From a virus (taxonomy: Duplodnaviria; Heunggongvirae; Uroviricota; Caudoviricetes): DNA of 64,000 bases. Each line of letters opens with the position of its first letter. The stretch's first letter is position 1. The position numbers were made by a program, and so were the translations under genes. The notes below the pieces were generated by a model. It ran no database searches. It was given only the letters and a program-made list of their open reading frames with translations, and had not been told where the DNA came from. Of the stretch, positions 1 to 64,000 are shown in pieces. The stretch is from IMG/VR virus record IMGVR_UViG_3300043399_000676. One strand, given 5' to 3'.

Positions 1-1
1 A

Positions 2-619
2 CCTATTCGTTGGGAAATAAAGAACACAGGAGTAACTGCTAGTAATAGTCAACTTATGATGATTTGCGGCAGCGCATACTGTGAGGGTGCAGACTACGAA
101 ACTGGCTGGCAGCGTAGTGTAAGTACAGGTGCAAGTGCAGTTAGTCTTACTTCTGCAAATAGTGCAGCATATGGTCATTGTGTTTTGGCTGTTCGTTTAA
201 CAAACACTCAGCAAGGTAGAGCCAATAGATCATTGGCACGATTAAAAAGTTTTAATTTTATCACTGACGTAGACGTTAGATATAGAGTGGTATTGCTTCC
301 AAATAGTATTGCAACATTTGCTACTGCCCCTACTTGGGCAGATATTCCCGGTGCAGGCTGGACTCAATATGCAACAGACATCGCAATGAATCCCGCTTGG
401 CAAGATGGAACAAACTACACAGTATTGTATGATGATTTTGCATTAGGCACTAAAGGCAACAATAATGCAATCGCAGGCACTGAAGATGTAAAGAACAGAA
501 TTAGCACTATATATCAGAATTATGCAGCAAATGATAGTCAGTGTTTTGCTATTATAGGATACTATCTCGGTTCAACTGCTGCCGTTAGGGCAAGTATGTC
601 CTGGTTAGAGGTTAAATAA
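2..619 (+). CDS. 5'-truncated virion structural protein (C-terminal part)
   Basis: The frame is open from position 2 (PIRWEIKNTGVTASNSQLMMICGS...). It resembles the LPxRYEIxNTG...KQICS motif of beta-rich phage virion proteins. Confidence 0.55.
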   Translation, partial: PIRWEIKNTGVTASNSQLMMICGSAYCEGADYETGWQRSVSTGASAVSLTSANSAAYGHCVLAVRLTNTQQGRANRSLARLKSFNFITDVDVRYRVVLLPNSIATFATAPTWADIPGAGWTQYATDIAMNPAWQDGTNYTVLYDDFALGTKGNNNAIAGTEDVKNRISTIYQNYAANDSQCFAIIGYYLGSTAAVRASMSWLEVK

Positions 620-621
620 GA

Positions 622-2184
622 ATGAGTAAGCCAAAAAATAACAAAACAGTAAATTTAATTAAGGATCCCTATGTAAAGACTTTCTTTAAGGATGAATCCG
701 AATTAGAGGACTTTGTAAAGTGCTCAGATCCTGTAACAGGGCCAATGTACTTCATGAGCAACTTTTTTTATATACAGCACCCAACAAAGGGAAGTATGTT
801 GTATAAGCCATACCTGTATCAAGAAAAGCTGATAGAAACATATCATAATTATCAATATTGCATCAATATGTTATCCAGACAATTAGGCAAGTCTACTAGC
901 GCAGCTGGATATCTACTTTGGTATGCTATGTTTGTTCCAGATAGTACGATACTTATTGCTGCACACAAGTATTCAGGTGCTCAAGAAATTATGCAGCGTA
1001 TTCGATATGCATATGAAAATTGTCCTGATTATATAAAAGCTGGAGTAGTTACTTATAATAAAGGCTCTTTGGACTTTGAAAACGGATCTAGAATTATTTC
1101 GGCAACTACAACAGAAAATACAGGTCGAGGTCTATCTATTTCATTACTGTACTTGGATGAGTTTGCCTTCGTTAGACCCTCAATAGCTGAGGCGTTCTGG
1201 GTATCTATTACCCCTACTTTGTCAACTGGTGGTAAAGCGATTATAACTAGCACTCCCAACTCAGATGAAGACCAGTTTGCTCAAATTTGGCACGCTGCTA
1301 ATAAGTGCGAAGACGAATATGGTAACTCTACAGAAGTAGGTATTAATGGATTTAAAGCTTTTCAAGCTCTATGGTACGAACATCCTGAGCGAGATGAGAA
1401 ATGGGCTGAAAAGATGAAGGCTCAATTGGGAACTGAAAAGTTCGAACGAGAAATGAATTGTAAATTCATATCAGCAGATGAGACTCTGATAAATCCGTTA
1501 ACTCTTGCTACACTTACTGGAATTGAGCCAATTGAAAGACAAGGACAAATAAGGTGGTATAAAAAACCAACAAAAGAGGGAATATACGTTGTTGCGCTTG
1601 ATCCAAGTTTAGGGACTGGTAGTGATCCTGCTGCTATCCAAATTTTTGATGCAACTACTACTACGCAGATAGGCGAATGGAAACATAATAAAACTGATAT
1701 ACCCTCTCAGATACGATTACTTGCTCAAATTAACAAGTATATCGCAGAGTGCACCGGTAAGCCAAATGATATCTATTATAGTATTGAAAACAACACCATA
1801 GGTGAAGCAGCCCTAGTTTCATTGCATGAATATGGTGAACACAATATTCCAGGTATTTTTATAAGCGAGCGAGGTAAGAAAAGAAAGGGATTCTTAACAG
1901 GACCAAAAACTAAACTTGCGGCTTGTGCAAAGCTTAAGTCTTTAGTCGAGAGCAAAAGATTGACAATTAATAGCAAGAGTTTAATAAGTGAGTTGAAGGT
2001 TTTTGTAGCATCCGGTGGTAGCTATGCTGCAAAGATAGGAGACCATGATGATCTTGTAATGGCTGCTCTTCTAGCAGTTAGAGTAATGCAACAGTTAGGG
2101 GATTTTTACTTTGAGTTAGAAAATCAAATCAAAGATCACGAAGAGATCATCATGCCCATGCCTTTCTATGCAGTTATTGCCTAA
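622..2184 (+). CDS. terL: Terminase large subunit (T4 gp17-like)
   Basis: Walker A-like SRQLGKST, Walker B LLYLDEFAF, coupling motif ITSTPN, and nuclease motifs ALDPSLGTGSD and HDDLVMA. Confidence 0.95.
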   Translation: MSKPKNNKTVNLIKDPYVKTFFKDESELEDFVKCSDPVTGPMYFMSNFFYIQHPTKGSMLYKPYLYQEKLIETYHNYQYCINMLSRQLGKSTSAAGYLLWYAMFVPDSTILIAAHKYSGAQEIMQRIRYAYENCPDYIKAGVVTYNKGSLDFENGSRIISATTTENTGRGLSISLLYLDEFAFVRPSIAEAFWVSITPTLSTGGKAIITSTPNSDEDQFAQIWHAANKCEDEYGNSTEVGINGFKAFQALWYEHPERDEKWAEKMKAQLGTEKFEREMNCKFISADETLINPLTLATLTGIEPIERQGQIRWYKKPTKEGIYVVALDPSLGTGSDPAAIQIFDATTTTQIGEWKHNKTDIPSQIRLLAQINKYIAECTGKPNDIYYSIENNTIGEAALVSLHEYGEHNIPGIFISERGKKRKGFLTGPKTKLAACAKLKSLVESKRLTINSKSLISELKVFVASGGSYAAKIGDHDDLVMAALLAVRVMQQLGDFYFELENQIKDHEEIIMPMPFYAVIA

Positions 2185-2215
2185 GATCGAATAAATACAG
2201 AACTGAGAAAATATT

Positions 2216-4804
2216 ATGCCAAAGAACACGAAATCTATTAATGCTGAACTATTCAATTTACTAAAGTCCAGGGGCTATTCCCCTACGCCATATGATAGTA
2301 ATGGAAAAGTTGCCCCTGTCATCGACGATGCTGAAGTTTTTCAATTCAATTTCAAAAAAGACGGGATCGATTATGGACCGGTTACATTGTCGGTAGATGG
2401 GACAAATGATTTGAAAATTTACTACGGAGATGAAGTTGCAAATAGCCCCAAATCTCCTCAGCTAACCGAACAAGGTGAGCACCGTGACCTATCATGGTAT
2501 CAACTACTTAGAAGACTGAAGAAGTTTGCTAAAAATAGACAACTTGGGTTCGAACTCTCTGATCAAGATGATTTAAAGTATGACCTGGCTAAACGAGTTC
2601 ATACCAAAAATATCTCTGAAGGATATCATCCAATGGGTAAACAGAAAAGTTGGAACGATTCAGTTCCAGCAGTTAAAATGATCCTTAAACATTCTAGACC
2701 TATAGGAGAAGGTGAACAACGCTTCAGACATGTAGAAAAAATATTCATAGAAAATGCTGAGGGTGAAAGAATTTTATCACCATCTAACAAGCCAGGAATT
2801 GCAAGGGCTTTTGCAAGGCATATTGCAGAAGGAGGATCTCCAAATGATGAGAGATGGAATCACATCAAATCTATTTGTGAAGATTATAATAAGCTCGGTG
2901 GATTCGTTCGTGCAACTAAGCACGGACAATTCAACGAATCAGCACAGAAATTAGTAGATGAAAGCGTACAACATTATCATGATTTAAGATCCACTCTTCA
3001 TAGATTATCTAGCAAAAGAGGGTATGGCACTTATTTTGAGAGTTGGACTCCGACTCTCATAGAGGATGATGATTCTGCGTCAGATGATTTGGAAACTATG
3101 TTTAGAAATAGCAGAATTGACCCAAGGATCGAAAGTGCATTACCCGTACTAAAGAAAATATCAAAGAAACTGACAGAAATCTCGTTAAATGAAGTCGATG
3201 AGCTAGAAGAATGGGCAAATGAAATAATAGACGAAAATTTGTTACCTAACTCACCAGAAGAAATCGAAAAGATAACTGATCTTCTACTAGATGACGAGCC
3301 GTTGACAGCAGGTCCGAATGGACAGAATGCAATTAAAACATTGGATGGTTACTTAGAAGACGATGAACTATCAGACGAACTTAAAAAAGTAGGAAGCAAA
3401 GATCCAGATTTGGATACTAAGGATACTATTGCAGATTGGATGCATGGTAGACCTGAACCAAAGTTAAAAAACATCGCTTACAAGTATCAAAAAGAAAAAG
3501 CAGGGAAACCAAAACAAGTAAAACCAGATATTAAAAAGAAAGAAACAACTCCAAACGAACCTGAACCCATTGCACCGACTCCTGCACCTGCACCGACTCC
3601 TGCACCTGCACCGACTCCTGCACCTGCACCGAATCCTGCACCTGCACCGAATCCTGCACCTGCACCGACTCAGCCGCCATTAAAGGAAAACATTTCAATA
3701 AAACAGAAAAAAGTAGGACAATTAGGTCCAACAGAAAGAATAAATAAGTCTAACCCCACACGAGGAAAATTAGTAGGTGTGGCGGAAGGCAGTTATGAAG
3801 AAACTGAAGAAACTGCTGTAATAAACATGTTTGAAAAACTTGTCAGACAAGGTCGTGATCCGATTGATATGATCGCACATAAATTTGGTTGGGGATCATA
3901 CGAGCTTGACCAATTAGCAAAAAACCTTGGGTTCAAGAATAATGCCGACTGGGCACAAGGCGCAAAACAAGGGAAAGGTGTTACACAAATAAACCAAACA
4001 ATAAAGGAAAACATTTCAATAAAACAGAAAAAAGTAGGCCAATTAGGCCCAACAGAAAAAATTGGTAGGTCTAACCCTACCCGAGGAAAACACGCCGGCG
4101 CATTAAATGAAGGGCAAGAGATCAGCGACACCCTTCTCAGTAGAGCAATGGATCTTCCAGGAGCACATGAAATTTTCAATCAAGTTATGCGTAAATTTAA
4201 AACTGTACGGGATTGGGAAGAAGGATTTCCGCAGCTAACTGACGATCAAGCAAAATATCTAGTTTATTGGCAACGAGAGTACGAGAATGTAAAAAACACT
4301 GGTAGAGATGCGATTATTGCACCCTCAAAAGCCCATATTTTGGCTATGTTATATAAAGTCGAACCTACATTGTTTAAATCATCATCTGCATCTACTGTAT
4401 CAAGACAAGAAGCTGAGAAGTTAGTACAGGACTACATCGATGCAAATCCTAGATACGGAGGATATTCACCAGAGACCCAAAAACAGATGGTGAATCTTGC
4501 AATGACAGACCCTAGAAGAAAAAAAGAATGGGAAGACCGTTTAACATGGCAACGTAGTCAAGGCATGCTATTCGATCAACAAGCCGCCGAGAAGTTAGTA
4601 CAGGACTACATCGATGCGTATCCTAGATACGGAGGATATTCACCGGCAACCCGCACCATTATGGTGCGGGATGTCCTGAGAGACCCTAAAAAAAGAAAAG
4701 AATTAGAAAACGAATTAAAATGGCAACATAGCCAAGGTGTGGCGAAAGAATTAAAAGAAGGACAAGAAGACCTAGAAGCAATACTAAGAATCGTCAGAAG
4801 GTAA
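2216..4804 (+). CDS. 862-aa modular late protein, probable head/internal protein
   Basis: TAAATA box at 2192-2197. Globular N-terminal half, Pro-Ala-Thr linker and duplicated C-terminal modules. Confidence 0.6.
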   Translation: MPKNTKSINAELFNLLKSRGYSPTPYDSNGKVAPVIDDAEVFQFNFKKDGIDYGPVTLSVDGTNDLKIYYGDEVANSPKSPQLTEQGEHRDLSWYQLLRRLKKFAKNRQLGFELSDQDDLKYDLAKRVHTKNISEGYHPMGKQKSWNDSVPAVKMILKHSRPIGEGEQRFRHVEKIFIENAEGERILSPSNKPGIARAFARHIAEGGSPNDERWNHIKSICEDYNKLGGFVRATKHGQFNESAQKLVDESVQHYHDLRSTLHRLSSKRGYGTYFESWTPTLIEDDDSASDDLETMFRNSRIDPRIESALPVLKKISKKLTEISLNEVDELEEWANEIIDENLLPNSPEEIEKITDLLLDDEPLTAGPNGQNAIKTLDGYLEDDELSDELKKVGSKDPDLDTKDTIADWMHGRPEPKLKNIAYKYQKEKAGKPKQVKPDIKKKETTPNEPEPIAPTPAPAPTPAPAPTPAPAPNPAPAPNPAPAPTQPPLKENISIKQKKVGQLGPTERINKSNPTRGKLVGVAEGSYEETEETAVINMFEKLVRQGRDPIDMIAHKFGWGSYELDQLAKNLGFKNNADWAQGAKQGKGVTQINQTIKENISIKQKKVGQLGPTEKIGRSNPTRGKHAGALNEGQEISDTLLSRAMDLPGAHEIFNQVMRKFKTVRDWEEGFPQLTDDQAKYLVYWQREYENVKNTGRDAIIAPSKAHILAMLYKVEPTLFKSSSASTVSRQEAEKLVQDYIDANPRYGGYSPETQKQMVNLAMTDPRRKKEWEDRLTWQRSQGMLFDQQAAEKLVQDYIDAYPRYGGYSPATRTIMVRDVLRDPKKRKELENELKWQHSQGVAKELKEGQEDLEAILRIVRR
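3572..3670 (+). repeat. 18-bp tandem repeat x5.5 (GCACCGA[C/A]TCCTGCACCT) encoding AP[T/N]PAP
   Basis: Read directly from the sequence. Confidence 0.97.
3681..4089 (+). repeat. Dispersed ~88-bp intragenic duplication (3681-3768 and 4002-4089) encoding KENISIKQKKVGQLGPTE.I..SNPTRGK
   Basis: Direct alignment by eye shows about 9 mismatches. Confidence 0.93.
4402..4742 (+). repeat. Tandem duplication of a ~58-aa module (AEKLVQDYIDA.PRYGGYSP...DP...KE.E..L.WQ.SQG), 174-bp period
   Basis: GAGAAGTTAGTACAGGACTACATCGATGC occurs at 4415 and 4589. Confidence 0.93.
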
Positions 4805-4811
4805 TTCTCCC

Positions 4812-4837
4812 AAAAGCCGCACTTTTTGTGCGGTTTT
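4812..4837 (+). terminator. Intrinsic terminator hairpin
   Basis: AAAAGCCGCAC-ttttt-GTGCGGTTTT just after the stop codon. Confidence 0.75.
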
Positions 4838-4850
4838 CCACGGCTGGGCA

Positions 4851-4889
4851 TAAATACATTTGACGTTCAGATGGCATACATTGTATAAT
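4851..4889 (+). promoter_or_regulatory. Tandem late box (TAAATA 4851-4856) and sigma70-type promoter (TTGACG 4860-4865, 18-nt spacer, TATAAT 4884-4889) for ssb
   Basis: Both match consensus. Confidence 0.75.
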
Positions 4890-4972
4890 GTTTGAATGTT
4901 AGTAGTTGTCTCCGACAACACGACATAGGCATACTTAGGCTCAACATAGGCACATTTTAAGGAGAAAAACAA

Positions 4973-5944
4973 ATGGCTACATTAGCAGAAATCCGCGCTC
5001 GTATTGCAGCGCAAGAAACCAAAACACAACAAAAATCATCTGGTCCAAGTGACAACGCAATTTATCCTTTCTGGAATATCGAAGAAGGCAAAACTGCGAA
5101 ACTCCGTTTTCTCCCAGATGGAAACTCAAGTAATACTTTCTTTTGGGTAGAACGTCAGATTATCAAGCTTCAGTTCAATGGAGTTGAGGGGAACCCAAAT
5201 TTCAAACAAGTTACTGTGCAAGTTCCTTGTGTAGAAATGTACGGTGAAAATTGCCCTGTTCTAGCTGAAGTTCGTCCTTGGTATAAAGACGAAACACTAA
5301 AAGAACAAGCAAACAAGTATTGGAAAAAGCGGTCTTACATCTTCCAAGGATTTGTTCGACAAAATCCTCTAGAAGATGACAAGACTCCGGAGAATCCAAT
5401 TCGAAGATTTGTCATTAGCCCACAGCTAATCCCAATCATTAAAGCTGGACTTATGGATCCCGAAATCCTTGAGCTACCTACTGATTATCTTCGTGGTCTT
5501 GATTTTAACATCAATAAGACAAGCAAAGGTGGATATGCTGACTACAGTACTAGTAACTGGAGTCGCCGAGAGTCTCCGCTGACTGAAGTCGAACAAGCAG
5601 CAATTGAGACATATGGTCTCAGTAATTTGGCTGACTTTCTTCCAAAGAAGCCGAGTGAAACTGAACTCCGTATTATCAAGGAAATGTTTGAAGCTTCAGT
5701 TGAAGGTCGCCCATATGATCCAAACAAATGGGGAGCATATTACAAGCCATACGGACTTGATATTGGCCCTTCGACTCCCAAGTCAGAAAACAATAAAGTA
5801 GAAGAAAGCTCTCCTGTTGTGGAAGACGAAGTTGAGGAACTAGAAACTTCATCTCCAGTCGTCATTCCAAAGAAAACTGGAGCAGACAATGACAAAGCAA
5901 AAGATATTTTGGCTTTGATCAGGGCTAGACAAGCAAAGAGCTAA
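4973..5944 (+). CDS. ssb: Single-stranded DNA-binding protein (T4 gp32-like)
   Basis: LRFLPDG, CPVL and YWKKRSY motifs, acidic C-terminal region, strong RBS, upstream of uvsX. Confidence 0.9.
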   Translation: MATLAEIRARIAAQETKTQQKSSGPSDNAIYPFWNIEEGKTAKLRFLPDGNSSNTFFWVERQIIKLQFNGVEGNPNFKQVTVQVPCVEMYGENCPVLAEVRPWYKDETLKEQANKYWKKRSYIFQGFVRQNPLEDDKTPENPIRRFVISPQLIPIIKAGLMDPEILELPTDYLRGLDFNINKTSKGGYADYSTSNWSRRESPLTEVEQAAIETYGLSNLADFLPKKPSETELRIIKEMFEASVEGRPYDPNKWGAYYKPYGLDIGPSTPKSENNKVEESSPVVEDEVEELETSSPVVIPKKTGADNDKAKDILALIRARQAKS

Positions 5945-5948
5945 GACT

Positions 5949-5976
5949 CATAGGGTAGTGGTAACACACTACCCTA
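5949..5976 (+). terminator. Hairpin after ssb
   Basis: ATAGGGTAGTG-gtaaca-CACTACCCTAT is a perfect 11-bp stem, but the U tail is weak. Confidence 0.55.
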
Positions 5977-5995
5977 TCTATTAGGGAGAAACAAA

Positions 5996-6232
5996 ATGAC
6001 CACATCAGACGAACGTTACCGTGCCCTAAGGCAAGGTAAAAAATTACTAGAGGAACTCTGTGATCCAGGAAAGACTCCCAGAGTTCCTAGTATTGTGAGA
6101 GATCGAGCAAAATCAATTCTTCGTCATTACCCAAACGAGTATGAACTGGAGAGGATTGCAGACAGTTCACCAGAGTACTTGGATAAAGTCTCGTATCTTG
6201 ATAGAATGTATACTCAGAATAAAGGAAATTAG
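5996..6232 (+). CDS. Small hypothetical protein (BPSL0761-like)
   Basis: MTxxDERYRA...LCDPGKTPRVP..VRDRA..ILRHYP pattern; GGAGA RBS. Confidence 0.55.
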   Translation: MTTSDERYRALRQGKKLLEELCDPGKTPRVPSIVRDRAKSILRHYPNEYELERIADSSPEYLDKVSYLDRMYTQNKGN

Positions 6233-6234
6233 AA

Positions 6235-6426
6235 ATGGCTAATCTGAAAAAACTAGCAAAAGTAAATGATTCTTTTACCATCAATCGCTATGACAATGGT
6301 TGGATGGTAGAAGTTAGCGGAAAAGATTCAAGCGGGGATTGGAAGACTTGTAAAGTTATGTGCCAATCGGAGCAGGAACTGTTAGACCTTGTATCAGAAT
6401 ACAATTCAATGGAGGTGGATAACTAA
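6235..6426 (+). CDS. Hypothetical protein
   Basis: ORF in operon, coupled to uvsX (TAATG). Confidence 0.7.
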   Translation: MANLKKLAKVNDSFTINRYDNGWMVEVSGKDSSGDWKTCKVMCQSEQELLDLVSEYNSMEVDN

Positions 6427-7496
6427 TGGCTCGTCCTTTTGATGTTGCAAAGTTTCGCAAAGATATTACCAAGAGTATTGAGGGACTGAGTATTGGCTTC
6501 AACGATCCTACTGATTGGGTAAGCACTGGAAACTATGCACTAAACTATCTAATCAGTGGCGATTTCAATCGCGGCGTGCCTCTAGGCAAAGTAACTGTTT
6601 TTGCAGGAGAGTCCGGATCGGGTAAATCGTATATTTGCTCTGGTAATCTTGTACGACATGCACAAGCACAAGGAATCTTTGTAGTTCTTATCGACTCGGA
6701 AAATGCACTCGATGAAGAATGGTTGCATAATCTCGGTGTTGATACTTCAGAAGACAAGCTTCTCAAACTCAACATGGCTATGATTGATGATGTCGCTAAA
6801 ACCATCTCAGAATTTATGAAGGGTTACAAAGCAATGCCACAAGAAGAACGACCTAAAGTCATGTTTATCATCGACAGTCTTGGTATGCTACTAACTCCTA
6901 CTGACGTTAATCAGTTTGAAGCAGGTGATATGAAAGGTGACATGGGTCGTAAACCCAAGGCGCTAACTGCTCTTGTTCGCAACTGTGTTAACATGTTTGG
7001 TAGTCACAATGTAGGACTAATCGCTACTAATCATACCTACGCTTCACAAGATATGTTTGATCCTGATGATAAGATTTCAGGCGGACAAGGTTTTATTTAC
7101 GCTAGTTCAATCGTTGTTGCTATGCGTAAACTTAAACTGAAAGAAGACGAAGATGGTAACAAGGTAAGTGAAGTTCGTGGTATTCGCTCTGCATGTAAAG
7201 TGATGAAAACACGCTATGCTAAACCTTTTGAATCTGTACAGGTTAAAATCCCATATAGCACAGGGATGAATCCTTATTCAGGACTTCTTGACCTATTTGA
7301 AGGCGCTGGGTTGCTAGCTAAAGAAGGAAATCGCCTGTCATACACTACAAAAGACGGTGAAGTTCTCAAGTTCTTCCGCAAAGGATGGGAATCAAACGAG
7401 AATGGCTGTTTGGACAAGGTAATGACTGAATTCCAAGGAATTGAAAAATCTAAGATAAGTAGTGATGTATTAATTGAGGAGATCGATACAGAATGA
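6426..7496 (+). CDS. uvsX: RecA-like recombinase
   Basis: Walker A GESGSGKS, IIDSLG, TNHTY and GGQGFIYASS motifs. Confidence 0.95.
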   Translation: MARPFDVAKFRKDITKSIEGLSIGFNDPTDWVSTGNYALNYLISGDFNRGVPLGKVTVFAGESGSGKSYICSGNLVRHAQAQGIFVVLIDSENALDEEWLHNLGVDTSEDKLLKLNMAMIDDVAKTISEFMKGYKAMPQEERPKVMFIIDSLGMLLTPTDVNQFEAGDMKGDMGRKPKALTALVRNCVNMFGSHNVGLIATNHTYASQDMFDPDDKISGGQGFIYASSIVVAMRKLKLKEDEDGNKVSEVRGIRSACKVMKTRYAKPFESVQVKIPYSTGMNPYSGLLDLFEGAGLLAKEGNRLSYTTKDGEVLKFFRKGWESNENGCLDKVMTEFQGIEKSKISSDVLIEEIDTE

Positions 7497-7741
7497 ACTT
7501 AGATTTTGTTTCAAATGTCTGGGATGGTATAAAACCATACATTGCTGCAACTGATATTGATGAGGTTGCGGATCTAGTAGTTAACCTATGCATTGATAAT
7601 GACTTTGATGTATCTGAGATTAAAGAAGCATTTCGCGGCGACAAAGAAATTATCAAGGCACTAAAAGCCTTTACTGATCAATCCGAAGAGTATGATGACT
7701 ACGAAGATTATGAGGATGAGGACTATGAAGATTGGGACTAA
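7493..7741 (+). CDS. Small acidic hypothetical protein
   Basis: ATGA overlap with uvsX; D/E/Y-rich tail. Confidence 0.7.
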   Translation: MNLDFVSNVWDGIKPYIAATDIDEVADLVVNLCIDNDFDVSEIKEAFRGDKEIIKALKAFTDQSEEYDDYEDYEDEDYEDWD

Positions 7742-7750
7742 TCAATCACA

Positions 7751-8206
7751 ATGACCTGGTACACTAAGGTTACTCAGGATTTATCTGCTATTCCTGATTT
7801 TGTTGCACATTATGAATCAGAACTATTGTTAGCAAAGAAAGAGATTGCCATTTACGGAAACGTAGAAAAAAATCTTTCTTTGCTACCAGGAGTTACTGAA
7901 CATCGGTTCGGACAGCTTCAAGAAATTGAGGCTGTACTGAATTTTCTTAATATTCAACTTCGAAAAATAAAACGAAAGCATTTCCAAATGTATTTGGAAA
8001 AATACCCAAAAGCATTGTCAAGCCGCGATGCCGAGCGTTATGCTGACGGCGAAGATGAAGTGATTGACTTTGAAATACTAGTTAATGAGGTCGCTTTGCT
8101 TCGAAATCGATTTTTGGGCATTCTCAAGGGCCTTGAATCAAAGGGTTTTACATTAAACAACATCACCAAACTGCGATGTGCAGGAATGGAAGATACTTCT
8201 CTTTAG
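7751..8206 (+). CDS. uvsY: Recombination mediator UvsY-like
   Basis: Coiled-coil of ~150 aa with YLEKYPKALSSRDAERYADGE and a C-terminal AGMED, downstream of uvsX. Confidence 0.8.
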   Translation: MTWYTKVTQDLSAIPDFVAHYESELLLAKKEIAIYGNVEKNLSLLPGVTEHRFGQLQEIEAVLNFLNIQLRKIKRKHFQMYLEKYPKALSSRDAERYADGEDEVIDFEILVNEVALLRNRFLGILKGLESKGFTLNNITKLRCAGMEDTSL

Positions 8207-8213
8207 GATTAAA

Positions 8214-8945
8214 ATGAAAACTATTTTTGGTAGACACACTGGGTTATTGAGTATCCTCGATGCTTATGACAATGCTCCTTTGGAGGAACACCCTGGGCTA
8301 GTAAAAAAAGAAAAATACGAGTCAAAAGAAGATATTCTAGTATTAGCTGCTGCATGCCGTCGACTTGCAAAAGAAGGGGCAAATTTTACATTAACTGATC
8401 CCAGTGTGTACAAAAGAATCACTGAAGAAGATCGTGCCAAGGCTCTAGAAATTAGAGAATATTACAAACGTAAACTCACGTGGTCTGCTCTATCCTCCGA
8501 TCGACCTGAAAGTGGCTTTAGGACTGACTTAGGAAAAATTCTAAATTCAGACGGAAAGTCGTTTGAACCAAATGACTGCAAAGTAGCATATTACATGCCA
8601 GATTTCTATGAGTATGACATGACTATCGAAGAATTAAAATCTAAGGTAGTATCAGCATACATCAATGAAAACCCGCATAGTTTTGACTTGTGTACGTTAG
8701 AACTTACCCCTGAGTTATCGTTGGCTAACGCAGGAAAAAGAAAAAGACAGGAGTACTGGTTCAAAGACGATAAGAATCGTCCTGCTGTGATTCAAATCAA
8801 TACACCGAACCCATTGCTTAATGTATGGGAAAGGTTATTTCAACAATCGAAGTCTGTTAGTATTAGGGGACGAGTCCTGCAAAAGACTAGGGATGGATTT
8901 AAATTTTCTGTAATTGCAAATTGGGAATTGGTTGACAATCAATAA
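8214..8945 (+). CDS. Hypothetical protein
   Basis: Long ORF; AGGA RBS favours the ATG at 8214. Confidence 0.7.
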   Translation: MKTIFGRHTGLLSILDAYDNAPLEEHPGLVKKEKYESKEDILVLAAACRRLAKEGANFTLTDPSVYKRITEEDRAKALEIREYYKRKLTWSALSSDRPESGFRTDLGKILNSDGKSFEPNDCKVAYYMPDFYEYDMTIEELKSKVVSAYINENPHSFDLCTLELTPELSLANAGKRKRQEYWFKDDKNRPAVIQINTPNPLLNVWERLFQQSKSVSIRGRVLQKTRDGFKFSVIANWELVDNQ

Positions 8946-8959
8946 AAACGGTGTTAAAC
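8931..8959 (+). promoter_or_regulatory. Early (sigma70-type) promoter
   Basis: TTGACA-N17-TAAACT with extended TG. Confidence 0.7.
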
Positions 8960-8985
8960 TGTTGTTCTCTTGAGTGAGATAAATT

Positions 8986-9483
8986 ATGGCATGGATTCAA
9001 AACGTTCCTCTCTCTGCTATCCCGAAAGGGCACCACTTTGATGCGGGCGTCAATTCCATGCTCATTCAGATTGTTGACCCTGATCTGGATTTCCCTGTTC
9101 CGAAATATGAGTTCAAGGAGATCCATCAGTTCAAGTTTCTTGATCTGGAAAAGGATGATGCTTATGGCGAGGAATTTAAGATCACTGATGCTCAGGCAAA
9201 GTCGCTGGTCCAGATTCTGCAACATGCACTTGACAATCACATGAACGTCATCGTTCATTGTGTAGCTGGTGTCTGTCGTAGTGGTGCAGTAACAGAGGTT
9301 GGAATCATGATGGGTTTCGATGACACCGAAGTTCATCGTAGTCCCAACCTGCTGGTCAAGCACAAGATGATGAAGTGTCTGGGCTGGACCTATGATGAAG
9401 ATGAGCCCTATACTGAAAATGGGGCTCCCTTCTACTACGATGAACTCAATAACAAGGTTTTTCTGAGCGACCCAAAGGCTTGA
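8986..9483 (+). CDS. Cys-based (tyrosine/dual-specificity-like) phosphatase
   Basis: P-loop HCVAGVCRS matches HCx5R(S). Confidence 0.8.
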   Translation: MAWIQNVPLSAIPKGHHFDAGVNSMLIQIVDPDLDFPVPKYEFKEIHQFKFLDLEKDDAYGEEFKITDAQAKSLVQILQHALDNHMNVIVHCVAGVCRSGAVTEVGIMMGFDDTEVHRSPNLLVKHKMMKCLGWTYDEDEPYTENGAPFYYDELNNKVFLSDPKA

Positions 9484-9508
9484 CAATAAATCCAGTTTTT
9501 GCTATACT
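9480..9508 (+). promoter_or_regulatory. Early promoter
   Basis: TTGACA-ataaatccagtttttgc-TATACT, 17-nt spacer. Confidence 0.8.
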
Positions 9509-9572
9509 TATGAAAGTCGAGTTGCAGGGAATTTGGGTAGTAAAGTTGATCTGAGCAGTAGTAGAAAAAAGG

Positions 9573-9601
9573 TTGACAATAATACCCAAACTCTGTATAA
9601 T
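9573..9601 (+). promoter_or_regulatory. Early promoter
   Basis: TTGACA-ataatacccaaactctg-TATAAT, perfect consensus. Confidence 0.88.
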
Positions 9602-9635
9602 ACTCATATTGACAGTTCAGACAGGAAATCGCAAA

Positions 9636-10658
9636 ATGAGCAAAATCATCGTTCTCTCTGGTTCTTATCGCAACAAACCCGTCATCAACCAAGAATTCGT
9701 GCTTGTCAAGGGATTTACGTCCGGCAAGAAAGGTAACTATGTGACCGTCAAAAATGAAGGTCACTTTGATGTTGACATTTCGGAGATCAAAATTAAAGTC
9801 GATTCCATTGATCAAATTCGCTTCACGGGCGGTGCTGTCATCACTTCGCAACCCGAAGCTCCCCAAGTTGTTGTTCCCGTCGAGACTGACGAGGAAGCGA
9901 TGAACCGTATCGCTACCCGTTTCTCGATCCTCGATGAAATGTCGAAGGCTTGCATCAACGGTGACATCCGCGCGATGATCGTCACTGGCCCCCCGGGGGT
10001 TGGCAAGTCGCACGGTGTCACTCAGCAAATGGAGAAAGCCTCGATGTTCGACAAAATCGTTGGCAAGAAGCTCCGCTTTGAGATTGTCAAAGGTACGATG
10101 TCCGCGATCGGTCTGTTCGCTCTGCTGTATAAGTACTCCGACAAGCAGAACGTTCTGGTGTTCGATGACTGCGACATCTGGGAAGACCAGGATGCGATCA
10201 ACATCCTGAAAGGTGCTCTGGATTCGGGCAAGACTCGTCGTATCTCGTACAACAAGGATTCGCGTCTCCTGCGTGAAGAAGGTGTCCCGAACACGTTCGA
10301 CTTTCACGGTTCGATCATCTTCATCACCAACAAGACGTTCGATAGCAAGCGTACTACGAAAATTCAGCCTCACCTCGATGCTCTGCAATCGCGTAGTCAC
10401 TTTCTGGATCTGACGATCAACACCGAGCGTGACAAGATGCTCCGTATCAAGCAAGTGCATCGTGATGCTGATCCGGGTCTGTTCGTTGATTATGGTTTCT
10501 CGACCGAACAGGAAGAGACGATTCTGAACTTCATGTGGGACAATCACACCAAGCTGCGTGAGATCAGCCTGCGTATGACCCTGAAGATCGCGGATCTGGT
10601 CAAGATCAGCCCGAACAACTGGCAAGCTCTCGCTGCTGCGACTTGCATGAAGGCTTGA
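9636..10658 (+). CDS. Early AAA+ family ATPase of unknown function
   Basis: Walker A GPPGVGKS and Walker B VLVFDDCD; AGGA RBS before ATG 9636. Confidence 0.8.
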   Translation: MSKIIVLSGSYRNKPVINQEFVLVKGFTSGKKGNYVTVKNEGHFDVDISEIKIKVDSIDQIRFTGGAVITSQPEAPQVVVPVETDEEAMNRIATRFSILDEMSKACINGDIRAMIVTGPPGVGKSHGVTQQMEKASMFDKIVGKKLRFEIVKGTMSAIGLFALLYKYSDKQNVLVFDDCDIWEDQDAINILKGALDSGKTRRISYNKDSRLLREEGVPNTFDFHGSIIFITNKTFDSKRTTKIQPHLDALQSRSHFLDLTINTERDKMLRIKQVHRDADPGLFVDYGFSTEQEETILNFMWDNHTKLREISLRMTLKIADLVKISPNNWQALAAATCMKA

Positions 10659-10700
10659 TTGGTTGGGGCTTCGGCCCTTCCGTCATTCTAGGAATAGAAT

Positions 10701-10985
10701 ATGATCTTCTACAAGATTCGACACAAGATTACAGGACAATTCAGTAAAGGTGGTTCTTCAGTTCATCCCGATGGAGTATATGGTTGGGCCAAGACAGGCA
10801 AGACCTGGGACACTTTAGGAAAACTCAGGGCTCATATCACACAACACTTGGGGTTAGATGAATACAGAAAACCAACTGATATGTCTAATTGGGAAGTAAT
10901 CGAGTATCACTGTGAACCGCAACCGCCAAAAGGTATCCATGAGGTAATCGATCCTAAAAAGTTGGTAATTCTTTTAAAGAGATAA
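10701..10985 (+). CDS. Hypothetical protein
   Basis: ORF with AGGA RBS. Confidence 0.7.
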   Translation: MIFYKIRHKITGQFSKGGSSVHPDGVYGWAKTGKTWDTLGKLRAHITQHLGLDEYRKPTDMSNWEVIEYHCEPQPPKGIHEVIDPKKLVILLKR

Positions 10986-11006
10986 ATCTTAAACTCTCAT
11001 TTCCCC

Positions 11007-11032
11007 AAGGGCTTAACAGGCCCTTCCTTTTT
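11007..11032 (+). terminator. Intrinsic terminator
   Basis: AAGGGC-ttaacag-GCCCTT followed by ccttttt. Confidence 0.6.
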
Positions 11033-11091
11033 GTTTGTGTCGGCCGTCGCTAAGTAGTATACTCACACTTTAGGTCCACAAACAAAACTAT

Positions 11092-12549
11092 ATGTCAAAA
11101 CAATGTACCATTATCATCACAGATGAAGTCAACTGCAAGATACAAGGCTTAACACCTGAAGATAGACGCACACTAACCAAAATGTTCTCATATGAAAAGC
11201 CAGGGGCGAGATTTATGCCTGCTGTGCGACTAGGCAGGTGGGACGGAAAAGAAACCTATTTTGGGTTAGGAGGTGGAACTTACATAAATCTATTACCTGA
11301 AATCGTTCCATTATTAGATCAAGCCGGATACGATATTGAGCTTGACGATCAAAGAACTTATTCAGGAAAGTTCGAATTTGATAAAGTGACAGAATCAACC
11401 TTTTCTAGTCACAGTTGGCCAAAGGGACACCCTAAGGAAGGTCAACCTATTCAACTAAGGGATTATCAAGTCGAGATTATAAACACGTTCTTGTCAAATC
11501 CTCAAAGTGTCCAAGAAATTGCAACTGGTGCGGGAAAAACAATTACTACAGCCGCATTAAGTTATAGTGTTCAGTCTTACGGTAGAAGCATTGTGATTGT
11601 CCCGAATAAAAGTCTAGTTGTGCAGACTGAAGAAGATTATCGAAATGTAGGATTGGATGTGGGAGTTTATTTTGGTGATCGAAAGGAGTGGGGGAAAAAG
11701 CATACTATTTGCACTTGGCAGAGTTTAAATAACCTACTTAAAGATACCACTTCAGGCGAAGCAGAGTTTACAATACAAGACTTCTTGGAGGGAGTGGTGT
11801 GTGTAATGGTCGATGAAGTGCATATGGCAAAAGCTAATGCGTTGAAGACGTTACTAACGTCTGTTTTTGCTAAAGTTCCGATTCGATGGGGATTAACAGG
11901 AACTATTCCAAAAGAAAAATACGAGAACCAAGCAATCTTTGTTTCACTTGGCAATGTTGTAGGCAAACTAAGTGCGAGTGAACTACAGGATAAAGGTGTG
12001 CTTGCTCAATGTCATGTAAATGTAATGCAACTACAGGACAAAGTTGAGTTCAGTAACTACCAAAGTGAACTAAAACATTTACTAGAAGACAAGAAACGCT
12101 TAGACGCTATTGCACAAATGGTATTGGAAATAAAAGAAACAGGGAATACTTTAGTATTAGTAGACAGAATTGGAGCAGGAAAAGAGCTTATTAGTAGACT
12201 ACCAGGTTCAGTTTTTGTCAGCGGGGAAACTAAACTTACTGAACGCAAAGAAGAATACGATGAAGTTGCTACAGCCAGTGAGAAAATTATTGTTGCAACA
12301 TATGGTGTTGCGGCAGTAGGTATCAACATTCCTCGTATATTCAATCTCGTACTGATCGAACCAGGTAAGTCTTTCGTGAGGGTGATTCAATCGATTGGTC
12401 GAGGTATTCGAAAAGCAGAAGACAAGGACTTTGTTCAGATTTGGGATATCACTAGTAGCTGCAAGTTCTCTAAGCGTCACTTAACTAAAAGAAAGCAATA
12501 CTACACTGAAGCAAAGTATCCACATACGGTAAAGAAAGTAACCTATTAA
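11092..12549 (+). CDS. uvsW: SF2 DNA helicase UvsW-like
   Basis: Q-motif LRDYQ, ATGAGKT, DEVH, GLTGT and QSIGRGIR motifs. Confidence 0.92.
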   Translation: MSKQCTIIITDEVNCKIQGLTPEDRRTLTKMFSYEKPGARFMPAVRLGRWDGKETYFGLGGGTYINLLPEIVPLLDQAGYDIELDDQRTYSGKFEFDKVTESTFSSHSWPKGHPKEGQPIQLRDYQVEIINTFLSNPQSVQEIATGAGKTITTAALSYSVQSYGRSIVIVPNKSLVVQTEEDYRNVGLDVGVYFGDRKEWGKKHTICTWQSLNNLLKDTTSGEAEFTIQDFLEGVVCVMVDEVHMAKANALKTLLTSVFAKVPIRWGLTGTIPKEKYENQAIFVSLGNVVGKLSASELQDKGVLAQCHVNVMQLQDKVEFSNYQSELKHLLEDKKRLDAIAQMVLEIKETGNTLVLVDRIGAGKELISRLPGSVFVSGETKLTERKEEYDEVATASEKIIVATYGVAAVGINIPRIFNLVLIEPGKSFVRVIQSIGRGIRKAEDKDFVQIWDITSSCKFSKRHLTKRKQYYTEAKYPHTVKKVTY

Positions 12550-12550
12550 G

Positions 12551-12579
12551 TTGACTTTCTACATTGTTTTGTGTAAGAT
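12551..12579 (+). promoter_or_regulatory. Sigma70-type promoter, probably giving a leaderless mRNA
   Basis: TTGACT-N17-TAAGAT; the ATG lies 6 nt after the -10. Confidence 0.65.
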
Positions 12580-12585
12580 GTGATA

Positions 12586-13086
12586 ATGAAAATTTTAACA
12601 TTAGATAACCTAAGCTATGATTTATCTACACTGCCGGAAGAGGTAGACGATCTAAGATTTGCTATTTTGGACAATAGCAATCCTAGCAATGTAGACTATT
12701 TTTACATTCCACTGATATTCTTGGAGAGCTTCAATAACCCTGCATTAGTACTACAAGTGGGAGATCAAACTATTAAAATGCCAGTAGATTGGCAAATTTT
12801 GATTGGAGAACCCGAGATGGGTGATCTAGAAACATTACCATTGACTAGCATCAATGATAGAGGGTTTAAAGCATTTGAATTTAACCCATTGAGTTCATTC
12901 AAACCCACTTTCCTAAACGTAGAAATTATGGACATATATCAGGATGTAACTTGGTATGCACCCAGACTAAAAAATGGACAGTTTCTTTGTGTTCCAATCG
13001 AAGATGGACCTAAGCCAAGGTGTGTTTATTTCATCAAAGATACGAGCAGGCAAACTGAAATCGTAGACTACAACCAGTGTTTCTAA
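12586..13086 (+). CDS. Hypothetical beta-rich protein of the replication cluster
   Basis: ORF; start chosen from the promoter position. Confidence 0.7.
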   Translation: MKILTLDNLSYDLSTLPEEVDDLRFAILDNSNPSNVDYFYIPLIFLESFNNPALVLQVGDQTIKMPVDWQILIGEPEMGDLETLPLTSINDRGFKAFEFNPLSSFKPTFLNVEIMDIYQDVTWYAPRLKNGQFLCVPIEDGPKPRCVYFIKDTSRQTEIVDYNQCF

Positions 13087-13683
13087 ATGGCTAAGAAAAA
13101 GCAACCAGTAAATGCAGACGAGAAACTTGAAGATCAAGACCTAAACATTTTTGATCTTCTTACTTCTGCTGACAAGAAAAAATATGATTTCTTTGATACT
13201 CTTTCAGAAGAGCAAAAGAAAAAATTTGCATATTTTATGGTGACTCAATGGATGAGTTCTGTTTCGTCAAAGACAGAAATTCAACAGTATTATCTAATGA
13301 GTGTCAATGAATGCTGCAACAAATATATCTTTGATGAAAAAGTTAGAAACCATCCTAAGTTACAATGGCTTCTGTTATGTGCAAGCAGCCCTGGAATAGG
13401 CACTCAACGACATCAATGGATTCCTCAGCTATCAGCTAGAATTACCTCACTACGAGACTCGGCAGACAAACCAACTGTAAAAAAGTACTTCAGTGCTATG
13501 TATCAAGGTGCGTCAACTGAAAGCATCAATGAGGTTGTAGATGTTTATGTACAAGACCATAAGAAAAAATACTATCTTGCACAGAACTACCCAAACTTGA
13601 AGTTAGCAGACATTGAAACGTTGGCTCAACTAATTACTGATGAAGACATTAGGAAAAATGAACGAGACAAAGGAAACGACTAA
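13087..13683 (+). CDS. Clamp-loader small subunit (T4 gp62-like)
   Basis: YFMVTQWMS...VNE...N...HPKLQW pattern and helical composition; partner gp44-like gene at 56537. Confidence 0.6.
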   Translation: MAKKKQPVNADEKLEDQDLNIFDLLTSADKKKYDFFDTLSEEQKKKFAYFMVTQWMSSVSSKTEIQQYYLMSVNECCNKYIFDEKVRNHPKLQWLLLCASSPGIGTQRHQWIPQLSARITSLRDSADKPTVKKYFSAMYQGASTESINEVVDVYVQDHKKKYYLAQNYPNLKLADIETLAQLITDEDIRKNERDKGND

Positions 13684-14356
13684 GTTCGGATGTGATTTTT
13701 GCAAGAGAAGCTTCGTCAAAGAAAAGACGATGCTAAGTCACATTTGCGAATATAAAAATCGATGGTTAGATAAAGACAAAAAAGGAAACGTATTAGGGTT
13801 TCAATCTTGGTTGCAATTCTATGCTAAGACGACCGCAAGTAAAAAGAAAAACAAAACCTATGAGGAATTCATCAAGTCTGCGTACTTCATCCCATTTGTA
13901 AAGTTTGGAAACTATTGTGTGGACGTTCGTGTTATCAATGTTAGCAGATACGTTGATTGGTTGTTAAAATTCAACGTTAGGATTGATGATTGGACAAGTG
14001 ATACAGTTTACGGAAGATACTTGTGTGATTATCTCAAAACAGAAGACCCGTATGATGCCGTTAGGCGTGGTATAGAATACTGTATGGATCTTGCAGAACA
14101 GGAGCATATACAGCCTGGAGACTGTTTGAAGTTCATTCACCCAAATAAAATTTGCATGGCAGTAGCCAACGGAAAGATAAGTCCTTGGCTTCTCTACCAA
14201 AGTAAAAGCGGAATAACGTTTATGGAAAAGCTAAACTCAGATCAAGTAAAGATTGTGTTTGACTACATTGATCCTGAGTTTTGGGCATTAAAATTTAAAC
14301 GAGATCCAGATACTACTAGCAAGATAAAAAGTCTATTGACGGAAGCAGGATACTAA
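13658..14356 (+). CDS. Hypothetical protein with an N-terminal C2HC zinc-finger-like motif
   Basis: CDFCKRSFVKEKTMLSHIC; AGGA RBS before 13658. Confidence 0.7.
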   Translation: MNETKETTKFGCDFCKRSFVKEKTMLSHICEYKNRWLDKDKKGNVLGFQSWLQFYAKTTASKKKNKTYEEFIKSAYFIPFVKFGNYCVDVRVINVSRYVDWLLKFNVRIDDWTSDTVYGRYLCDYLKTEDPYDAVRRGIEYCMDLAEQEHIQPGDCLKFIHPNKICMAVANGKISPWLLYQSKSGITFMEKLNSDQVKIVFDYIDPEFWALKFKRDPDTTSKIKSLLTEAGY

Positions 14357-14357
14357 T

Positions 14358-14536
14358 ATGAAAAAGATTGCCTTAATCTCAAGTGCAATAATTGGTTGTG
14401 GAGGCGGTGGTGTAGGGAAAACTTTGGTGAGCGTGGTTACGGATGGGATTTTTATTTTTCCTATTCGAAAGAAACAGTTCAGTTGTCAATTTGGGATGAA
14501 CGGATAAAATTTATATATGATATGTGGATTAAGTGA
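14358..14536 (+). pseudogene. Small Trp-rich gene with an apparent 1-nt frameshift near its start
   Basis: The ATG at 14358 is out of frame with a stop-free W-rich frame (14357-14536) that ends in a TGATG coupling to the next gene. Confidence 0.45.
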
Positions 14537-14760
14537 TGTATAATGACGGATACACTTGGGATCTTGACCCAAATGATAAAATGGTAATAGTAATCAAACT
14601 GAATGGAGACAGAGTTATGAGTATCTATTTGGGTGAAGCTATTGAAAGCGCTGGTTATCATGCGGTCATGAACCATATTGATGAAATAAATCGTTCACCT
14701 TGGATTCACGCTTGGCATAGTGAAAGAAAAGCAGAAGTAGTCAAAATTTTAAAGGAATAA
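14536..14760 (+). CDS. Hypothetical protein
   Basis: ORF in operon. Confidence 0.65.
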   Translation: MYNDGYTWDLDPNDKMVIVIKLNGDRVMSIYLGEAIESAGYHAVMNHIDEINRSPWIHAWHSERKAEVVKILKE

Positions 14761-14762
14761 AA

Positions 14763-15305
14763 ATGGCTGATCATATTATGATAGACTTAGAAACACTGGA
14801 TACTGCACCCTCATGCGTAATACTTAGCATTGGTGCGGTAAGATTCGACCCCAAAGGAACTGGCGTAGCAGAGAAGTTCTCGATGAAACCGAATGTCGAT
14901 GAACAACTTGCACTAGGTAGAACAGTTAGTGAAGATACGCTTGCTTGGTGGGCCAATCAAACTAAAGAGGCACAAGACGAAGCACTAGGAGATGAAGGTA
15001 GAGTTCCTCTAAAAGAAGTAATGGAGGCACTCTACCGTTTTTGCTGGAATAAGAAAGCAGTATGGAGTAATGGTGCAGCCTTTGACATTGTTGCTGTCGA
15101 GACTTGCCTACGTCAACTCGATATGAAAATTCCTTGGCCCTTTTGGTCTGTAAGAGACACTAGAACCCTCTATGACATTACAGGAGTTTCTCTAAGAGAC
15201 GGAGGGGCAGTGACATCACACAAAGCAGTAGAAGATGCCGAACGACAAGCTATCGTTGTTCAAAACGGGTACAAAAAATTGATTGATGCAGGATTGATTA
15301 TCTGA
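14763..15305 (+). CDS. DEDD-family 3'-5' exonuclease
   Basis: ExoI IDLET, ExoII WSNGAAFD, ExoIII HKAVEDA. Confidence 0.88.
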   Translation: MADHIMIDLETLDTAPSCVILSIGAVRFDPKGTGVAEKFSMKPNVDEQLALGRTVSEDTLAWWANQTKEAQDEALGDEGRVPLKEVMEALYRFCWNKKAVWSNGAAFDIVAVETCLRQLDMKIPWPFWSVRDTRTLYDITGVSLRDGGAVTSHKAVEDAERQAIVVQNGYKKLIDAGLII

Positions 15306-15898
15306 TGAATAAACATAGATGCGGGGACGTAGACATTGATTTTGGGAACAGAGACAGTATATTGAAACTTATCAGACATACTCCTGCTGCAATGAGGAAG
15401 CTGAACCCAATACGAAAACACGCGACTGGCATCTATGTTACTGAAATTCCATATGACGCTATTAACAATATGGCTAATATAGATTACAGTGAAGCCGAAG
15501 ATCGCGGGTATTTTAAGCTTGATTTTTTGAACGTGCATGTCTACAGTCAAGTAAAAAATGAAGAACATCTAGTTGAGCTAATGCGAGAACCAGATTGGTC
15601 TAGGCTAAAAGATCAAGAGTTTGTCAATCAAGTTATTCATATCAATAATCATTTTTCTTCCCTGAGAAAGATGCCTGAACCTATAAATAGCATAAACAAG
15701 TTAGCAATGTTCTTAGCTTTAATCAGACCAGGTAAGAAGCACTTAATTGGTAAACCTTGGAAAGAAGTAGAAAAGGATATTTGGGATAGAAAAGTTACTG
15801 GGTATACGTTTAGAAGAAGTCACGCATTAGCGTATGCTCAACTTGTAGTTGTACACATGAACCTAATAACAGAAAATGAATTATTCACTAGTACCTGA
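15305..15898 (+). CDS. dnaE: Miniature DNA polymerase III alpha (DnaE)-like catalytic fragment, C-part
   Basis: DVDIDF, RKHATG, YFKLDFL, LALIRPG and YTFRRSHALAY match DnaE palm/finger motifs in order. Confidence 0.82.
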   Translation: MNKHRCGDVDIDFGNRDSILKLIRHTPAAMRKLNPIRKHATGIYVTEIPYDAINNMANIDYSEAEDRGYFKLDFLNVHVYSQVKNEEHLVELMREPDWSRLKDQEFVNQVIHINNHFSSLRKMPEPINSINKLAMFLALIRPGKKHLIGKPWKEVEKDIWDRKVTGYTFRRSHALAYAQLVVVHMNLITENELFTST

Positions 15899-16376
15899 AT
15901 CAGATCCAGTACTTAACTTACTTGCTTCAAGGTGGGATTGGCAAGAAGACGGAGACCCTAGCTCTTTGATAGAAAGTATGTCCACAATCATGAAAGATAG
16001 CGGTGGAGTTGGAATTGCTGCCCCGCAGATTGGCGTAAGTAAACGGATTCTACTAATATGTCATAGTCACGGTAATATACAAGAATATATTAATCCAATA
16101 CTTACTCATGCAGAAGGAGAAGTATTAGACACAGAGGGATGTCTAAGTTTTCCTGGGTTATGGTTAAAAGTAAAAAGATATCAACGAATCGAAGTTCACT
16201 ATGAAACAAAAGAGAAAATTTCGTTGACTAGGTCACTAGAAGAGTTTGAAGCTAGGGTATTTCAGCATGAACTTGACCACTTAGATGGTACTACATTTAC
16301 GAAAAGAGTTGGGTCATTAACGTTAGCACTAGCAAGGAAAAAACAAAAGAAGGCTAAATCCTACGGACTAAAGTGA
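15876..16376 (+). CDS. def: Peptide deformylase
   Basis: GVGIAAPQIG, EGCLS and HELDH are the three PDF signature motifs. Confidence 0.95.
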   Translation: MNYSLVPESDPVLNLLASRWDWQEDGDPSSLIESMSTIMKDSGGVGIAAPQIGVSKRILLICHSHGNIQEYINPILTHAEGEVLDTEGCLSFPGLWLKVKRYQRIEVHYETKEKISLTRSLEEFEARVFQHELDHLDGTTFTKRVGSLTLALARKKQKKAKSYGLK

Positions 16377-16731
16377 TAGATTTTCGTTTGTTTTTTCTGC
16401 CACTCAAATCTAGCATACTACATACAGGTCCATGTAATATAGTTAAACTCTTATTATTGAACGTTTTCAAATAGGGCTTGAAAACAGCCCATTCTGTTTT
16501 TAGGAAAAGGTTTATGGAGATTTTTCTATTACTTTCTCCCCACCATATATCACCTAATTCCAGAAATTTTTCTTTTAGCTCGGGGTAGATGATTGCACCA
16601 TAATCATACATTGACGTTATCACATCGTCACGATTTTGAATGATACCTACATACTCTTGACCGGCGTACGAACAAACTGAAATAAACGGGTGTGTATCTG
16701 TTAACTTCTTGAAAAACTCGTTGTGATCCAT
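16354..16731 (-). CDS. Hypothetical late protein
   Basis: ORF with a minus-strand TAAATA box at 16754-16759. Confidence 0.7.
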   Translation of the reverse strand: MDHNEFFKKLTDTHPFISVCSYAGQEYVGIIQNRDDVITSMYDYGAIIYPELKEKFLELGDIWWGESNRKISINLFLKTEWAVFKPYLKTFNNKSLTILHGPVCSMLDLSGRKNKRKSITLVRRI

Positions 16732-16806
16732 TTATCTCTTTAAAATTATGTTTTATTTATACAAGGTTTCTAATTTGGGAAATAAATATACTTAAAGGAG
16801 ATTGTC

Positions 16807-17538
16807 TTGTATTCCACTGCTATGTTTTTCTACGTTCCTCGTCAACAGGTAGTCTTGAATTACGGAAACTCTCCTAGGAGATACAACACTGTGTACGCAA
16901 AAAACCTCAAACTACACCGCGGTGTAGACAACAGAATTCAGTTCCAACTGATAAGTCAAGAACAAAAACCAATCGATATCACTGGGAAGGAGATTACGTT
17001 TAGGTTGATTGCCGCAGACCGTAAATCTATCCTACTACAAAAAGCATTAGTATCCGTGTTGCCTATTACAGGAATAGTTGAATTGCAAGTTCATGCAAAT
17101 GAGATACAACACATCAAGCCTCAACTATGTTCTTACTCATTAGAAATACCAGTAAACGAGTTTGATCTTCCTGTATTTGTAGACGCTGACTCCGGTGCAA
17201 GAGGTGTAATTGAGGTTGTGGATAGTGTACTTCCAAAATTCACTAGTTCATTCCAAGTTACCATACCTGATCACGGAGCCTCTCCTTACTACAGTAGTGT
17301 TCTAATTAACGCAGGAAACAAGACACTAACTGTGCAGTCATATATGACTGACTTCACTGGAAACGTTAGAATACAAGGTTCTACCATACCTGATACAGAT
17401 TGGTATGACATTGGACCGATCCATACTTATGACAATTCTTCATCCTGTGATTCGTACAACATCGAAGGATTTCACCCGTATTTAAGAGTTCAAATTAATT
17501 CTGAATCTGGATCAATAGACAAAATCTTGGTAAGATAA
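16807..17538 (+). CDS. Putative virion protein with Ig-like/BppU-like beta folds
   Basis: TAAATA at 16783-16788, AAGGAG RBS, TTG start; QKPIDITG.EITF pattern. Confidence 0.5.
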   Translation: MYSTAMFFYVPRQQVVLNYGNSPRRYNTVYAKNLKLHRGVDNRIQFQLISQEQKPIDITGKEITFRLIAADRKSILLQKALVSVLPITGIVELQVHANEIQHIKPQLCSYSLEIPVNEFDLPVFVDADSGARGVIEVVDSVLPKFTSSFQVTIPDHGASPYYSSVLINAGNKTLTVQSYMTDFTGNVRIQGSTIPDTDWYDIGPIHTYDNSSSCDSYNIEGFHPYLRVQINSESGSIDKILVR

Positions 17539-17541
17539 AGT

Positions 17542-17570
17542 TTGTTTCTTTCACTCTAATCTGCTATACT
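17542..17570 (+). promoter_or_regulatory. Sigma70-type promoter for primase, probably leaderless
   Basis: TTGTTT-N17-TATACT with extended TG; the ATG lies 6 nt after the -10. Confidence 0.55.
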
Positions 17571-17576
17571 GATCGA

Positions 17577-18530
17577 ATGTTTGACATTCTATCCATTGTT
17601 CCTGGGAACAAAAAACAATCAGCAAGTGGCTGGTACACTTGCAATGGAATCTGTTGCTCACATCGAGGTCATAGACCAGATACTCGTCATAGATGTGGCA
17701 TTAGACTAGAGAGTAATAATTGGGTAATTCATTGCTTCAACTGCAACTTTAGTTGTTCCTTTATTCTAGGAAAAAGCATTTCTGCTAGAACCAGGCAGTT
17801 CTTGACTTGGTGCGGTGTTGATAATGAACAAATACAACGTTGGAACATTGAATCTCTACAGAAGAAAGACTTACTAGACTTCACTACAAGAAAAACAGTA
17901 AATCTAAAATTCAAAACCAAGGTTATTCCAGGAGAGGAACTCAACTCATCTAACAAAGATCACAAACCCTTCGCAGAGTATTTGATTAAAAGAAAAGTTC
18001 CGCTAAACGCATTGCCGTTTCATGTATCACCCAACGATACAGGAAGGAACGCAAATAGGATAATCATTCCTTATATCTTTAAGGGTAAAGTAGTAGGTCA
18101 TACTAGTAGATACTTAGACAACAAAACTCCTCGCTACATCAACGAGCAGCAACCAGGCTATGTTTTTAATATTGATGCACAACGCCCCGATTGGCAGGTA
18201 TGTATTGTAACTGAGGGCATCTTTGACGCTCTTAGTATCGATGGTGTTGCTTTGTTGCATAATGATATCAGTGAAGATCAATCCATTTTGTTGGCTTCTT
18301 TAAATAAGAAAATTATCTTTGTGCCTGATCGGGATCCATCGGGGTTAAAGCTGACTGATCGGGCATTGGAACTGGGCTATAGCGTAAGTATACCAAATTG
18401 GGATAAATCAGTAAAGGATGTAAACGATGCAGTAGTTAAATATGGAAAACTTCCTACACTACTAAGTATCTTACAGTTTGCAACGAACAGCAAAATCAAA
18501 ATTGAAATGAGGAAAAAGAAAATTGAGTAA
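17577..18530 (+). CDS. DNA primase (gp61-like)
   Basis: N-terminal Cys/His zinc-binding region (C..C...H...C..CFNC) and TOPRIM motifs VTEGIFDA and PDRD. Confidence 0.9.
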   Translation: MFDILSIVPGNKKQSASGWYTCNGICCSHRGHRPDTRHRCGIRLESNNWVIHCFNCNFSCSFILGKSISARTRQFLTWCGVDNEQIQRWNIESLQKKDLLDFTTRKTVNLKFKTKVIPGEELNSSNKDHKPFAEYLIKRKVPLNALPFHVSPNDTGRNANRIIIPYIFKGKVVGHTSRYLDNKTPRYINEQQPGYVFNIDAQRPDWQVCIVTEGIFDALSIDGVALLHNDISEDQSILLASLNKKIIFVPDRDPSGLKLTDRALELGYSVSIPNWDKSVKDVNDAVVKYGKLPTLLSILQFATNSKIKIEMRKKKIE

Positions 18531-19956
18531 GGATTACGGTATCGATGTGCAGAAGGTGTTTCTAAGGGTAATGATAACCAATGCGGAACTTTATGTAAGA
18601 GTCTCTAACATATTCAATCCGCAAAACTTTGATAAGAATTTACGGCCAGTTGCAGAATTTTATCGTGAACATACAGAAAAGTACAAAGTTTTACCTGATC
18701 CAATTCAAATTAAAGCAATCACTGGTATTGACATCGATCCGATCGATGAGTTGACTGACGGTCACTATTCTTGGTTTTTAGAAGAATTTGAGTCGTTCAC
18801 AAAAAGGCAAGAACTTGAGCGAGCGATTCTAAAAAGTGCTGACCTCTTAGAAAAGGGTGAATTTGATCCAGTTGAAAAGTTGATCAAAGATGCAGTTCAA
18901 ATAAGTCTTCAGAAGGATATGGGAACTGATTATTTTGCCGATCCAAAATCAAGACTAACCTCGTTAAAATCAAGCAATGGACAAATCAGTACAGGTTGGG
19001 TTAGCATGGATCAAAAACTGTATGGTGGATTCAATCGAGGCGAACTTCAAATTTTCGCAGGCGGTTCAGGTTCAGGTAAATCGTTGTTTATGCAAAACTT
19101 AGCTGTCAACTGGTCACAGCGAGGGTTGAACGGAGCATACATTACTCTAGAGCTAGCAGAAGGGTTATGTGCCATGCGAATTGACTCAATGATGACTGCC
19201 ACTAATAGTAGAGAAATTTTCAAAGACATTGACAACGTTGAAATGAAGGTTAAGATGATGGCTAAGAAAGCAGGTAAACTTAGGATCAAGTACATGCCTG
19301 CTCAATCGACAGTAAACCATATCCGTGCGTATTGCAAAGAACTAGAGGTGCAAACAGGAACGAAGCTAGATTTTCTGTGTGTAGATTATCTTGATCTTTT
19401 GATGCCAGTATCAGCGAAGGTTAGTCCTAGTGACTTGTTTGTAAAGGATAAATATGTGTCTGAAGAACTTCGCAATCTTTCGAAAGAACTTAATGTACTG
19501 TTTGTTACTGCCTCGCAATTGAATCGATCAGCGGTTGAGGAAGTTGAGTTTGATCACTCTCATATTTCAGGTGGTATTTCAAAGATCAATACAGCAGACA
19601 ACGTGTTTGGTATTTTTACTAGTAGGCATATGCGAGAAAAAGGTCAATATCAACTTCAGCTAATGAAAACCCGATCAAGCTCGGGTGTGGGACAAAAAAT
19701 TGAGCTAGAGTTCAATGTAGAAACTCTTAGAATTACTGACCCTGAATCAGATGAAAATGCACCTACCGTAAGCTATAAACCTCTTAGCCAAGGAGGTAGT
19801 ACCAACAACATTATGAGTAAGATCAAAACCAAATCGGAAGTAATTGATCAAGACACGGGTGAAATTACTGTAGATAGCCCAGTAAAGAAAATAGTGGCGG
19901 ATGTTCGAGGGTCTAAACTAACATCACTTTTAAACAGTATCAAGAACGATAAATAA
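18523..19956 (+). CDS. Replicative DnaB-like helicase (gp41-like)
   Basis: Walker A GGSGSGKS, CVDYLDL, TASQLNRS and KTRSS motifs; TTG start. Confidence 0.92.
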   Translation: MSKDYGIDVQKVFLRVMITNAELYVRVSNIFNPQNFDKNLRPVAEFYREHTEKYKVLPDPIQIKAITGIDIDPIDELTDGHYSWFLEEFESFTKRQELERAILKSADLLEKGEFDPVEKLIKDAVQISLQKDMGTDYFADPKSRLTSLKSSNGQISTGWVSMDQKLYGGFNRGELQIFAGGSGSGKSLFMQNLAVNWSQRGLNGAYITLELAEGLCAMRIDSMMTATNSREIFKDIDNVEMKVKMMAKKAGKLRIKYMPAQSTVNHIRAYCKELEVQTGTKLDFLCVDYLDLLMPVSAKVSPSDLFVKDKYVSEELRNLSKELNVLFVTASQLNRSAVEEVEFDHSHISGGISKINTADNVFGIFTSRHMREKGQYQLQLMKTRSSSGVGQKIELEFNVETLRITDPESDENAPTVSYKPLSQGGSTNNIMSKIKTKSEVIDQDTGEITVDSPVKKIVADVRGSKLTSLLNSIKNDK

Positions 19957-19963
19957 GTTTACT

Positions 19964-20209
19964 ATGCAAAGAAAAACTAGGAGTTTGTTAGAGGAACTTG
20001 AGGAGCTTGGAAAAAAGCATGATACTAGGCATGTAATTGAGAACCGAGCTTCTAACATCATTGCTAGCGCAATAAATTTACTTGAAATGATCGAAAAGCA
20101 TTATGGAGTTGATAAGGCTCAGTTGCTTGAGAGAAAGTTACTGAGCGCCATAAAAGCGAAAGATCAGGCAAGATTCTCTAAGTCACTCAAGAAAAATAGC
20201 GACCAGTAG
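19964..20209 (+). CDS. Hypothetical late protein
   Basis: TAAATA at 19950-19955; helical ORF. Confidence 0.7.
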   Translation: MQRKTRSLLEELEELGKKHDTRHVIENRASNIIASAINLLEMIEKHYGVDKAQLLERKLLSAIKAKDQARFSKSLKKNSDQ

Positions 20210-20278
20210 ATAGTTTTTTTATAATCGGCATAAATACAATCAGAGCATTTAGCTCATATTTTTTAAAGGAAAGATATC

Positions 20279-20692
20279 ATGGCATTTTTTACTCGTACAC
20301 ACGGTGGTTCACAGCCAGTATTCGCAATTGACCAATTGAATGGTACACAAACTGGTACTATTTCTGCCGACGCAACAGTTCAAATCGCAGGTCCAAAGTT
20401 AGATTTCTTCAAGATTCTAATCAAGGATGTCGGCGCATCAGCAATCGATCTTCGTGATCAAATGGACACCGGTGGTGTTGTCGAAGTTGTTCTTCGCACA
20501 TTGACCCAGCTTGCAACTCTTCACTTCTATCAAGTAGAAGGTGATGCAACTGGTCAAATCAGCGTTGCAGTTTATTCAACTGGCGCCTGGGCTGCTGCTG
20601 ACCTCGAAGACGCAATTCAAGCACTAGGCACTGTTAACTCCAAAGACGTTAGCGGTAGTTTAGTTACAAACGGCGGATTCAAACTAGCTTAA
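20279..20692 (+). CDS. Probably abundant virion structural protein
   Basis: Own late box (20231-20236), strong RBS, own terminator, Ala/Gly/Thr/Val-rich. Confidence 0.55.
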   Translation: MAFFTRTHGGSQPVFAIDQLNGTQTGTISADATVQIAGPKLDFFKILIKDVGASAIDLRDQMDTGGVVEVVLRTLTQLATLHFYQVEGDATGQISVAVYSTGAWAAADLEDAIQALGTVNSKDVSGSLVTNGGFKLA

Positions 20693-20707
20693 TAGTTAGT
20701 TACTCAC

Positions 20708-20737
20708 AAAAACCCGAGAATTTCTCGGGTTTTTTTA
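20708..20737 (+). terminator. Intrinsic terminator
   Basis: AAAAACCCGAGA-att-TCTCGGGTTTTTTT. Confidence 0.88.
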
Positions 20738-20754
20738 CCTTCATAAATATCTCT

Positions 20755-21213
20755 ATGTTAAAAATACGATGTTACACACTGTTCGATATAGAAAGAACCG
20801 GAGTTAACAGCCGTAAAGTCCCTATGGGAACAGCTCCTGAAAAGGTAGTTGAATGGGAAATGAAACGCAACAAGCAATGCAATTTCGATACAGTTTTACA
20901 AGTTATCTCTCTTAGAAGCCAACCAGAAAATATTTCCGACCCAGTAAAATTTTCAGTAGAATTTAGCAAACAAGATTACTTTGGGTTTTTATATGAGGGA
21001 GAGGAAAATCAGATAGGATGGACGTTTGATTTTACTATTGCACACAAAGATGTATTTGCAAATGAAACGGGAGAATTGGGCGAGTTATTTATAGATTGTG
21101 ATAATGTGCCCATGATCAAGACTGGAAACGAATGGAGTAAGCTTGACTCGTTGTTATGTACTAGTCCTGACCTTAGGAACATATATTTTGAGGTAATACC
21201 TAATGAAGAATGA
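20755..21213 (+). CDS. Hypothetical late protein
   Basis: TAAATA at 20744-20749, 5 nt before the ATG. Confidence 0.72.
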   Translation: MLKIRCYTLFDIERTGVNSRKVPMGTAPEKVVEWEMKRNKQCNFDTVLQVISLRSQPENISDPVKFSVEFSKQDYFGFLYEGEENQIGWTFDFTIAHKDVFANETGELGELFIDCDNVPMIKTGNEWSKLDSLLCTSPDLRNIYFEVIPNEE

Positions 21214-21685
21214 CGATTGGACCAAGCTTGAAAAACTTCTTGATCCAAAGACAATAAGAAGGATCAAAGATATAATCATCTTAAAAGATGAAGAGACTGG
21301 TAACTATGAAATATATGGTGACTATACTATTCAAAAAAGAAATGACATTGTATGCGTCACAAAGAGCACCAGTGATACGACTTATTTGTTTGGGTCTATA
21401 AAACACGCAATAACATGGATAATCTTAGACAAGAGAAACAAGATACTAGAAGCAAACAGAATTCTCGACCTAGATACTAAACTAGCAGGCGTTGAAACCG
21501 ATATTTTTATACATAGAAAACTAGAGAAAAAATCTAAAGACCCTGATGCCAAATTCTTGTACTTGACAAAATTACAAGAAGACAAGCTAAAGAAAAAAAG
21601 ACTTCAACTTGAAATGGAATCGCAGATCGATTCTGTTTACAATTGGCAAATACGAAAGTTTGAAGAACAAGCCAAGAGCAAGTAA
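21203..21685 (+). CDS. Hypothetical protein (coiled-coil C-terminus)
   Basis: ORF overlapping the previous gene. Confidence 0.7.
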   Translation: MKNDDWTKLEKLLDPKTIRRIKDIIILKDEETGNYEIYGDYTIQKRNDIVCVTKSTSDTTYLFGSIKHAITWIILDKRNKILEANRILDLDTKLAGVETDIFIHRKLEKKSKDPDAKFLYLTKLQEDKLKKKRLQLEMESQIDSVYNWQIRKFEEQAKSK

Positions 21686-21731
21686 ATTTTTATTTCTTGC
21701 ATAAATACACTATCAACATTTTGGAACTACC

Positions 21732-22457
21732 ATGAAACTTAATGAATTTAATAAATCACCTAGCATCGTAACAAAACGTGCTTTGAAAGAACACTATGAT
21801 GTCAAGTTACCTTTGAACAGGATGAATTTGAGCGAAACTAGCAAGATGCTTAGAAAGGTTAGATCATTGATTGCCGAAGCCAAATCATCTAGCATTTCTC
21901 ATAGAAGGGAAAAAGATGCTTCTTACATGAAATTGGTATTCATGGAACAAGCACTAGTTCATCACTACGGTAATCTAAAAGCGATGCCTGCATACAATCA
22001 GAGAATCGTAGTAGAAAACGAAGAGGTACAAAAATCTCAAGTCATTCTTTCTGCACAAGAGCTATCAGATTCTATTCAAAAAATGATTGAAGATGTTAGT
22101 GACATGTTGGTTAAGGAACTTCCTGCAATCACAGATGGCGTCAACAATGAAATCGGTGCAAATGAAGGTTCTCAGTTCAACAGTCAAATGTCCGAGGCAC
22201 TGACTGCTTTACAATCAGCACTAACTCAAGCTAAAACTGGAGTTGATGGTGCGATTGGTGTAGTAACTGGTCAAGGTGGAATGGACATGGAAATGCCTGG
22301 TGAACAAGGTGCAGAAGGCATGCCTGATATGGGCGACGAAGAAATGGGCGACGAAGAAATGGCCGACATGGGCGACGAAGAAATGGGAGGAGAAGCTCCT
22401 ATGCCCGAAGAAGAACCAGATGATGAAGGTTCTGACGTAGGCAGAGAACTTAGATAA
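21732..22457 (+). CDS. Putative prohead core/scaffold-like protein
   Basis: Late box at 21702-21707, MKLNEF leader, long helical region, acidic Met/Gly-rich tail. Confidence 0.5.
   Translation: MKLNEFNKSPSIVTKRALKEHYDVKLPLNRMNLSETSKMLRKVRSLIAEAKSSSISHRREKDASYMKLVFMEQALVHHYGNLKAMPAYNQRIVVENEEVQKSQVILSAQELSDSIQKMIEDVSDMLVKELPAITDGVNNEIGANEGSQFNSQMSEALTALQSALTQAKTGVDGAIGVVTGQGGMDMEMPGEQGAEGMPDMGDEEMGDEEMADMGDEEMGGEAPMPEEEPDDEGSDVGRELR
22329..22385 (+). repeat. 15-bp repeat ATGGGCGACGAAGAA x3 (MGDEE)
   Basis: Copies at 22329, 22344 and 22368. Confidence 0.92.
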
Positions 22458-22458
22458 T

Positions 22459-22794
22459 ATGCGCCTTTATGAATTTGCTAGTGACGACCCTTACCGTGTT
22501 GCATTGACCGCGGTGGTTAGTCAATATAAAGCTAGGTTAAAGGATTCTAACTCAAAACAGAATCCTAGAACTGATGCATTCATAAACTTTTTGGCAGATA
22601 ATGGATTCCCTGGACTTAACTTAGATGAACTTATCTCAATGCAAAAGCAAGAGCCATTGAAGAATCTCATTAAAAACATAAGTGGGCGTGAAGTAACATT
22701 TTTTGATGCAGACGAAGAAGAAATTACTAGTGATATAGATCAGGATAAGAACGAAAAGATCGTACAGAATCTTGCCAAAAAAGCATTAAAATAA
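22459..22794 (+). CDS. Hypothetical late protein with MRLYEF leader
   Basis: ORF in late operon. Confidence 0.7.
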   Translation: MRLYEFASDDPYRVALTAVVSQYKARLKDSNSKQNPRTDAFINFLADNGFPGLNLDELISMQKQEPLKNLIKNISGREVTFFDADEEEITSDIDQDKNEKIVQNLAKKALK

Positions 22795-22799
22795 CCTAA

Positions 22800-22835
22800 G
22801 TGATTGTACTAGTAGTAAAAAACTAGTACAATCAC
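22800..22835. promoter_or_regulatory. Perfect 14-bp inverted repeat coinciding with a TTGTAC-N17-TACAAT promoter readable on both strands
   Basis: GTGATTGTACTAGT-agtaaaaa-ACTAGTACAATCAC. Confidence 0.75.
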
Positions 22836-22841
22836 CTTATC

Positions 22842-23525
22842 ATGTACAACCCTAATAAATTCAATTACATCCCTTTCAAAAAAGAAACAGTCGATGGACA
22901 ACGAAGATATTTGTCTCCTGAAGGAGACAAATTACCTAGTGTCACTACTATTCTTGAAGCTACTAAATCTGAAGAAAGCAAAAAAGCATTATACGAATGG
23001 CGAAAAAGAGTAGGCACCGTAAAAGCGCAAGAAATAACAACTGAAGCTGCTAGTAGAGGCACTAGAATGCACAAGTTTCTAGAAGACTTCATAAAAACTG
23101 GGCAATTAACCGAGTCAGGATCAAATCCATATAGCATTCAAAGCCACAAGATGGCTGAAGCTATTATAACGAACGGATTATCCAAGTGTAATGAATACTG
23201 GGGAACTGAAGTACCGTTATACTTTCCCAAAATTTATGCTGGTACTACTGACCTTGTTGGTGTGCATGATGGAGCTGAATCCATTATGGATCATAAACAA
23301 ACCAATAAACTCAAGAAGCGCGAATGGATCGAGGATTACTTCGTTCAATTAGCAGCATATGCAACTGCACATAACGAAGTTCATGGAACTAACATACGAA
23401 AGGGTGTAATTTTCATGTGTTCTGCGGATGTTGTATACCAAGAGTTTATTTTGGAAGGCAATGAGTTTGACAATTATACGAATACTTGGTGGAAAAGAGT
23501 AGAACAGTTCTATCTTCAACAGTAG
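22842..23525 (+). CDS. PD-(D/E)XK (RecB/lambda-exo-like) exonuclease
   Basis: PSVTTIL, RGTRMH, E..L, GTTD, DHKQT and QLAAY motifs; no Fe-S cysteines. Confidence 0.85.
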   Translation: MYNPNKFNYIPFKKETVDGQRRYLSPEGDKLPSVTTILEATKSEESKKALYEWRKRVGTVKAQEITTEAASRGTRMHKFLEDFIKTGQLTESGSNPYSIQSHKMAEAIITNGLSKCNEYWGTEVPLYFPKIYAGTTDLVGVHDGAESIMDHKQTNKLKKREWIEDYFVQLAAYATAHNEVHGTNIRKGVIFMCSADVVYQEFILEGNEFDNYTNTWWKRVEQFYLQQ

Positions 23526-23532
23526 CCAAATT

Positions 23533-23587
23533 GATTCTTCCTGAACTATTCGCCGAAGCGGTGATAAATACAACATCAGGAAGAGTT
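23533..23587 (+). promoter_or_regulatory. Late box (TAAATA 23565-23570) inside an RBS-sequestering hairpin
   Basis: GATTCTTCCTGA (23533-23544) pairs with TCAGGAAGAGTT (23576-23587). Confidence 0.7.
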
Positions 23588-23594
23588 AATAACT

Positions 23595-26500
23595 ATGGCT
23601 ATTGTCCAAATTTCAAGAATTCAACACAGAACAGGTAGAAACGAAGACCTACCTCAATTAGCAGAAGGTGAACTTGGGTTTGCCACTGATCAACGAAGAT
23701 TATACATAGGAAATGATGCGATTCAATACCCGGCATCATCCGGAACTACTACTCAAACTGAAATTCTAACAGAATTTAGTGAGATAAGTTTTAGTCAAAT
23801 TAGGGGAAGTAGCGGGGCAGAACTAAACATAATAGAACCGCTCACTGAAGGTCAAGTACTAGTTGTAGAAGCAAATACAACTGCAGGGTTGACTCCCACA
23901 TATAGTATAGTAAATAGAGGCGGAGTATCTGGGTATTCAGGCACTGGAAACATTCACTTAGGTGATATCAACAACGTAAAGATCCTAGGTGGATTTAATA
24001 GTTGGGTTTTAACAACAAAAGGAAATGGTGACCTAGTTTGGGCTCCATCTGGTCTTACAATTTCAGACATATCAAACATCACGTTTGACAGCGGTGCTGC
24101 AAATACCACCCTTATCACAACAGACGATGATCATAACATTGTATTAGGACGTCTAGTTACAATAACGGACGTTGAAGGATTTTTAAATCTTATAACCGGC
24201 ACAGGCACTATAACTTCAGTAAGTTCAAGTAATCTTGTTACTTCAACATCCAATGCAAGCTTTGGTTCAATTAGTATTGGAGATTTCTTAACTACTAGTG
24301 CAAACGTAATACTTGGAACAGTTGATGCTGTTTATTCCGCTAATAGTACAATTCAACTAACCGCAAACGCATCTACATCTTATACCGGTGGATTTAGAAC
24401 AGGAAAAAATGGAATCAATGGTTATACTCCGTTGTATGCAAAACCAACTGGGATAGGAAACCAATTTTGGGTATATACTGCGTTTGATGCGAACACTAGT
24501 ACTGCAAGTGGTTCATTTGATTCCACTGGATTTAGTCCATATGTTTCAGGAACAGGTAGAGTAACGTCATCTACAGCCGGTGGAGGCGGAGGTGGGATTA
24601 CTCTAACAGGCACTACTAATACACAGGTACTGTTCAATAATGCAGGTACACTGGGCGGTGAGGCTAATTTAACATATGACAAGACATCAAAGCAACTATC
24701 TGTTACTTCACTAAAACCAAACGTAATTGTTGACGGAAGCTCTTCGTCTGGTACTTCAGGATTCGTTCTGTCTGCAACTGGTGCAGGTATTGCTTGGTTA
24801 CCGTCGTCTTCATTACAAGGAACATCAGGCTTTTCAGGGTTAAATGGCACCATCGGTGTTAACGGAGCTTCAGGCTTAAGTGGATATAGTGGTGTTTCTG
24901 GCTCAGGCATTTCTGGTTTTAGTGGCATCAGTGGATACTCGGGTATAAGTGGCATCAGTGGATACTCGGGTATATCAGGTGGATCAGGATGGAGCGGATT
25001 CAGTGGAAGATCAGGATATTCCGGTATATCAGGTTCAAGCGGAACATCAGGATGGAGTGGATTCAGCGGAACATCAGGATGGAGTGGATTCAGTGGTGCA
25101 CTTGGTACATCAGGCGTTTCAGGTCGAAGTGGTTACAGTGGTTACAGTGGCATCAGTGGATATTCTGGCTTTTCGGGGTACTCAGGCGCATCTGGTATTT
25201 CTGGATGGAGCGGGTACAGCGGAATACCAGGAACAAGTGGGACAAGCGGCGCCTCTGGCTTTAGTGGATTCTCGGGTTATAGTGGAATTAGCGGTAAAGA
25301 TGGAACGTCGATCACAGTTAAAGGCAGCGTAAGCACATTTACAAGTTTACCTGGTTATCCTAATTCCTACACTGGTGACCCAGGAGACTTGTACATAACT
25401 GCTGATACAGGGAACGGCTGGGTATGGAGTGGAACAGCATGGACTGACGCAGGAAAGATTCAAGGACCATCTGGATATTCAGGTGTGTCTGGATCTGGTG
25501 TGTCTGGATGGAGTGGATTCAGCGGTACATCAGGATGGAGTGGATTCAGTGGCATTTCAGGTCGTAGTGGATTCAGCGGTGAATCAGGTTGGTCTGGCGC
25601 ATCAGGTAGAAGTGGGTTCAGTGGTTACTCGGGCGCATCTGGAACATCAGGATGGAGCGGAGCAGTTGGTGCAACCGGAACAACTGGAACATCAGGATTC
25701 TCAGGTATATCTGGATGGAGCGGAGAATCTGGATTCAGTGGTGTCAGTGGATCATCGGGATTTAGTGGCATTTCTGGATCTGGTGTATCTGGTTTTAGTG
25801 GAAGATCAGGATATTCTGGTATAAGTGGATTCAGCGGAATATCTGGAAGTAATGGTCAAACTGGAACATCAGGTTATTCCGGTGCAGTAGGTAGCACTGG
25901 AGCACAAGGACCACAAGGTGTCCAAGGAGCTGTTGGTCCAGTCGGAGCGCAAGGTGCTACAGGTGCTCAAGGTGCGCAAGGTGCGATTGGTCCACAAGGT
26001 GTCCAAGGAGCAACTGGTCCTCAGGGCGTCGCTGGTGCTCAAGGTGCTCAAGGAAGACAAGGTGTCCAAGGAGCAACGGGAGCAGCAGGTGCTCAAGGAC
26101 CACAAGGTGTCCAAGGTGTCCAAGGGATTCAAGGTTCACCTGGTGGTGCAGGACCACAAGGACCACAAGGCGTTCAAGGGGCAGCGGGATCTGGTTATTC
26201 AAGTGTTACCTCTAGTACTTCTGCAACTCCTGCAAGTTCAGGAACTATTACATTAACCACTAACCAGCAAGGTGCATTTGTTACTGGAACTAGAGTTCGT
26301 GCTATAAACACTACCAATAACTTCTTCGAAGGTACTGTAACTATAACAGGCGGCACTAGCTTTGCAATTGCAGCAGATTATAGTGTGGGATCAACAACTG
26401 CGAGTTCTTGGACAATAACAGTTGCCGGTGTACGAGGAGCACAAGGAGCACAAGGGTTGGCAGGAGCACAAGGGTTGGCAGGAGCACAAGGTCCAATCGG

Positions 26501-27872
26501 TGCACAAGGACCACAAGGGGTGCAAGGCTCACTTGGTGCTCAAGGACCACAAGGATTCATTGGTGCACAAGGTGTGCAAGGAGCAGCAGGAGCAGCAGGA
26601 GCACAAGGTGTACAAGGAGGACCAGGTCCACAAGGACCACAGGGAAGACAGGGTGTACAGGGAGCAACTGGTCCACAAGGACCACAGGGTGTACAGGGGG
26701 CGACTGGTACAATTCCAGGTAATGTTGTTACAACTGATACCAATCAAGATATCACTGGACAAAAAACATTTAAGGCAAATACTTATGTAACCAACGCAGT
26801 TGTAACTCTTAGTAATGCTGCAATTACCTCAAATAGTAACGTTACTCTTACTGGTTCAGGTGTCATAAGCATTGCCTCTACTACAGCAGCAACGACTAGT
26901 TCTACAGGAGCACTAGTAGTAGGCAATTCTGTAGGTATAGGTGGTTCTAATGTGTATGCCGCTAACAACATTGTTGGTGCTAATGTTACGGGTGTTATTA
27001 ACGTTAATGGGGGCAACGGTAGCTTTACTTCGTTAAATGCGAGCGGGAAAGTAACATTTACTGTAAATTCAGGAAATGTCACGCTTACAAGCGATGACCT
27101 TGAACTTAGCCCTTCAGGTAACGTTAGGATTAGTCCAACTGGGTTATATGGACAATTATTTATAAATCCTACAGTCACTGGAGATATTGATAATGTTAAC
27201 ATAGGTAGAACTACTGCAAGATTAGGTAGGTTTACTACTATTACGGGAACAAACACCGCAAGCTCAACTTCTACTACAACAGGTGCACTTGTTATCGCCG
27301 GCGGTGCGGGCATAGGAGGCAACGTTTATGCAAGCAACCTATTCTCAACCGGAGGAGAATTGACATTAACCTCATCCGGAGGAAAAATAAAATATGACGG
27401 AACTAATCAATTATTAGTGCTATCTGCTGGATCATCAGCACAAGCAAATATTACGTTAGGATTAGTAGGTCCTGTAATTGGTGGTCTATTGATTGCAAAT
27501 GGCAATATAAGTTCAGGTGGAAACATTAGTGCTGCATATGATGTTATAGCATACTCAGGCTCTGACAGAAGACTAAAAGCAAATATTAAACCAATTTCTA
27601 ATGCACTTGATAAGATATCAAAGATAACTGGAGTTGAATTTGATTGGCTAAATGTAAACGAATCTGATATCGACGGATACTTCCGTAGAAAGCATGACAT
27701 CGGTGTTATTGCACAAGAAATCGAAGAGGTCTTACCAGAAATTGTAGGTACACGACAAGATGGTATGAAGGCGGTAAAATATGATAGGATCGTAGCTCTA
27801 CTGATTCAAGCAATAAAAGACTTGAATGAGGAAGTTAAGGTTCTTCGTAATTTGATCAAGGGGAATAAATAA
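23595..27872 (+). CDS. Long tail fibre/spike protein with collagen-like repeats and a C-terminal intramolecular chaperone (peptidase S74-like)
   Basis: N-terminal [18 protein letters not shown] domain, long G-X-S and G-X-Q triplet runs, and C-terminal SDRRLKANI...[15 protein letters not shown] followed by a coiled coil. Confidence 0.85.
24817..26715 (+). repeat. Gly-X-Y triplet repeats: (G-X-S)n at ~24817-25890 and (G-X-Q)n at ~25897-26190 and ~26428-26715
   Basis: Seen in the translation and in many near-identical 9/18/27-bp units. Confidence 0.93.
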
Positions 27873-27945
27873 TCATGTTCAAAGATTTATGCTGTGAGTC
27901 CCACAGCGTAGGCCCTAGAACGGTCCAATTTTAAGGAGAAAACAA

Positions 27946-29061
27946 ATGGGACGTCCTATTAAAAAGAAGTTTTTTGGAAGTTTAAACGTACCGGCTATTG
28001 GTGGTGAGAGTGTTTCGTCAACATTAGTCGTAGGCGGAACTAATAACAATTATACTGCAATACCAACATTTACATTTGGCTTACCTGAGTTGCCAGGTGG
28101 CGTAAGAGCGACTGGTGTTGTTTCAACGATGGTTGCTAAAACTGCTACTGTCACAACATCTGGTACTGGGGCAGCAAATGCTGATTATGAACCAGGTGAC
28201 GTATTAACCGTTGTCGGTGGTACTGGTACTGCTGCAACATTTACTGTCGCTAGTGTAAAGATCAGAACAGCCGGAGTACAGAATCAAGGAACTGGAACTT
28301 GGGTTACTGGAGATACCTTTACGTTTAGTACAGGGTTTTCAACACCTGCAGTTTTAACAGTAACTGCAACTGCCGGTGTTATTGATGGAATTACAATCAC
28401 TGATGCAGGTGTTAAGAGCACTGCTCTCACAGCCGACCCAGTCACACCTGATTCAACTTCAAATGGTGGCGGTGTTCAGGGTGTAAGTTTTAACTTAGGG
28501 TTTGGCGTAAATGCTGTGACTGTTGCATCGGCAGGTTCATACACAGTATTACCTAGTAATCCAGTCGCCACGACTACCGATAGTGCAACTGGAACTGGCG
28601 CAACATTAAGTGTAAGTTATGGCATCGGTACTGCTACATTAACTAACGCAGGTTCAGGTTATACATCTGTTCCAACTGCAACGATGTCTGGTGGAAATGG
28701 CACAATTACTGCATCATTGACTAACACTACACAAAATGCACTTAGTTTTGTAGCATTTGTGCCAGGGGGATCAAGTGCTGTTGCAGGTGACATTGTAAAG
28801 CAAGAATCCTCAAGACGTTACTTAGTCACAACTGGTCAGGGAACTGGTCAATGTAGATTAGTAGCAACCGCGCCAGGCGAAGGTGAGATGAGACTTACCG
28901 CACTAGACAGCGACGGTGGCACTTATTATGTTCTAAAGTTATCTGCAAGAAGAGCATTAGTTGTCAGAGGAACAGGGACACAATTTTCAACAGGTCAATC
29001 AGTACCTTGGACGTTAGATGCACCGACTGCTAACGAAACAGTTTCAGTAGCAAGCGTGTAA
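27946..29061 (+). CDS. Virion structural protein (MGRP-type N-terminus, Gly/Thr/Ala-rich beta repeats)
   Basis: Late box at 27866-27871, very strong RBS, TxAGSGYTSxPT-like repeats. Confidence 0.6.
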   Translation: MGRPIKKKFFGSLNVPAIGGESVSSTLVVGGTNNNYTAIPTFTFGLPELPGGVRATGVVSTMVAKTATVTTSGTGAANADYEPGDVLTVVGGTGTAATFTVASVKIRTAGVQNQGTGTWVTGDTFTFSTGFSTPAVLTVTATAGVIDGITITDAGVKSTALTADPVTPDSTSNGGGVQGVSFNLGFGVNAVTVASAGSYTVLPSNPVATTTDSATGTGATLSVSYGIGTATLTNAGSGYTSVPTATMSGGNGTITASLTNTTQNALSFVAFVPGGSSAVAGDIVKQESSRRYLVTTGQGTGQCRLVATAPGEGEMRLTALDSDGGTYYVLKLSARRALVVRGTGTQFSTGQSVPWTLDAPTANETVSVASV

Positions 29062-29078
29062 TACATAAGTTGTAGAAT

Positions 29079-29105
29079 GGAAAAGCGGACTTAGTCCGCT
29101 TTTCC
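29079..29105. terminator. Bidirectional intrinsic terminator
   Basis: GGAAAAGCGGAC-tta-GTCCGCTTTTCC between convergent genes. Confidence 0.85.
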
Positions 29106-29513
29106 TATTAGTCCTTTCAACTTTTCTTGTACAATGTCAAAGTTTACTGTATTAAATAATCCCGGATGCAGAGGCCTAGGATAGATATCTGTATCTATCC
29201 AGCAGTAACCACAATGCTCTCTATTCAACTTGGGAATAAACTCATTTTTGACCTTGCAGAAGAATGTGTGATATACAAATGAATTGTTTACAAACTTCTG
29301 TATAGGTATTAACTTTGCTCTTTTAGGAAAATAGTTCATTTCTTCCAAGCATTCACGTTCAATACCTTGTAACAAAGTTTCGTCTTCATCAATTTTCCCC
29401 CCCGGTAAACCCCAGTTACCAAAATTTCTAGCATCATTTCGCAGTAAAAACAAAAATCTATTAGAGGAAGAAGAGTAGAAGAACACACCCGCAGATGTTC
29501 TTGTAGTTTCCAT
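29091..29513 (-). CDS. Nudix hydrolase
   Basis: Nudix box GGKIDEDETLLQGIERECLEE. Confidence 0.9.
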   Translation of the reverse strand: METTRTSAGVFFYSSSSNRFLFLLRNDARNFGNWGLPGGKIDEDETLLQGIERECLEEMNYFPKRAKLIPIQKFVNNSFVYHTFFCKVKNEFIPKLNREHCGYCWIDTDIYPRPLHPGLFNTVNFDIVQEKLKGLIGKAD

Positions 29514-29514
29514 A

Positions 29515-30891
29515 CTAAATCACTATACTGTAATCACCTGCTTCATATATACCTTCGTAAGATTTCATCCAGTTTAACCCGTCAAATCTATATTGAACTC
29601 CAGTAGTTAAGTTGGTGACAAACTGAGCAGCAGTTTGAGGTGCTGCGCTATCAAAGCTAACAAACCATTTTCCGCTATTACCATCAAATTCAATGATGTC
29701 ATTTGCTTCTGCAACAACGTCGCCCCAAGCAGAAAATTCTGTGTTTGATTCGTTGCCGATATCTTCAACTATCAAATATCGTTGCCCGTTTACAGCAGTA
29801 GGGAGTCCATGCTCTGGACTCTTTTGCAATGGATTGATCACGCTGTTAACTGCATCTAAGGTATTCTGAGGTAAAGTATCTTGATCAATGTTAAAAATTA
29901 ACAACCTATCATCATTTGGATTAAGTGCTATCGTGCCTACAATTTCTGTATCGAGGTTGGGATTTTGCAACCATATCTGAGACACGCCTGGTCTAATCGT
30001 ACCGTACGCATCTAATACACCTTTCCAGTACAATTCTGTATTTGGACTACTAGGCAATTCTAATGACTGATTAGTCTCGTTTAACGTTTGACTGCCGGGC
30101 AGAAGTTGCAACGAGTTCCCTATTAATAGTACTTTATAGCCATACGGTGTTATCTTTTGCCTTGTACCCATCAGTAAATCATCATCTTGCATATCATCAA
30201 GTGCATGTCCTTTAAAGATACTTGCAATAATCTTGTAGATAACACCAAGCTTTTTGATTTTGACTGCACTGCTAATCCATATAGGCATGTAAAACTTCCA
30301 AGACATTACGTCGATTGGATTTCCTGTTCCTACTGGAATACTCCTACTAGAGAAAGTAAGTCCGTCTTGGTAAACAACTGTTAAACTAGTCCAATCGATA
30401 AAGTTATCCGTGCTTTGCAGTTCTAAGCTAGGATTAAAGAGAACACCTAGTTGTTCAATTAACTCAAGTTTTTGTTGATAGTTAGTTGTCCAAAAATCCA
30501 CGTTTAATCTAAGAGTGTAGGGGACTGGCATTAAACGTTCAACTGTATATGCTTGTCCTTGTGTAGTTTCGTATGATTGTGTGGCTTCATTGAATGTTCG
30601 TTGTCTAATGTTTAATTTGTCTACGAAATAAGGGTCTTGAGTTCTCTTTTGATCATATTCTAATCCGCTAATATAGTAAGTAATCAGCGGAGCGCTTGGC
30701 AAGTTACTAGTGCTGTTATTTGCGATAATAGTAGCAGCCTGTCTGCTTGCGTCCCCATACATGATAGGAACTCTAACCAAAATATCATTTCCCTGTGGAT
30801 CTTTCCCTTTTGATACTTGCCAATTTGAAAATATTTTTGCAAATTGAATTAGAAAACGACGGATTTGATTGTCATAGAAGTAATTACTCAT
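29515..30891 (-). CDS. Tail completion/sheath stabiliser (T4 gp15-like) with C-terminal extension
   Basis: YFYDNQIRRFLIQF...RVPIMYG...PVPY.L...QK.ELIEQL pattern. Confidence 0.75.
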   Translation of the reverse strand: MSNYFYDNQIRRFLIQFAKIFSNWQVSKGKDPQGNDILVRVPIMYGDASRQAATIIANNSTSNLPSAPLITYYISGLEYDQKRTQDPYFVDKLNIRQRTFNEATQSYETTQGQAYTVERLMPVPYTLRLNVDFWTTNYQQKLELIEQLGVLFNPSLELQSTDNFIDWTSLTVVYQDGLTFSSRSIPVGTGNPIDVMSWKFYMPIWISSAVKIKKLGVIYKIIASIFKGHALDDMQDDDLLMGTRQKITPYGYKVLLIGNSLQLLPGSQTLNETNQSLELPSSPNTELYWKGVLDAYGTIRPGVSQIWLQNPNLDTEIVGTIALNPNDDRLLIFNIDQDTLPQNTLDAVNSVINPLQKSPEHGLPTAVNGQRYLIVEDIGNESNTEFSAWGDVVAEANDIIEFDGNSGKWFVSFDSAAPQTAAQFVTNLTTGVQYRFDGLNWMKSYEGIYEAGDYSIVI

Positions 30892-30900
30892 TGAGTGCCT

Positions 30901-32556
30901 TTAATCTGGTTGAATTTTAAGTATTGTTGAAAGCGCCTGCTTTTCAGGTATGGTAGTTCCATTTGTCAATACTGTTACGTTGCTGTTATTTATGAACGTA
31001 TTCAACTGCGATTGATTATTTGTGTCAGCATAACCTGTGTCAGTTCTAACATTACTGCTAATTTTCACCCAAATATTTCCGTCCCACCTAAAGAGCAACT
31101 GCGGTAAGTAATCAGTTCTTAGGAAGTAATCTCCTACCTTTGGATCAGTTGGGAACGAAGTCCCTGCTCCTGTTGGTAAACCATTCGGAGCAGTTCCATC
31201 CCCAGTTAAGTATCCATCTATATAACCAAAGTTCTGAGGAGTAGTCCTTGCTATAAATTTAAACCTAGGATCGCAATCTGCAAGATAATCCATTTGTTCA
31301 GATGGTTTACCTTTAAATCCTGCTTTTCCTATATCTTCATCAGCAAATGCAAAAGTATTGTCGGAAGTTCCAAACGGACCACTCATAGGACCAAACGACT
31401 TTGCTGCAAGCACTAAATCCCCGTGAACTGGACCTGACCCCGAGTCAGTCCTATCTGGAGCTTTTTCTGCAAGCTCTAAAACTGTCTCAAAGAATTTACC
31501 AATTGGAGTCATTCCTGATGCAGTCATATCCATCATATTTTTAAGTGCTGATGCACCTATACGAATAACTAGGCTTCCTTTGACATACCCCGGTGACCAA
31601 ATCTGAGTTACTGTACCTCTAGTTGGAGTAGGCGCACCTGCACCACTCACTACTATGTTTACTGGGCTCGCAGGTTGACCATTAAACGTAGGTACAACAT
31701 ACAACTGTTGTCTGTCGTATCCACTCTTTGGGACTAACCTTATCGCTTCAGCAATCGCAGCATCATTAATTTGAATATTTTTGTTGTAAGTAGTAAGCAA
31801 ATCCTTGAGGTTATCGGAGTCTTCTAACTTCCAATAGTTTGTGTCAGTGCAAGGAGTACCAGCAGGCACATCTTGCAATGGAGTATACACCTTGTCACCA
31901 AACGTAACTGTGTATCCAGGAACATAAGTTTTATTCTTGTCCCAATCACCTAGATAATTGTCTGTGTTAGTAGGTCTTTGTAGAATATCTGCAAACTCTT
32001 GACTATCGACAAGAGGTTCACATTTAACTCTCCATAAATGAGGATACCAAGTTGCGCTAAAGCCCTCACTTGCAAAGTTACAATCTGTAATTTGGTAATA
32101 CCTGCGAAGACCAATGGGAATCGATTCATTCATAGGATGAAAGTCAGTCAGGTGCGGTAGTTCTAATACATCACCAACCATTAACTTTCTTCCCAAGATA
32201 TCAATCATTTCATTGTAATGCACCGTGATGAACAAAATATCATTGTTTAAAAACAATCCAAATTGACTTAAGTCAAAATCTAAATTTTGAACATTGTAAT
32301 GCCCTCGAAGTCGATAGATGTTTGGGTCATATTTTCTATCCCTATTTTCCAAGAATAACAAATCTTGGATATTTGAAGGGTCTAACTTGTCATATTGAGG
32401 TTGTGTATTATCTACACTAGGATTTTCATTGTTAACACCCAAGTACTTATGTACAAATAAGTCCGTGGCGCCTACAGTAAACATCTCTCGTATCGTCCTA
32501 TCCATAAAACGATAGTCATTAGTTTTTTCTGAACGGTAAAGGCTTAATCTTGGCAT
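30901..32556 (-). CDS. Neck/head-closure protein (T4 gp14-like) with extensions
   Basis: FDLSQFGL...F.TVHYN...GDVLELPHL pattern, adjacent to the gp15-like gene. Start reassigned to MPRLSLY at 32556, after the late box at 32561-32566. Confidence 0.65.
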   Translation of the reverse strand: MPRLSLYRSEKTNDYRFMDRTIREMFTVGATDLFVHKYLGVNNENPSVDNTQPQYDKLDPSNIQDLLFLENRDRKYDPNIYRLRGHYNVQNLDFDLSQFGLFLNNDILFITVHYNEMIDILGRKLMVGDVLELPHLTDFHPMNESIPIGLRRYYQITDCNFASEGFSATWYPHLWRVKCEPLVDSQEFADILQRPTNTDNYLGDWDKNKTYVPGYTVTFGDKVYTPLQDVPAGTPCTDTNYWKLEDSDNLKDLLTTYNKNIQINDAAIAEAIRLVPKSGYDRQQLYVVPTFNGQPASPVNIVVSGAGAPTPTRGTVTQIWSPGYVKGSLVIRIGASALKNMMDMTASGMTPIGKFFETVLELAEKAPDRTDSGSGPVHGDLVLAAKSFGPMSGPFGTSDNTFAFADEDIGKAGFKGKPSEQMDYLADCDPRFKFIARTTPQNFGYIDGYLTGDGTAPNGLPTGAGTSFPTDPKVGDYFLRTDYLPQLLFRWDGNIWVKISSNVRTDTGYADTNNQSQLNTFINNSNVTVLTNGTTIPEKQALSTILKIQPD

Positions 32557-32560
32557 ACTG

Positions 32561-32599
32561 TATTTATCGGTTGACAATAAATCCTGTTTACTGTATAAT
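32561..32599. promoter_or_regulatory. Back-to-back promoters: late box on the minus strand (32561-32566) and early TTGACA-N17-TATAAT on the plus strand (32571-32599)
   Basis: Both match consensus. Confidence 0.82.
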
Positions 32600-32626
32600 G
32601 TTAAAAATCGAGTCAAGGAGCTATCA

Positions 32627-32863
32627 ATGAGTATGAATCTCGCGTTCGAAACTGTTCAGGGTCGTTACTTGGTCAATTTCCCCTTCCAAACCTCTACCGA
32701 TTTGTCTTTCAAAGTCTACCGCGCCACGACAAACCAACAACGTATTCAACTGATCGAGGAGCAGGTGAAAGCATGGAAATGGGAGAAACGAGACATTGAT
32801 CGAGTCATGCGTGAGGTTAAGGAACTCTTCAATGACCCTACTCTTCGTCTGGTCATTGTCTAA
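32627..32863 (+). CDS. Small early hypothetical protein
   Basis: Early promoter, AAGGAG RBS, GC-richer codons. Confidence 0.75.
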   Translation: MSMNLAFETVQGRYLVNFPFQTSTDLSFKVYRATTNQQRIQLIEEQVKAWKWEKRDIDRVMREVKELFNDPTLRLVIV

Positions 32864-32918
32864 AGTCTCTATATGTGTTTTGGGTAGGCCGTACTGAACA
32901 TATCACATTGTGATACGT

Positions 32919-33290
32919 TCAATCATAATCTACATCAGGTCGTTCAGTTATAACTATAACGGGTATAGTTTTAATACCCAATTCATATGTAGCCCTTAAC
33001 CTATGATGACCTTCTCGTACAATTAATTCATCACCTTCATAACCAGAGATTGCTACAACAGGGTATTGTCTCTTCCCAGCCTGTAGGAGAGATTTGATAA
33101 AATCTATTTGGGCGCGGTCTTTTTCTGTATTATAGCCCGGATCGGCTTCTTCCTCTTTTATTTGTTTGATAAATGTGGATATGGGATATGTTTCTACGTC
33201 ACTTATTTCAACGTCATCTTCAGTAACTCCCATCCAGTCCAACACATTAAAGATGTCATCCTCTTGTGGGTCTATTTCTCGTATCTTCAT
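32919..33290 (-). CDS. ParB/Srx-like domain protein (late)
   Basis: PVV...VREGHHRLRA...LG..IPVIV signature; late boxes at 33309-33318. Confidence 0.78.
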   Translation of the reverse strand: MKIREIDPQEDDIFNVLDWMGVTEDDVEISDVETYPISTFIKQIKEEEADPGYNTEKDRAQIDFIKSLLQAGKRQYPVVAISGYEGDELIVREGHHRLRATYELGIKTIPVIVITERPDVDYD

Positions 33291-33308
33291 ACTAATATTC
33301 CTTTGAAA

Positions 33309-33349
33309 TATTTATTTAGGTTGACATAAAATCCAAAGTTTGCTATAAT
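33309..33349. promoter_or_regulatory. Back-to-back promoters: late boxes on the minus strand (33309-33318) and early TTGACA-N17-TATAAT on the plus strand (33321-33349)
   Basis: Both match consensus. Confidence 0.82.
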
Positions 33350-33358
33350 GTCTTTACA

Positions 33359-33601
33359 GTGAAAAACAAGGAACAGCAAATGGCAACGTCGAAAACGAAT
33401 CTGAAGGTCTTCGCTGAACTGGAAGCTGCTTTGGTGGAATACGGTCTTGCTATGAAAGCTGAAGAAGCAGCCAAGAAAGTTTGGGAACTTCGCCGAACCG
33501 CTTCGAATGATCGTAAATGGAGCGAAGCGATGGACGTGACTGTCAAGGCTCGTAATCGTGTCGCAACTCTGTCGAGTCGCGTTGCTAAAGCTCTTGTTTA
33601 A
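33359..33601 (+). CDS. Small early helical protein
   Basis: GTG (33359) or ATG (33380) start; AAGGA RBS favours 33380. Confidence 0.7.
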   Translation: MKNKEQQMATSKTNLKVFAELEAALVEYGLAMKAEEAAKKVWELRRTASNDRKWSEAMDVTVKARNRVATLSSRVAKALV

Positions 33602-33622
33602 CTGATTCAAAAGGACAAAGCA

Positions 33623-33754
33623 ATGTCTGTCATCAAAGAAGCAATGGAACTGTTCATGGGTGCGCTCGTTCTGACTGCTATGGTCATCTACTACAGCATT
33701 CCGATCGTGGGCGTTTTTACCCTGCTCTTTTATGCGATCGGTCTCATTCATTGA
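33623..33754 (+). CDS. 43-aa early hydrophobic membrane peptide (not in the ORF track)
   Basis: MSVIKEAMELFMGALVLTAMVIYYSIPIVGVFTLLFYAIGLIH with an AAGGA RBS. Confidence 0.65.
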   Translation: MSVIKEAMELFMGALVLTAMVIYYSIPIVGVFTLLFYAIGLIH

Positions 33755-33763
33755 ATGTTTTGA

Positions 33764-33792
33764 TTGACTAGCGGGGATTCCTGCTATATAAT
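33764..33792 (+). promoter_or_regulatory. Early promoter with a palindromic spacer
   Basis: TTGACT-agcggggattcctgcta-TATAAT. Confidence 0.78.
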
Positions 33793-33819
33793 CGAAGCAA
33801 GTTCAACTAAAGGAAAAAT

Positions 33820-35070
33820 ATGGCTCGCAAAGCAAAAGTTCTCATTCCTGTCAGCAAGGCTCCCCGAGTCACTAAAGCTGAACGTGATGCAATTGTCAGT
33901 ACCTTTGTCAAGGCTCTGATCCCTAAGGACTTGGATGGCAAGTATCATGGGGATGAGCCTGCATTTCCTGTTCAACCTGAACCAAACGAACGCTCTATTC
34001 AACTGCTGAAGGGGTTCAATTGGTACAACTACTTCTTCTCTAAAAAGGAAGCAAAGCAACTGTTTCTCCAGTATCTCACGGAAAACAAAAAAACTGCTGA
34101 TGCGAAAGCTGTGGGGAAAGTCCCTGATAGTGAGTTCATCACCACTTATGGTTGGCTTGCGCGAATGACTTTGCGCGGCTTGGAACTTAACAAGGAAGAA
34201 CAGTCCAAACTCGATGCTGAAGTTGAACGTCTTAAAACGTCGCTGACTCAGGGAATCCAGCATTCCCAAACTGGTGGCAAAGGAGCTAAGAAAGTAGAAA
34301 AGCAGGACACTCCCGTATCTAAGAGGCCTAACGTGCAAGAGATCATGCGTGAAAAGGCTATGGAGGCATCTGGTGAACTTGAGGGTGTCTTTGATGACTT
34401 CCTCGAAGCGGGATGCAAGTCAAAAGCTACGGCAAAAACTGTGGAGCTGCTGACCAAATACACTGTGATGCCTCAGCACGTTCCCCTGATCGTTGACGTT
34501 TGGAAGCGAAAGCAAGCTGAATACGAAGAGGTTCTTCGCGGTAAAGATTCCCAACTGGTGGAAGCTTATTCGCATCGAACCAAAACTCAACTCAAGAACA
34601 TTCTTTCGTTCATCGAGTCTGTTTTGGGTGACCTGTCGAACTACGTTAATCTCAAGAAAGCTACTCGGGCTCCCCGCAAGCGTAAGCCTGTGCCTGTCGA
34701 AAAGCTTGTTGCAAAACTTAAGTACATGAAGTCGTTTACTGACGAGCAAGCCAAGCTCAATCTCGTTAGTGTTCACCCTTCCAAACTTGTTGGAGCAAGT
34801 GAAGCATGGGTGTATGATACTTCTAAGCGCAAACTGTATCACTTTGTTGCAGAAGAATATAGCAAGACGTTCAGTGTCAAAGGAAATACGTTGCTCGGTT
34901 TCGACTCCAACCAAAGTGAAATGAAAACGCTTCGTAAACCTGCTGAACAGTTGAAAGAGATTATGGGTGGCAAACCCGCTGCTCGGAAGTTCTTCAAAGA
35001 AATCAAAGCAGTCTCAGCGATTCCGAATGGTCGATTCAATGAATCTATGGTGATCTTGAAGGCATTCTAA
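33820..35070 (+). CDS. Early hypothetical protein, basic C-terminal domain
   Basis: Long ORF, AAAGGA RBS, own terminator. Confidence 0.8.
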   Translation: MARKAKVLIPVSKAPRVTKAERDAIVSTFVKALIPKDLDGKYHGDEPAFPVQPEPNERSIQLLKGFNWYNYFFSKKEAKQLFLQYLTENKKTADAKAVGKVPDSEFITTYGWLARMTLRGLELNKEEQSKLDAEVERLKTSLTQGIQHSQTGGKGAKKVEKQDTPVSKRPNVQEIMREKAMEASGELEGVFDDFLEAGCKSKATAKTVELLTKYTVMPQHVPLIVDVWKRKQAEYEEVLRGKDSQLVEAYSHRTKTQLKNILSFIESVLGDLSNYVNLKKATRAPRKRKPVPVEKLVAKLKYMKSFTDEQAKLNLVSVHPSKLVGASEAWVYDTSKRKLYHFVAEEYSKTFSVKGNTLLGFDSNQSEMKTLRKPAEQLKEIMGGKPAARKFFKEIKAVSAIPNGRFNESMVILKAF

Positions 35071-35086
35071 TCGAGTGTCCAAAAAT

Positions 35087-35114
35087 AAAAAGCCGAACTA
35101 AGTTCGGCTTTTTT
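35087..35114 (+). terminator. Intrinsic terminator
   Basis: AAAAAGCCGAAC-taa-GTTCGGCTTTTTT. Confidence 0.88.
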
Positions 35115-35150
35115 CGTTTTTGATAAATATATTCACACAGGAGTTTTTAA

Positions 35151-35558
35151 ATGAACAAAGTCCGTGAATATCAAGATTTATTCGAATCTATTATTTCAGA
35201 ACTAACCGAAGACTGGCAAAAGGTAAACAAAAAAGATAAAACTGACGGAATGAGCAGGAAAGCCGTCAAAGCATACCGCAGAGAAAACCCAGGAAGTAAA
35301 CTAAAAACCGCAGTCACTACTAAACCTAGTAAACTAAAAAAAGGCTCCAAATCTGCAAAGCGTAGAAAATCATTCTGTGCTAGAATGACTGGCATGAAAA
35401 AATCTCGGGCTAGTGCCAAAACAAAAAGAGATCCAAATAGTCCAATCAATAAAGCGTTGAGACGCTGGAACTGCGAGTCTGTAGAGAATCTAGAGCATTT
35501 GGTAAGGTTAGCCGAGCATAAAATAGAAAAACTTAGAAGGCAATCTTTGATCAGTTGA
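35151..35558 (+). CDS. Highly basic late protein (DUF6321-like module)
   Basis: YRRENPGSKLKTAVT...RRKSFCARM.GMK...NKALRRWNC; late box at 35124-35129. Confidence 0.6.
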   Translation: MNKVREYQDLFESIISELTEDWQKVNKKDKTDGMSRKAVKAYRRENPGSKLKTAVTTKPSKLKKGSKSAKRRKSFCARMTGMKKSRASAKTKRDPNSPINKALRRWNCESVENLEHLVRLAEHKIEKLRRQSLIS

Positions 35559-35573
35559 TCTAAACCACAATTG

Positions 35574-35618
35574 TTGCATTGAACGAATCCTTAGTATATA
35601 ATACATGTACTAAGGATT
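35574..35618 (+). promoter_or_regulatory. Early promoter (TTGCAT-N17-TATAAT) with its -10 in the loop of an RBS-sequestering hairpin
   Basis: AATCCTTAGTA (35586-35596) and TACTAAGGATT (35608-35618) form a perfect 11-bp stem. Confidence 0.78.
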
Positions 35619-35622
35619 TTTT

Positions 35623-35817
35623 ATGGACATAGACAAAAATTCAGTTCAGGAAAGAATGGCAGAGTTGATGCAGTTGATAGATAACTCTATACAACTCATT
35701 GATTCTGAGGAAGAACTATTAATGTTAGCTTGTGCTATGCAGCAAAGAACGAGAGAAATATTTGATTCCGTTCTAGGGGTTGAGGGTAGAAAAATGATGT
35801 TTAAGGAACTTACATGA
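35623..35817 (+). CDS. Hypothetical protein
   Basis: ORF with AAGGA RBS. Confidence 0.72.
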   Translation: MDIDKNSVQERMAELMQLIDNSIQLIDSEEELLMLACAMQQRTREIFDSVLGVEGRKMMFKELT

Positions 35818-36224
35818 CAAAACAAATTGATTTAAACAAATACAAGGACTTCGTCCAAGCAGTAACAAGTGAAGCCAGCAATGACACAGAGGTATTTATT
35901 GCTAGGGTTCGTGAGCTTAGTGCCTTGGGCGTAAATGTCCCTCTTCTAATGACAGGTGGAATCGGACTGGCAAGCGAAAGCGGCGAGTTTAATGAAATCG
36001 TCAAAAAGATGCTATTCCAAGGTAAGCCATACAATGAAGACAATCGTTTTCATATGATGCGTGAACTAGGTGACATTGGTTGGTACTGGATTAATAGTTG
36101 CAGAGCACTAGGATATGACCCTAATGATGTACTAGCAGAAAACGTACACAAACTGGAATCTCGTTATCCAGGTGGAACGTTCGACGCATTCTATTCAGAG
36201 AATCGCAAAGAAGGCGATCTGTAA
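35814..36224 (+). CDS. mazG: MazG-like nucleoside triphosphate pyrophosphohydrolase
   Basis: GLASESGEFNEIVKK and ELGDIGWY motifs. Confidence 0.88.
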   Translation: MTKQIDLNKYKDFVQAVTSEASNDTEVFIARVRELSALGVNVPLLMTGGIGLASESGEFNEIVKKMLFQGKPYNEDNRFHMMRELGDIGWYWINSCRALGYDPNDVLAENVHKLESRYPGGTFDAFYSENRKEGDL

Positions 36225-36229
36225 TTCAT

Positions 36230-36251
36230 ACGGGCAGCAATGCCCGTTTTT
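36230..36251 (+). terminator. Intrinsic terminator
   Basis: ACGGGCA-gcaa-TGCCCGT-tttt. Confidence 0.8.
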
Positions 36252-36254
36252 CAT

Positions 36255-36630
36255 TGATCAATAGGTAATCATACACCTGGGAGTATGACGGTAATCCGCC
36301 CTTACAAGTGAGGCGGTAGCGGGTGAGATCAACACCAATTTACGGGACTACCCTTTGATGCCTAAACGTCTGTCCAATGACAGAAACGTTTCCCGTATCT
36401 TAATGGTTGAAGTTGCCGAGTCATAGTAATAGCGATAGAGGGCTCGGGCTGGTTGGGACTACCCGATGAACAATGTTCCAGCATAACAGCGCATATGGCA
36501 AATTCCTATATGGTTGGCGAGACATAGACAATCCTCCGCCGTGATTTTTGAATTCATCGTCGCATCTTTTATAGAGCCTCAAGAATGATGGGTTTTATTT
36601 TGGCGAGTAGATCATATCTACTCGCCTTTG
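36255..36630. ncRNA. Candidate large structured non-coding RNA
   Basis: ORF-free ~380 nt in an otherwise packed genome, visibly GC-richer, with at least 8 consecutive or nested helices ending in a 10-bp terminator-like stem (36602-36626). Family not recognised. Confidence 0.6.
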
Positions 36631-36684
36631 CCTAAGAATGATGAAAAAGAAAAAACAACACCTGAATAAAAAATACACTTAAAG

Positions 36685-36736
36685 TTCCATTAAATAAATA
36701 ATGTTAACTGATTAACATTCAGTCTTATTTAAGGAA
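36685..36736 (+). promoter_or_regulatory. Late boxes (36691-36700) inside an RBS-sequestering hairpin
   Basis: TTCC-a-TTAAATAA pairs with TTATTTAA-GGAA; inner stem AATGTTAA/TTAACATT. Confidence 0.65.
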
Positions 36737-36744
36737 ATAAAAAA

Positions 36745-36951
36745 ATGGATAACACTACAGTGGAACAAATCAAAGCCGCAGTTGAGGCGTGGGTTAAAGA
36801 AGACGAAAAATTTAGTAAAGGCAATGCAGCTGCCGGCACGAGAGCTAGGAAAGCACTTGCTGAAATCGGAAAGCTAATTAAAGCACGCCGTAATGAAATT
36901 ACTGCTGAGAAAAACGCAAGAAAAGCAGAGAAGGAATCCGCTAAGAAATAA
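36745..36951 (+). CDS. Histone H1-like (Hc1-family-like) small basic protein
   Basis: KGNAAAGTRARKAL motif; Lys/Ala-rich. Confidence 0.72.
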   Translation: MDNTTVEQIKAAVEAWVKEDEKFSKGNAAAGTRARKALAEIGKLIKARRNEITAEKNARKAEKESAKK

Positions 36952-36972
36952 GTCTTAGCTAACGTCTGATAG

Positions 36973-37004
36973 ATCTCCTGATGATAAATACGTCATCTGG
37001 AGAT
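36973..37004 (+). promoter_or_regulatory. Late box (36985-36990) in the loop of an RBS-sequestering hairpin
   Basis: ATCTCC-t-GATGA pairs with TCATC-t-GGAGAT. Confidence 0.72.
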
Positions 37005-37009
37005 TTTTT

Positions 37010-37774
37010 ATGGCTACGGCAATGACATTGGATCAACTAAAAGAAGAACTGTTCGAAAACATTCGATACCGGTTAGGCTCAGGGATCGTGGACATCGAGG
37101 CAGATCCAGAGCATTTTGAGGCTGCTTATAAGTATGCTTTAAAGGTATATCGTCAGAGAGCGCAAAACGCCACGAACGAATCATACACCTTGATGACAAT
37201 AAACAAACATCAAAACTCATATATTCTCCCTTCAGAGTTTATAAATGTAAGACAAGTGTTCAGACGTACAGTTGGACTAGAAACGGGGCCTGCCGCGTCT
37301 TCATTCGACCCATTCAGTAGTGCTATTCTTAACACTTACCTGTTGAACTATAACTACGCTGGCGGTTTGGCTACATATGACTTCTATGCTCAGTACATTG
37401 AGTTGGCTGCTAGAATGTTTGGTGGGTATGTAATTTTTACTTTTAACCCAGTTACCAAAGAATTAAAAATGGTTCGTGATCCAAAAGGTCAAGGTGAGCA
37501 AATATTAATTTGGGGAGACTTAGAAAGGTCTGAATCTGAGCTTCTACAAGATCCAGGTTCTGGAATTTGGATAGGAGATTGGGTTTTCTCTCAAATCAAA
37601 TATACAATAGGTGAAGCAAGAGAAAAATTTGCAACAATTGCAGGACCGAGTGGCGGTAGCTCGTTGAACGGGGCTGCATTAAAAGCTGAAGCAAAAGATA
37701 TGCAAGAAAAGTTACTTAAGGATCTGCAACTTTATACTGACCATTCACAACCTTTGACTTGGGTAATTGGATAA
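37010..37774 (+). CDS. Neck/head-tail adaptor protein (T4 gp13-like)
   Basis: RLG..IVD.E...GEAREKFATIAGPSGG.SLNG..LKAEA pattern. Confidence 0.78.
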   Translation: MATAMTLDQLKEELFENIRYRLGSGIVDIEADPEHFEAAYKYALKVYRQRAQNATNESYTLMTINKHQNSYILPSEFINVRQVFRRTVGLETGPAASSFDPFSSAILNTYLLNYNYAGGLATYDFYAQYIELAARMFGGYVIFTFNPVTKELKMVRDPKGQGEQILIWGDLERSESELLQDPGSGIWIGDWVFSQIKYTIGEAREKFATIAGPSGGSSLNGAALKAEAKDMQEKLLKDLQLYTDHSQPLTWVIG

Positions 37775-37830
37775 AAAATATATAGCATTTTCTTTAGAAT
37801 TTTGTTATGCTTCTATTTTTAAGGTAGAAC

Positions 37831-38478
37831 ATGCAAGAGTCAAAGAAGATAATCAGTATCAGTGGGCTTATTGGATCAGGAAAAGATACCATTGCCGACT
37901 TGCTTGTAACTTATCATGGGTTTAAACGTCTTAGTTTCGCCTCCTCATTAAAAGATGCGGTCTCGGCTGTTTTTGGTTGGGATAGGGAGATGCTTGAAGG
38001 CACAACTAAATCTAGTAGAGAATGGCGAGAACAAGTTGATCCTTGGTGGGCAGCGAGACTAGATATGCCTCATTTAACACCGAGATGGATTCTTCAATAC
38101 TGGGGAACTGATGTTTGTCGTAATCATTTTCATGATAGCATTTGGATTGCAAGCGTTGAACACAAGTTACTATCATCTAAAGATAACATCGTAATCACTG
38201 ATTCTAGGTTCGTCAACGAACTTGATGCAGTTAAACGGGCAGGAGGAATTACGTTAAGAGTGACCAGAGGACCTAACCCTGAATGGTATGAACATGCAAT
38301 CGCAGTAAATAAAGGTCCTACTAATATTGGTTGGGCTATCAGTAAAGAAGCACTCAATAAGATGAACATTCATCCTAGTGAATATTCTAGTGTAGGGCTA
38401 AACTATGATCATATCATCGACAACAATGGAACAATCGATGAACTACGGTCCAAAATAGAATCAATAATCGACTTCTAA
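37831..38478 (+). CDS. Deoxynucleoside monophosphate kinase (T4 gp1-like)
   Basis: P-loop GLIGSGKDT, FASSLKD, RWILQYWGT, ITDSRF.NE and H.SE motifs. Confidence 0.9.
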   Translation: MQESKKIISISGLIGSGKDTIADLLVTYHGFKRLSFASSLKDAVSAVFGWDREMLEGTTKSSREWREQVDPWWAARLDMPHLTPRWILQYWGTDVCRNHFHDSIWIASVEHKLLSSKDNIVITDSRFVNELDAVKRAGGITLRVTRGPNPEWYEHAIAVNKGPTNIGWAISKEALNKMNIHPSEYSSVGLNYDHIIDNNGTIDELRSKIESIIDF

Positions 38479-38808
38479 ATCGCCTCGTTTCCAATTAAGG
38501 TCTTTTCTTTTTATAACTTCTACACAATTCAAACATACGCTCCGAAGATTAGAGAACTCAGTATTCTCTAATTTGCCGTCAATATGAAACACGGTAATCT
38601 GTGAGGAGTAAACACTTCTAAAGCCACATAAGTCACATGTGGCTTTTTTCTTATATCCGCTTTTTTCCCAAGTGGGTTTCCATGGGGACTTTTTGGATTT
38701 CTTTCTTCCGCATGAATCGCAACAACTTCGGTAGTAAGTCTTGCCGTTTCGGTGGTAATTTACAGCCCTGTGATTCCTATTACATAGTTTGCATATAGGT
38801 CTGATCAT
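38461..38808 (-). CDS. Zn-finger/HNH-like protein
   Basis: Three CxxC pairs plus H.DG...N....NL...CxxC. Start reassigned to 38808, 5 nt after the late box at 38814-38819. Confidence 0.6.
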   Translation of the reverse strand: MIRPICKLCNRNHRAVNYHRNGKTYYRSCCDSCGRKKSKKSPWKPTWEKSGYKKKATCDLCGFRSVYSSQITVFHIDGKLENTEFSNLRSVCLNCVEVIKRKDLNWKRGDLEVDY

Positions 38809-38977
38809 AAAAATATTTATCAAATAACCTTTAAAGGTGCGGTAAAATGGCTATTTTTACGAATATATCATAAATACCCATATGATAGATATAAAAGGGT
38901 ATAGCTATCAAGATTCGTGAATCGGGGACTCCTCTGATTCTATGATTAGAGAAACAAACTTATTAGGAGATATAAAA

Positions 38978-41900
38978 ATGGCACTAGTGTCACCAGGCGT
39001 AGAGGTAACAGTAATTGATCAAAGTCAATACGTTACTACAGCCGCAGCCTCCGTTCCGTTGATAGTATTAGCTACTGCTCAAAACAAGGCTAATGCTGCT
39101 GGAACAGGAGTAGCAATCGCAACAACAAAAGGAAATGCTAACAAGCTATATCAAGTTACTAGCCAACGTGATTTGGTTAATCTATTCGGTAATCCATTCT
39201 TCTATAAAACTAGCAACGGAACACCTATCCAAGGTTATGAGTTGAATGAGTATGGTCTATTGGCTGCTTATTCATTGTTGGGTGTTACCAATACTGCATA
39301 TGTTTTAAGAGCTGATGTGGATTTGGCTACTTTAGTGGGACAGGTTTCACGCCCATCAGGCGCACCTGCAAACGGTACTTATTGGTTAGATACAACTAAC
39401 TCGTTATGGGGCATCTTTGAATTTAATGCAACTAATGGCAAATTTACTAACAAAGTTCCATTTGTAATTACTGATGCCGCACAAATCAACAATGGTGCAC
39501 CAGTTTCTACGTTAGGAAACATTGGCGACTACGCAGTAGTAGCAATTGAACCAGCAGAAACACCTGCTGCTGTTTCTGAGTATTTCTATAAGAACAAGAG
39601 TAACGTTTGGGTTCCTGTTGGAAGCACACAGTGGAAGAGAAGTCTAGCAACTGTTGCAGGAAGTATCGATCCAAACAATTCATTGAACCCATCACATGAG
39701 TTCACAATCAACGTAAACGGAGAATACACACTTGATATCGTATTTGGTAGCACTTCGATCTCAGGCGTAGTCGATGCAATCAATGCATTTGGTATTACAA
39801 ACGTTTATGCAGAAGCAGTTAACGGTAAGCTTGTAATTTACTCTTCACATCCTGCTAAGGATGCTTACTTGACACTAACTGATGTCGTTGCTGGCTCTTT
39901 AGCTAGTTTGGGAATTGATGAGGGTACATTCTATCAACCAGAAGTTACATATGGCACTTCTTCACAGATGCCACTATGGACTGCAAGTCAGTTGAAGCCA
40001 AGACCAACTGGTTCTGTTTGGATTAAAGTTGGTTCTGCTAGAGATGGATTAACACCAATCTTAACAAAGTATAACAGTGCAGCCGCATCATTCGTAGTTC
40101 AAACCGTAAATCAGTTTGTTAGCGATGCAGCAGCAAACGCAACCTTAGACTCAACTGGTGGCGCAGCAATTCCAGTTGGTACTGTCTTTGCACAGTATCA
40201 GTGGGGAGGTTCAGTTAACACTTCGCCTCTTTATTTCTGGGAAAGAGCAGTCTCTGGTGAAACAGTAGTAACCGGAAGTGTTGTTGATCCAACATTCATT
40301 AGCGGATCTGTTTTGAAGGTTCGTGTTTCTGTTCCAGGATCTTCCGCAATGAGCGATGTTTACGCATTCCAAGTTGCTGGTAATGACTCTGACGCTTTCG
40401 TAAATTCATGGAAAGCAAGAAATATTCCTTACACCTCAATCACCAATAATACAACCTCAGGTGCAATACAAATTGTTCACACTGCAGGTGGTGTAATTGA
40501 ACTTGATGATACAGTTGATGGCATTTCTGATCCAGTTGATGGTATCATTGCTTCTGCTGGATTCACCGCAGGTACTGTTACTGGTGCTAAGAACGGTTCT
40601 ATTATCACTTATCAAAATACAACTGCTCCTGTAGAAGAAACAGGCGATGCAATATTCAATGTAAGCAACTTAGGAACTCACTATGTTGTCAACGGAATTA
40701 CGTCCGGTGGATCAGGTTACTCTGTGGGTGACACTCTAACAATCCTAGGCTCAAACTTAGGCGGTGTTGATACTACAAATGACTTAACACTTGTTGTAAT
40801 TTCTGTAAATGCAGGTGCAGTCGAGTCAGTAGGTATCGTAAGCGGTACACCAGCAGTAACATATTCAACTGCTCTTTCAAACTGGATTGCAGTTTCTTAT
40901 ACTGCTAACGAAGGTGCCCCGATGGCAGATCCAGCAACAGGTACTCCATGGTACTATAGCGTGGTTGATGAAGTTGACATTCTAGTTAACGTTAACAACG
41001 TTTGGAAAGGTTACGGTAACGTGGCATTTGACAGTTCAGGTCATCCAGCTGCCACTGGTGTTAATTCAACTGATCCAAATGGGGTTATTGTAAGCGCAAG
41101 TGAGCCTTCTACTCAGTCAGACGGTGTTACTCAATTGGCATATGGTGACTTGTGGTTAGACTCTAGCGATCTAGAAAACTATCCAATGATCTATCGTTGG
41201 CAGTCAGTTGACACCGTTGATCAGTGGGTTTTAATCGACAAGACCGATCAAACTAGTTCAACTGGTATCGTTTTTGCTGACGCACGTTGGGCACCTAACG
41301 GAACAACTGATCCAATCGATGATCCAATTCCAGCAATCAGCAACTTGTTGACAAGTAACTACCTAGATTTAGATGCACCTGATGCAAACTCATATCCACA
41401 AGGAATGTTATTGTTCAACACTCGTCGTTCAGGCTACAATGTCAAGACTTTCAAGACTAACTATTTCAATGGTTTAGACTTCGAAGGATCTTTACCAGCA
41501 GTTAAGAACGCATGGGTTTCTGCTAGCGGAACAAAAAATGATGGTTCTCCATACATGGGTCGTAAGGCACAGCGTAACATGGTTGTTCAGGCACTTAAAG
41601 CAGCAATAACAACTAACATGGGAATTCGTGAGGAAGATACTTTCTTCAATCTAATGGCTTCTCCTGGTTATCCTGAGCTACAACCAGACATGGTTGCTCT
41701 TAACAATGATCGTAATAACACTGCTTACATCGTTGGTGACACACCATTACGTTTGAGTGATCAAGCTTCTGAAATTCAAGCTTGGGCAAGAAACGAAGCA
41801 GGCGCTGCATCAACAGGTGAAGATGGTCTTGTTACTAGAGATGAATACATGGGTATATTCTATCCAAGCGGAATTGCAACTGATTTGACTGGTGCAAGCG

Positions 41901-42496
41901 TAGTTGTTCCTGCATCACACATGATGTTGCGTACATTCTTGCGTAACGATCAGGTTGCTTATCCTTGGTTCGCAGCAGCAGGTACTCGTCGTGGTACAAT
42001 TGATAACGCCACTAACATTGGTTATATCGAAAAGACTACCGGTGAGTTCGTGTCTATCAAGAACCGCATGGGAATTCGTGACGTTCTCTATACCAACCAG
42101 TTGAACCCACTTGCTTACTTCACGAACGTAGGCTTGTTGAACTGGGGTAACAAGAACTCTAAAGACACACAATCTGCAATGGATAGAACTAACGTTGCTC
42201 GTTTAGTTTGCTACTTGCGTGAACGTCTACAAGTTCTTGCTAGACCATTCGTGTTCGAACCAAATGATGCAATCACTCGTCAAGAGATGACTGGCGTTGT
42301 TCAGTCGTTGTTAGTTGATCTAGTTGCAAAGCGTGGTGTTTACGACTACTTAGTAGTTTGTGATGAGAGCAATAACACCCCTGCTCGTATCGATAGAAAC
42401 GAGTTGTGGGTTGATGTAGCAATTGAGCCAGTTAAGGCTGCTGAATTTATCTACATCCCAGTTCGCATCTTGAACACAGGTGAAATTGGCGGTTAA
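38978..42496 (+). CDS. Tail sheath protein (T4 gp18-like, enlarged)
   Basis: N-terminal LVSPGVEVTVID; C-terminal YPWFAAAGTRRG, RL..YL, FEPND and IDRNEL.VDVAIEP.KAAEFIY. AGGAGA RBS before 38978. Confidence 0.95.
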   Translation: MALVSPGVEVTVIDQSQYVTTAAASVPLIVLATAQNKANAAGTGVAIATTKGNANKLYQVTSQRDLVNLFGNPFFYKTSNGTPIQGYELNEYGLLAAYSLLGVTNTAYVLRADVDLATLVGQVSRPSGAPANGTYWLDTTNSLWGIFEFNATNGKFTNKVPFVITDAAQINNGAPVSTLGNIGDYAVVAIEPAETPAAVSEYFYKNKSNVWVPVGSTQWKRSLATVAGSIDPNNSLNPSHEFTINVNGEYTLDIVFGSTSISGVVDAINAFGITNVYAEAVNGKLVIYSSHPAKDAYLTLTDVVAGSLASLGIDEGTFYQPEVTYGTSSQMPLWTASQLKPRPTGSVWIKVGSARDGLTPILTKYNSAAASFVVQTVNQFVSDAAANATLDSTGGAAIPVGTVFAQYQWGGSVNTSPLYFWERAVSGETVVTGSVVDPTFISGSVLKVRVSVPGSSAMSDVYAFQVAGNDSDAFVNSWKARNIPYTSITNNTTSGAIQIVHTAGGVIELDDTVDGISDPVDGIIASAGFTAGTVTGAKNGSIITYQNTTAPVEETGDAIFNVSNLGTHYVVNGITSGGSGYSVGDTLTILGSNLGGVDTTNDLTLVVISVNAGAVESVGIVSGTPAVTYSTALSNWIAVSYTANEGAPMADPATGTPWYYSVVDEVDILVNVNNVWKGYGNVAFDSSGHPAATGVNSTDPNGVIVSASEPSTQSDGVTQLAYGDLWLDSSDLENYPMIYRWQSVDTVDQWVLIDKTDQTSSTGIVFADARWAPNGTTDPIDDPIPAISNLLTSNYLDLDAPDANSYPQGMLLFNTRRSGYNVKTFKTNYFNGLDFEGSLPAVKNAWVSASGTKNDGSPYMGRKAQRNMVVQALKAAITTNMGIREEDTFFNLMASPGYPELQPDMVALNNDRNNTAYIVGDTPLRLSDQASEIQAWARNEAGAASTGEDGLVTRDEYMGIFYPSGIATDLTGASVVVPASHMMLRTFLRNDQVAYPWFAAAGTRRGTIDNATNIGYIEKTTGEFVSIKNRMGIRDVLYTNQLNPLAYFTNVGLLNWGNKNSKDTQSAMDRTNVARLVCYLRERLQVLARPFVFEPNDAITRQEMTGVVQSLLVDLVAKRGVYDYLVVCDESNNTPARIDRNELWVDVAIEPVKAAEFIYIPVRILNTGEIGG

Positions 42497-42558
42497 TTAA
42501 GTGGCCCCCTTAAATGGGGGCCTCTTAAAGAGATAAATAAAAATATAGGAGATAAAAA

Positions 42559-43185
42559 ATGGCAACAGCCTCACAATCGTTATACAACATGACCGTAGGA
42601 GCAGATAACACACCAAGCTCCCAAGGTATGTTGATGCCAAAATTACAATATCGCTTCCGAGTTCTATTTTTGAATTTTGGTACTGGTGGCTCAACGGTTG
42701 AATTGACTAAACAAGTTATGGACATTACTCGTCCTCAAGTTCAGTTCGATGAAATCACGATGGATATTTACAACAGTAAAGTCTATCTAGCAGGTAAGCA
42801 TTCTTGGCAAGAAATCACAATCAATCTTCGTGATGACGCTGCTGGTAATGTCAGTAAGCTAGTTGGTCAACAGTTACAGAAGCAGTTAGACTTTGTTGAG
42901 CAGGCTTCTGCTGCAACTGGTCAAGACTACAAGTTCCAAATCAATTACGAAATTCTAGATGGTGGTAACGGTACACTTCTACCAAACATTCTAGAAACTT
43001 GGGAATTGTATGGTTGCTTTGTTAAGTCTGTTAACTACAACAACTTAGATTACAAGACAAGCGAAGTTGCTTCAATTCAGCTATCAGTTCGTTTCGACAA
43101 CGCAATTCAGGCACCACTTACTTCTGGTATTGGTCAAAACGTTGGTCGTGCGTTCGGTGGCGGTTCAGCAACAGGTATTGGTTAA
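42559..43185 (+). CDS. Tail tube protein (T4 gp19-like)
   Basis: Directly after the sheath gene; KLQYRFRV, GKHSWQ.I.I and W.LYGCF motifs. Confidence 0.88.
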   Translation: MATASQSLYNMTVGADNTPSSQGMLMPKLQYRFRVLFLNFGTGGSTVELTKQVMDITRPQVQFDEITMDIYNSKVYLAGKHSWQEITINLRDDAAGNVSKLVGQQLQKQLDFVEQASAATGQDYKFQINYEILDGGNGTLLPNILETWELYGCFVKSVNYNNLDYKTSEVASIQLSVRFDNAIQAPLTSGIGQNVGRAFGGGSATGIG

Positions 43186-43209
43186 TCAAAGGTATAAGAA
43201 ATCTAGTAA

Positions 43210-44379
43210 ATGGCTGGATTTTTTCAAACCTTCTTTAGGGACGCTGCCAAAGGATTCTTTGGCAGCGAATACCTTCGTGATTTTACCCATGCATCAAAGA
43301 CGTTTAGGCCCAATGGGTACGCATACAGTCCAAAGTTTAAGTTCTTATTTCATGTAGAATTCAAGCTTAATTCTGATGTTGTTAGTAAAGTATTCAAAGA
43401 TAATTCAAACTTTGGATTAGCAGTTAAGACAGTTCAACTACCTAAGTTTAGTTTTAACATTGCAGAAATGAACCAGTACAATAGAAAAAGATTGGTTCAG
43501 ACTAAAATAAAATATGATCCAGTAAACATCACATTTCATGACGACAATGCAAACTTAATTCGTCACTTGTGGTATTCATATTATTCCTATTACTATAAAG
43601 ATCCATCTCAAAGAGATGCGATTGATCATACAAAGCAAACCGGGGCAAGCTCAGGATTTGCAATTGATTACAATAAAAGAACTCCGTATACTACTGGAAT
43701 AGAAAAAGAACTCGATTGGGGTTATACTGGTGAAGCCCCTGCGAACGTATCGGGTGGAAGAGAAGGTAATGCTAAACCACCTTTCTTTAGATCGGTAGAT
43801 GTATACGGATTTAATCAACATAACTTTGTTATGTACAGTTTAATCAATCCTCTTATTGAAAGTTTCAGTCATGATACTTATGACTACTCACAAGGCAATG
43901 GCACAATGGAAAACCAAATGACATTGCAATATGAAACTGTAAAATACTATGAGGGTGCAATCGACGGTAAGAGCCCAGATGCAATCATAAAGACATTTGG
44001 TAATTCATCGACTTACGACAGAACACTAAGTCCGATCGCAAGACCCGGTTCACAATCAAACATACTTGGACAAGGTGGATTGGTTGCGGCAGCAGGTGGA
44101 ATTATGGGCGACATAAAAGATGGAAACTTTCTTGCTGCGATTCAAAAAACAGGAGCAGCCGCTCAAACATTTAAAAACCCACAAAATATACTAAAGATTG
44201 CTCAGTCTGAAGTACTAGCGGGAGTTAATGATGCAATAAAAGGCACTCCAAATAGAAACACACCATTCAGCTTCCCGACATTAAATACTACTGCAATTAC
44301 TAGGACAGTGGATAGTGCAATTGGTAGCGCAGTAGAAGGCGCGACACGCATAATAAAATCCCCGCCTAGGGTAGACTAA
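43210..44379 (+). CDS. Tail-tube-like baseplate/tube initiator protein
   Basis: VKTVQLP.F....MNQYN...Y.PV.ITFHDD tube-fold pattern. Confidence 0.6.
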   Translation: MAGFFQTFFRDAAKGFFGSEYLRDFTHASKTFRPNGYAYSPKFKFLFHVEFKLNSDVVSKVFKDNSNFGLAVKTVQLPKFSFNIAEMNQYNRKRLVQTKIKYDPVNITFHDDNANLIRHLWYSYYSYYYKDPSQRDAIDHTKQTGASSGFAIDYNKRTPYTTGIEKELDWGYTGEAPANVSGGREGNAKPPFFRSVDVYGFNQHNFVMYSLINPLIESFSHDTYDYSQGNGTMENQMTLQYETVKYYEGAIDGKSPDAIIKTFGNSSTYDRTLSPIARPGSQSNILGQGGLVAAAGGIMGDIKDGNFLAAIQKTGAAAQTFKNPQNILKIAQSEVLAGVNDAIKGTPNRNTPFSFPTLNTTAITRTVDSAIGSAVEGATRIIKSPPRVD

Positions 44380-44388
44380 GGATTCTAT

Positions 44389-44754
44389 ATGGCAGAAAAA
44401 AGTATAATCGACACGTTCAACAATTCTTCAGTTTCAACTAGGATTGTTGATCAATTCTTTCAATTTGATGTTATTGTAAATGCCTCTGAGTTTGACATTG
44501 TGTTTTCTTACTTCAAAAGCGTTTCAACTAACCTAACCGCAGCTAAAACATTTACAGTCTTTCTTTTTAGAATATCAAACTTAACTCAGATTCCTGTGTT
44601 AACTCTACTAGATGAAATTAAAGGTAAAACTAAGTTAGAAATTAATACGTTTATAGCTTATTACTTGAATAGCTTTAAATCTAAAACTACTCTATATGGA
44701 TTAAGTTCTCAACCTAAGCCTAATCAAACAGTACAACGTAATGTGGTGGTATAA
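44389..44754 (+). CDS. Hypothetical protein
   Basis: ORF in tail operon. Confidence 0.7.
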   Translation: MAEKSIIDTFNNSSVSTRIVDQFFQFDVIVNASEFDIVFSYFKSVSTNLTAAKTFTVFLFRISNLTQIPVLTLLDEIKGKTKLEINTFIAYYLNSFKSKTTLYGLSSQPKPNQTVQRNVVV

Positions 44755-45191
44755 TGGCAAACTTTGCACAGGGAATCTATACTCCAAAACATCCAGAAAA
44801 GTATTTAGGTAATCATAAACCTAGATTTCGGTCAGGTTGGGAAATGTCCTTTATGATGTTTCTTGACAATAACGACAACATTTTAAAGTGGGCAAGTGAA
44901 TCTATATCAATACCTTACAAGCACCCGATGACGGGAAAAACAACGATGTACATTCCGGATTTCTTTGTCCTATATCAAAATAAGTTTGGGCAGCAAATAG
45001 CTGAAGTAGTAGAAATCAAACCTAAAAAACAAAGTTTGATCGAGAGTAAAAAGGCTTCAATGAAAGACAGAATGATTGTGGCAATAAATCAAGCCAAGTG
45101 GGCTAGTGCCACAGCATACTGCAAGAGAATGGGAATGACGTTTAGAGTTTTAACTGAAGAGAACCTATTTCATCAGGGGTCTAGAAAGTAA
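44754..45191 (+). CDS. Head completion nuclease (T4 gp4-like, TnsA-N fold)
   Basis: PEKYLG...RSGWE...W.SE...IPY...Y.PDF...EIKP...NQAKW motifs. Confidence 0.88.
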   Translation: MANFAQGIYTPKHPEKYLGNHKPRFRSGWEMSFMMFLDNNDNILKWASESISIPYKHPMTGKTTMYIPDFFVLYQNKFGQQIAEVVEIKPKKQSLIESKKASMKDRMIVAINQAKWASATAYCKRMGMTFRVLTEENLFHQGSRK

Positions 45192-45239
45192 AATAAGTCA
45201 ATATATTCGGTATAAATATCATACATATTGGGTATTTAC

Positions 45240-45722
45240 ATGAACAAAAAGCTTATCGACTTGTTTGAATTAGAGGAATCTGAAAATGCAGATCCGTTTC
45301 CTAAACCGTTAACGAAGGATGAAATTCAAAACATTACACAAGAGTCTTATTCTAACCTAGAAAAGATAGAAAACGCACTCCCACAAGTACGTGGATTAGA
45401 AACTAGTGACATTGAACTAGACGAACTGGCTCAGTTAGCAGTAGAAGGATACAAAGATTTATCTGATTTAGGTATGCAAGTAGATAGCAGATTTGCAAGT
45501 GAGATTTTTAGTGCCGCAGGGACAATGCTAGGACATGCTATCACCGCTAAGACTGCGAAGATCAACAAAAAACTGAAGATGATAGAGCTACAACTTAAAA
45601 AAGCTTCCCTTGATCAAAAAGAAGCTGCTAATGCAAAAGAAATTGAAGCTTCTCCTGTTGGAGAAGGCACGTTGTTAGATAGAAATGAACTCTTGAAAGC
45701 CATCGTGGCGAACAAAAAATAA
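45240..45722 (+). CDS. Possible terminase small subunit (gp16-like helical hairpin)
   Basis: Full TATAAATA box at 45211-45218; two long helices joined by a DSRFASE turn, recalling gp16 architecture. Inference only. Confidence 0.4.
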   Translation: MNKKLIDLFELEESENADPFPKPLTKDEIQNITQESYSNLEKIENALPQVRGLETSDIELDELAQLAVEGYKDLSDLGMQVDSRFASEIFSAAGTMLGHAITAKTAKINKKLKMIELQLKKASLDQKEAANAKEIEASPVGEGTLLDRNELLKAIVANKK

Positions 45723-45755
45723 CAACCGAGATAAATAATATTAATGGAAGCTATT

Positions 45756-46346
45756 ATGAAATCACTACGACATTTTCTTATCGAGAGCGCAAGAACTTAT
45801 CGATACACTATAAAGATAGCAGGGGAACTAGATAAGAACTTTTTAGAATTGTTTAAGCACAATCTTAAAAAGTTTGACCCTGTTAAGATAGATGAACCAA
45901 AAACCACTCCGGTGCAACAATCTCCATATGGGTTTCCTGATTTGGAGAATGAATCAGTTACAATCATAAAAGCTGAATTCAAGTATCCTGCAACTGAACC
46001 ACAGATCATACAAATGGCTCAGTTACTTGGACACAACGTTAACAGAATAAGAGTGGTAACATCTGATTTTGATGACAGCATCAATAATGAATCTGATAAG
46101 TATGCAAATCAAGCATCTCCTGCTTTAGGAGAACCTGATCTAGAAGATAACGGAAAGCAAGCGAGCAAAGAGTATGCAAATCAATATTTGGATAGGGTAA
46201 TGCCAAAGAAATCGAGTATTGATATACCTTATGCAGCTAAAAAGACACCTACTGTCGCTAATACTAGTAAAGATAAGGTAGGGACTCAAAGCCCAATGTC
46301 AAAGATTAAACTTCCTCCTAAACCACAAACAGGAGCTAGAAAATGA
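45756..46346 (+). CDS. Late protein with MKSLRHFLIES leader
   Basis: Late box at 45732-45737; alternative start at 45744. Confidence 0.68.
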   Translation: MKSLRHFLIESARTYRYTIKIAGELDKNFLELFKHNLKKFDPVKIDEPKTTPVQQSPYGFPDLENESVTIIKAEFKYPATEPQIIQMAQLLGHNVNRIRVVTSDFDDSINNESDKYANQASPALGEPDLEDNGKQASKEYANQYLDRVMPKKSSIDIPYAAKKTPTVANTSKDKVGTQSPMSKIKLPPKPQTGARK

Positions 46347-46570
46347 TCGATTTTACACCTTCACAATTGACTTGGATTGTCATCGGGGCATGTAGTATAG
46401 GAGGTACTGGGTACATTTCTATAAACTCTAAATTCGAAGATATTGACAAGAAAGTAGAAATAGTAAAAGTAAGTACCGATAATACCAAAGATGAAATGAA
46501 AGAAATCAAGGCGGCGCTACTTAGAATCGAAGACAAAATGTATAAGTCACAACAAGGATCACAAAAATGA
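46343..46570 (+). CDS. Small single-TM protein with coiled coil
   Basis: Hydrophobic LTWIVIGACSIGGTGYISI segment. Confidence 0.6.
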   Translation: MIDFTPSQLTWIVIGACSIGGTGYISINSKFEDIDKKVEIVKVSTDNTKDEMKEIKAALLRIEDKMYKSQQGSQK

Positions 46571-49500
46571 ACATGAAAGATATGCTAGAAAAATTAAGCC
46601 AACTAAACGAGGCTGACAGCGAAACTACAGGAAAGTTTGATGCCAAAAAGACAAGTACTGGTACAAGGTACACTAGAAAATCATCCACTTTTTCAGATGA
46701 AGAGGGTGATGATAAAGATACGGCTAAAACAACCAAGAAGAAAGCAGGTAGACCGCCCAAAGGTGCTTCTAAAGACGGAAAAGAACCTTATGCAAACGCA
46801 GCTACTCTGCAACGTTATATAGTTGGGTCAAATCCGGATAGTAAGGAACTAAAAAGTTTACCTAGTAAAGTACACTCAACCAAAGAGCCTAAAAAATCTA
46901 AGGATGCTCCTGAAAAGAAAAAAGCTGGAGCGAAGGCTACTAAAGCGACTAAGACATCCAAGACCGCCAAGGCAAAGAAACTTGCAGATTGGGTAACTCA
47001 TATAGATAAGCAACTTAGAAGTCATCGACTATTAAGTGAAGATCCTTCTCCCTATACATTAAAACAAGTTCCTACTGGTCAACTTGTTGATAAAAATCAA
47101 AAAGTAATAGCGACAGGTGATACGCAGACTCTTGCCAGAATCAATCAAGATCAGGCTAACAATAAAGTAACTTTTACACCTGCCAATCAGACCAATGAAG
47201 ATATGGGTTCAGATCAAGAAATGGGTCAATTGGCGATGCAGATTGCTAGCCTTGCAAGGCAGGCTCGAACAGAGGACTCCTATCTAACCGCAGAAATAGG
47301 GCAGGCAGAATATGAAGCAAGACTAACCGGACGAGAACTGTCTCCTGAATTACAACAAAAGTTCTCTCGCCAACACGCAGAACTCATGAGGACTGAAGAA
47401 GAACTAGATGCTGCAATAGCTGAATTCAAAAGGCGTTACCCAGGTGTGAATTGGGGCAAGGCTTCCTCGGACGCATCTGAAAATTATAGAACTGCAAAAC
47501 GAAATAAAGGACTCCTAACCAAGGCAAGAAGACTAATTGGAATGCATGAAAGTGCCGATTCAGCCTTTAGTGTGATTGATAAAGCATTAAGACAAACTGG
47601 TGAATTTGAGGCAATTGGGGTACATGGTTTAGATATGATCTTGGATTACGCAGAAAGTAAGAATCTAGGTGATTATGAGAGAGTACCTGGTTCTGGTGGA
47701 GAATTTACAATCGAATTCCCCGATAGTCCCGATTACTACATCTATAAACCTGCCGGTCACAAAATAGTTACGTTAGTTTACACTGGTAAAAAAGAGAGTA
47801 GGATGTATGAAGGTAAAAAGGCAGTAAGCAAGAAACAACAAGAGTTTATGGGAATGGTTCATGCCGCTCAGAAGGGCAAAAAGCCTGCATCAAAGAAAGT
47901 AGGTGACGTTGCTAAATCAATGAAGAAAGGTGATGTTGAGGACTTTGCTAGCACTAAGCACAAAGGCTTACCTGAGAAAAAGAACACTAAAAAGTCTGAA
48001 CAAATCAACGAACTTTCTTGGGGTACAGCGCAGAGTGCTCGCAAAAAGTCAGACCAAAGATTAAGAGATTATATAACTGCCCATCATGGTGATCAAACAA
48101 AAAAAACCAGAATCTCTGGTAACCATTATGGTGATGGGTATTCGACTCCAGACCAAGTGATAGATAATCCTGGATATGAAAACTGGAAAGCTGGAGTAGA
48201 CCAAGATCCTTTTGTAATCTCCCAACGTAAAAGGTCAAAAAGATTTAGTGACTATTCCGATAAACAGTGGCCTAAGGAAGAAGCAAGAAGAAAAGCGTTA
48301 AGACTTTACGACAATCTTAAAAGTTCTGGATATAGTGATGTTCAAATAAGAAAAGCATTAGGAAAAGATATCGCTCTTATTCCTGAGAAATTTCCGAAGA
48401 AATCTGTAACACCTGAATTAAATGAAAGCTTTGACAGACTGAAAGCAGCAAAGTATAGAGGAATATCACACGCAATGGAGGGACATGGATATTCAAGACC
48501 CGACGATCTTGAAGAAGCCCGCGCTTATCATGAAGGCTACAAAGAAGGATTGGATAATTGCAATGATGATGTCTTAATGGGAGAAGGTAACGCATTCACT
48601 GGTGCGTTAGCTAGAACAAGAAAAGGTGATTCTTTTTCAGTAGGCGGAAATAGATTTACTGATAGAAGTAGCTATGATGCTGACATCGATGAAGATGCCT
48701 ATGATGCATACTCTGATCCGGATTTTCCAGCATACAAGAGACCTGGTCGTCAACCACTTTCTTTGGATAATTTAGACGTAAATAGAGGCCCAGGCCCAGG
48801 CCTAATGACACATTCCCCAGAGCGCCCAACCGTTCACAGAATTCATGGTGAATTAGGGCCTCGTGGTAACCGTGCGACATTAGATACGTTCCGTGAACCT
48901 AAACCAGGTATCATGAGTGACTTACGCAATTTAATACCAGAGGATGATGATCCATTTGGGTTTGGTAAACCAGGTGATGCTCAATTTGAAAGCTGGGATC
49001 GTGAACTAAACAATCTTCTAAATGAAGGACTAACTGTTTCGTTCAATTCAGGACAAGAAAATACTCCTGATAGTGTAAGCATCAATGCAACTGAAGAAGA
49101 TGCAGGTGAAATGTTAGCACTACTGAAAAATTCAGGTTTAGGAGTGTTTGGTGGTTCTGAAGAAGGTGCAAGTGATTCTGAAGAAGGCGATCACACTGGG
49201 GATGCAGGAATGCTTTTAAGCGTTAATGCAGATGACGACGGACTAGGACAAGGTTCAGAAGCATCTCCATCTCCTGATGTAGTTGATGATGCTGATGACA
49301 TGCTTTCTCTAATCAAACGAATGGCAGGTGGTGATACTGAAGAAACTGAAATAGATTCCTCAGAGGAATCAGACGAAGAAGCCGAAGAGCATGATGAAGA
49401 ATCAGATGACTCCGAAGAGCATGATGAAGAATCAGATGACTCCGAAGATGATGAAGAAAAAGTTGATGAAGGAAATGCTACTTGCAATGAATGCGGATTG

Positions 49501-49707
49501 ACTGAGACAGAATGTCAATGCGATTCGGAGCAAGTTGAAGAAGCGTTCGATAATGAAGTCGATTCTCAAACAATGGATTCAGGTTATGTTGATCAATTGG
49601 CTGGTGGTATAAATGGGCCAGCAAGACAGCATCCACATGGATATCAAAACGGAGATAATCCTCTCGCTATGGAAGCAATGTTAAAACTTGCAGGATTGAG
49701 AAAGTAA
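46567..49707 (+). CDS. 1046-aa modular, low-complexity probable internal head protein
   Basis: Alternating basic and acidic modules separated by xxE|[AGDS] motifs; C-terminal MLKLAGL. Confidence 0.6.
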   Translation: MNMKDMLEKLSQLNEADSETTGKFDAKKTSTGTRYTRKSSTFSDEEGDDKDTAKTTKKKAGRPPKGASKDGKEPYANAATLQRYIVGSNPDSKELKSLPSKVHSTKEPKKSKDAPEKKKAGAKATKATKTSKTAKAKKLADWVTHIDKQLRSHRLLSEDPSPYTLKQVPTGQLVDKNQKVIATGDTQTLARINQDQANNKVTFTPANQTNEDMGSDQEMGQLAMQIASLARQARTEDSYLTAEIGQAEYEARLTGRELSPELQQKFSRQHAELMRTEEELDAAIAEFKRRYPGVNWGKASSDASENYRTAKRNKGLLTKARRLIGMHESADSAFSVIDKALRQTGEFEAIGVHGLDMILDYAESKNLGDYERVPGSGGEFTIEFPDSPDYYIYKPAGHKIVTLVYTGKKESRMYEGKKAVSKKQQEFMGMVHAAQKGKKPASKKVGDVAKSMKKGDVEDFASTKHKGLPEKKNTKKSEQINELSWGTAQSARKKSDQRLRDYITAHHGDQTKKTRISGNHYGDGYSTPDQVIDNPGYENWKAGVDQDPFVISQRKRSKRFSDYSDKQWPKEEARRKALRLYDNLKSSGYSDVQIRKALGKDIALIPEKFPKKSVTPELNESFDRLKAAKYRGISHAMEGHGYSRPDDLEEARAYHEGYKEGLDNCNDDVLMGEGNAFTGALARTRKGDSFSVGGNRFTDRSSYDADIDEDAYDAYSDPDFPAYKRPGRQPLSLDNLDVNRGPGPGLMTHSPERPTVHRIHGELGPRGNRATLDTFREPKPGIMSDLRNLIPEDDDPFGFGKPGDAQFESWDRELNNLLNEGLTVSFNSGQENTPDSVSINATEEDAGEMLALLKNSGLGVFGGSEEGASDSEEGDHTGDAGMLLSVNADDDGLGQGSEASPSPDVVDDADDMLSLIKRMAGGDTEETEIDSSEESDEEAEEHDEESDDSEEHDEESDDSEDDEEKVDEGNATCNECGLTETECQCDSEQVEEAFDNEVDSQTMDSGYVDQLAGGINGPARQHPHGYQNGDNPLAMEAMLKLAGLRK
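49382..49457 (+). repeat. 30-bp tandem repeat x2.5 encoding EEHDEESDDS
   Basis: CCGAAGAGCATGATGAAGAATCAGATGACT at 49382 and 49412. Confidence 0.93.
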
Positions 49708-49724
49708 CAACATTTTCTTAACTT

Positions 49725-49757
49725 AAAATAGCTCGGGTAACACCGAGCTATTTTTTT
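49725..49757 (+). terminator. Intrinsic terminator
   Basis: AAAATAGCTCGG-gtaaca-CCGAGCTATTTTTTT. Confidence 0.9.
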
Positions 49758-49797
49758 GGCTAACTATCGAATAAATATATGATAAGGGCTAACAGCA

Positions 49798-50493
49798 ATG
49801 GCAAAGAAAATTATAAACTACGGTGACGCACCAAATGCAGCAGGGGCAGATTCTTTATATACTGCATTCCAAAAAACTAAAGACAATTTTGATGAGTTAT
49901 ATTCTGCAATATCAGTTAATACAGCAATTACTAATATTGTTGCAGGCGAAGGTTTAACACAAAACGGAACTACTGGAAACGTAGTTATAACAGCGAATAT
50001 CCCTCAGGTAGAGATTCAATCTACTTCCTTGATAATGGGTTTAAACAACAATCTTGCAGGAAATAACAACGTCACTATTACAAATAGTGACGCTCCTTTA
50101 GTTATTGATATTGATCCTGATATTGTTGCTGATTCTATTAATGTAGATACCGCAAATATAGGTGCAAATTTAAGTGTGTCAGGATGGATTACAATGTCCG
50201 CCGCTCAAACAGTTACTGCAACTGGAACAAATCAAGCGACTGCTTTTGACATTGGATCATCGTTGAATGTAGTCACATCTGCAAATGCAGGCACAGGATT
50301 AAAGTTACCAAGTACAGTTCCTGCAGGAACTTCAGTTTATATTGTGAATCAAAGCGCGAATACAATAAGTGTCTATCCCCCACTGACAGGCACTATTAAC
50401 ACTGGTATTGCGAATGCGGCTGTTACCCTTGCATCAAATAATACTATGGTAGTTGTTAAAGCAACTACTGCAAATAAATGGTATACTTTCTAA
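49798..50493 (+). CDS. Baseplate/fibre protein with a T4 gp9/gp10-like N-terminus
   Basis: INYGDAPN..GADSL..AF.K...NF.ELY motif; late box at 49772-49777. Confidence 0.68.
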   Translation: MAKKIINYGDAPNAAGADSLYTAFQKTKDNFDELYSAISVNTAITNIVAGEGLTQNGTTGNVVITANIPQVEIQSTSLIMGLNNNLAGNNNVTITNSDAPLVIDIDPDIVADSINVDTANIGANLSVSGWITMSAAQTVTATGTNQATAFDIGSSLNVVTSANAGTGLKLPSTVPAGTSVYIVNQSANTISVYPPLTGTINTGIANAAVTLASNNTMVVVKATTANKWYTF

Positions 50494-50503
50494 GGAGTAG
50501 ATT

Positions 50504-51127
50504 ATGGAAATAACTTTGAAGTTACTCAAGGCTCTATGCCCGAGTACAAATAACGAAAAGTTGCAAAGGTATTGTGAGCCACTGAATGAAGTAGTTCGTT
50601 ACTATGAGATTGATCAAACTCCTGAAAGATGTGCTGGGTTTTTAGCACAAATCGCACACGAATCAGGCGGATTCAACTTGGTTGTAGAAAATCTTAATTA
50701 CAATGCTGCGGGTTTGATGAGAGTATTTAGAAAGTATTTTCCATCTGAAGCATTAGCTAAGACCTACGAACGAAAACCAGAAAAAATAGCAAACAAAGTT
50801 TATGCAAACAGAATGGGCAATGGCTCAGAAGAATCAGGTGATGGTTGGAGATATAGGGGAAGAGGTCTCATCCAACTAACTGGAAAAAATAACTATGCTG
50901 CATTCGCCAATGGGCTAGGTATAAGCCTACAAGAATGCGTAGCTTATATGGAAACTCCAGAAGGTGCATGTGCAAGTGCAGGATGGTTTTGGGATACTAA
51001 CAAGTTGAATAATTACTGTGACAAGGGAGACTTTGTTGGACTAACTAAACGAATTAACGGCGGTACAAATGGGTTAGCAGATAGGCAACACCATTATTCG
51101 CTTGCGTTAAGTTTATTGAAGGATTAA
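50504..51127 (+). CDS. Glycoside hydrolase family 19 endolysin
   Basis: FLAQIAHESG, YRGRGLIQLTGKNNY, SAGWFW and INGGTNGL motifs. Confidence 0.93.
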   Translation: MEITLKLLKALCPSTNNEKLQRYCEPLNEVVRYYEIDQTPERCAGFLAQIAHESGGFNLVVENLNYNAAGLMRVFRKYFPSEALAKTYERKPEKIANKVYANRMGNGSEESGDGWRYRGRGLIQLTGKNNYAAFANGLGISLQECVAYMETPEGACASAGWFWDTNKLNNYCDKGDFVGLTKRINGGTNGLADRQHHYSLALSLLKD

Positions 51128-51128
51128 T

Positions 51129-53684
51129 ATGAATCAACCAAAATGGATTACACCTGCAGGAAGCTTAGGAACATATCCTTCTGGTAGTGAGTTTTTGTTT
51201 CAAATGAACGCAGTGCCTGTATTCCCCGCAACATTTGTAACATACAAACTGTTGAGCGGTCAACTCCCTAGTGGTATTAAGATTGACAAGAATGGAAAAA
51301 TATTCGGTTCTACTACATTGACTGGGTTGACCACACGTTATGATTTTACGATTAGAGTGACTGATAACTTAGGTACTATAAGAGATAGAAGTTTCTTTAT
51401 AGAAATAGCAGGCGTTGAGATTCCAAAATTTTTAACAGAAGAAGGCGAAATATTCACTGTATATGATAGCATTTGGGTAGAAAAACAAATAGAGTTTACT
51501 AACCCAACTGACAGCAATGTTAAGATTTATTTGCTTAATGGAAAACTTCCACCAGGCTTAGAGATCAATTCTAATGGGTTAATAAGAGGATATCCGTTAG
51601 CCCCAGTAGATCCTATTAGTGGAGCTCCGACCTCCGTTACATATGATTTTATTCTAGTTTTGTTGAGTGATTTAGGAAGAGCTACAGCAAGATACTCAAT
51701 TACTGTAAGAAACTTTACATTATTCTTTTCTAACGCAAATAGAAAACCAGCAATATTAAACGCTAAACCACTTAGTTTTACTATTCCTAGAGACGATCCA
51801 TACTTCAGCTACTATGCGATTGGCAGCGACAACTTCTTAGGTGAAATAACGAGCGGGGATGAATTTCAATTTAAGGTTATTGGATACGACTTTGACAATC
51901 AACCTATAACATATCAGTTCATAAACTTACCGCCTCAGTTAAACGGAGACCCATTTACAGGTTGGATTACAGGTACACCTGCTACGAATGAAAAGGGCAT
52001 AAACAGGTTTTCTTTCTCAGTAAAAGCACTCAAGCCAATGAAACCGGTAGTAACATTTAATTACTTAAATGATACCTCTGTGCTAGTAGCACCCAATGTT
52101 CAGCCATTGCCTAACAACAAAGCAAGATTCAATGCAGAAGATTTGTCACAGGCTACTCAACTGTATTTGAAAAACATTGACAATGAAATAATTTCTATAG
52201 ATCCGCCCATATACGGAAGAAGTATAACAGGGATAATGAATCTAATCTACGGAAAAATTAACTATATAAAAGTTTCTCTAAATTCAGACGTAAACCATTA
52301 TGTTTTGTTTGAAGTAATGGGAAGTATTCAACCAAACGCATCTTGGTTTACAGTTCCAATACGATACGTTTATGGTTCAACAACTTTTTCTTCAGATGCA
52401 AATATCAATGTTGCGTTAGGTGAAAACATAGTCAGTAGTACAGAATCCTTCTACTTCAATATAACAAACGATATTCAGCCGTCTGTTACTTGGATAACAG
52501 AATCAGATTTGGGTGTTATTTCAAATGGTACACTAAGCACGTTATATGTACAAGCAGCATCTTCAGAACCTTTAGTGTACAGAATGGCGGCAAATCCAAA
52601 TGGTACAAACAGTGCTTTGCCGCCTAACTTATTTTTGCTTCCATCAGGAGAGATATACGGCAAAGTTGCATTTCAACCAAATAATTCTCCTATGAGTTTA
52701 GGAGATACAACGACATATACGTTTACGATAGAAGCCTATTCAGAAGAATATCCATTGCTTGCCTCTAAGAAAACATTTAATTTGACTGTGAGCCAAGATA
52801 TCGAAAGCCCGGTCGATACTATCTATTTTAAAGCATCCCCTAATTTAGAAGATAGAGCGATTCTTTCTTCTCTATTAGACACTGAGGATATTATACCTAC
52901 TTCTTACTTGTATAGACCAACTGATATCTACTTTGGAAAATCAAGAGAAGTAATTTATCCATTTGCATACGGGATGACAGCATCTTCAGTTGAAGACTAT
53001 ATTCGATCAGTAGACAGGAATCATTACAAAAAAAGTGTGACATTAGGAGAGCTAAGAACTGCACAAGCAAGGGATGAGAACAACAATGTTATCTATGAGG
53101 TTGTTTATAGTGTGATAATTGATGATCAAGTGAACAACGCAGGAAAAAGTATAAGCCAAAGTATTTTGTGGCCTACATTAATTTATAGCAGTAGTCCTTG
53201 GTTTACTAGTACCACCAACATATACACTAGCTATGAAAACACAGTTGATCAAAAGTATTATACTTCTTTGACATCAAACACGACCAGAAGATTGTATCCC
53301 AATAGTTTTGATAATATGTTGGAGCAAGTAAAAACTTATATCCCGCAAAACTCAAGCAGTAAGCTACTTCCGTTATGGATGACTAGTCAGCAAGAAAACG
53401 GAAGTACACTTGGATTTGTCAAAGCATGGGTAATTTGTTATACGAAGCCTGGATTTGCCGCTCAGATAAAGAACAACATTGAAACGCAGTGGCAGTATAA
53501 ATTAAATCAAATAAACTTTGAAATAGACAGGTATACGATTGACAAGAGCAGCACATACAACTATGATACTGACCTTTATTTCCCAACGTGGACCGAAATC
53601 CCAAGTGCATCTCCTGTCCCTGATCCATTGAACAGTACTGATCAATATGTGCTATTCCCAAGACAAACAATTTTGCCAAACTGA
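51129..53684 (+). CDS. Large baseplate-associated protein with putative Ig-like repeats
   Basis: Repeated L.SG.LP.G..I...G.I.G.P motifs. Confidence 0.62.
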   Translation: MNQPKWITPAGSLGTYPSGSEFLFQMNAVPVFPATFVTYKLLSGQLPSGIKIDKNGKIFGSTTLTGLTTRYDFTIRVTDNLGTIRDRSFFIEIAGVEIPKFLTEEGEIFTVYDSIWVEKQIEFTNPTDSNVKIYLLNGKLPPGLEINSNGLIRGYPLAPVDPISGAPTSVTYDFILVLLSDLGRATARYSITVRNFTLFFSNANRKPAILNAKPLSFTIPRDDPYFSYYAIGSDNFLGEITSGDEFQFKVIGYDFDNQPITYQFINLPPQLNGDPFTGWITGTPATNEKGINRFSFSVKALKPMKPVVTFNYLNDTSVLVAPNVQPLPNNKARFNAEDLSQATQLYLKNIDNEIISIDPPIYGRSITGIMNLIYGKINYIKVSLNSDVNHYVLFEVMGSIQPNASWFTVPIRYVYGSTTFSSDANINVALGENIVSSTESFYFNITNDIQPSVTWITESDLGVISNGTLSTLYVQAASSEPLVYRMAANPNGTNSALPPNLFLLPSGEIYGKVAFQPNNSPMSLGDTTTYTFTIEAYSEEYPLLASKKTFNLTVSQDIESPVDTIYFKASPNLEDRAILSSLLDTEDIIPTSYLYRPTDIYFGKSREVIYPFAYGMTASSVEDYIRSVDRNHYKKSVTLGELRTAQARDENNNVIYEVVYSVIIDDQVNNAGKSISQSILWPTLIYSSSPWFTSTTNIYTSYENTVDQKYYTSLTSNTTRRLYPNSFDNMLEQVKTYIPQNSSSKLLPLWMTSQQENGSTLGFVKAWVICYTKPGFAAQIKNNIETQWQYKLNQINFEIDRYTIDKSSTYNYDTDLYFPTWTEIPSASPVPDPLNSTDQYVLFPRQTILPN

Positions 53685-53716
53685 CACACAATAAATACGC
53701 TATAGGGTTAAAATAA

Positions 53717-54700
53717 ATGAGTTCAATCAATACAAACGGAATCAATCCTAACTATCCTGTACCAGGAGTCAATAACTCCTCTCAGGGTTTTAGAGATAAC
53801 TTCACCTCCATAAAAACTAACTTGGATACTGCATACACAGAGATTACGGATATCCAAACTAAAGCTATAGTCAAATCTCCGCTAGCTGGTATCCCAATTA
53901 ACAATGATATGGGAAACACTTTAATAAGTAATGCTCTAGTAAAAGGTTTTAGAGCTACTACTTATAACTTAGGCAACTCTATCTCAGGCATCACGACAAT
54001 TGATCTTTCAAAAGGTGACGTTCAGTATGGAACAATAGCAGGAAATAGTTCGGTAAACTTACAATTTATAAACTGGGCACCTGCGGGAACACAAAGTAAT
54101 GTTCAAGTATACTTGACAGCAGTTGATGCTAACACGTTCATCAACTTACCAAATAGTATAGGTTCAAGTGTTGATTCTTCTGCAAATTTTATCGAAAACT
54201 ATTATGTTTCTGGTAGTAATAAAGTACTATCCTTTGCGTCAGGTGCAGAAGAGGTAAAGCTTAGATTTAGTACTATTGATTGCGGTAAGACAATTACTAT
54301 TGAACCAATCAACAAACCAAAAGTTGAAAAACATTTTGATATCCCTACTGTCGCTAATGTAGTACTAACTGGCAATATCACTAAGAGTTCAGGTAGTAAT
54401 TTAGTTAGTGGCTCTGGAACTCAATTTACTACACAGTTAGCACCAGGCACTACATTAATAGACTCGGCTAATGTGTTTGTGGGAATAGTAGATGTAATCG
54501 CAAATAATGTTTCATTGACATTACAAACAAGCACTTCCGCAATAGTATCAGGCGCTGCATATGGAAAACAAGTTCCAATCGGTGACCCTTCTGACAAACC
54601 GGGTCACATTAAAGTAAGTACTGACTATTTGTATGCATGTTTTGATGACTATGATGGATCTTCTCCTATATGGAAACGAATTCCCTTAGATAGGTATTAA
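53717..54700 (+). CDS. Virion structural (baseplate/fibre) protein
   Basis: Late box at 53692-53697; YPVPGVNNSSQGFRDNF N-terminus; beta-rich. Confidence 0.58.
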   Translation: MSSINTNGINPNYPVPGVNNSSQGFRDNFTSIKTNLDTAYTEITDIQTKAIVKSPLAGIPINNDMGNTLISNALVKGFRATTYNLGNSISGITTIDLSKGDVQYGTIAGNSSVNLQFINWAPAGTQSNVQVYLTAVDANTFINLPNSIGSSVDSSANFIENYYVSGSNKVLSFASGAEEVKLRFSTIDCGKTITIEPINKPKVEKHFDIPTVANVVLTGNITKSSGSNLVSGSGTQFTTQLAPGTTLIDSANVFVGIVDVIANNVSLTLQTSTSAIVSGAAYGKQVPIGDPSDKPGHIKVSTDYLYACFDDYDGSSPIWKRIPLDRY

Positions 54701-54701
54701 A

Positions 54702-54938
54702 ATGATGCAGCATCCATTTATCAATGATCTTTCTGACAAAACGCTTGAGGAACTGCAAACTGCGATTGTAAACTTGACCAGTAAACTTATCTTTGCATCA
54801 AGAATGCAAAACGTAGGATTAGCACAACAGATTCAAATGGTATTGGAAAGCTACAAGTCTGAGTATTACCGAAAGACACAGGAAATGTACAAGAAGCAAA
54901 ATATTGATGGGCACATCAATATTACCAAGAACTCTTGA
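54702..54938 (+). CDS. Small helical hypothetical protein
   Basis: ORF in operon. Confidence 0.68.
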   Translation: MMQHPFINDLSDKTLEELQTAIVNLTSKLIFASRMQNVGLAQQIQMVLESYKSEYYRKTQEMYKKQNIDGHINITKNS

Positions 54939-54963
54939 TTCATGTAATCAAGGCCTATATAAT
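54935..54963 (+). promoter_or_regulatory. Sigma70-type promoter with a palindrome over the -35; probably leaderless
   Basis: TTGATT-N17-TATAAT; CTTGATT-catgt-AATCAAG; the ATG lies 5 nt after the -10. Confidence 0.7.
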
Positions 54964-54968
54964 AAGGT

Positions 54969-55475
54969 ATGAATACCGATATTTATGGTCGACAGATACT
55001 AGACGAGAATGATCTTTGTAGGTTATACCTCAAAGATCCAAATGCTAAGTATGGCACCTTTTTACTCAAAGAACCTATTAAATTTGATGAGGATCTTGAG
55101 CTAGAATGGTTACCTAAACAAAATAAGTATGAGCCAATTGATTGCTCTTTGGAGGAGTTTGATAACTCTGCTCAGAGCAAATGGCTAATGCCAAAAGAAT
55201 ATCAGGAATTGGATATCGCGGAATGGGTATTAGATCAGTGTTCTTCTAATGAAGAACTAAACAGGGCAGGCAAAGAACTAATTTTGTATCAAGAAAGAGA
55301 TTTGTTTCCTATGCTTCAATATATGAAGTATTTGGTTGATACCATGCGTAAGAACAAGATAGTTTGGGGCGTGGGCAGGGGAAGTAGCGTTTCTAGTTTT
55401 GTCCTATTTCTTATTGGAGTTCATAAAATAAACTCGTTACAGTATGGACTAGATGTCCATGAATTTCTTAAATAA
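54969..55475 (+). CDS. dnaE: DnaE-like fragment, N-part (region preceding the palm aspartates)
   Basis: R...EL........Y...V........GVGRGSSVSSFVLFLIGVHKIN...L...EFL corresponds to DnaE GxGRGSxxGSLVxYxLGITxxDP...FERFL. Confidence 0.82.
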   Translation: MNTDIYGRQILDENDLCRLYLKDPNAKYGTFLLKEPIKFDEDLELEWLPKQNKYEPIDCSLEEFDNSAQSKWLMPKEYQELDIAEWVLDQCSSNEELNRAGKELILYQERDLFPMLQYMKYLVDTMRKNKIVWGVGRGSSVSSFVLFLIGVHKINSLQYGLDVHEFLK

Positions 55476-55530
55476 AAAGGTATCCAAATACTTGTTTATT
55501 GTTAAATACTATTTCTATTAGGAGAAACAA

Positions 55531-55851
55531 ATGAGTAAGTATAGAACAGCACAAGGTCGTGTTATTGATATGGGTGCAATGTCAACCAAGCACGAAAAGG
55601 TAAGAGCAGTTGGTAACATGAATGTGAATGCGAGGGGTGACACACTCGATAGTCACAATCGAGTTATCAAGGAAAATACTCAACGAATAAGCAAAACCTA
55701 TAACAAAACAGTACAGCCTTCTTCTCCAAACAGATCACCTATTCCGGTTGCAACAGCAAAAGGCCCAGTCGTTAATACTATCAAACCTATTGAGTTGCGT
55801 CCAGAAGAGCTTGAACTTGAAATGGAAGACGAAGATTTCAAAAAGGAATAA
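55531..55851 (+). CDS. Hypothetical late protein
   Basis: Late box at 55503-55508; AGGAGA RBS. Confidence 0.72.
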   Translation: MSKYRTAQGRVIDMGAMSTKHEKVRAVGNMNVNARGDTLDSHNRVIKENTQRISKTYNKTVQPSSPNRSPIPVATAKGPVVNTIKPIELRPEELELEMEDEDFKKE

Positions 55852-55852
55852 C

Positions 55853-56218
55853 ATGCAAAGCAAGTTAGCATTTGAACCAAATAAGGTTTCTAAACTAAAA
55901 CCACTCCACGATACGATTTTAGTTTGTGATATGTCGTTTGATGAGAGAATCACAAACGGTGGTATTTACTTACTAAGTGATGACATGAAAAGCTCTGGTA
56001 TTCGCCCTAGATGGGCAAAGGTCTATGCGATCGGACCAGAACAACAAGATGTCAAAGTGGGTCAATATATTCTAGTCAATCACGGTAGATGGTCTAGAGG
56101 AATTGATATTGAAAACTCAGAAGGGAAAAAAACTATTAGGAAAGTTGATCCTAAGGATATATTATTAGTTTCTGACAAACCAGTGCATGATGACACTATA
56201 AGTGATAAAGCACTATAA
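55853..56218 (+). CDS. groES: Co-chaperonin GroES-like
   Basis: LKPLHD.ILV, mobile loop T.GGIYL, and V.AIGP..VKVG..IL motifs; AAGGA RBS before 55853. Confidence 0.82.
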   Translation: MQSKLAFEPNKVSKLKPLHDTILVCDMSFDERITNGGIYLLSDDMKSSGIRPRWAKVYAIGPEQQDVKVGQYILVNHGRWSRGIDIENSEGKKTIRKVDPKDILLVSDKPVHDDTISDKAL

Positions 56219-56227
56219 GAGGTACAA

Positions 56228-56536
56228 ATGAAGATAACTAAGAAACAGCTTAAGAAAAAAATTCGCAAAGCATTGGAAAAGACAAAATATCAAGGTGAGG
56301 ATAGATTAATCTGTGACTCAGATAGGTTGACGTTGAGTGCGCCTATGCAGACTCCAGATATGCGTCCAATGATTCATTTCCAAGTATATCCTGCTAGTGG
56401 CGGCTATGTGAGCGAAGTTCGAACCTTCTGCAAGAAGACCGGAAATACTAATACCACATTGCATATCATCCCGTCAGAACAAGAACTGGGTGAAGCACTG
56501 AGCAAAATCATCACTATTGAAACTCTGAAGGTATAA
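56228..56536 (+). CDS. Hypothetical protein
   Basis: ORF with GAGG RBS. Confidence 0.68.
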   Translation: MKITKKQLKKKIRKALEKTKYQGEDRLICDSDRLTLSAPMQTPDMRPMIHFQVYPASGGYVSEVRTFCKKTGNTNTTLHIIPSEQELGEALSKIITIETLKV

Positions 56537-57469
56537 ATGCTAGACAATAAACTATGGGTCGAACGTTATAGGCCTAAAACGCTTGATGAATACGTCTTCA
56601 CTGATGAAGGACAACGAAGCCAAGTTCAAGCATGGATCAAAGAGGGATCTATTCCGCATCTATTGCTCTGGGGAGAAGCTGGTGTGGGCAAAACCACACT
56701 AGCAAAAGTCCTCATCAATGAACTTGGGGTAGAATCTCTCGATGTACTTGAGATCAATGCTAGCCGCGAGAATAGCGTTGATATTGTCCGCAATAAACTG
56801 ATCAACTTTATTCAAACAGTACCATTTGGTAAATTTAAAATTGTACTCCTTGATGAGGTTGACTACACCTCTACTGCGTTTCAAGCTGCACTTCGAAGTG
56901 ATATGGAAACTTACGCTGACACCGTACGTTTCATCATGACATGTAATTATCCTAACAAGGTAATCCCTGCAATCAGGTCCAGTCGATGCTTTTCTTTTGA
57001 AGCAGCCAAACCTGATATTACTGAGTTTACAGCAAGAGCCGCTACTATCCTTGTAAAAGAAGGAATTGATTTTGATTTGGAAGTCTTGGATGAGTATGTT
57101 AAGGCAACATATCCTGATCTAAGGAGATGCCTAAATCAACTGCAAGAAAAAAGCAAGACTGGAAAACTGCTTGTCGCTAGCGGGGCAACAACTTCAGATG
57201 ATGCAATGTTAGTAGAAGCAGTGGAACTGTTCAAAAAAGGTAAGGTCATTGACGGTAGAAAACAAATTCTTCAATACTTATCCTTATATCCTTCTAGAAT
57301 CGAAAGTATCTACATGTGGATGTATAACAATCTAAATCTATGGGGAGATACTAACGAAAAAAGAGATGCTGCGATTTTGGTAATTCGTAATGGACTAGTT
57401 AATCTGACTCTTGTTGGTATCCCTGAAATTGCGTTGAGTGCTTCTTTGGTTGAACTTACGTCCCTATAA
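56537..57469 (+). CDS. Clamp-loader large subunit (T4 gp44/RFC-like)
   Basis: LWVERYRP, GEAGVGKTT, INAS, LLDEVD and SSRC (SRC) motifs. Confidence 0.93.
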   Translation: MLDNKLWVERYRPKTLDEYVFTDEGQRSQVQAWIKEGSIPHLLLWGEAGVGKTTLAKVLINELGVESLDVLEINASRENSVDIVRNKLINFIQTVPFGKFKIVLLDEVDYTSTAFQAALRSDMETYADTVRFIMTCNYPNKVIPAIRSSRCFSFEAAKPDITEFTARAATILVKEGIDFDLEVLDEYVKATYPDLRRCLNQLQEKSKTGKLLVASGATTSDDAMLVEAVELFKKGKVIDGRKQILQYLSLYPSRIESIYMWMYNNLNLWGDTNEKRDAAILVIRNGLVNLTLVGIPEIALSASLVELTSL

Positions 57470-57491
57470 AACAAACTAAAGGATATGAAGA

Positions 57492-57740
57492 ATGAGATAT
57501 TTTATTGTAACATATTACAAAAAACCAAATGGTCAGATTGATGAAGCAGTCTCAATTGCAAAGAAGGTAAAGGTCAGCGATCAGCAGACTGCAAGTGTCA
57601 TTATGGACTTCAAAGAAAAGAAGGTAATGCAATGCACAGTCGATGGGAAAAAACTCGATACTGATTGGGATAGTCTATTTGGCTATTATAATCAGCATTA
57701 TCCAACCGTGATGCAAAGACTCTTACAGGAAGCAGCATGA
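57492..57740 (+). CDS. Hypothetical protein
   Basis: ORF with AAAGGA RBS. Confidence 0.7.
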   Translation: MRYFIVTYYKKPNGQIDEAVSIAKKVKVSDQQTASVIMDFKEKKVMQCTVDGKKLDTDWDSLFGYYNQHYPTVMQRLLQEAA

Positions 57741-57769
57741 AAAAAGGGGCTTTGCCCCTTTTTTCATGC
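57735..57769. terminator. Bidirectional terminator, perfect 16-bp inverted repeat
   Basis: GCATGAAAAAAGGGGC-ttt-GCCCCTTTTTTCATGC. Confidence 0.9.
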
Positions 57770-58540
57770 GTACATTTTCAAGATATGTTCAATAATTCGA
57801 TGTCTTTGAACATCCTTCAATTCAAACTTACATAACTTCAATCCAGGCACGGCGTGTCTTTCTACTCTCTCTTGTAAATCGAGCAGCCCGTTTTGTGCGT
57901 TGCGTCTATCGGTTTGCTCTATGTCACCAGTGATAACAATTTTGCTATTTTCGCTTATCCTAGTTAGAAGCATCTTTAACTGATTAGGTGTCGTGTTCTG
58001 TGCCTCATCTAGTATAATCCAGCAGTTCTTTAAGTTTCTTCCTCGCATAAATGCAAGTGGAGCAATTTCTATGATCTTGTGTTCAATCATAGATTGAACT
58101 TCTTCAACAGAATAGAACTCATGAAAAACGTCATATAATGGTAACATCCAAGGTTCCATTTTTTGATTAACATCCCCTGGTAGAAATCCTAGTTTCTCAT
58201 CTTCTACTTCTACCATTGGTCTAGTGAGTACAATCTTTTTGCATTCTCCTGATTTAAGTGCTTTGATTGCTGCTTTCATTGCTAAATACGTTTTCCCTGT
58301 GCCTGCAGGACCGGTGACCACTACTATATCATTTTCTTGGTCTAACAGAGAAAGAATGTATTTTTCTTGATTAAGTGTTTTGGGTACTAAGTCTACTGAT
58401 TGAGAACGTGCTTGATATTTACTTGGTCTTTCAAACGGAATAGTTTTCGAATCACTCATGTAGAACGTTTTTGTTTGTTGTTTTTTGTGGGCTAAGAAAG
58501 CGTCATCTTTTCTAAGCTCACTAGTCTTGCGTTTTCCCAA
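57764..58540 (-). CDS. phoH: PhoH-like ATPase
   Basis: GPAGTGKT, LTRP, GFLPG, FMRGR, DEAQN and GD..Q.D motifs; TTG start; late box at 58585-58590. Confidence 0.95.
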   Translation of the reverse strand: MGKRKTSELRKDDAFLAHKKQQTKTFYMSDSKTIPFERPSKYQARSQSVDLVPKTLNQEKYILSLLDQENDIVVVTGPAGTGKTYLAMKAAIKALKSGECKKIVLTRPMVEVEDEKLGFLPGDVNQKMEPWMLPLYDVFHEFYSVEEVQSMIEHKIIEIAPLAFMRGRNLKNCWIILDEAQNTTPNQLKMLLTRISENSKIVITGDIEQTDRRNAQNGLLDLQERVERHAVPGLKLCKFELKDVQRHRIIEHILKMYA

Positions 58541-58710
58541 AGTTATTTCTCCTGTCGTTTAACTTATAGCTTGAGCTACATGACTATTTAAGGGTACTCA
58601 ACATGCGACAACTAGTGCATTTATTGTGTAAGAATTTTACATAAATATTAGGCTCCGGGTAATAAAAGTTGTTCCGAGCAATCTTGTGCTGCGGTGATAA
58701 ATACTTCATC

Positions 58711-59343
58711 ATGAGCAAAAGCACCGAAAAGTTTTTCAATTCAATTGAACACAATGATATTGTTAACAATATCAAAAACATTTACACTAGTGATGGGTCT
58801 ATTAATACTTTATTAGACTTTGAACGTTGTCTAGATGAGGCAAATCTGTACGCTTTTAGAAACTGGGAACTGGGTGAGCTAGTAGAAGGTCCAGTAATCA
58901 AGCGATACACTGTTTCTTGTACATTTATGTATCCAAAGAAACTTATGCCTAATCCGAAGGGAGCAATTAGATTGCTTGAGCTAGGATGCAACGTTCAGTT
59001 TAAGAAGACAACGATCAAAGTTCCAGTTGTCATAAAAACGCCAGATGATTATAGGCCTGGGACACATTATCCTAAGCTTACTGAGAAACATGTTTGGTTG
59101 ATAAGAATAGAAATGCCAAAAGACTTGATGGATGAAATCAGAGATGGTAGCGTAGATTTGGCAGGTCAAACAGTTGATCTTTCAGACTTGGATGATGCTT
59201 ACGAACAAGACTTGAACAAAGAAGAGTTAGAGAATGACGATTCTAAGAAAGATAATCAACAAGAAATGCCAGGACAAATGCCAGGAGCAGAACCATTCCC
59301 GAGCCCGGCGGCAGGTCCAAACCCAATGGGGGGAATGATGTAA
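58711..59343 (+). CDS. Hypothetical late protein
   Basis: Late box at 58698-58703, 7 nt before ATG 58711. Confidence 0.72.
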   Translation: MSKSTEKFFNSIEHNDIVNNIKNIYTSDGSINTLLDFERCLDEANLYAFRNWELGELVEGPVIKRYTVSCTFMYPKKLMPNPKGAIRLLELGCNVQFKKTTIKVPVVIKTPDDYRPGTHYPKLTEKHVWLIRIEMPKDLMDEIRDGSVDLAGQTVDLSDLDDAYEQDLNKEELENDDSKKDNQQEMPGQMPGAEPFPSPAAGPNPMGGMM

Positions 59344-59879
59344 TGCGTAAAATAGTAAAAGAAGGTCTAGATTATCTTGATTTTGACGGTCAAATAGAAC
59401 CTAATATTTCTGTTGATGAATATGTGGCAAAAACAGGCGACGATGATGACATCGTAACAGTAGCTTTTGTAGTTAGAGGTCGACAAGCAGGAGCAGATTT
59501 GGCAAACTGGTTTGAACGTGGGTATGATTGGGTTCTTGATGCTAAGGTATCAGATGGTGAATTAGACACAAATAAGTATGTAGTTTTTGTCGAGATGGAC
59601 AGAAGATCAACTACACCAAAAAGAATCATTACCTTGTTGTCTGACTTAGAAACACTAACTGGAATGGCATTGGATGACTGGTCGGTTACAGTAGAAGACG
59701 AGGACTATGATGCAGACGAAGACATACTAAAACAAGTTATCAAATGCAGTCCTCATGAATATAGAGAAGCAAAAGAAGGCGAACTCAATGAAATGCGTAA
59801 CATTGCAGGTTTGTCAGTACTACCCAGTAAAAAAATGGATGATGAGTTAAGAAATTTTATTATCAACTCGGGGATTTAA
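59343..59879 (+). CDS. Hypothetical acidic late protein
   Basis: TAATG coupling; IVKE leader and LNEMRNIAGL tail motifs. Confidence 0.72.
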   Translation: MRKIVKEGLDYLDFDGQIEPNISVDEYVAKTGDDDDIVTVAFVVRGRQAGADLANWFERGYDWVLDAKVSDGELDTNKYVVFVEMDRRSTTPKRIITLLSDLETLTGMALDDWSVTVEDEDYDADEDILKQVIKCSPHEYREAKEGELNEMRNIAGLSVLPSKKMDDELRNFIINSGI

Positions 59880-59880
59880 A

Positions 59881-60318
59881 ATGAGATTAGCTACACGAGT
59901 TACTACCGAGATGCCAATAGCAACAAATGATATTGCATATGAGTTGCTATGTGCAGATCCTACAATGAATCAATTTAACGTTAGTTCGCAACAAACTGTG
60001 TTAACTGAAGCAGGAATAAATGCTGCTCAAGGTGCGGAAGTTTTGGTTGCTAATACTAATCAAGATTGGTTAAATAGAAAATGGCGCCCATTTATGGGAT
60101 GGATGTACATGGTAGTTTGTGTGACTGATTTTATCATATTCCCTATACTTTGGTCTTTGTTACAAGCATATAGTTCAGGACAGGTAACAAATCAATGGCA
60201 GCCACTTACATTGCAGGGTGCAGGACTATTTCATTTAGCAATGGGTGCAGTTCTTGGTATCGCAGCATATGGTAGAACGAAAGAAAAGATTGAGTCGTCT
60301 ATAACCAATAAATATTGA
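59881..60318 (+). CDS. Holin-like membrane protein (3TM/GTA-holin-like)
   Basis: WRPFMGW motif followed by hydrophobic segments and G...YGRT.EK. Confidence 0.65.
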   Translation: MRLATRVTTEMPIATNDIAYELLCADPTMNQFNVSSQQTVLTEAGINAAQGAEVLVANTNQDWLNRKWRPFMGWMYMVVCVTDFIIFPILWSLLQAYSSGQVTNQWQPLTLQGAGLFHLAMGAVLGIAAYGRTKEKIESSITNKY

Positions 60319-60345
60319 TATTAGCACTTATTGCTAGAATCATAT

Positions 60346-61131
60346 ATGGATTATTACAATATACTAGGCGTATCTAAAACTGCATCATCCGAGGAACTAA
60401 AAAAGGCTTACAGAAAATTAGCCAGTCAGCATCATCCCGACAAAGGGGGTGATACTGCAAAGTTCCAGCAAATTCAAGAAGCATACGATACACTTTCCGA
60501 CCCTGCAAAGAGGCAAAGGTACGACGCCCCGAACACGAACAATTTTCCTGAAGGATTTAACTTCAATTTTGGCACAAGCAACATGGAAAATCTGTTCGAT
60601 CAGATTTTACGTCAACACAAAGAACATCAACGAAGAGAGGTTATATGCAAGACTGTACTACCTCTTACACTAGAGGAAATCTCTTCTGGTTCTCAAAGAA
60701 TATTAAACTTGAACATTAATGGGCAATTGCACACGGTCAAAATAGATGTCCCCGACGGAGTAGAAAACGGACAGCAATATAGATTCAACAATCTCATCAA
60801 AGATGTAACCTTGATGGTAGAATTTAGAATTCTCCCTCATCCTAAATTTGAGAGGAAAGGATTGGATCTTTATACCTCTGAAGAGGTTAGTGTTCTAGAT
60901 TTGATCACTGGTGGTTCGATCCGAACTACTACGTTATCTGGTAAAACGCTAGAGATTAATATAAAACCCAAAACTCAACCTGGAAGCCTACTTAGAATCC
61001 CAAAGGAAGGAATTGTCACTAGAAATCAAGTAGGTGACCAATTTGTATTGATTAAACCTACTATGCCTGATATCATTGATCAGCGTATTGTTGATGCTAT
61101 AAACACCTATAATAAAGGAACTTTAAATTGA
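60346..61131 (+). CDS. dnaJ: DnaJ/CbpA-like co-chaperone (no Zn finger)
   Basis: DYY.ILGV...[14 protein letters not shown]-domain plus C-terminal substrate domain. Confidence 0.9.
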
Positions 61132-63404
61132 ATAACTCACCCGAAATTGAAAACATCATTGAACGAGCAGTAGAATTTGCAAAGGAACGCAACCATGAAT
61201 ATTGCACCATCGAGCATCTGCTGCTATCTTTGATTACCCAAAGTTCATTCAAGACTTGTCTTGAGGAGTTTGGTGCTGATGTTAACGCACTTACGGCTGA
61301 AGTATCTGCCTATGTTGATGGTCTAAATTCTATTGTACGAAAAGATCCCAAATCATCGGCACAACCTAAGAAAACTAATAGCCTAGAACGAGTGATGAAT
61401 AGGTGCGTCACTCAAGTTCTATTTACTGGCCGTCAAGCTGTAACTACCTTGGATCTCTATCTCAGCATCTCAAATGAATCGACTTCTCACGCTCATTATT
61501 TCCTGCTGAAGTACGGAATCAAAAAACATGAGTTTGCTGTTTTTTGGCAAGAAAATTATCAAAGTAATGACGAAGACAATCTTATCAGTGAAAAGCAAGC
61601 AGAGAGAATTTTGTCTGAGTTTACAATCAATTTGTCTAAGATGGCAAAAGCAGGAAAGCTTGAACCACTAATTGGTCGCAGCACGGAACTTGATGATATT
61701 GTCAACGTTTTAGCAAAGAAATATAAATCCAACTGTCTGATGATCGGGGATCCTGGTGTAGGTAAGACTTCTATCGTTGAGGGTCTTGCACAACTAATCA
61801 ATGATAATAACGTTCCTGAATTTCTTAAAGGGCATGAAGTTTATTCTCTTGAAATTGGATCTCTTCTTGCAGGCTCAAAGTATCGAGGTGATTTTGAGGA
61901 AAAAATCAAAGCAGTTTTGGATGCTCTGAATTCAAAGAAAAACGCAATCCTATTCATCGATGAAGCACACACTATGAAGGGATCTGGTGCATCAAATGGC
62001 AGTAGCGTTGACTTCGCTAACATGATCAAACCCGCAATTACTAAAGGTACACTTAAAGTAATTGCAAGTACTACTTGGGAAGATTACTACGAATCATTTG
62101 AAAAGGATCGCGCTCTAATGCGTAGATTCTACAAAATTAATGTGGATGAACCTTCACATGACAGCACCATTCGTATCCTAAGAGGATTGAGTCAGCGTCT
62201 TAATGATTTCCACAATGTTACTATTACGGACGAAGCAATCGTAGCAGCGGTAGAAAGTTCTTCGCGCTATATTCACGATCGGAAAAACCCTGATAAGTCG
62301 ATTGACTTGCTAGACGGAGCATGTGCAAGACAACGAGCAAAGGGAGTGGAAAATGCCCTCATCACTAAGGAACTTATTAATGCTCAGGTAGAAAAGTTGA
62401 CTGGCATCCCTGCAAACAAACTCAACGATAACTCTATTAACTTAGTGCAAAACTTAGAAGCTAACATCAAAGACAATCTGTTTGGTCAAGAGGATGTAGT
62501 TAACAAAGTGCTAGATAGGCTATATGTCAGCTTTACTGGAATTGGAAACTCAAACAAACCAATGGGAAGTTTCTTATTTCTAGGGCCGACTGGAACAGGT
62601 AAAACAGAGTTTGCAAGACAACTAAGCAAAAATCTAGATATGCCTCTGGTTAAGTATGACATGTCAGAATACAGCGAAAAGCACAGTGTTTCTTCTCTGC
62701 TAGGTGCTCCTCCGGGGTACGTTGGTTTCGGCGAAGGTAATCTAGGTGGGGGCAGGCTCATTAACGACCTAAGTAAGAATCCTCACAGTATCCTTCTTTT
62801 CGATGAGGTCGAAAAAGCTCATCCGGACATCTTCAACGTATTCTTGCAGTTACTAGACGATGGGCGAGTTACTGGTAGTAATGGTAAAGTAGTCAATGCA
62901 AAAAATACTATTGTTATCATGACGAGCAACTTGGGCGCTAGTGATAGTGAACGAAACGTCATTGGGTTTGGTAGTCAAACTCGTACCGGGGATCAAGAAA
63001 AGGCTCTGAAAGAATTCTTCAAACCTGAGTTCCGAAATCGTCTGGACATGATCTGTACATTTGACAAGTTGAATGACTTGGCTATTAAGAAGATCGTAGT
63101 TAAGTTTGCAAATGAACTGAAAAAGTCACTCAAAGACACGCATGAGATTATTTTGAATCTCTCTGAACCAGTGGTCGAGTATCTAGCTGAAGTGGGATAT
63201 GATAGCAAAATGGGCGCACGACCACTATCAAGAAAAATGGATGAATTGATTCGTGTTCCGCTTTCTAAAAAGATTCTCTTTGAGCAACTGAAAAACGCTA
63301 CCATTACTGTTAAACTTAACAAGAAGAAAGAAATCGTTTTTGATGTTAAGAAAAAAATTACTGCTGCTGTTTCTGAAGACGGCACAATTGAAGTAAAGGC
63401 ATAA
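61128..63404 (+). CDS. clpA: ClpA-like two-ring AAA+ unfoldase
   Basis: N-domain EHLLL, Walker A GDPGVGKT and GPTGTGKT, pore loops KYRG and GYVG, IGF loop, no ClpB middle domain, 758 aa. Confidence 0.9.
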
Positions 63405-63407
63405 TCA

Positions 63408-64000
63408 ATGAGAAAGGCTGCTGGTATCTCAGGGGTGGATTTCGTAGAATCCAGGAATAAACTCTATTACAACAGATATACCTATAAAGTAAGGATTGAG
63501 TTGTATGGAGTTGGAATCTTATGGGACACACCCGACGTTTCTTCGTTCAGAAGGAAACTAGGTGTAAATAACTCCTTAAAAATCAATAATAGATTACAAC
63601 AGGGCCAATCTAATCTTGAGAAATTCATCGAATGGAAGTTCGATGAAAATCGAAAAAACAAATGCTTAGTTAGGATCGAGAGAAACACGGCTTGCGTTTT
63701 CAGTAATGACTTAGATTATCTGAAAGAAGTAGGTAAATTGTTTGATGACTGCAATCAAACATTCGTGATTGCAGATGTACTTCATTCTGCGGATGTCATG
63801 TACTTTAAACGTGAACCTAAAAATAACTTTAGGGTTTACTTACAGTATACAAAAATCACTGCGGATGAGGGCAAAAGCTTCATTCGGTTTATAAAAAGTA
63901 AACCTGAGTTTAAACCGAGTTATGCACTATCTAGATGGATGGATAGACAAAAACATGGTTCAATATATTGGGTGCATAGCAGTCTATTCGTTGACCTGGA
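63408..64000 (+). CDS. 3'-truncated hypothetical protein (not in the ORF track)
   Basis: Frame MRKAAGISGVDFVESRNKLYYNRY... is open to the window end. Confidence 0.7.
   Translation, partial: MRKAAGISGVDFVESRNKLYYNRYTYKVRIELYGVGILWDTPDVSSFRRKLGVNNSLKINNRLQQGQSNLEKFIEWKFDENRKNKCLVRIERNTACVFSNDLDYLKEVGKLFDDCNQTFVIADVLHSADVMYFKREPKNNFRVYLQYTKITADEGKSFIRFIKSKPEFKPSYALSRWMDRQKHGSIYWVHSSLFVDL

Follow-up and report, generated by a model that had tools for sequence, protein, structure and literature searches.

A split minimal form of the Pol III alpha subunit, encoded beside a family B polymerase, has been described in group 2.2 jumbo phages (Iyer et al. 2021, Viruses 13:63; PMC7824862), a group that comprises the Rak2/PA5oct/Atu_ph07-like jumbo phages. 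Working from sequence, those authors drew the same inference for the split Pol III that we draw below, and they proposed the split minimal form as a model for the ancestral Pol III (PMC7824862). The two ORFs analyzed here are assigned by sequence to this split form, which is typical of group 2.2. They share with it the division into an NTP-binding N part and a Mg- and template-binding C part encoded by distant genes, the motifs, the T4-like replication context, and the family B polymerase, which is seen here in related contigs. They differ in that the subclade of the source phage adds a DEDDh exonuclease next to the C-half, in some cases along with a peptide deformylase, neither of which that paper mentions (PMC7824862). 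A preliminary description of this DNA had implied that the arrangement was new, and this is not supported, since it has been published (PMC7824862) and both halves already carry labels in PHROGs and GenBank, as that description had itself guessed for related jumbo phages. Our literature search returned no biochemical, genetic, or expression report for any member of the split Pol III family. The PA5oct omics paper does not mention the split genes, and no RNA data set is listed with this sequence among the public runs.

Compared with bacterial DnaE and PolC, the phage pair has the same Pol-beta-like palm, GS loop, three aspartates, and RPG motif, together with equivalents of K553 and S759/H760, but it consists of 365 aa in two chains, whereas the bacterial protein has ~1160 aa in one. 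The pair also lacks the segment equivalent to 642-738 and the tau-binding end, and the phage N-half has an extra 69-residue N-terminal module. Cyanobacteria similarly produce a family C polymerase from two distant genes, DnaE-N and DnaE-C. However, their products are joined by protein trans-splicing into a full-length polymerase, whereas the phage halves are without intein and make up a minimal core. The break of Synechocystis DnaE lies in the fingers near residue 774, whereas that of the phage pair lies in the palm. Finally, the locus can be compared with the Pol III alpha-epsilon pair, in which DnaE is accompanied by the DnaQ proofreader: the gene of a stand-alone DEDDh 3'-5' exonuclease is translationally coupled to that of the catalytic half. 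However, the phage exonuclease is Rv2179c-like (PF16473) and not DnaQ, the linkage is found in one subclade, and the PHP domain, which binds epsilon in E. coli, is absent from the phage pair.

Gene arrangement and break point

The window analyzed is the whole stretch of 64,000 nucleotides (IMG/VR record IMGVR_UViG_3300043399_000676), which comes from an uncultured freshwater giant phage. The N-half of the split minimal Pol III alpha is encoded at 54969-55475 (+ strand, 168 aa; PF07733, phrog_11127) and the C-half at 15305-15898 (+ strand, 197 aa; recognized by phrog_11778, a family profile, and its fold). The C-half gene comes first, and 39.7 kb separate it from the N-half gene on the same strand. 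The N-half ends in ...GVGRGSSVSSFVLFLIGVHKINSLQYGLDVHEFLK, with a stop codon directly after EFLK, whereas the C-half starts with MNKHRCGDVDIDF, of which 7 residues lie ahead of the first conserved aspartate and its DxD strand, and then reads KHATG, KLDFL, LIRPG, and FRRSHALAYA. Both ORFs and their motifs, as well as the sum of 365 aa, are as the preliminary description had given them.

When predicted structures are compared, the break maps to residues 393/395 of E. coli Pol III alpha, within the palm. Since the halves map to E. coli 277-393 and 395-784, respectively, the break separates the GRGS/FERFL motifs from the DxD motif. Split intein halves measure ~100 aa on the N side and ~35 aa on the C side. 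Neither the end of the N-half nor the start of the C-half contains one, and there is no room for one, because the N-half stops at EFLK and the DxD of the C-half is reached after just 7 residues. The earlier reading of the pair as a split, intein-free minimal DnaE core is thus borne out. We also considered a single polypeptide made by read-through or splicing; this was ruled out, as the C-half is encoded upstream of the N-half and both genes possess a start and a stop of their own.

Homology, fold, and active site

The N-half matches PF07733 in Pfam (E 1.3e-8, above the cut-off) and phrog_11127 in PHROGs (E 1.9e-39), and it was aligned to Taq Pol III alpha 384-454, with the alignment ending at FERFL. 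The C-half matches phrog_11778 (E 1.9e-55). Used singly in a phmmer search of the PDB, it gave no match at E up to 10, and a profile of the family was needed, which matched E. coli Pol III alpha with an E of 1.4e-5. In this profile alignment, KxD corresponds to K553/D555, RPG to 639-641, and KSH to S759/H760, and the catalytic aspartates of the C-half align to E. coli D401, D403, and D555.

The AF2 models were confident for both the N-half (pLDDT 86) and the C-half (pLDDT 95.7). In fold comparisons, N-half residues 70-168 superposed on E. coli Pol III alpha 277-393 (Z 10-11) and on Mycobacterium tuberculosis DnaE1 305-413 (Z 12.2), and C-half residues 1-195 superposed on E. coli Pol III alpha 395-784 (Z 8.4), PolC 966-1296 (Z 9.7), and the Taq enzyme (Z 9.6). 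Only family C polymerases reached Z > 3.5. The likeness of both halves to Pol III alpha is beyond chance, and at the level of predicted structures the two ORFs are confirmed as the N- and C-terminal halves of a minimal family C (Pol III alpha) catalytic core.

Within the N-half, residues 70-168 account for the first palm part, including the GVGRGSS loop that binds nucleotides, and residues 1-69 form an additional alpha/beta module for which an Atlas search returned its own family only and no counterpart fold. The C-half contributes the second palm part, with DxD at D10 and D12 and KxD at K71 and D73, and a shortened fingers domain with R141 of RPG and H173 of the SH motif. There is no thumb, with ~25 aa from DxD to HAxG, and the segment from RPG to KSH has shrunk from ~117 aa in E. 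coli to ~30 aa. The fold alignments cover E. coli 277-784 only and within that range skip the thumb and residues 642-738, and the pair gave no match to the PHP domain (PF02811). Missing from the pair are thus the PHP domain, the thumb, the HhH motifs, the beta- and clamp-binding parts, and the OB fold, in agreement with the earlier observation that PHP, clamp-binding, and OB domains are absent.

Conservation was counted in 83 diverse C-halves and 29 N-halves. In the C-halves, D10, D73, K71, R141, and P142 are each kept in 83/83 sequences and D12 and H173 in 82/83; the GVGRGSS of the GS loop is invariant in 29/29 N-halves. The family therefore retains the Pol-beta-like palm with GS loop and the three catalytic acidic residues of a family C core, including the aspartates on which the preliminary description had relied, as well as the RPG and KSH (steric gate) motifs of the fingers. 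These residues are invariant at an overall identity of 30-55%, and the active site is under purifying selection. H173 aligns with E. coli H760, a proposed steric gate against ribonucleotides (PMC8485763), and this favors the use of dNTPs.

Genomic context and relatives

The C-half gene belongs to a T4-like replication module (gp32-like protein, UvsX, UvsW, primase, and DnaB), in which it lies between the genes for UvsW, primase, and DnaB. The N-half gene lies near an RFC-like clamp loader gene, in a neighborhood with tail and chaperone genes. All these replication genes, including that of the loader, are within the window. No family B polymerase was seen in the window, as it ends 8.5 kb past the N-half gene. 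A family B polymerase of ~900 aa is encoded in both related contigs (2/2) that reach 25-30 kb beyond the N-half, which answers the question raised earlier of whether related genomes carry one.

The two halves found here are at most ~50% identical to any copy from a cultured phage, and a megablast search of the C-half region against phages gave no match, so that there is no close cultured relative. The synteny is kept from Pseudomonas to Agrobacterium phages.

Proposed function and alternatives

The reading that we favor, with a probability of about 0.8, is that the two proteins are subunits of a split minimal Pol III alpha that would build one active site and act as an accessory, templated dNTP polymerase beside the family B replicase. 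Homology, fold, conservation, co-occurrence, and natural fusions are observed, whereas the assembly, the substrate, and the role are deduced from them. The N-half would supply the first part of the Pol-beta-like palm and the triphosphate-binding GS loop. The C-half would supply the DxD strand with two metal-binding aspartates and the KxD strand with the third, together with the shortened fingers carrying the RPG arginine and the steric-gate histidine. The halves would assemble non-covalently, without an intein, and the most likely activity is the template-dependent addition of deoxynucleotides. As the pair has no thumb, clamp-binding, HhH, or OB parts, it would probably serve, next to the T4-like family B replicase of the phage, as an accessory DNA polymerase that works distributively in repair, in the filling of gaps, or on one of the strands.

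Templated synthesis is not assured, because the pair lacks the thumb, the HhH motifs, the clamp-binding motif, and the greater part of the fingers between RPG and KSH, equivalent to E. coli 642-738. [quoted passage not shown] It is conceivable, although improbable, that the pair is a nucleotidyltransferase that does not copy a template: a terminal transferase, an enzyme for the tailing or repair of RNA 3' ends together with the exoribonuclease-like neighbor, or a primer maker. The family C palm has the Pol-beta-like nucleotidyltransferase fold common to many non-polymerase enzymes, the thumb is absent, as is about half of the fingers, and an RNA-related role is possible since the exonuclease linked to the C-half in the source clade comes from a family that takes its name from an exoribonuclease. 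However, the fingers helix, the RPG motif, and the near-invariant histidine equivalent to E. coli H760 are retained, the gene sits among the DNA replication genes for UvsW, primase, and DnaB, and most of the family lacks the link to the exonuclease.

The templated polymerase that we favor also supposes that the two halves work together. Both were present in 5/5 long IMG/VR contigs with a C-half, the N-half lying 35-45 kb away on the same strand. Among cultured phages, 90 records contain an N-half and 96 a C-half, with a matching spread over genera, and the two occur together in ~90 cultured Rak2-like jumbo phages. Natural fusions also exist. Although rare, they are represented by three distinct proteins of 375-376 aa from different samples, 78-81% identical to one another, in which the halves are joined at exactly the same junction, and in the C-half tree the fused forms are nested among split forms with a support of 100/100. 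Modeled as a complex, the N-half and C-half scored 0.90, compared with 0.01 for the best of three controls; the mark used for this score is attained by 58/80 solved complexes and by 2/110 mismatched pairs. At least 95% of the contacts agreed between runs, the pLDDT of the partner was at least 89, and the GS loop (N-half 131-142) contacts the DxD strand (C-half 11-13). This pass may reflect the likeness to Pol III alpha, whose solved structures contain the same interface within a single chain. Taken together, the co-occurrence, the natural fusions, and the complex score support a non-covalent heterodimer, as had been suggested in the preliminary description, which had proposed checks of co-occurrence and of a modeled complex.

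These results also make it very unlikely that the halves act separately, alone or with parts of the host Pol III, for instance to modulate the host replisome or to serve as a decoy for it. Such separate action would fit genes that lie 40 kb apart in different neighborhoods, one a replication module and the other holding tail and chaperone genes. However, neither half has a complete active site, and the strict co-occurrence, the fusions, the complex model, and the conserved catalytic residues all point to joint action. That the pair is a decaying, non-functional remnant of a captured and broken-up dnaE, as the drop from ~1160 aa to 365 aa and the split gene might suggest, is effectively refuted by conservation: this very large family counts at least 7985 clusters of N-halves and 395 representative C-halves at 50% identity, and its frames are intact, its lengths constant, its active site invariant, its models confident, and its synteny kept.

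If active, the split Pol III, at 365 residues in two chains, would be much smaller than any other family C polymerase core and would amount to a natural experiment on the minimal needs of the bacterial replicase fold. The family is also highly abundant among environmental jumbo phages, where its sequence clusters number in the thousands. To the published description, our analysis adds the rare natural fusions, the break at E. coli 393/395, the conserved steric-gate histidine, and the clade-specific link to an exonuclease.

Exonuclease and zinc-finger neighbors

Directly upstream of the C-half gene, in the subclade of the source phage, is inserted a gene for a stand-alone, Rv2179c-like 3'-5' exonuclease of DEDDh type (14763-15305, + strand; PF16473, E 1.4e-38; phrog_255). 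Its stop overlaps the start of the C-half by one base, as TGATG and not as the four-base ATGA. Among IMG/VR loci with a C-half identity of at least 62%, 34/37 have the exonuclease gene upstream of the C-half, but among those with an identity <58% only 1/20 do, and PA5oct has no exonuclease beside its C-half. The coupling noted in the preliminary description is therefore real here and in close relatives but is limited to the subclade of the source phage and is not a general feature. A peptide deformylase gene is sometimes also inserted beside the C-half in this subclade. Rv2179c-like exonucleases are widespread in small phages. Within the source subclade only, the exonuclease may act with the C-half, and it is possible that it is an accessory subunit or separate proofreader. 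A search among longer proteins for fusions of Rv2179c-like exonuclease and Pol III domains gave two hits, one a thymidine kinase fusion and none with PF07733, which is weak evidence either way. As a separate observation, the PHROG profiles phrog_12219 and phrog_2082 (823 positions) hint at an exonuclease-Pol III fusion.

A C2H2-type zinc-finger protein is encoded at 13640-14356 (+ strand, 238 aa; phrog_11058, E 7.6e-58). One could speculate that, in the freshwater subclade, the minimal Pol III, the recruited DEDDh exonuclease, and perhaps this C2H2 protein would form a self-contained proofreading polymerase of three to four parts and <800 residues, a minimal analog of alpha-epsilon without PHP domain, thumb, or clamp; we consider this doubtful. 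A place for the zinc-finger protein in the polymerase is unproven. Its relatives are found in phages only, and none has a known function. In PA5oct and in the metagenomic relatives without the exonuclease, the zinc-finger gene adjoins the C-half gene directly upstream.

Results

The two open reading frames at 54969-55475 (plus strand, 168 aa; the N-half) and 15305-15898 (plus strand, 197 aa; the C-half) are present exactly as in the preliminary description, and together they are a split Pol III alpha core. We put at roughly 90% the probability that this identity is correct and that the halves assemble into one active site. The N-half scored above the Pfam cut-off for PF07733 (E 1.3e-8) and aligned with residues 384-454 of Thermus aquaticus Pol III alpha, the alignment ending at FERFL. 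The C-half as a single query had no match in Pfam or the PDB. A profile built from 83 family members matched E. coli Pol III alpha (E 1.4e-5), with KxD falling on K553/D555, RPG on 639-641, and KSHA on S759/H760; the DiDiD stretch aligned weakly with residues 399-404 (-3.5 bits). AlphaFold models were confident, with a pLDDT of 86.3 for the N-half and 95.7 for the C-half. In structure comparisons, N-half residues 70-168 corresponded to E. coli 277-393 (Z 10-11, rmsd 2.4-2.6) and M. tuberculosis DnaE1 305-413 (Z 12.2), and C-half residues 1-195 to PolC 966-1296 (Z 9.7), Taq (Z 9.6), and E. coli 395-784 (Z 8.4). Family C polymerases were the only structural matches, the next unrelated entry reaching Z 3.5, in agreement with the family C kinship proposed for each half.

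These fold alignments therefore put the break inside the palm, after E. coli residue 393 and before 395, where it separates the GS loop from the DxD strand, as the motifs had indicated. Unlike E. coli Pol III alpha, the phage pair has no PHP domain, no thumb, no counterpart of residues 642-738, nothing past 784 (HhH, beta-binding), and no OB or tau end, which bears out the absence of PHP, clamp-binding, and OB domains noted from the sequence. An intein at the break was ruled out, as had been claimed: the N-half stops right after EFLK and the C-half reaches its conserved Asp run after 7 residues, leaving no space at either end. N-half residues 1-69 (window 54969-55175) form an additional alpha/beta module ahead of the palm part, for which neither a Pol III counterpart nor another fold was found. 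It is kept in the family, fused forms included, and packs on C-half residues 45-59 and 67-70 in the complex model.

The two halves occur together. In IMG/VR, each of the five long contigs bearing a C-half has an N-half as well, on the same strand and 35-45 kb off. Of the cultured-phage records, 90 contain the N-half and 96 the C-half, over an equal spread of genera. Spacing in most of them is 30-44 kb (43.7 kb in PA5oct; 34 kb in GAP32, CBB, and BF), with larger values in Atu_ph07 (182 kb) and Phosso (224 kb). Natural fusions were also found in other metagenomes, as single-ORF mini Pol III genes (loci L002, 1066-2193, and L096, 519-1649): three distinct proteins of 375-376 aa from separate samples, 78-81% identical to each other. 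Their junction coincides with the break (KEFIK-DNKEGIYNIA-DFDID), and PF07733 is passed across it. In a C-half tree rooted at midpoint only, the fused forms are one clade (100/100) nested within split forms, so they probably arose by secondary fusion. The modelled complex scored 0.90 and none of the three controls exceeded 0.01; 58 of 80 solved complexes reach the level of the modelled pair, as do 2 of 110 mismatched pairs. At least 95% of contacts were shared between runs, partner pLDDT was at least 89, and the GS loop (N-half 131-142) lay against the DxD strand (C-half 11-13). The model supports binding of the N-half to the C-half, although its pass may stem from likeness to solved Pol III alpha structures, where the same interface is intramolecular. 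Neither half alone has a complete active site. Co-occurrence, natural fusion, the complex model, and this incompleteness all support the proposed pairing.

The split Pol III family is very large, with more than 7,985 N-half clusters at 90% identity among the matches listed, 395 C-half representatives at 50% identity, and at least 597 C-half loci in IMG/VR. In a set of 83 C-halves with 30-54% identity to that of the window, D8, D10, K71, D73, R141, and P142 are kept in all and D12, H39, and H173 in 82; GVGRGSS is kept in 29/29 N-halves. The three catalytic aspartates (D10, D12, and D73) are thus retained, as first described. H173 falls on E. coli H760, a residue without variation in Pol III alpha that was proposed from structural modelling to be the steric gate against ribonucleotides (PMC8485763). 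Near-invariance of the key residues and this match argue for a live enzyme selecting deoxynucleotides.

Discussion

The earlier reading of the sequence is confirmed and its interpretation supported, and the arrangement is already published: Iyer et al. 2021 (PMC7824862) described it in group 2.2 jumbo phages and proposed that it cooperates with the family B enzyme in one-strand synthesis or repair. Prior annotation, suspected in the preliminary description, is in accord. PHROGs labels both families 'DNA polymerase', and GenBank labels the N-half 'DNA polymerase III alpha subunit' and also some C-halves, for example that of phage Phosso as 'DnaE-like DNA polymerase III alpha'. PF07733 was noted to mark one cluster of marine jumbo phages (Weinheimer and Aylward 2022), and alpha and epsilon subunits were noted in Atu_ph07 (Attai et al. 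2018). We found no experimental work on split minimal Pol III in the literature. Four points are new here: the halves occur fused in nature, the break is mapped exactly on known structures, the steric-gate histidine is conserved, and the exonuclease insertion is confined to one clade.

Because the fingers helix is retained with its steric-gate histidine, the context is one of replication, and the thumb and clamp-binding parts are missing, we favor a distributive, template-dependent DNA polymerase that would be accessory to a family B replicase. Some other nucleotidyl transfer, such as a terminal, RNA-directed, or priming activity, seems unlikely. As for the replicase to which the split polymerase would be accessory, an ORF for a family B polymerase (about 900 aa), looked for in related genomes, lies 25-30 kb past the N-half in both related contigs that reach that far; the window ends before its expected position.

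The preliminary description also coupled the C-half to a DEDD exonuclease. In the window, a DEDDh exonuclease gene (Rv2179c-like; PF16473, 14763-15305) lies between a C2H2-type zinc-finger gene (13640-14356, plus strand; 238 aa, zinc finger N-terminal, phrog_11058) and the C-half, with a stop-start overlap (TGATG). We surveyed 70 IMG/VR loci that extend far enough upstream, taking identity relative to the window C-half. Where the C-half is at least 62% identical, 34 of 37 loci have the exonuclease upstream, and in 17 of these it abuts the C-half; below 58% identity, 1 of 20 loci has it, and the zinc-finger gene abuts the C-half there. It is absent from this position in PA5oct, and its best cultured-phage matches come from small siphoviruses and lambdoid phages rather than from jumbo phages. 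The coupling is real and persistent, but this distribution and these matches mark the gene as an insertion that came later, in a single subclade. It does not define the system, and the coupling does not hold as a general trait.

In relatives, UvsW is followed in conserved order by two small genes, the zinc-finger gene (phrog_11058, about 230 aa), the C-half, phrog_11637 (125 aa, opposite strand), a gene for a 243-aa protein, and then primase and DnaB. Where the exonuclease is missing, the zinc-finger gene is directly 5' of the C-half, frequently overlapping it. Relatives of the zinc-finger protein were found in phages only, and it could be a further subunit or regulator. A peptide deformylase gene (15876-16376, plus strand; PF01327, E 3.1e-37) overlaps the C-half 3' end by 23 bases, and one follows the C-half in 18 of 80 related loci.

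The window derives from a freshwater jumbo myovirus that is uncultured and was sequenced in a freshwater metagenome run; the N-half protein is recorded on a contig of 338,587 bases. A T4-like gene set lies within the window, with replication genes (gp32-like SSB, UvsX/RecA, UvsW helicase, primase, DnaB-type helicase, and RFC-like clamp loader), the large terminase, and genes for tail sheath, tail tube, and tail sheath stabiliser. A tail-fibre-like protein of 1425 aa (23595-27872, plus strand) is Mtd_N-like at its N-terminus, contains a long collagen triple-helix repeat in 8 stretches, and has an S74 intramolecular chaperone domain at its C-terminus. The C-half gene comes first, 39.7 kb from the N-half, which is adjoined by a chaperone and stress cluster (55853-63404): Cpn10/GroES-like (55853-56218), the RFC-like clamp loader (56537-57469), PhoH (57764-58459, minus strand), DnaJ (60346-61131), and ClpB (61128-63404). 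Immediately 5' of the N-half start, TATATAATAAGG (54950-54968) is similar to a T4-type late promoter or -10 box with a ribosome-binding site after it, and the N-half may thus have its own promoter, separate from the C-half operon.

Follow-up and report, generated by a model that had tools for sequence, protein, structure and literature searches.

Several large ornate bacterial or phage RNAs of unknown function, such as GOLLD and ROOL (Rfam RF01998 and RF03087; cryo-EM in PMC12286853), are many-helix molecules with pseudoknots that are carried by phages as non-essential modules and were found only by comparative genomics. T4-like phages additionally carry group I self-splicing introns (td, nrdB and sunY; RF00028), with a pseudoknotted core, invariant joining segments and optional GNRA hairpins, while candidate structured RNAs have been predicted en masse from IMG/VR (Fremin and Bhatt 2023, PMC10690425). 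Here we describe an RNA element of about 390 nt in a 64,000-nucleotide stretch of a tailed-phage genome (IMG/VR record IMGVR_UViG_3300043399_000676; hereinafter the window). Like GOLLD and ROOL it is a large pseudoknotted RNA in phages, but it shows no sequence or structure match to any of them, is not next to tRNA genes and occurs in freshwater T4-like phages. It resembles the group I introns in its phage type, size, pseudoknotted core, invariant joining segments and optional GNRA hairpins; however, it is not inside a gene or tRNA, does not match RF00028, has a different pseudoknot topology and shows no identifiable P1/P10 or exon context. As in riboswitch expression platforms and Mg2+-type compaction switches (for example the M-box), one of its strands has two mutually exclusive, evolutionarily maintained partners, one local and one in a distant, highly structured domain, though it has no known aptamer, is not in the 5' leader of a defined gene, lacks a U-tract after the hairpin in most members and is about 2-3 times larger than typical riboswitches. 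Like the RNase III processing hairpins of phage T7 early mRNA (R1.1 type) and the processed T4 tRNA/stable-RNA cluster, it appears to be embedded in a polycistronic phage transcript, and a long irregular terminal hairpin (linker:box 2 lower stem, asymmetric internal loop, t:t' upper stem) could define and protect a 3' end; its lower stem, however, is weak (-3 to -9 kcal/mol), and the hairpin strand also pairs with a loop of the core. It comes from the same data source and is the same kind of object as the IMG/VR candidates, and may be among their roughly 10,000 unnamed motifs. We found no description of it in the literature, including the main text of that study, though its supplements lay outside our search.

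The stretch at 36225-36744 (520 nt) is the longest in the window without an ORF of 60 aa or more, and its GC content of 0.45-0.465 exceeds both that of the whole window (0.395) and that of the flanks (0.36-0.42). It is organized as follows, with all features on the + strand:

35814-36251 (+): upstream context, comprising the mazG gene (35814-36224) and its terminator-like hairpin with a U-run (36230-36251), which abuts the RNA
36250-36640 (+): the whole structured RNA element, whose conserved block runs from the 5' strand of helix a to box 2
36254-36336 (+): 5' pseudoknot domain; helix a (36254-58) pairs with the loop of hairpin f (36328-32), hairpin f is 36322-25/36333-36, hairpin c is 36269-74/36283-88 with its loop ACCT (36275-78) pairing with AGGT (36263-66) as pseudoknot b, and hairpin d is 36296-300/36312-16
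36341-36397 (+): stacked hairpin g/h/i, with helix g at 36341-47/36391-97, h at 36364-68/36387-91 and i at 36370-74/36379-83, and invariant unpaired GACTACC and GATGC inside it
36398-36415 (+): conserved single-stranded joiner J (ATCTTAATGGTTGA), where some relatives carry an extra GNRA-capped hairpin
36416-36447 (+): hairpin k (36416-22/36441-47) with an 18-nt conserved loop, of which segment Lk (36431-39, AGCGATAGA) is complementary to strand t'
36448-36490 (+): hairpin l/m, with helix l at 36448-51/36487-90 and m at 36453-58/36476-81; its loop carries CGATGAA (36464-70), the 5' strand of pseudoknot n
36499-36559 (+): helix o (36499-502/36547-50), enclosing small hairpin p and hairpin q (36516-21/36535-40), with an almost invariant 13-nt interval between the q strands (36522-34, ACATAGACAATCC), followed by TTCATCG (36553-59), the 3' strand of pseudoknot n
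36560-36587 (+): first copy of a repeated 3' module, namely TCGC (r', 36560-63), a small variable hairpin and box 1 CCTCAAGAATG (36577-87)
36588-36627 (+): U-rich linker (36588-36601) and terminal hairpin t/t' (36602-12/36616-26), with an invariant 3' strand t' (ATCTACTCGCC plus W at 36627) and a 5' strand that varies but stays complementary
36630-36640 (+): box 2 (GCCTAAGAATG), the second copy of the repeated motif and the last conserved block
36685-37774 (+): downstream context, comprising a window-specific Hc1-like gene (36745-36951), the late-promoter-in-hairpin (about 36975-37000) and the neck/head-tail adaptor gene (37010-37774)

The flanking genes were assigned by Pfam MazG and PHROG MazG-like matches upstream, and by Pfam Hc1 (1.8e-14) and phrog_211 (head-tail adaptor) downstream. 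The initial annotation had inferred from the sequence alone an undescribed structured phage RNA in this region, and this inference is supported, albeit without deciding among the scaffold, decoy and long regulatory leader that it offered. Both bounding hairpins that it listed exist, namely the mazG terminator at 36230-36247 plus a U-run and the GGCGAGTAGAT/ATCTACTCGCC hairpin at 36602-36626. Most of its helices are kept across the family with compensatory changes: TCATAC/GTATGA, CCGC/GCGG, GGTG/CACC, ACGGGA/TCCCGT enclosing AAACGT/ACGTTT and CTGTC/GACAG, CCGAGTC/GGCTCGG and GGCG.AG/CT.CGCC. In contrast, instead of the proposed GCTGG/CCAGC (36448-82) the family supports GCTG 36448-51/CAGC 36487-90 plus TTGGGA 36453-58/TTCCAG 36476-81, while the proposed CATAT/ATATG (36492-36512) is specific to this window, the family instead having CAAA/TTTG (36499-502/36547-50) around a small CCC/GGG hairpin. 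Of the repeats it noted, GGTAATC does occur twice and both copies of GGGACTACCC are present (36344, 36455), but the second of the latter is not conserved. The proposed GGTAG/CTACC pseudoknot is 97% pairable but never covaries, and is thus unproven. A single-sequence minimum free energy fold is only mildly better than shuffles (z = -1.7); the evidence that this is more than chance is comparative rather than thermodynamic.

To better understand the distribution of this element we searched for homologous loci. The intergenic region is 74-81% identical in relatives. The q-loop motif alone retrieved 74 IMG/VR loci, all of which are true homologs, a k-loop motif added 20 more, including divergent members, and a further 54 were recovered from metagenome contigs. 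In total the element recurs in over a hundred uncultured freshwater phage sequences, with about 95 loci in IMG/VR and 54 in metagenome contigs (partly the same contigs), and 85 distinct near-full-length sequences in all; individual loci are designated below by L-numbers. A search with the family profile (nhmmer) aligned 36247-36693 and showed a single copy in the window, and conservation is 0.7-0.98 per block inside the element, falling to 0.36-0.6 outside. A q-loop motif search of about 185,000 prokaryote genomes gave 9 hits, all chance matches in unrelated sequence, with the hit in a Limnohabitans metagenome-assembled genome lacking the rest of the element. Likewise, distant-mode blastn against cultured phages found only mazG, or nothing when queried with the RNA alone or with the divergent member L181. 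Against Rfam 15 (4227 models, including GOLLD, ROOL, HEARO, OLE, raiA, RNase P, tmRNA, 6S, riboswitches and small ribozymes) the only gathering-score hit in the window is freshwater-2 at 27871-27948; within the element there are only chance-level hits (E = 2.4-9.6), with no relevant match at E<=10, and nothing falls in the element in 11 homologous loci at E<=10. ARAGORN detected no tRNA or tmRNA in the window or in 24 homologous loci.

Comparative analysis supports sixteen helices, including three pseudoknots or long-range pairings with compensatory changes. RNAalifold predicted 45 pairs, of which 36 are compensatory. In our full model of 72 scored pairs 97.4% of cells are canonical, and 50 pairs show double changes, covering 487 cells against 121+-13 in shuffles, whereas only 34-46% stay canonical when partners are slid. 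The same helices were recovered from the 85 distinct sequences. There are 116 G-U cells against 32 A-C cells, indicating that the + strand is the RNA; the initial annotation had already taken several G-U pairs to point to RNA rather than DNA structure. In the 5' domain (helices a-i), where the 5' end is locked into a hairpin loop, all 5 pairs of helix a carry double changes (92% canonical), 3 of the 4 pairs of helix b covary, helix d is 99% canonical, and helix g is 99.7% canonical with 6 of its 7 pairs covarying. Helices c and f are kept with many different stem sequences, and helix i with more than 20 stem variants. In the 3' domain (helices k-q), which is closed by pseudoknot n, helix k is 99.7% canonical with all 7 pairs covarying and 42 G-U cells against 1 A-C, helix l is 100% canonical, and helix m is 93% canonical with all 6 pairs covarying. 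Helix n is 98.9% canonical, and divergent members change both strands together (ATGTTTC/GAAACAT in L168 and ATGAAAG/CTTTCAT in L129). We found no covarying partner for the q loop or joiner J among the 85 sequences; pairing of J (UCUUA) with the boxes (UAAGA) was rejected because box variants are not compensated in J, and a reading of CCUAAG/UAUGG as an 11-nt tetraloop-receptor is not supported by relatives.

Interestingly, the invariant 3' strand t' can pair either with its neighbor t, as a stable local hairpin, or with the distant loop segment Lk of hairpin k, and both pairings are supported by covariation. The t:t' hairpin is predicted in 51 of 53 family members, at about -11 to -20 kcal/mol, with a conserved upper stem of 8-13 bp. 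The Lk:t' pairing has 9 pairs at 97.9% canonical, 2 of them covarying: the W31-W27 pair splits A-U 23/U-A 27, with about 5 independent coincident changes on a tree, and C33-G24 switches to U-A in 6 sequences. This suggests a two-state element, although the Lk:t' duplex (-8.5 kcal/mol) is much weaker than t:t' (-19.8 kcal/mol), and the long-range state may need a partner or may be transient. Pairing of Lk with r' (36559-63) is possible (-7.3 kcal/mol) but covaries worse than Lk:t', with 5 mismatched cells. Box 1 and box 2 change in parallel in L108, L122, L168, L143, L087 and L090. Box 2 is weakly complementary to the U-rich linker, with compensatory variants in L108 and L168 only.

The element is an accessory module of uncultured freshwater T4-like myoviruses and a second group of tailed phages, sitting between the last gene upstream of the structural genes (mazG or a small ORF) and the late-promoter hairpin of the neck gene. 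Relatives with 62-86% identical MazG have a gap of only 48-92 nt between complete mazG and neck genes, holding just the late-promoter hairpin (CTCCAGATAAATA..CTGGAG), and no neighboring gene is specific to loci that carry the RNA. In 42 of 48 loci helix a starts within 40 nt of an upstream same-strand stop codon (median 16), suggesting that the RNA is probably co-transcribed and processed. We infer that it has no promoter of its own in most loci and would be made as the tail of the mazG-side transcript, presumed from T4-like genome organization to be early/middle, and trimmed out, as T4 does with its tRNAs and small stable RNAs. In the window no promoter or clean terminator defines the transcript, and the terminator-like hairpin immediately upstream means that synthesis would need read-through. 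Hints of a standalone unit are a sigma-70-like site just upstream in L181 and a terminator about 60 nt downstream in L183.

Taken together, we interpret 36250-36640 as the gene of a previously uncatalogued non-coding RNA, for which our best guess, with a probability of roughly 0.6, is a trans-acting RNA expressed before the late genes. This remains an inference; the sequence was found only in DNA runs from freshwater and wastewater metagenomes and in no RNA run, and no partner, target or catalytic signature was identified. On this view the t'/Lk and t'/t alternatives form a two-state element, the irregular linker-t-t'-box 2 hairpin may be where the 3' end is processed or stabilized, and the invariant unpaired segments (the q loop, joiner J, the k loop and the two concertedly evolving CCU(C)AAGAAU boxes) would be contact sites for a host or phage partner, in host takeover or counter-defense.

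A less favored but possible alternative is a cis-acting regulatory RNA at the boundary with the structural genes, in effect a very large riboswitch-like attenuator or insulator, in which a large sensor domain (for a ligand, ion or protein) would decide whether t' forms the local hairpin or docks on Lk, setting how much upstream transcription, or which mRNA form, continues into the structural genes. Mutually exclusive pairings with three-way covariation are typical of expression platforms, and the element is embedded in a read-through path with no promoter of its own. Its orientation toward the downstream structural genes also fits such a role: in the T4-like loci it lies upstream of the neck gene and points the same way, in L100, L168 and L181 it lies 2-3.5 kb upstream of the large terminase, and in L183 it is upstream of a virion structural protein. 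However, the t/t' hairpin is followed by CCAUUGCC in most members, or by CCUUUGCC, rather than a U-tract, so it is not a canonical intrinsic terminator, and a terminator scan does not call it. In T4-like loci a late promoter sits between the RNA and the next gene, so the main late transcripts do not contain the RNA, and in this window the Hc1 gene also intervenes. Furthermore, in L183 a terminator separates the RNA from the next ORF, in L093 the structural genes found lie upstream of the RNA, and close relatives manage the same junction without it.

A self-processing ribozyme appears unlikely but remains possible, be it a new self-cleaving or self-trimming class that excises itself from the polycistronic transcript, or a highly reduced relative of the group I introns, with the duplicated UCGCC...CCU(C)AAGAAU modules acting as alternative substrate strands docking on Lk. 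The many pseudoknots and long invariant unpaired stretches recall ribozyme cores, GNRA-capped optional hairpins are present, the element would need excising from a longer transcript, and both near-identical 3' modules can reach Lk. Against this, the group I covariance model does not match at E<=10 in 12 members, and no known small-ribozyme family matches. The supported long-range pairings are of the hairpin-loop-to-distal-strand (H-type) kind, namely a with the f loop, n with the m loop and Lk with t', and not the group I order P3-(P4-P6)-P7-P3'-P8-P7'; the only P3/P7-like crossing (GGTAG/CTACC with helix g) has no covariation and encloses just one small hairpin. There are no exons; the upstream ORF ends before the element, empty sites show intact neighbors, and the apparent hammerhead-like CUGAUGA box is base-paired in helix n.

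A DNA-level element (a replication origin, packaging or recombination site, or remnant of a small mobile element) is more improbable still. The presence/absence polymorphism at a hot spot for insertions, and the direct repeats (box 1 and box 2) flanking a perfect 11-bp inverted repeat, which resembles a target duplication around a tiny palindromic insert, are compatible with it. Nevertheless, covariation keeps Watson-Crick and G-U pairing in 16 helices with a G-U excess on one strand only, which duplex DNA function does not predict, and there are no iterons or terminal inverted repeats at the element's ends. Finally, a decayed or very small protein-coding gene can be all but dismissed. Short ORFs of 40-94 codons do occur by chance on both strands, and in this window a 16-codon ORF runs from the AUG of box 1 to the UAA of box 2; however, the longest open stretch lies in different frames and on different strands in different members, variable columns show no 3-base periodicity (72/72/73 by codon phase), and the small box 1-box 2 ORF is interrupted by TAG in the L010 group and lacks an AUG in the L116 group.

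A possibility more speculative than our main interpretation, though not a remote one, is that this is a new class of large functional RNA comparable to GOLLD, ROOL or OLE, or to a new ribozyme, whose compact double-pseudoknot core would use Lk to capture one of two duplicated 3' strands. It could be a gated RNA machine (a self-processing ribozyme, or a sensor responding to a ligand or protein), or an RNA that assembles with itself or a host factor during early infection of freshwater bacteria. What is new here is the RNA class, in that we found no homolog or matching architecture, rather than a demonstrated new mechanism. Large natural RNAs with many pseudoknots and long invariant unpaired segments are rare, and almost every such class that has been characterized turned out to be a ribozyme, a ribonucleoprotein core or an unexpected RNA-only assembly. 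The present family is well defined, with an alignment deep enough to support an Rfam family, chemical probing and cryo-EM, and its unusually clear, evolutionarily maintained alternative pairing offers a direct starting point for biochemistry. Its confinement to phages and its optional presence within a lineage point to a role in host takeover, phage competition or counter-defense rather than housekeeping.

The stretch 36225-36744 is the longest part of the window with no ORF of 60 aa or more (520 nt), and its core has a GC content of 0.45-0.465, against 0.395 for the window. It is bounded upstream by the terminator-like hairpin of mazG (36230-36247 plus a U-run) and ends with the perfect hairpin GGCGAGTAGAT/ATCTACTCGCC (36602-36626). 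The flanking genes are those named in the initial annotation: the upstream gene matches Pfam MazG, whereas the downstream gene (36745-36951, + strand) encodes an Hc1 histone-like protein (Pfam PF07432, E = 1.8e-14). Beyond the Hc1 gene lie a neck/head-tail adaptor gene (phrog_211) and then a dNMP kinase. The Hc1 gene is specific to this window, being absent from all 80 related loci that we examined. Two genes upstream of mazG, the window encodes a 135-aa basic protein (35151-35558, + strand) that carries DUF6321 and also matches the C-terminal ends of several much longer PHROG families of unknown function. Interestingly, a second, already catalogued structured RNA motif is present in the same phage window, namely a full-length match to the Rfam family freshwater-2 RNA (RF02980) at 27871-27948 on the + strand (56.5 bits against a gathering score of 49.9). 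On its own the sequence of the intergenic element folds only slightly better than shuffled sequences (z = -1.7 on the + strand and -1.4 on the - strand); hence, single-sequence thermodynamics does not establish anything.

To investigate if the element is conserved, we fetched relatives of MazG from IMG/VR and found that 10 of 80 loci carry a 74-81% identical copy of the intergenic block. The most conserved motif, GAGACATAGNCAATCCTCC, retrieved 74 viral loci, all of which align over the whole element in nhmmer searches. A second motif from another loop added 20 loci that lack the exact first motif, including four clearly divergent members of the family (the loci L168, L181, L183 and L180). A scan of metagenomes gave 54 further full or partial copies among 83 pattern hits, some of them on the same contigs as the IMG/VR loci. 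Several copies (loci L103, L134, L140, L198, L238, L244 and L252) lie on very long contigs of 267-387 kb, so some carriers appear to be jumbo-sized phages. In contrast, a search with the first motif of one genome per prokaryote species gave 9 hits, all of which are chance matches in unrelated sequence, and cultured phage genomes have no copy. The window itself has one copy, and the sequencing runs containing the window are freshwater metagenomes.

RNAalifold applied to 53 distinct sequences predicts 45 pairs, of which 36 show compensatory double changes. A search for stacked covarying columns, combined with inspection, gave the following model.

Structural elements of the RNA, in window coordinates on the + strand.
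36254-58 / 36328-32: helix a, in which the 5' end pairs with the loop of hairpin f.
36263-66 / 36275-78: pseudoknot b, which pairs into the loop of hairpin c.
36269-74 / 36283-88: hairpin c.
36296-300 / 36312-16: hairpin d.
36322-25 / 36333-36: hairpin f.
36341-47 / 36391-97: helix g, stacked with h and i.
36364-68 / 36387-91: helix h.
36370-74 / 36379-83: helix i.
36398-36415: joiner J, conserved and unpaired.
36416-22 / 36441-47: hairpin k, with an 18-nt conserved loop.
36448-51 / 36487-90: helix l.
36453-58 / 36476-81: helix m, whose loop strand CGAUGAA is the 5' strand of n.
36464-70 / 36553-59: pseudoknot n, formed by pairing with UUCAUCG.
36499-502 / 36547-50: helix o, enclosing p and q.
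36516-21 / 36535-40: hairpin q, with the almost invariant loop ACAUAGACAAUCC.
36560-36640: 3' module, comprising strand r', a small hairpin, box 1, a U-rich linker, hairpin t/t' and box 2.

Over the 72 pairs that we scored, 97.4% of cells are canonical and 50 pairs have double changes. These changes cover 487 cells, against 121+-13 when partners are shuffled, and sliding the partners by 1-3 columns drops pairing to 34-46%. G-U cells outnumber A-C cells 116 to 32, and 42 to 1 in helix k, which indicates that the + strand is the folded strand. The divergent members give striking compensations: helix n changes from AUGAAU/AUUCAU to AUGUUU/AAACAU in L168, and helix a becomes CUAAUC/GAUUAG in L183. 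A realignment of 85 sequences recovers the same helices, but finds no pairing partner for the q loop or joiner J. Optional inserted hairpins are capped by GNRA or UUCG loops. The GGTAG/CTACC pseudoknot proposed in the initial annotation is pairable in 97% of cells but never varies, and is hence neither supported nor refuted.

No evidence was found for a coding function. Variable columns are spread evenly over the three codon phases (72/72/73), and the longest stop-free stretch sits in different frames and strands in different members. A 16-codon ORF running from the AUG in box 1 to the UAA in box 2 exists in this window but is broken in other subgroups. Rfam 15 has no match at the gathering score; at E<=10 there are only chance-level snoRNA or sRNA hits in the window element, and nothing in the element of 11 other members. 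ARAGORN finds no tRNA or tmRNA in the window or in 24 loci. The element is not described in the papers that we could search, though it could be an unnamed entry in the IMG/VR catalogue of about 10,000 candidate structured RNAs, the supplements of which were not among the material searched.

To better understand the genomic setting of the RNA, we compared its neighborhoods. In T4-like contigs the order is a phrog_11903 protein, MazG, zero to two small ORFs, the RNA, the late-promoter hairpin, the neck gene and dNMP kinase, followed by HNH on the minus strand. Many relatives with 62-86% identical MazG have only 48-92 nt between mazG and the neck gene, and this gap holds just the hairpin CTCCAGATAAATA...CTGGAG (for example at L008:3410-3450, a locus lacking the RNA). 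The loop and 5' arm of this hairpin, which in the window lies at about 36975-37009, hold a T4-type late promoter (ATAAATA), while its 3' arm holds the GGAG ribosome-binding site. Other relatives carry small ORFs at this position instead. Across the 80 loci (L001-L080) the gaps at this junction range from 48 nt to 2.1 kb and hold different small + strand ORFs, a 210-277-aa ORF, or the RNA. The RNA is therefore an optional insert at a hot spot for accessory DNA, and no neighboring gene is specific to the loci that carry it. Helix a begins a median 16 nt after the stop codon of the upstream same-strand ORF, and within 40 nt in 42 of 48 loci, which leaves no room for a conventional promoter. In a second, non-T4-like setting (loci L100, L129, L168, L181 and L183) the RNA again follows a small ORF or a divergent intergenic region, and precedes a run of small ORFs and the large terminase or a structural protein. 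Within this group, the RNA lies 2-3.5 kb upstream of a phrog_2 large terminase in L100, L168 and L181. L181 has a weak sigma-70-like site just upstream of the RNA, and L183 has a clean terminator about 60 nt downstream.

In the 3' module, strand t' (36616-27) is invariant, whereas its local partner t varies but stays complementary, and the hairpin is predicted in 51 of 53 members. The same t' is also complementary to a segment of the loop of hairpin k (Lk, 36431-39), a pairing that has 9 pairs at 97.9% canonical. The position just outside the hairpin (36627) pairs with 36431 as A-U in 23 sequences and as U-A in 27. On a tree these two columns change 6 and 8 times but the pair state changes only 9 times, which implies about five coincident double changes. 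The pair 36433-36624 switches from C-G to U-A in 6 sequences, and t changes with it. This three-way covariation argues for two alternative, selected structures, although in isolation the hairpin is far stronger (-19.8 against -8.5 kcal/mol). In addition, the motif UCGCC...GCCU(C)AAGAAU occurs twice, as r' plus box 1 (36577-36587) and as t' plus box 2 (36630-36640). The two boxes, which flank the terminal hairpin, evolve in concert, showing the same substitutions in both copies within a lineage: AGUAA in both boxes in the family member L108, AGAAGAU in both in L168, ACCU in both in the L122 group, and AGG and AGA variants in L143, L087 and L090. This points to a shared partner or gene conversion. 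No internal partner that covaries convincingly was found: the U-rich linker plus the first bases of t is weakly complementary to the boxes, with compensatory variants in L108 and L168, but we regard this pairing as tentative.

The element is a real, conserved, phage-restricted, non-coding, multi-pseudoknot RNA family on the + strand; it is an accessory insert and contains a strand with two evolutionarily maintained partners. We infer that it is transcribed as the tail of the upstream mazG-side operon, the early/middle timing of which is assumed from T4-like genome organization, that it is then processed, as T4 processes its tRNA and stable-RNA cluster, and that it acts in trans through its invariant loops. 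The main alternative is a cis-acting switch at the boundary with the structural genes, and the orientation of the RNA and its bistable element fit this reading. However, there is no U-tract after the hairpin, a late promoter intervenes, a terminator separates the RNA from the next ORF in L183, and many relatives do without the element. A self-processing ribozyme is a smaller but attractive possibility, though membership in the group I class fails on the covariance model, on topology and on exon context. Explanations at the level of DNA or of coding capacity are poorly supported.

As we found no family, architecture or paper that matches, we consider it a new RNA class whose function is unknown. 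Its closest analogues are the large ornate phage or bacterial RNAs GOLLD and ROOL, with the resemblance being in kind rather than ancestry. The presence of divergent members of the family, such as L100, L168 and L181, in a different and apparently non-T4-like phage backbone suggests horizontal transfer of the RNA module between phage lineages.
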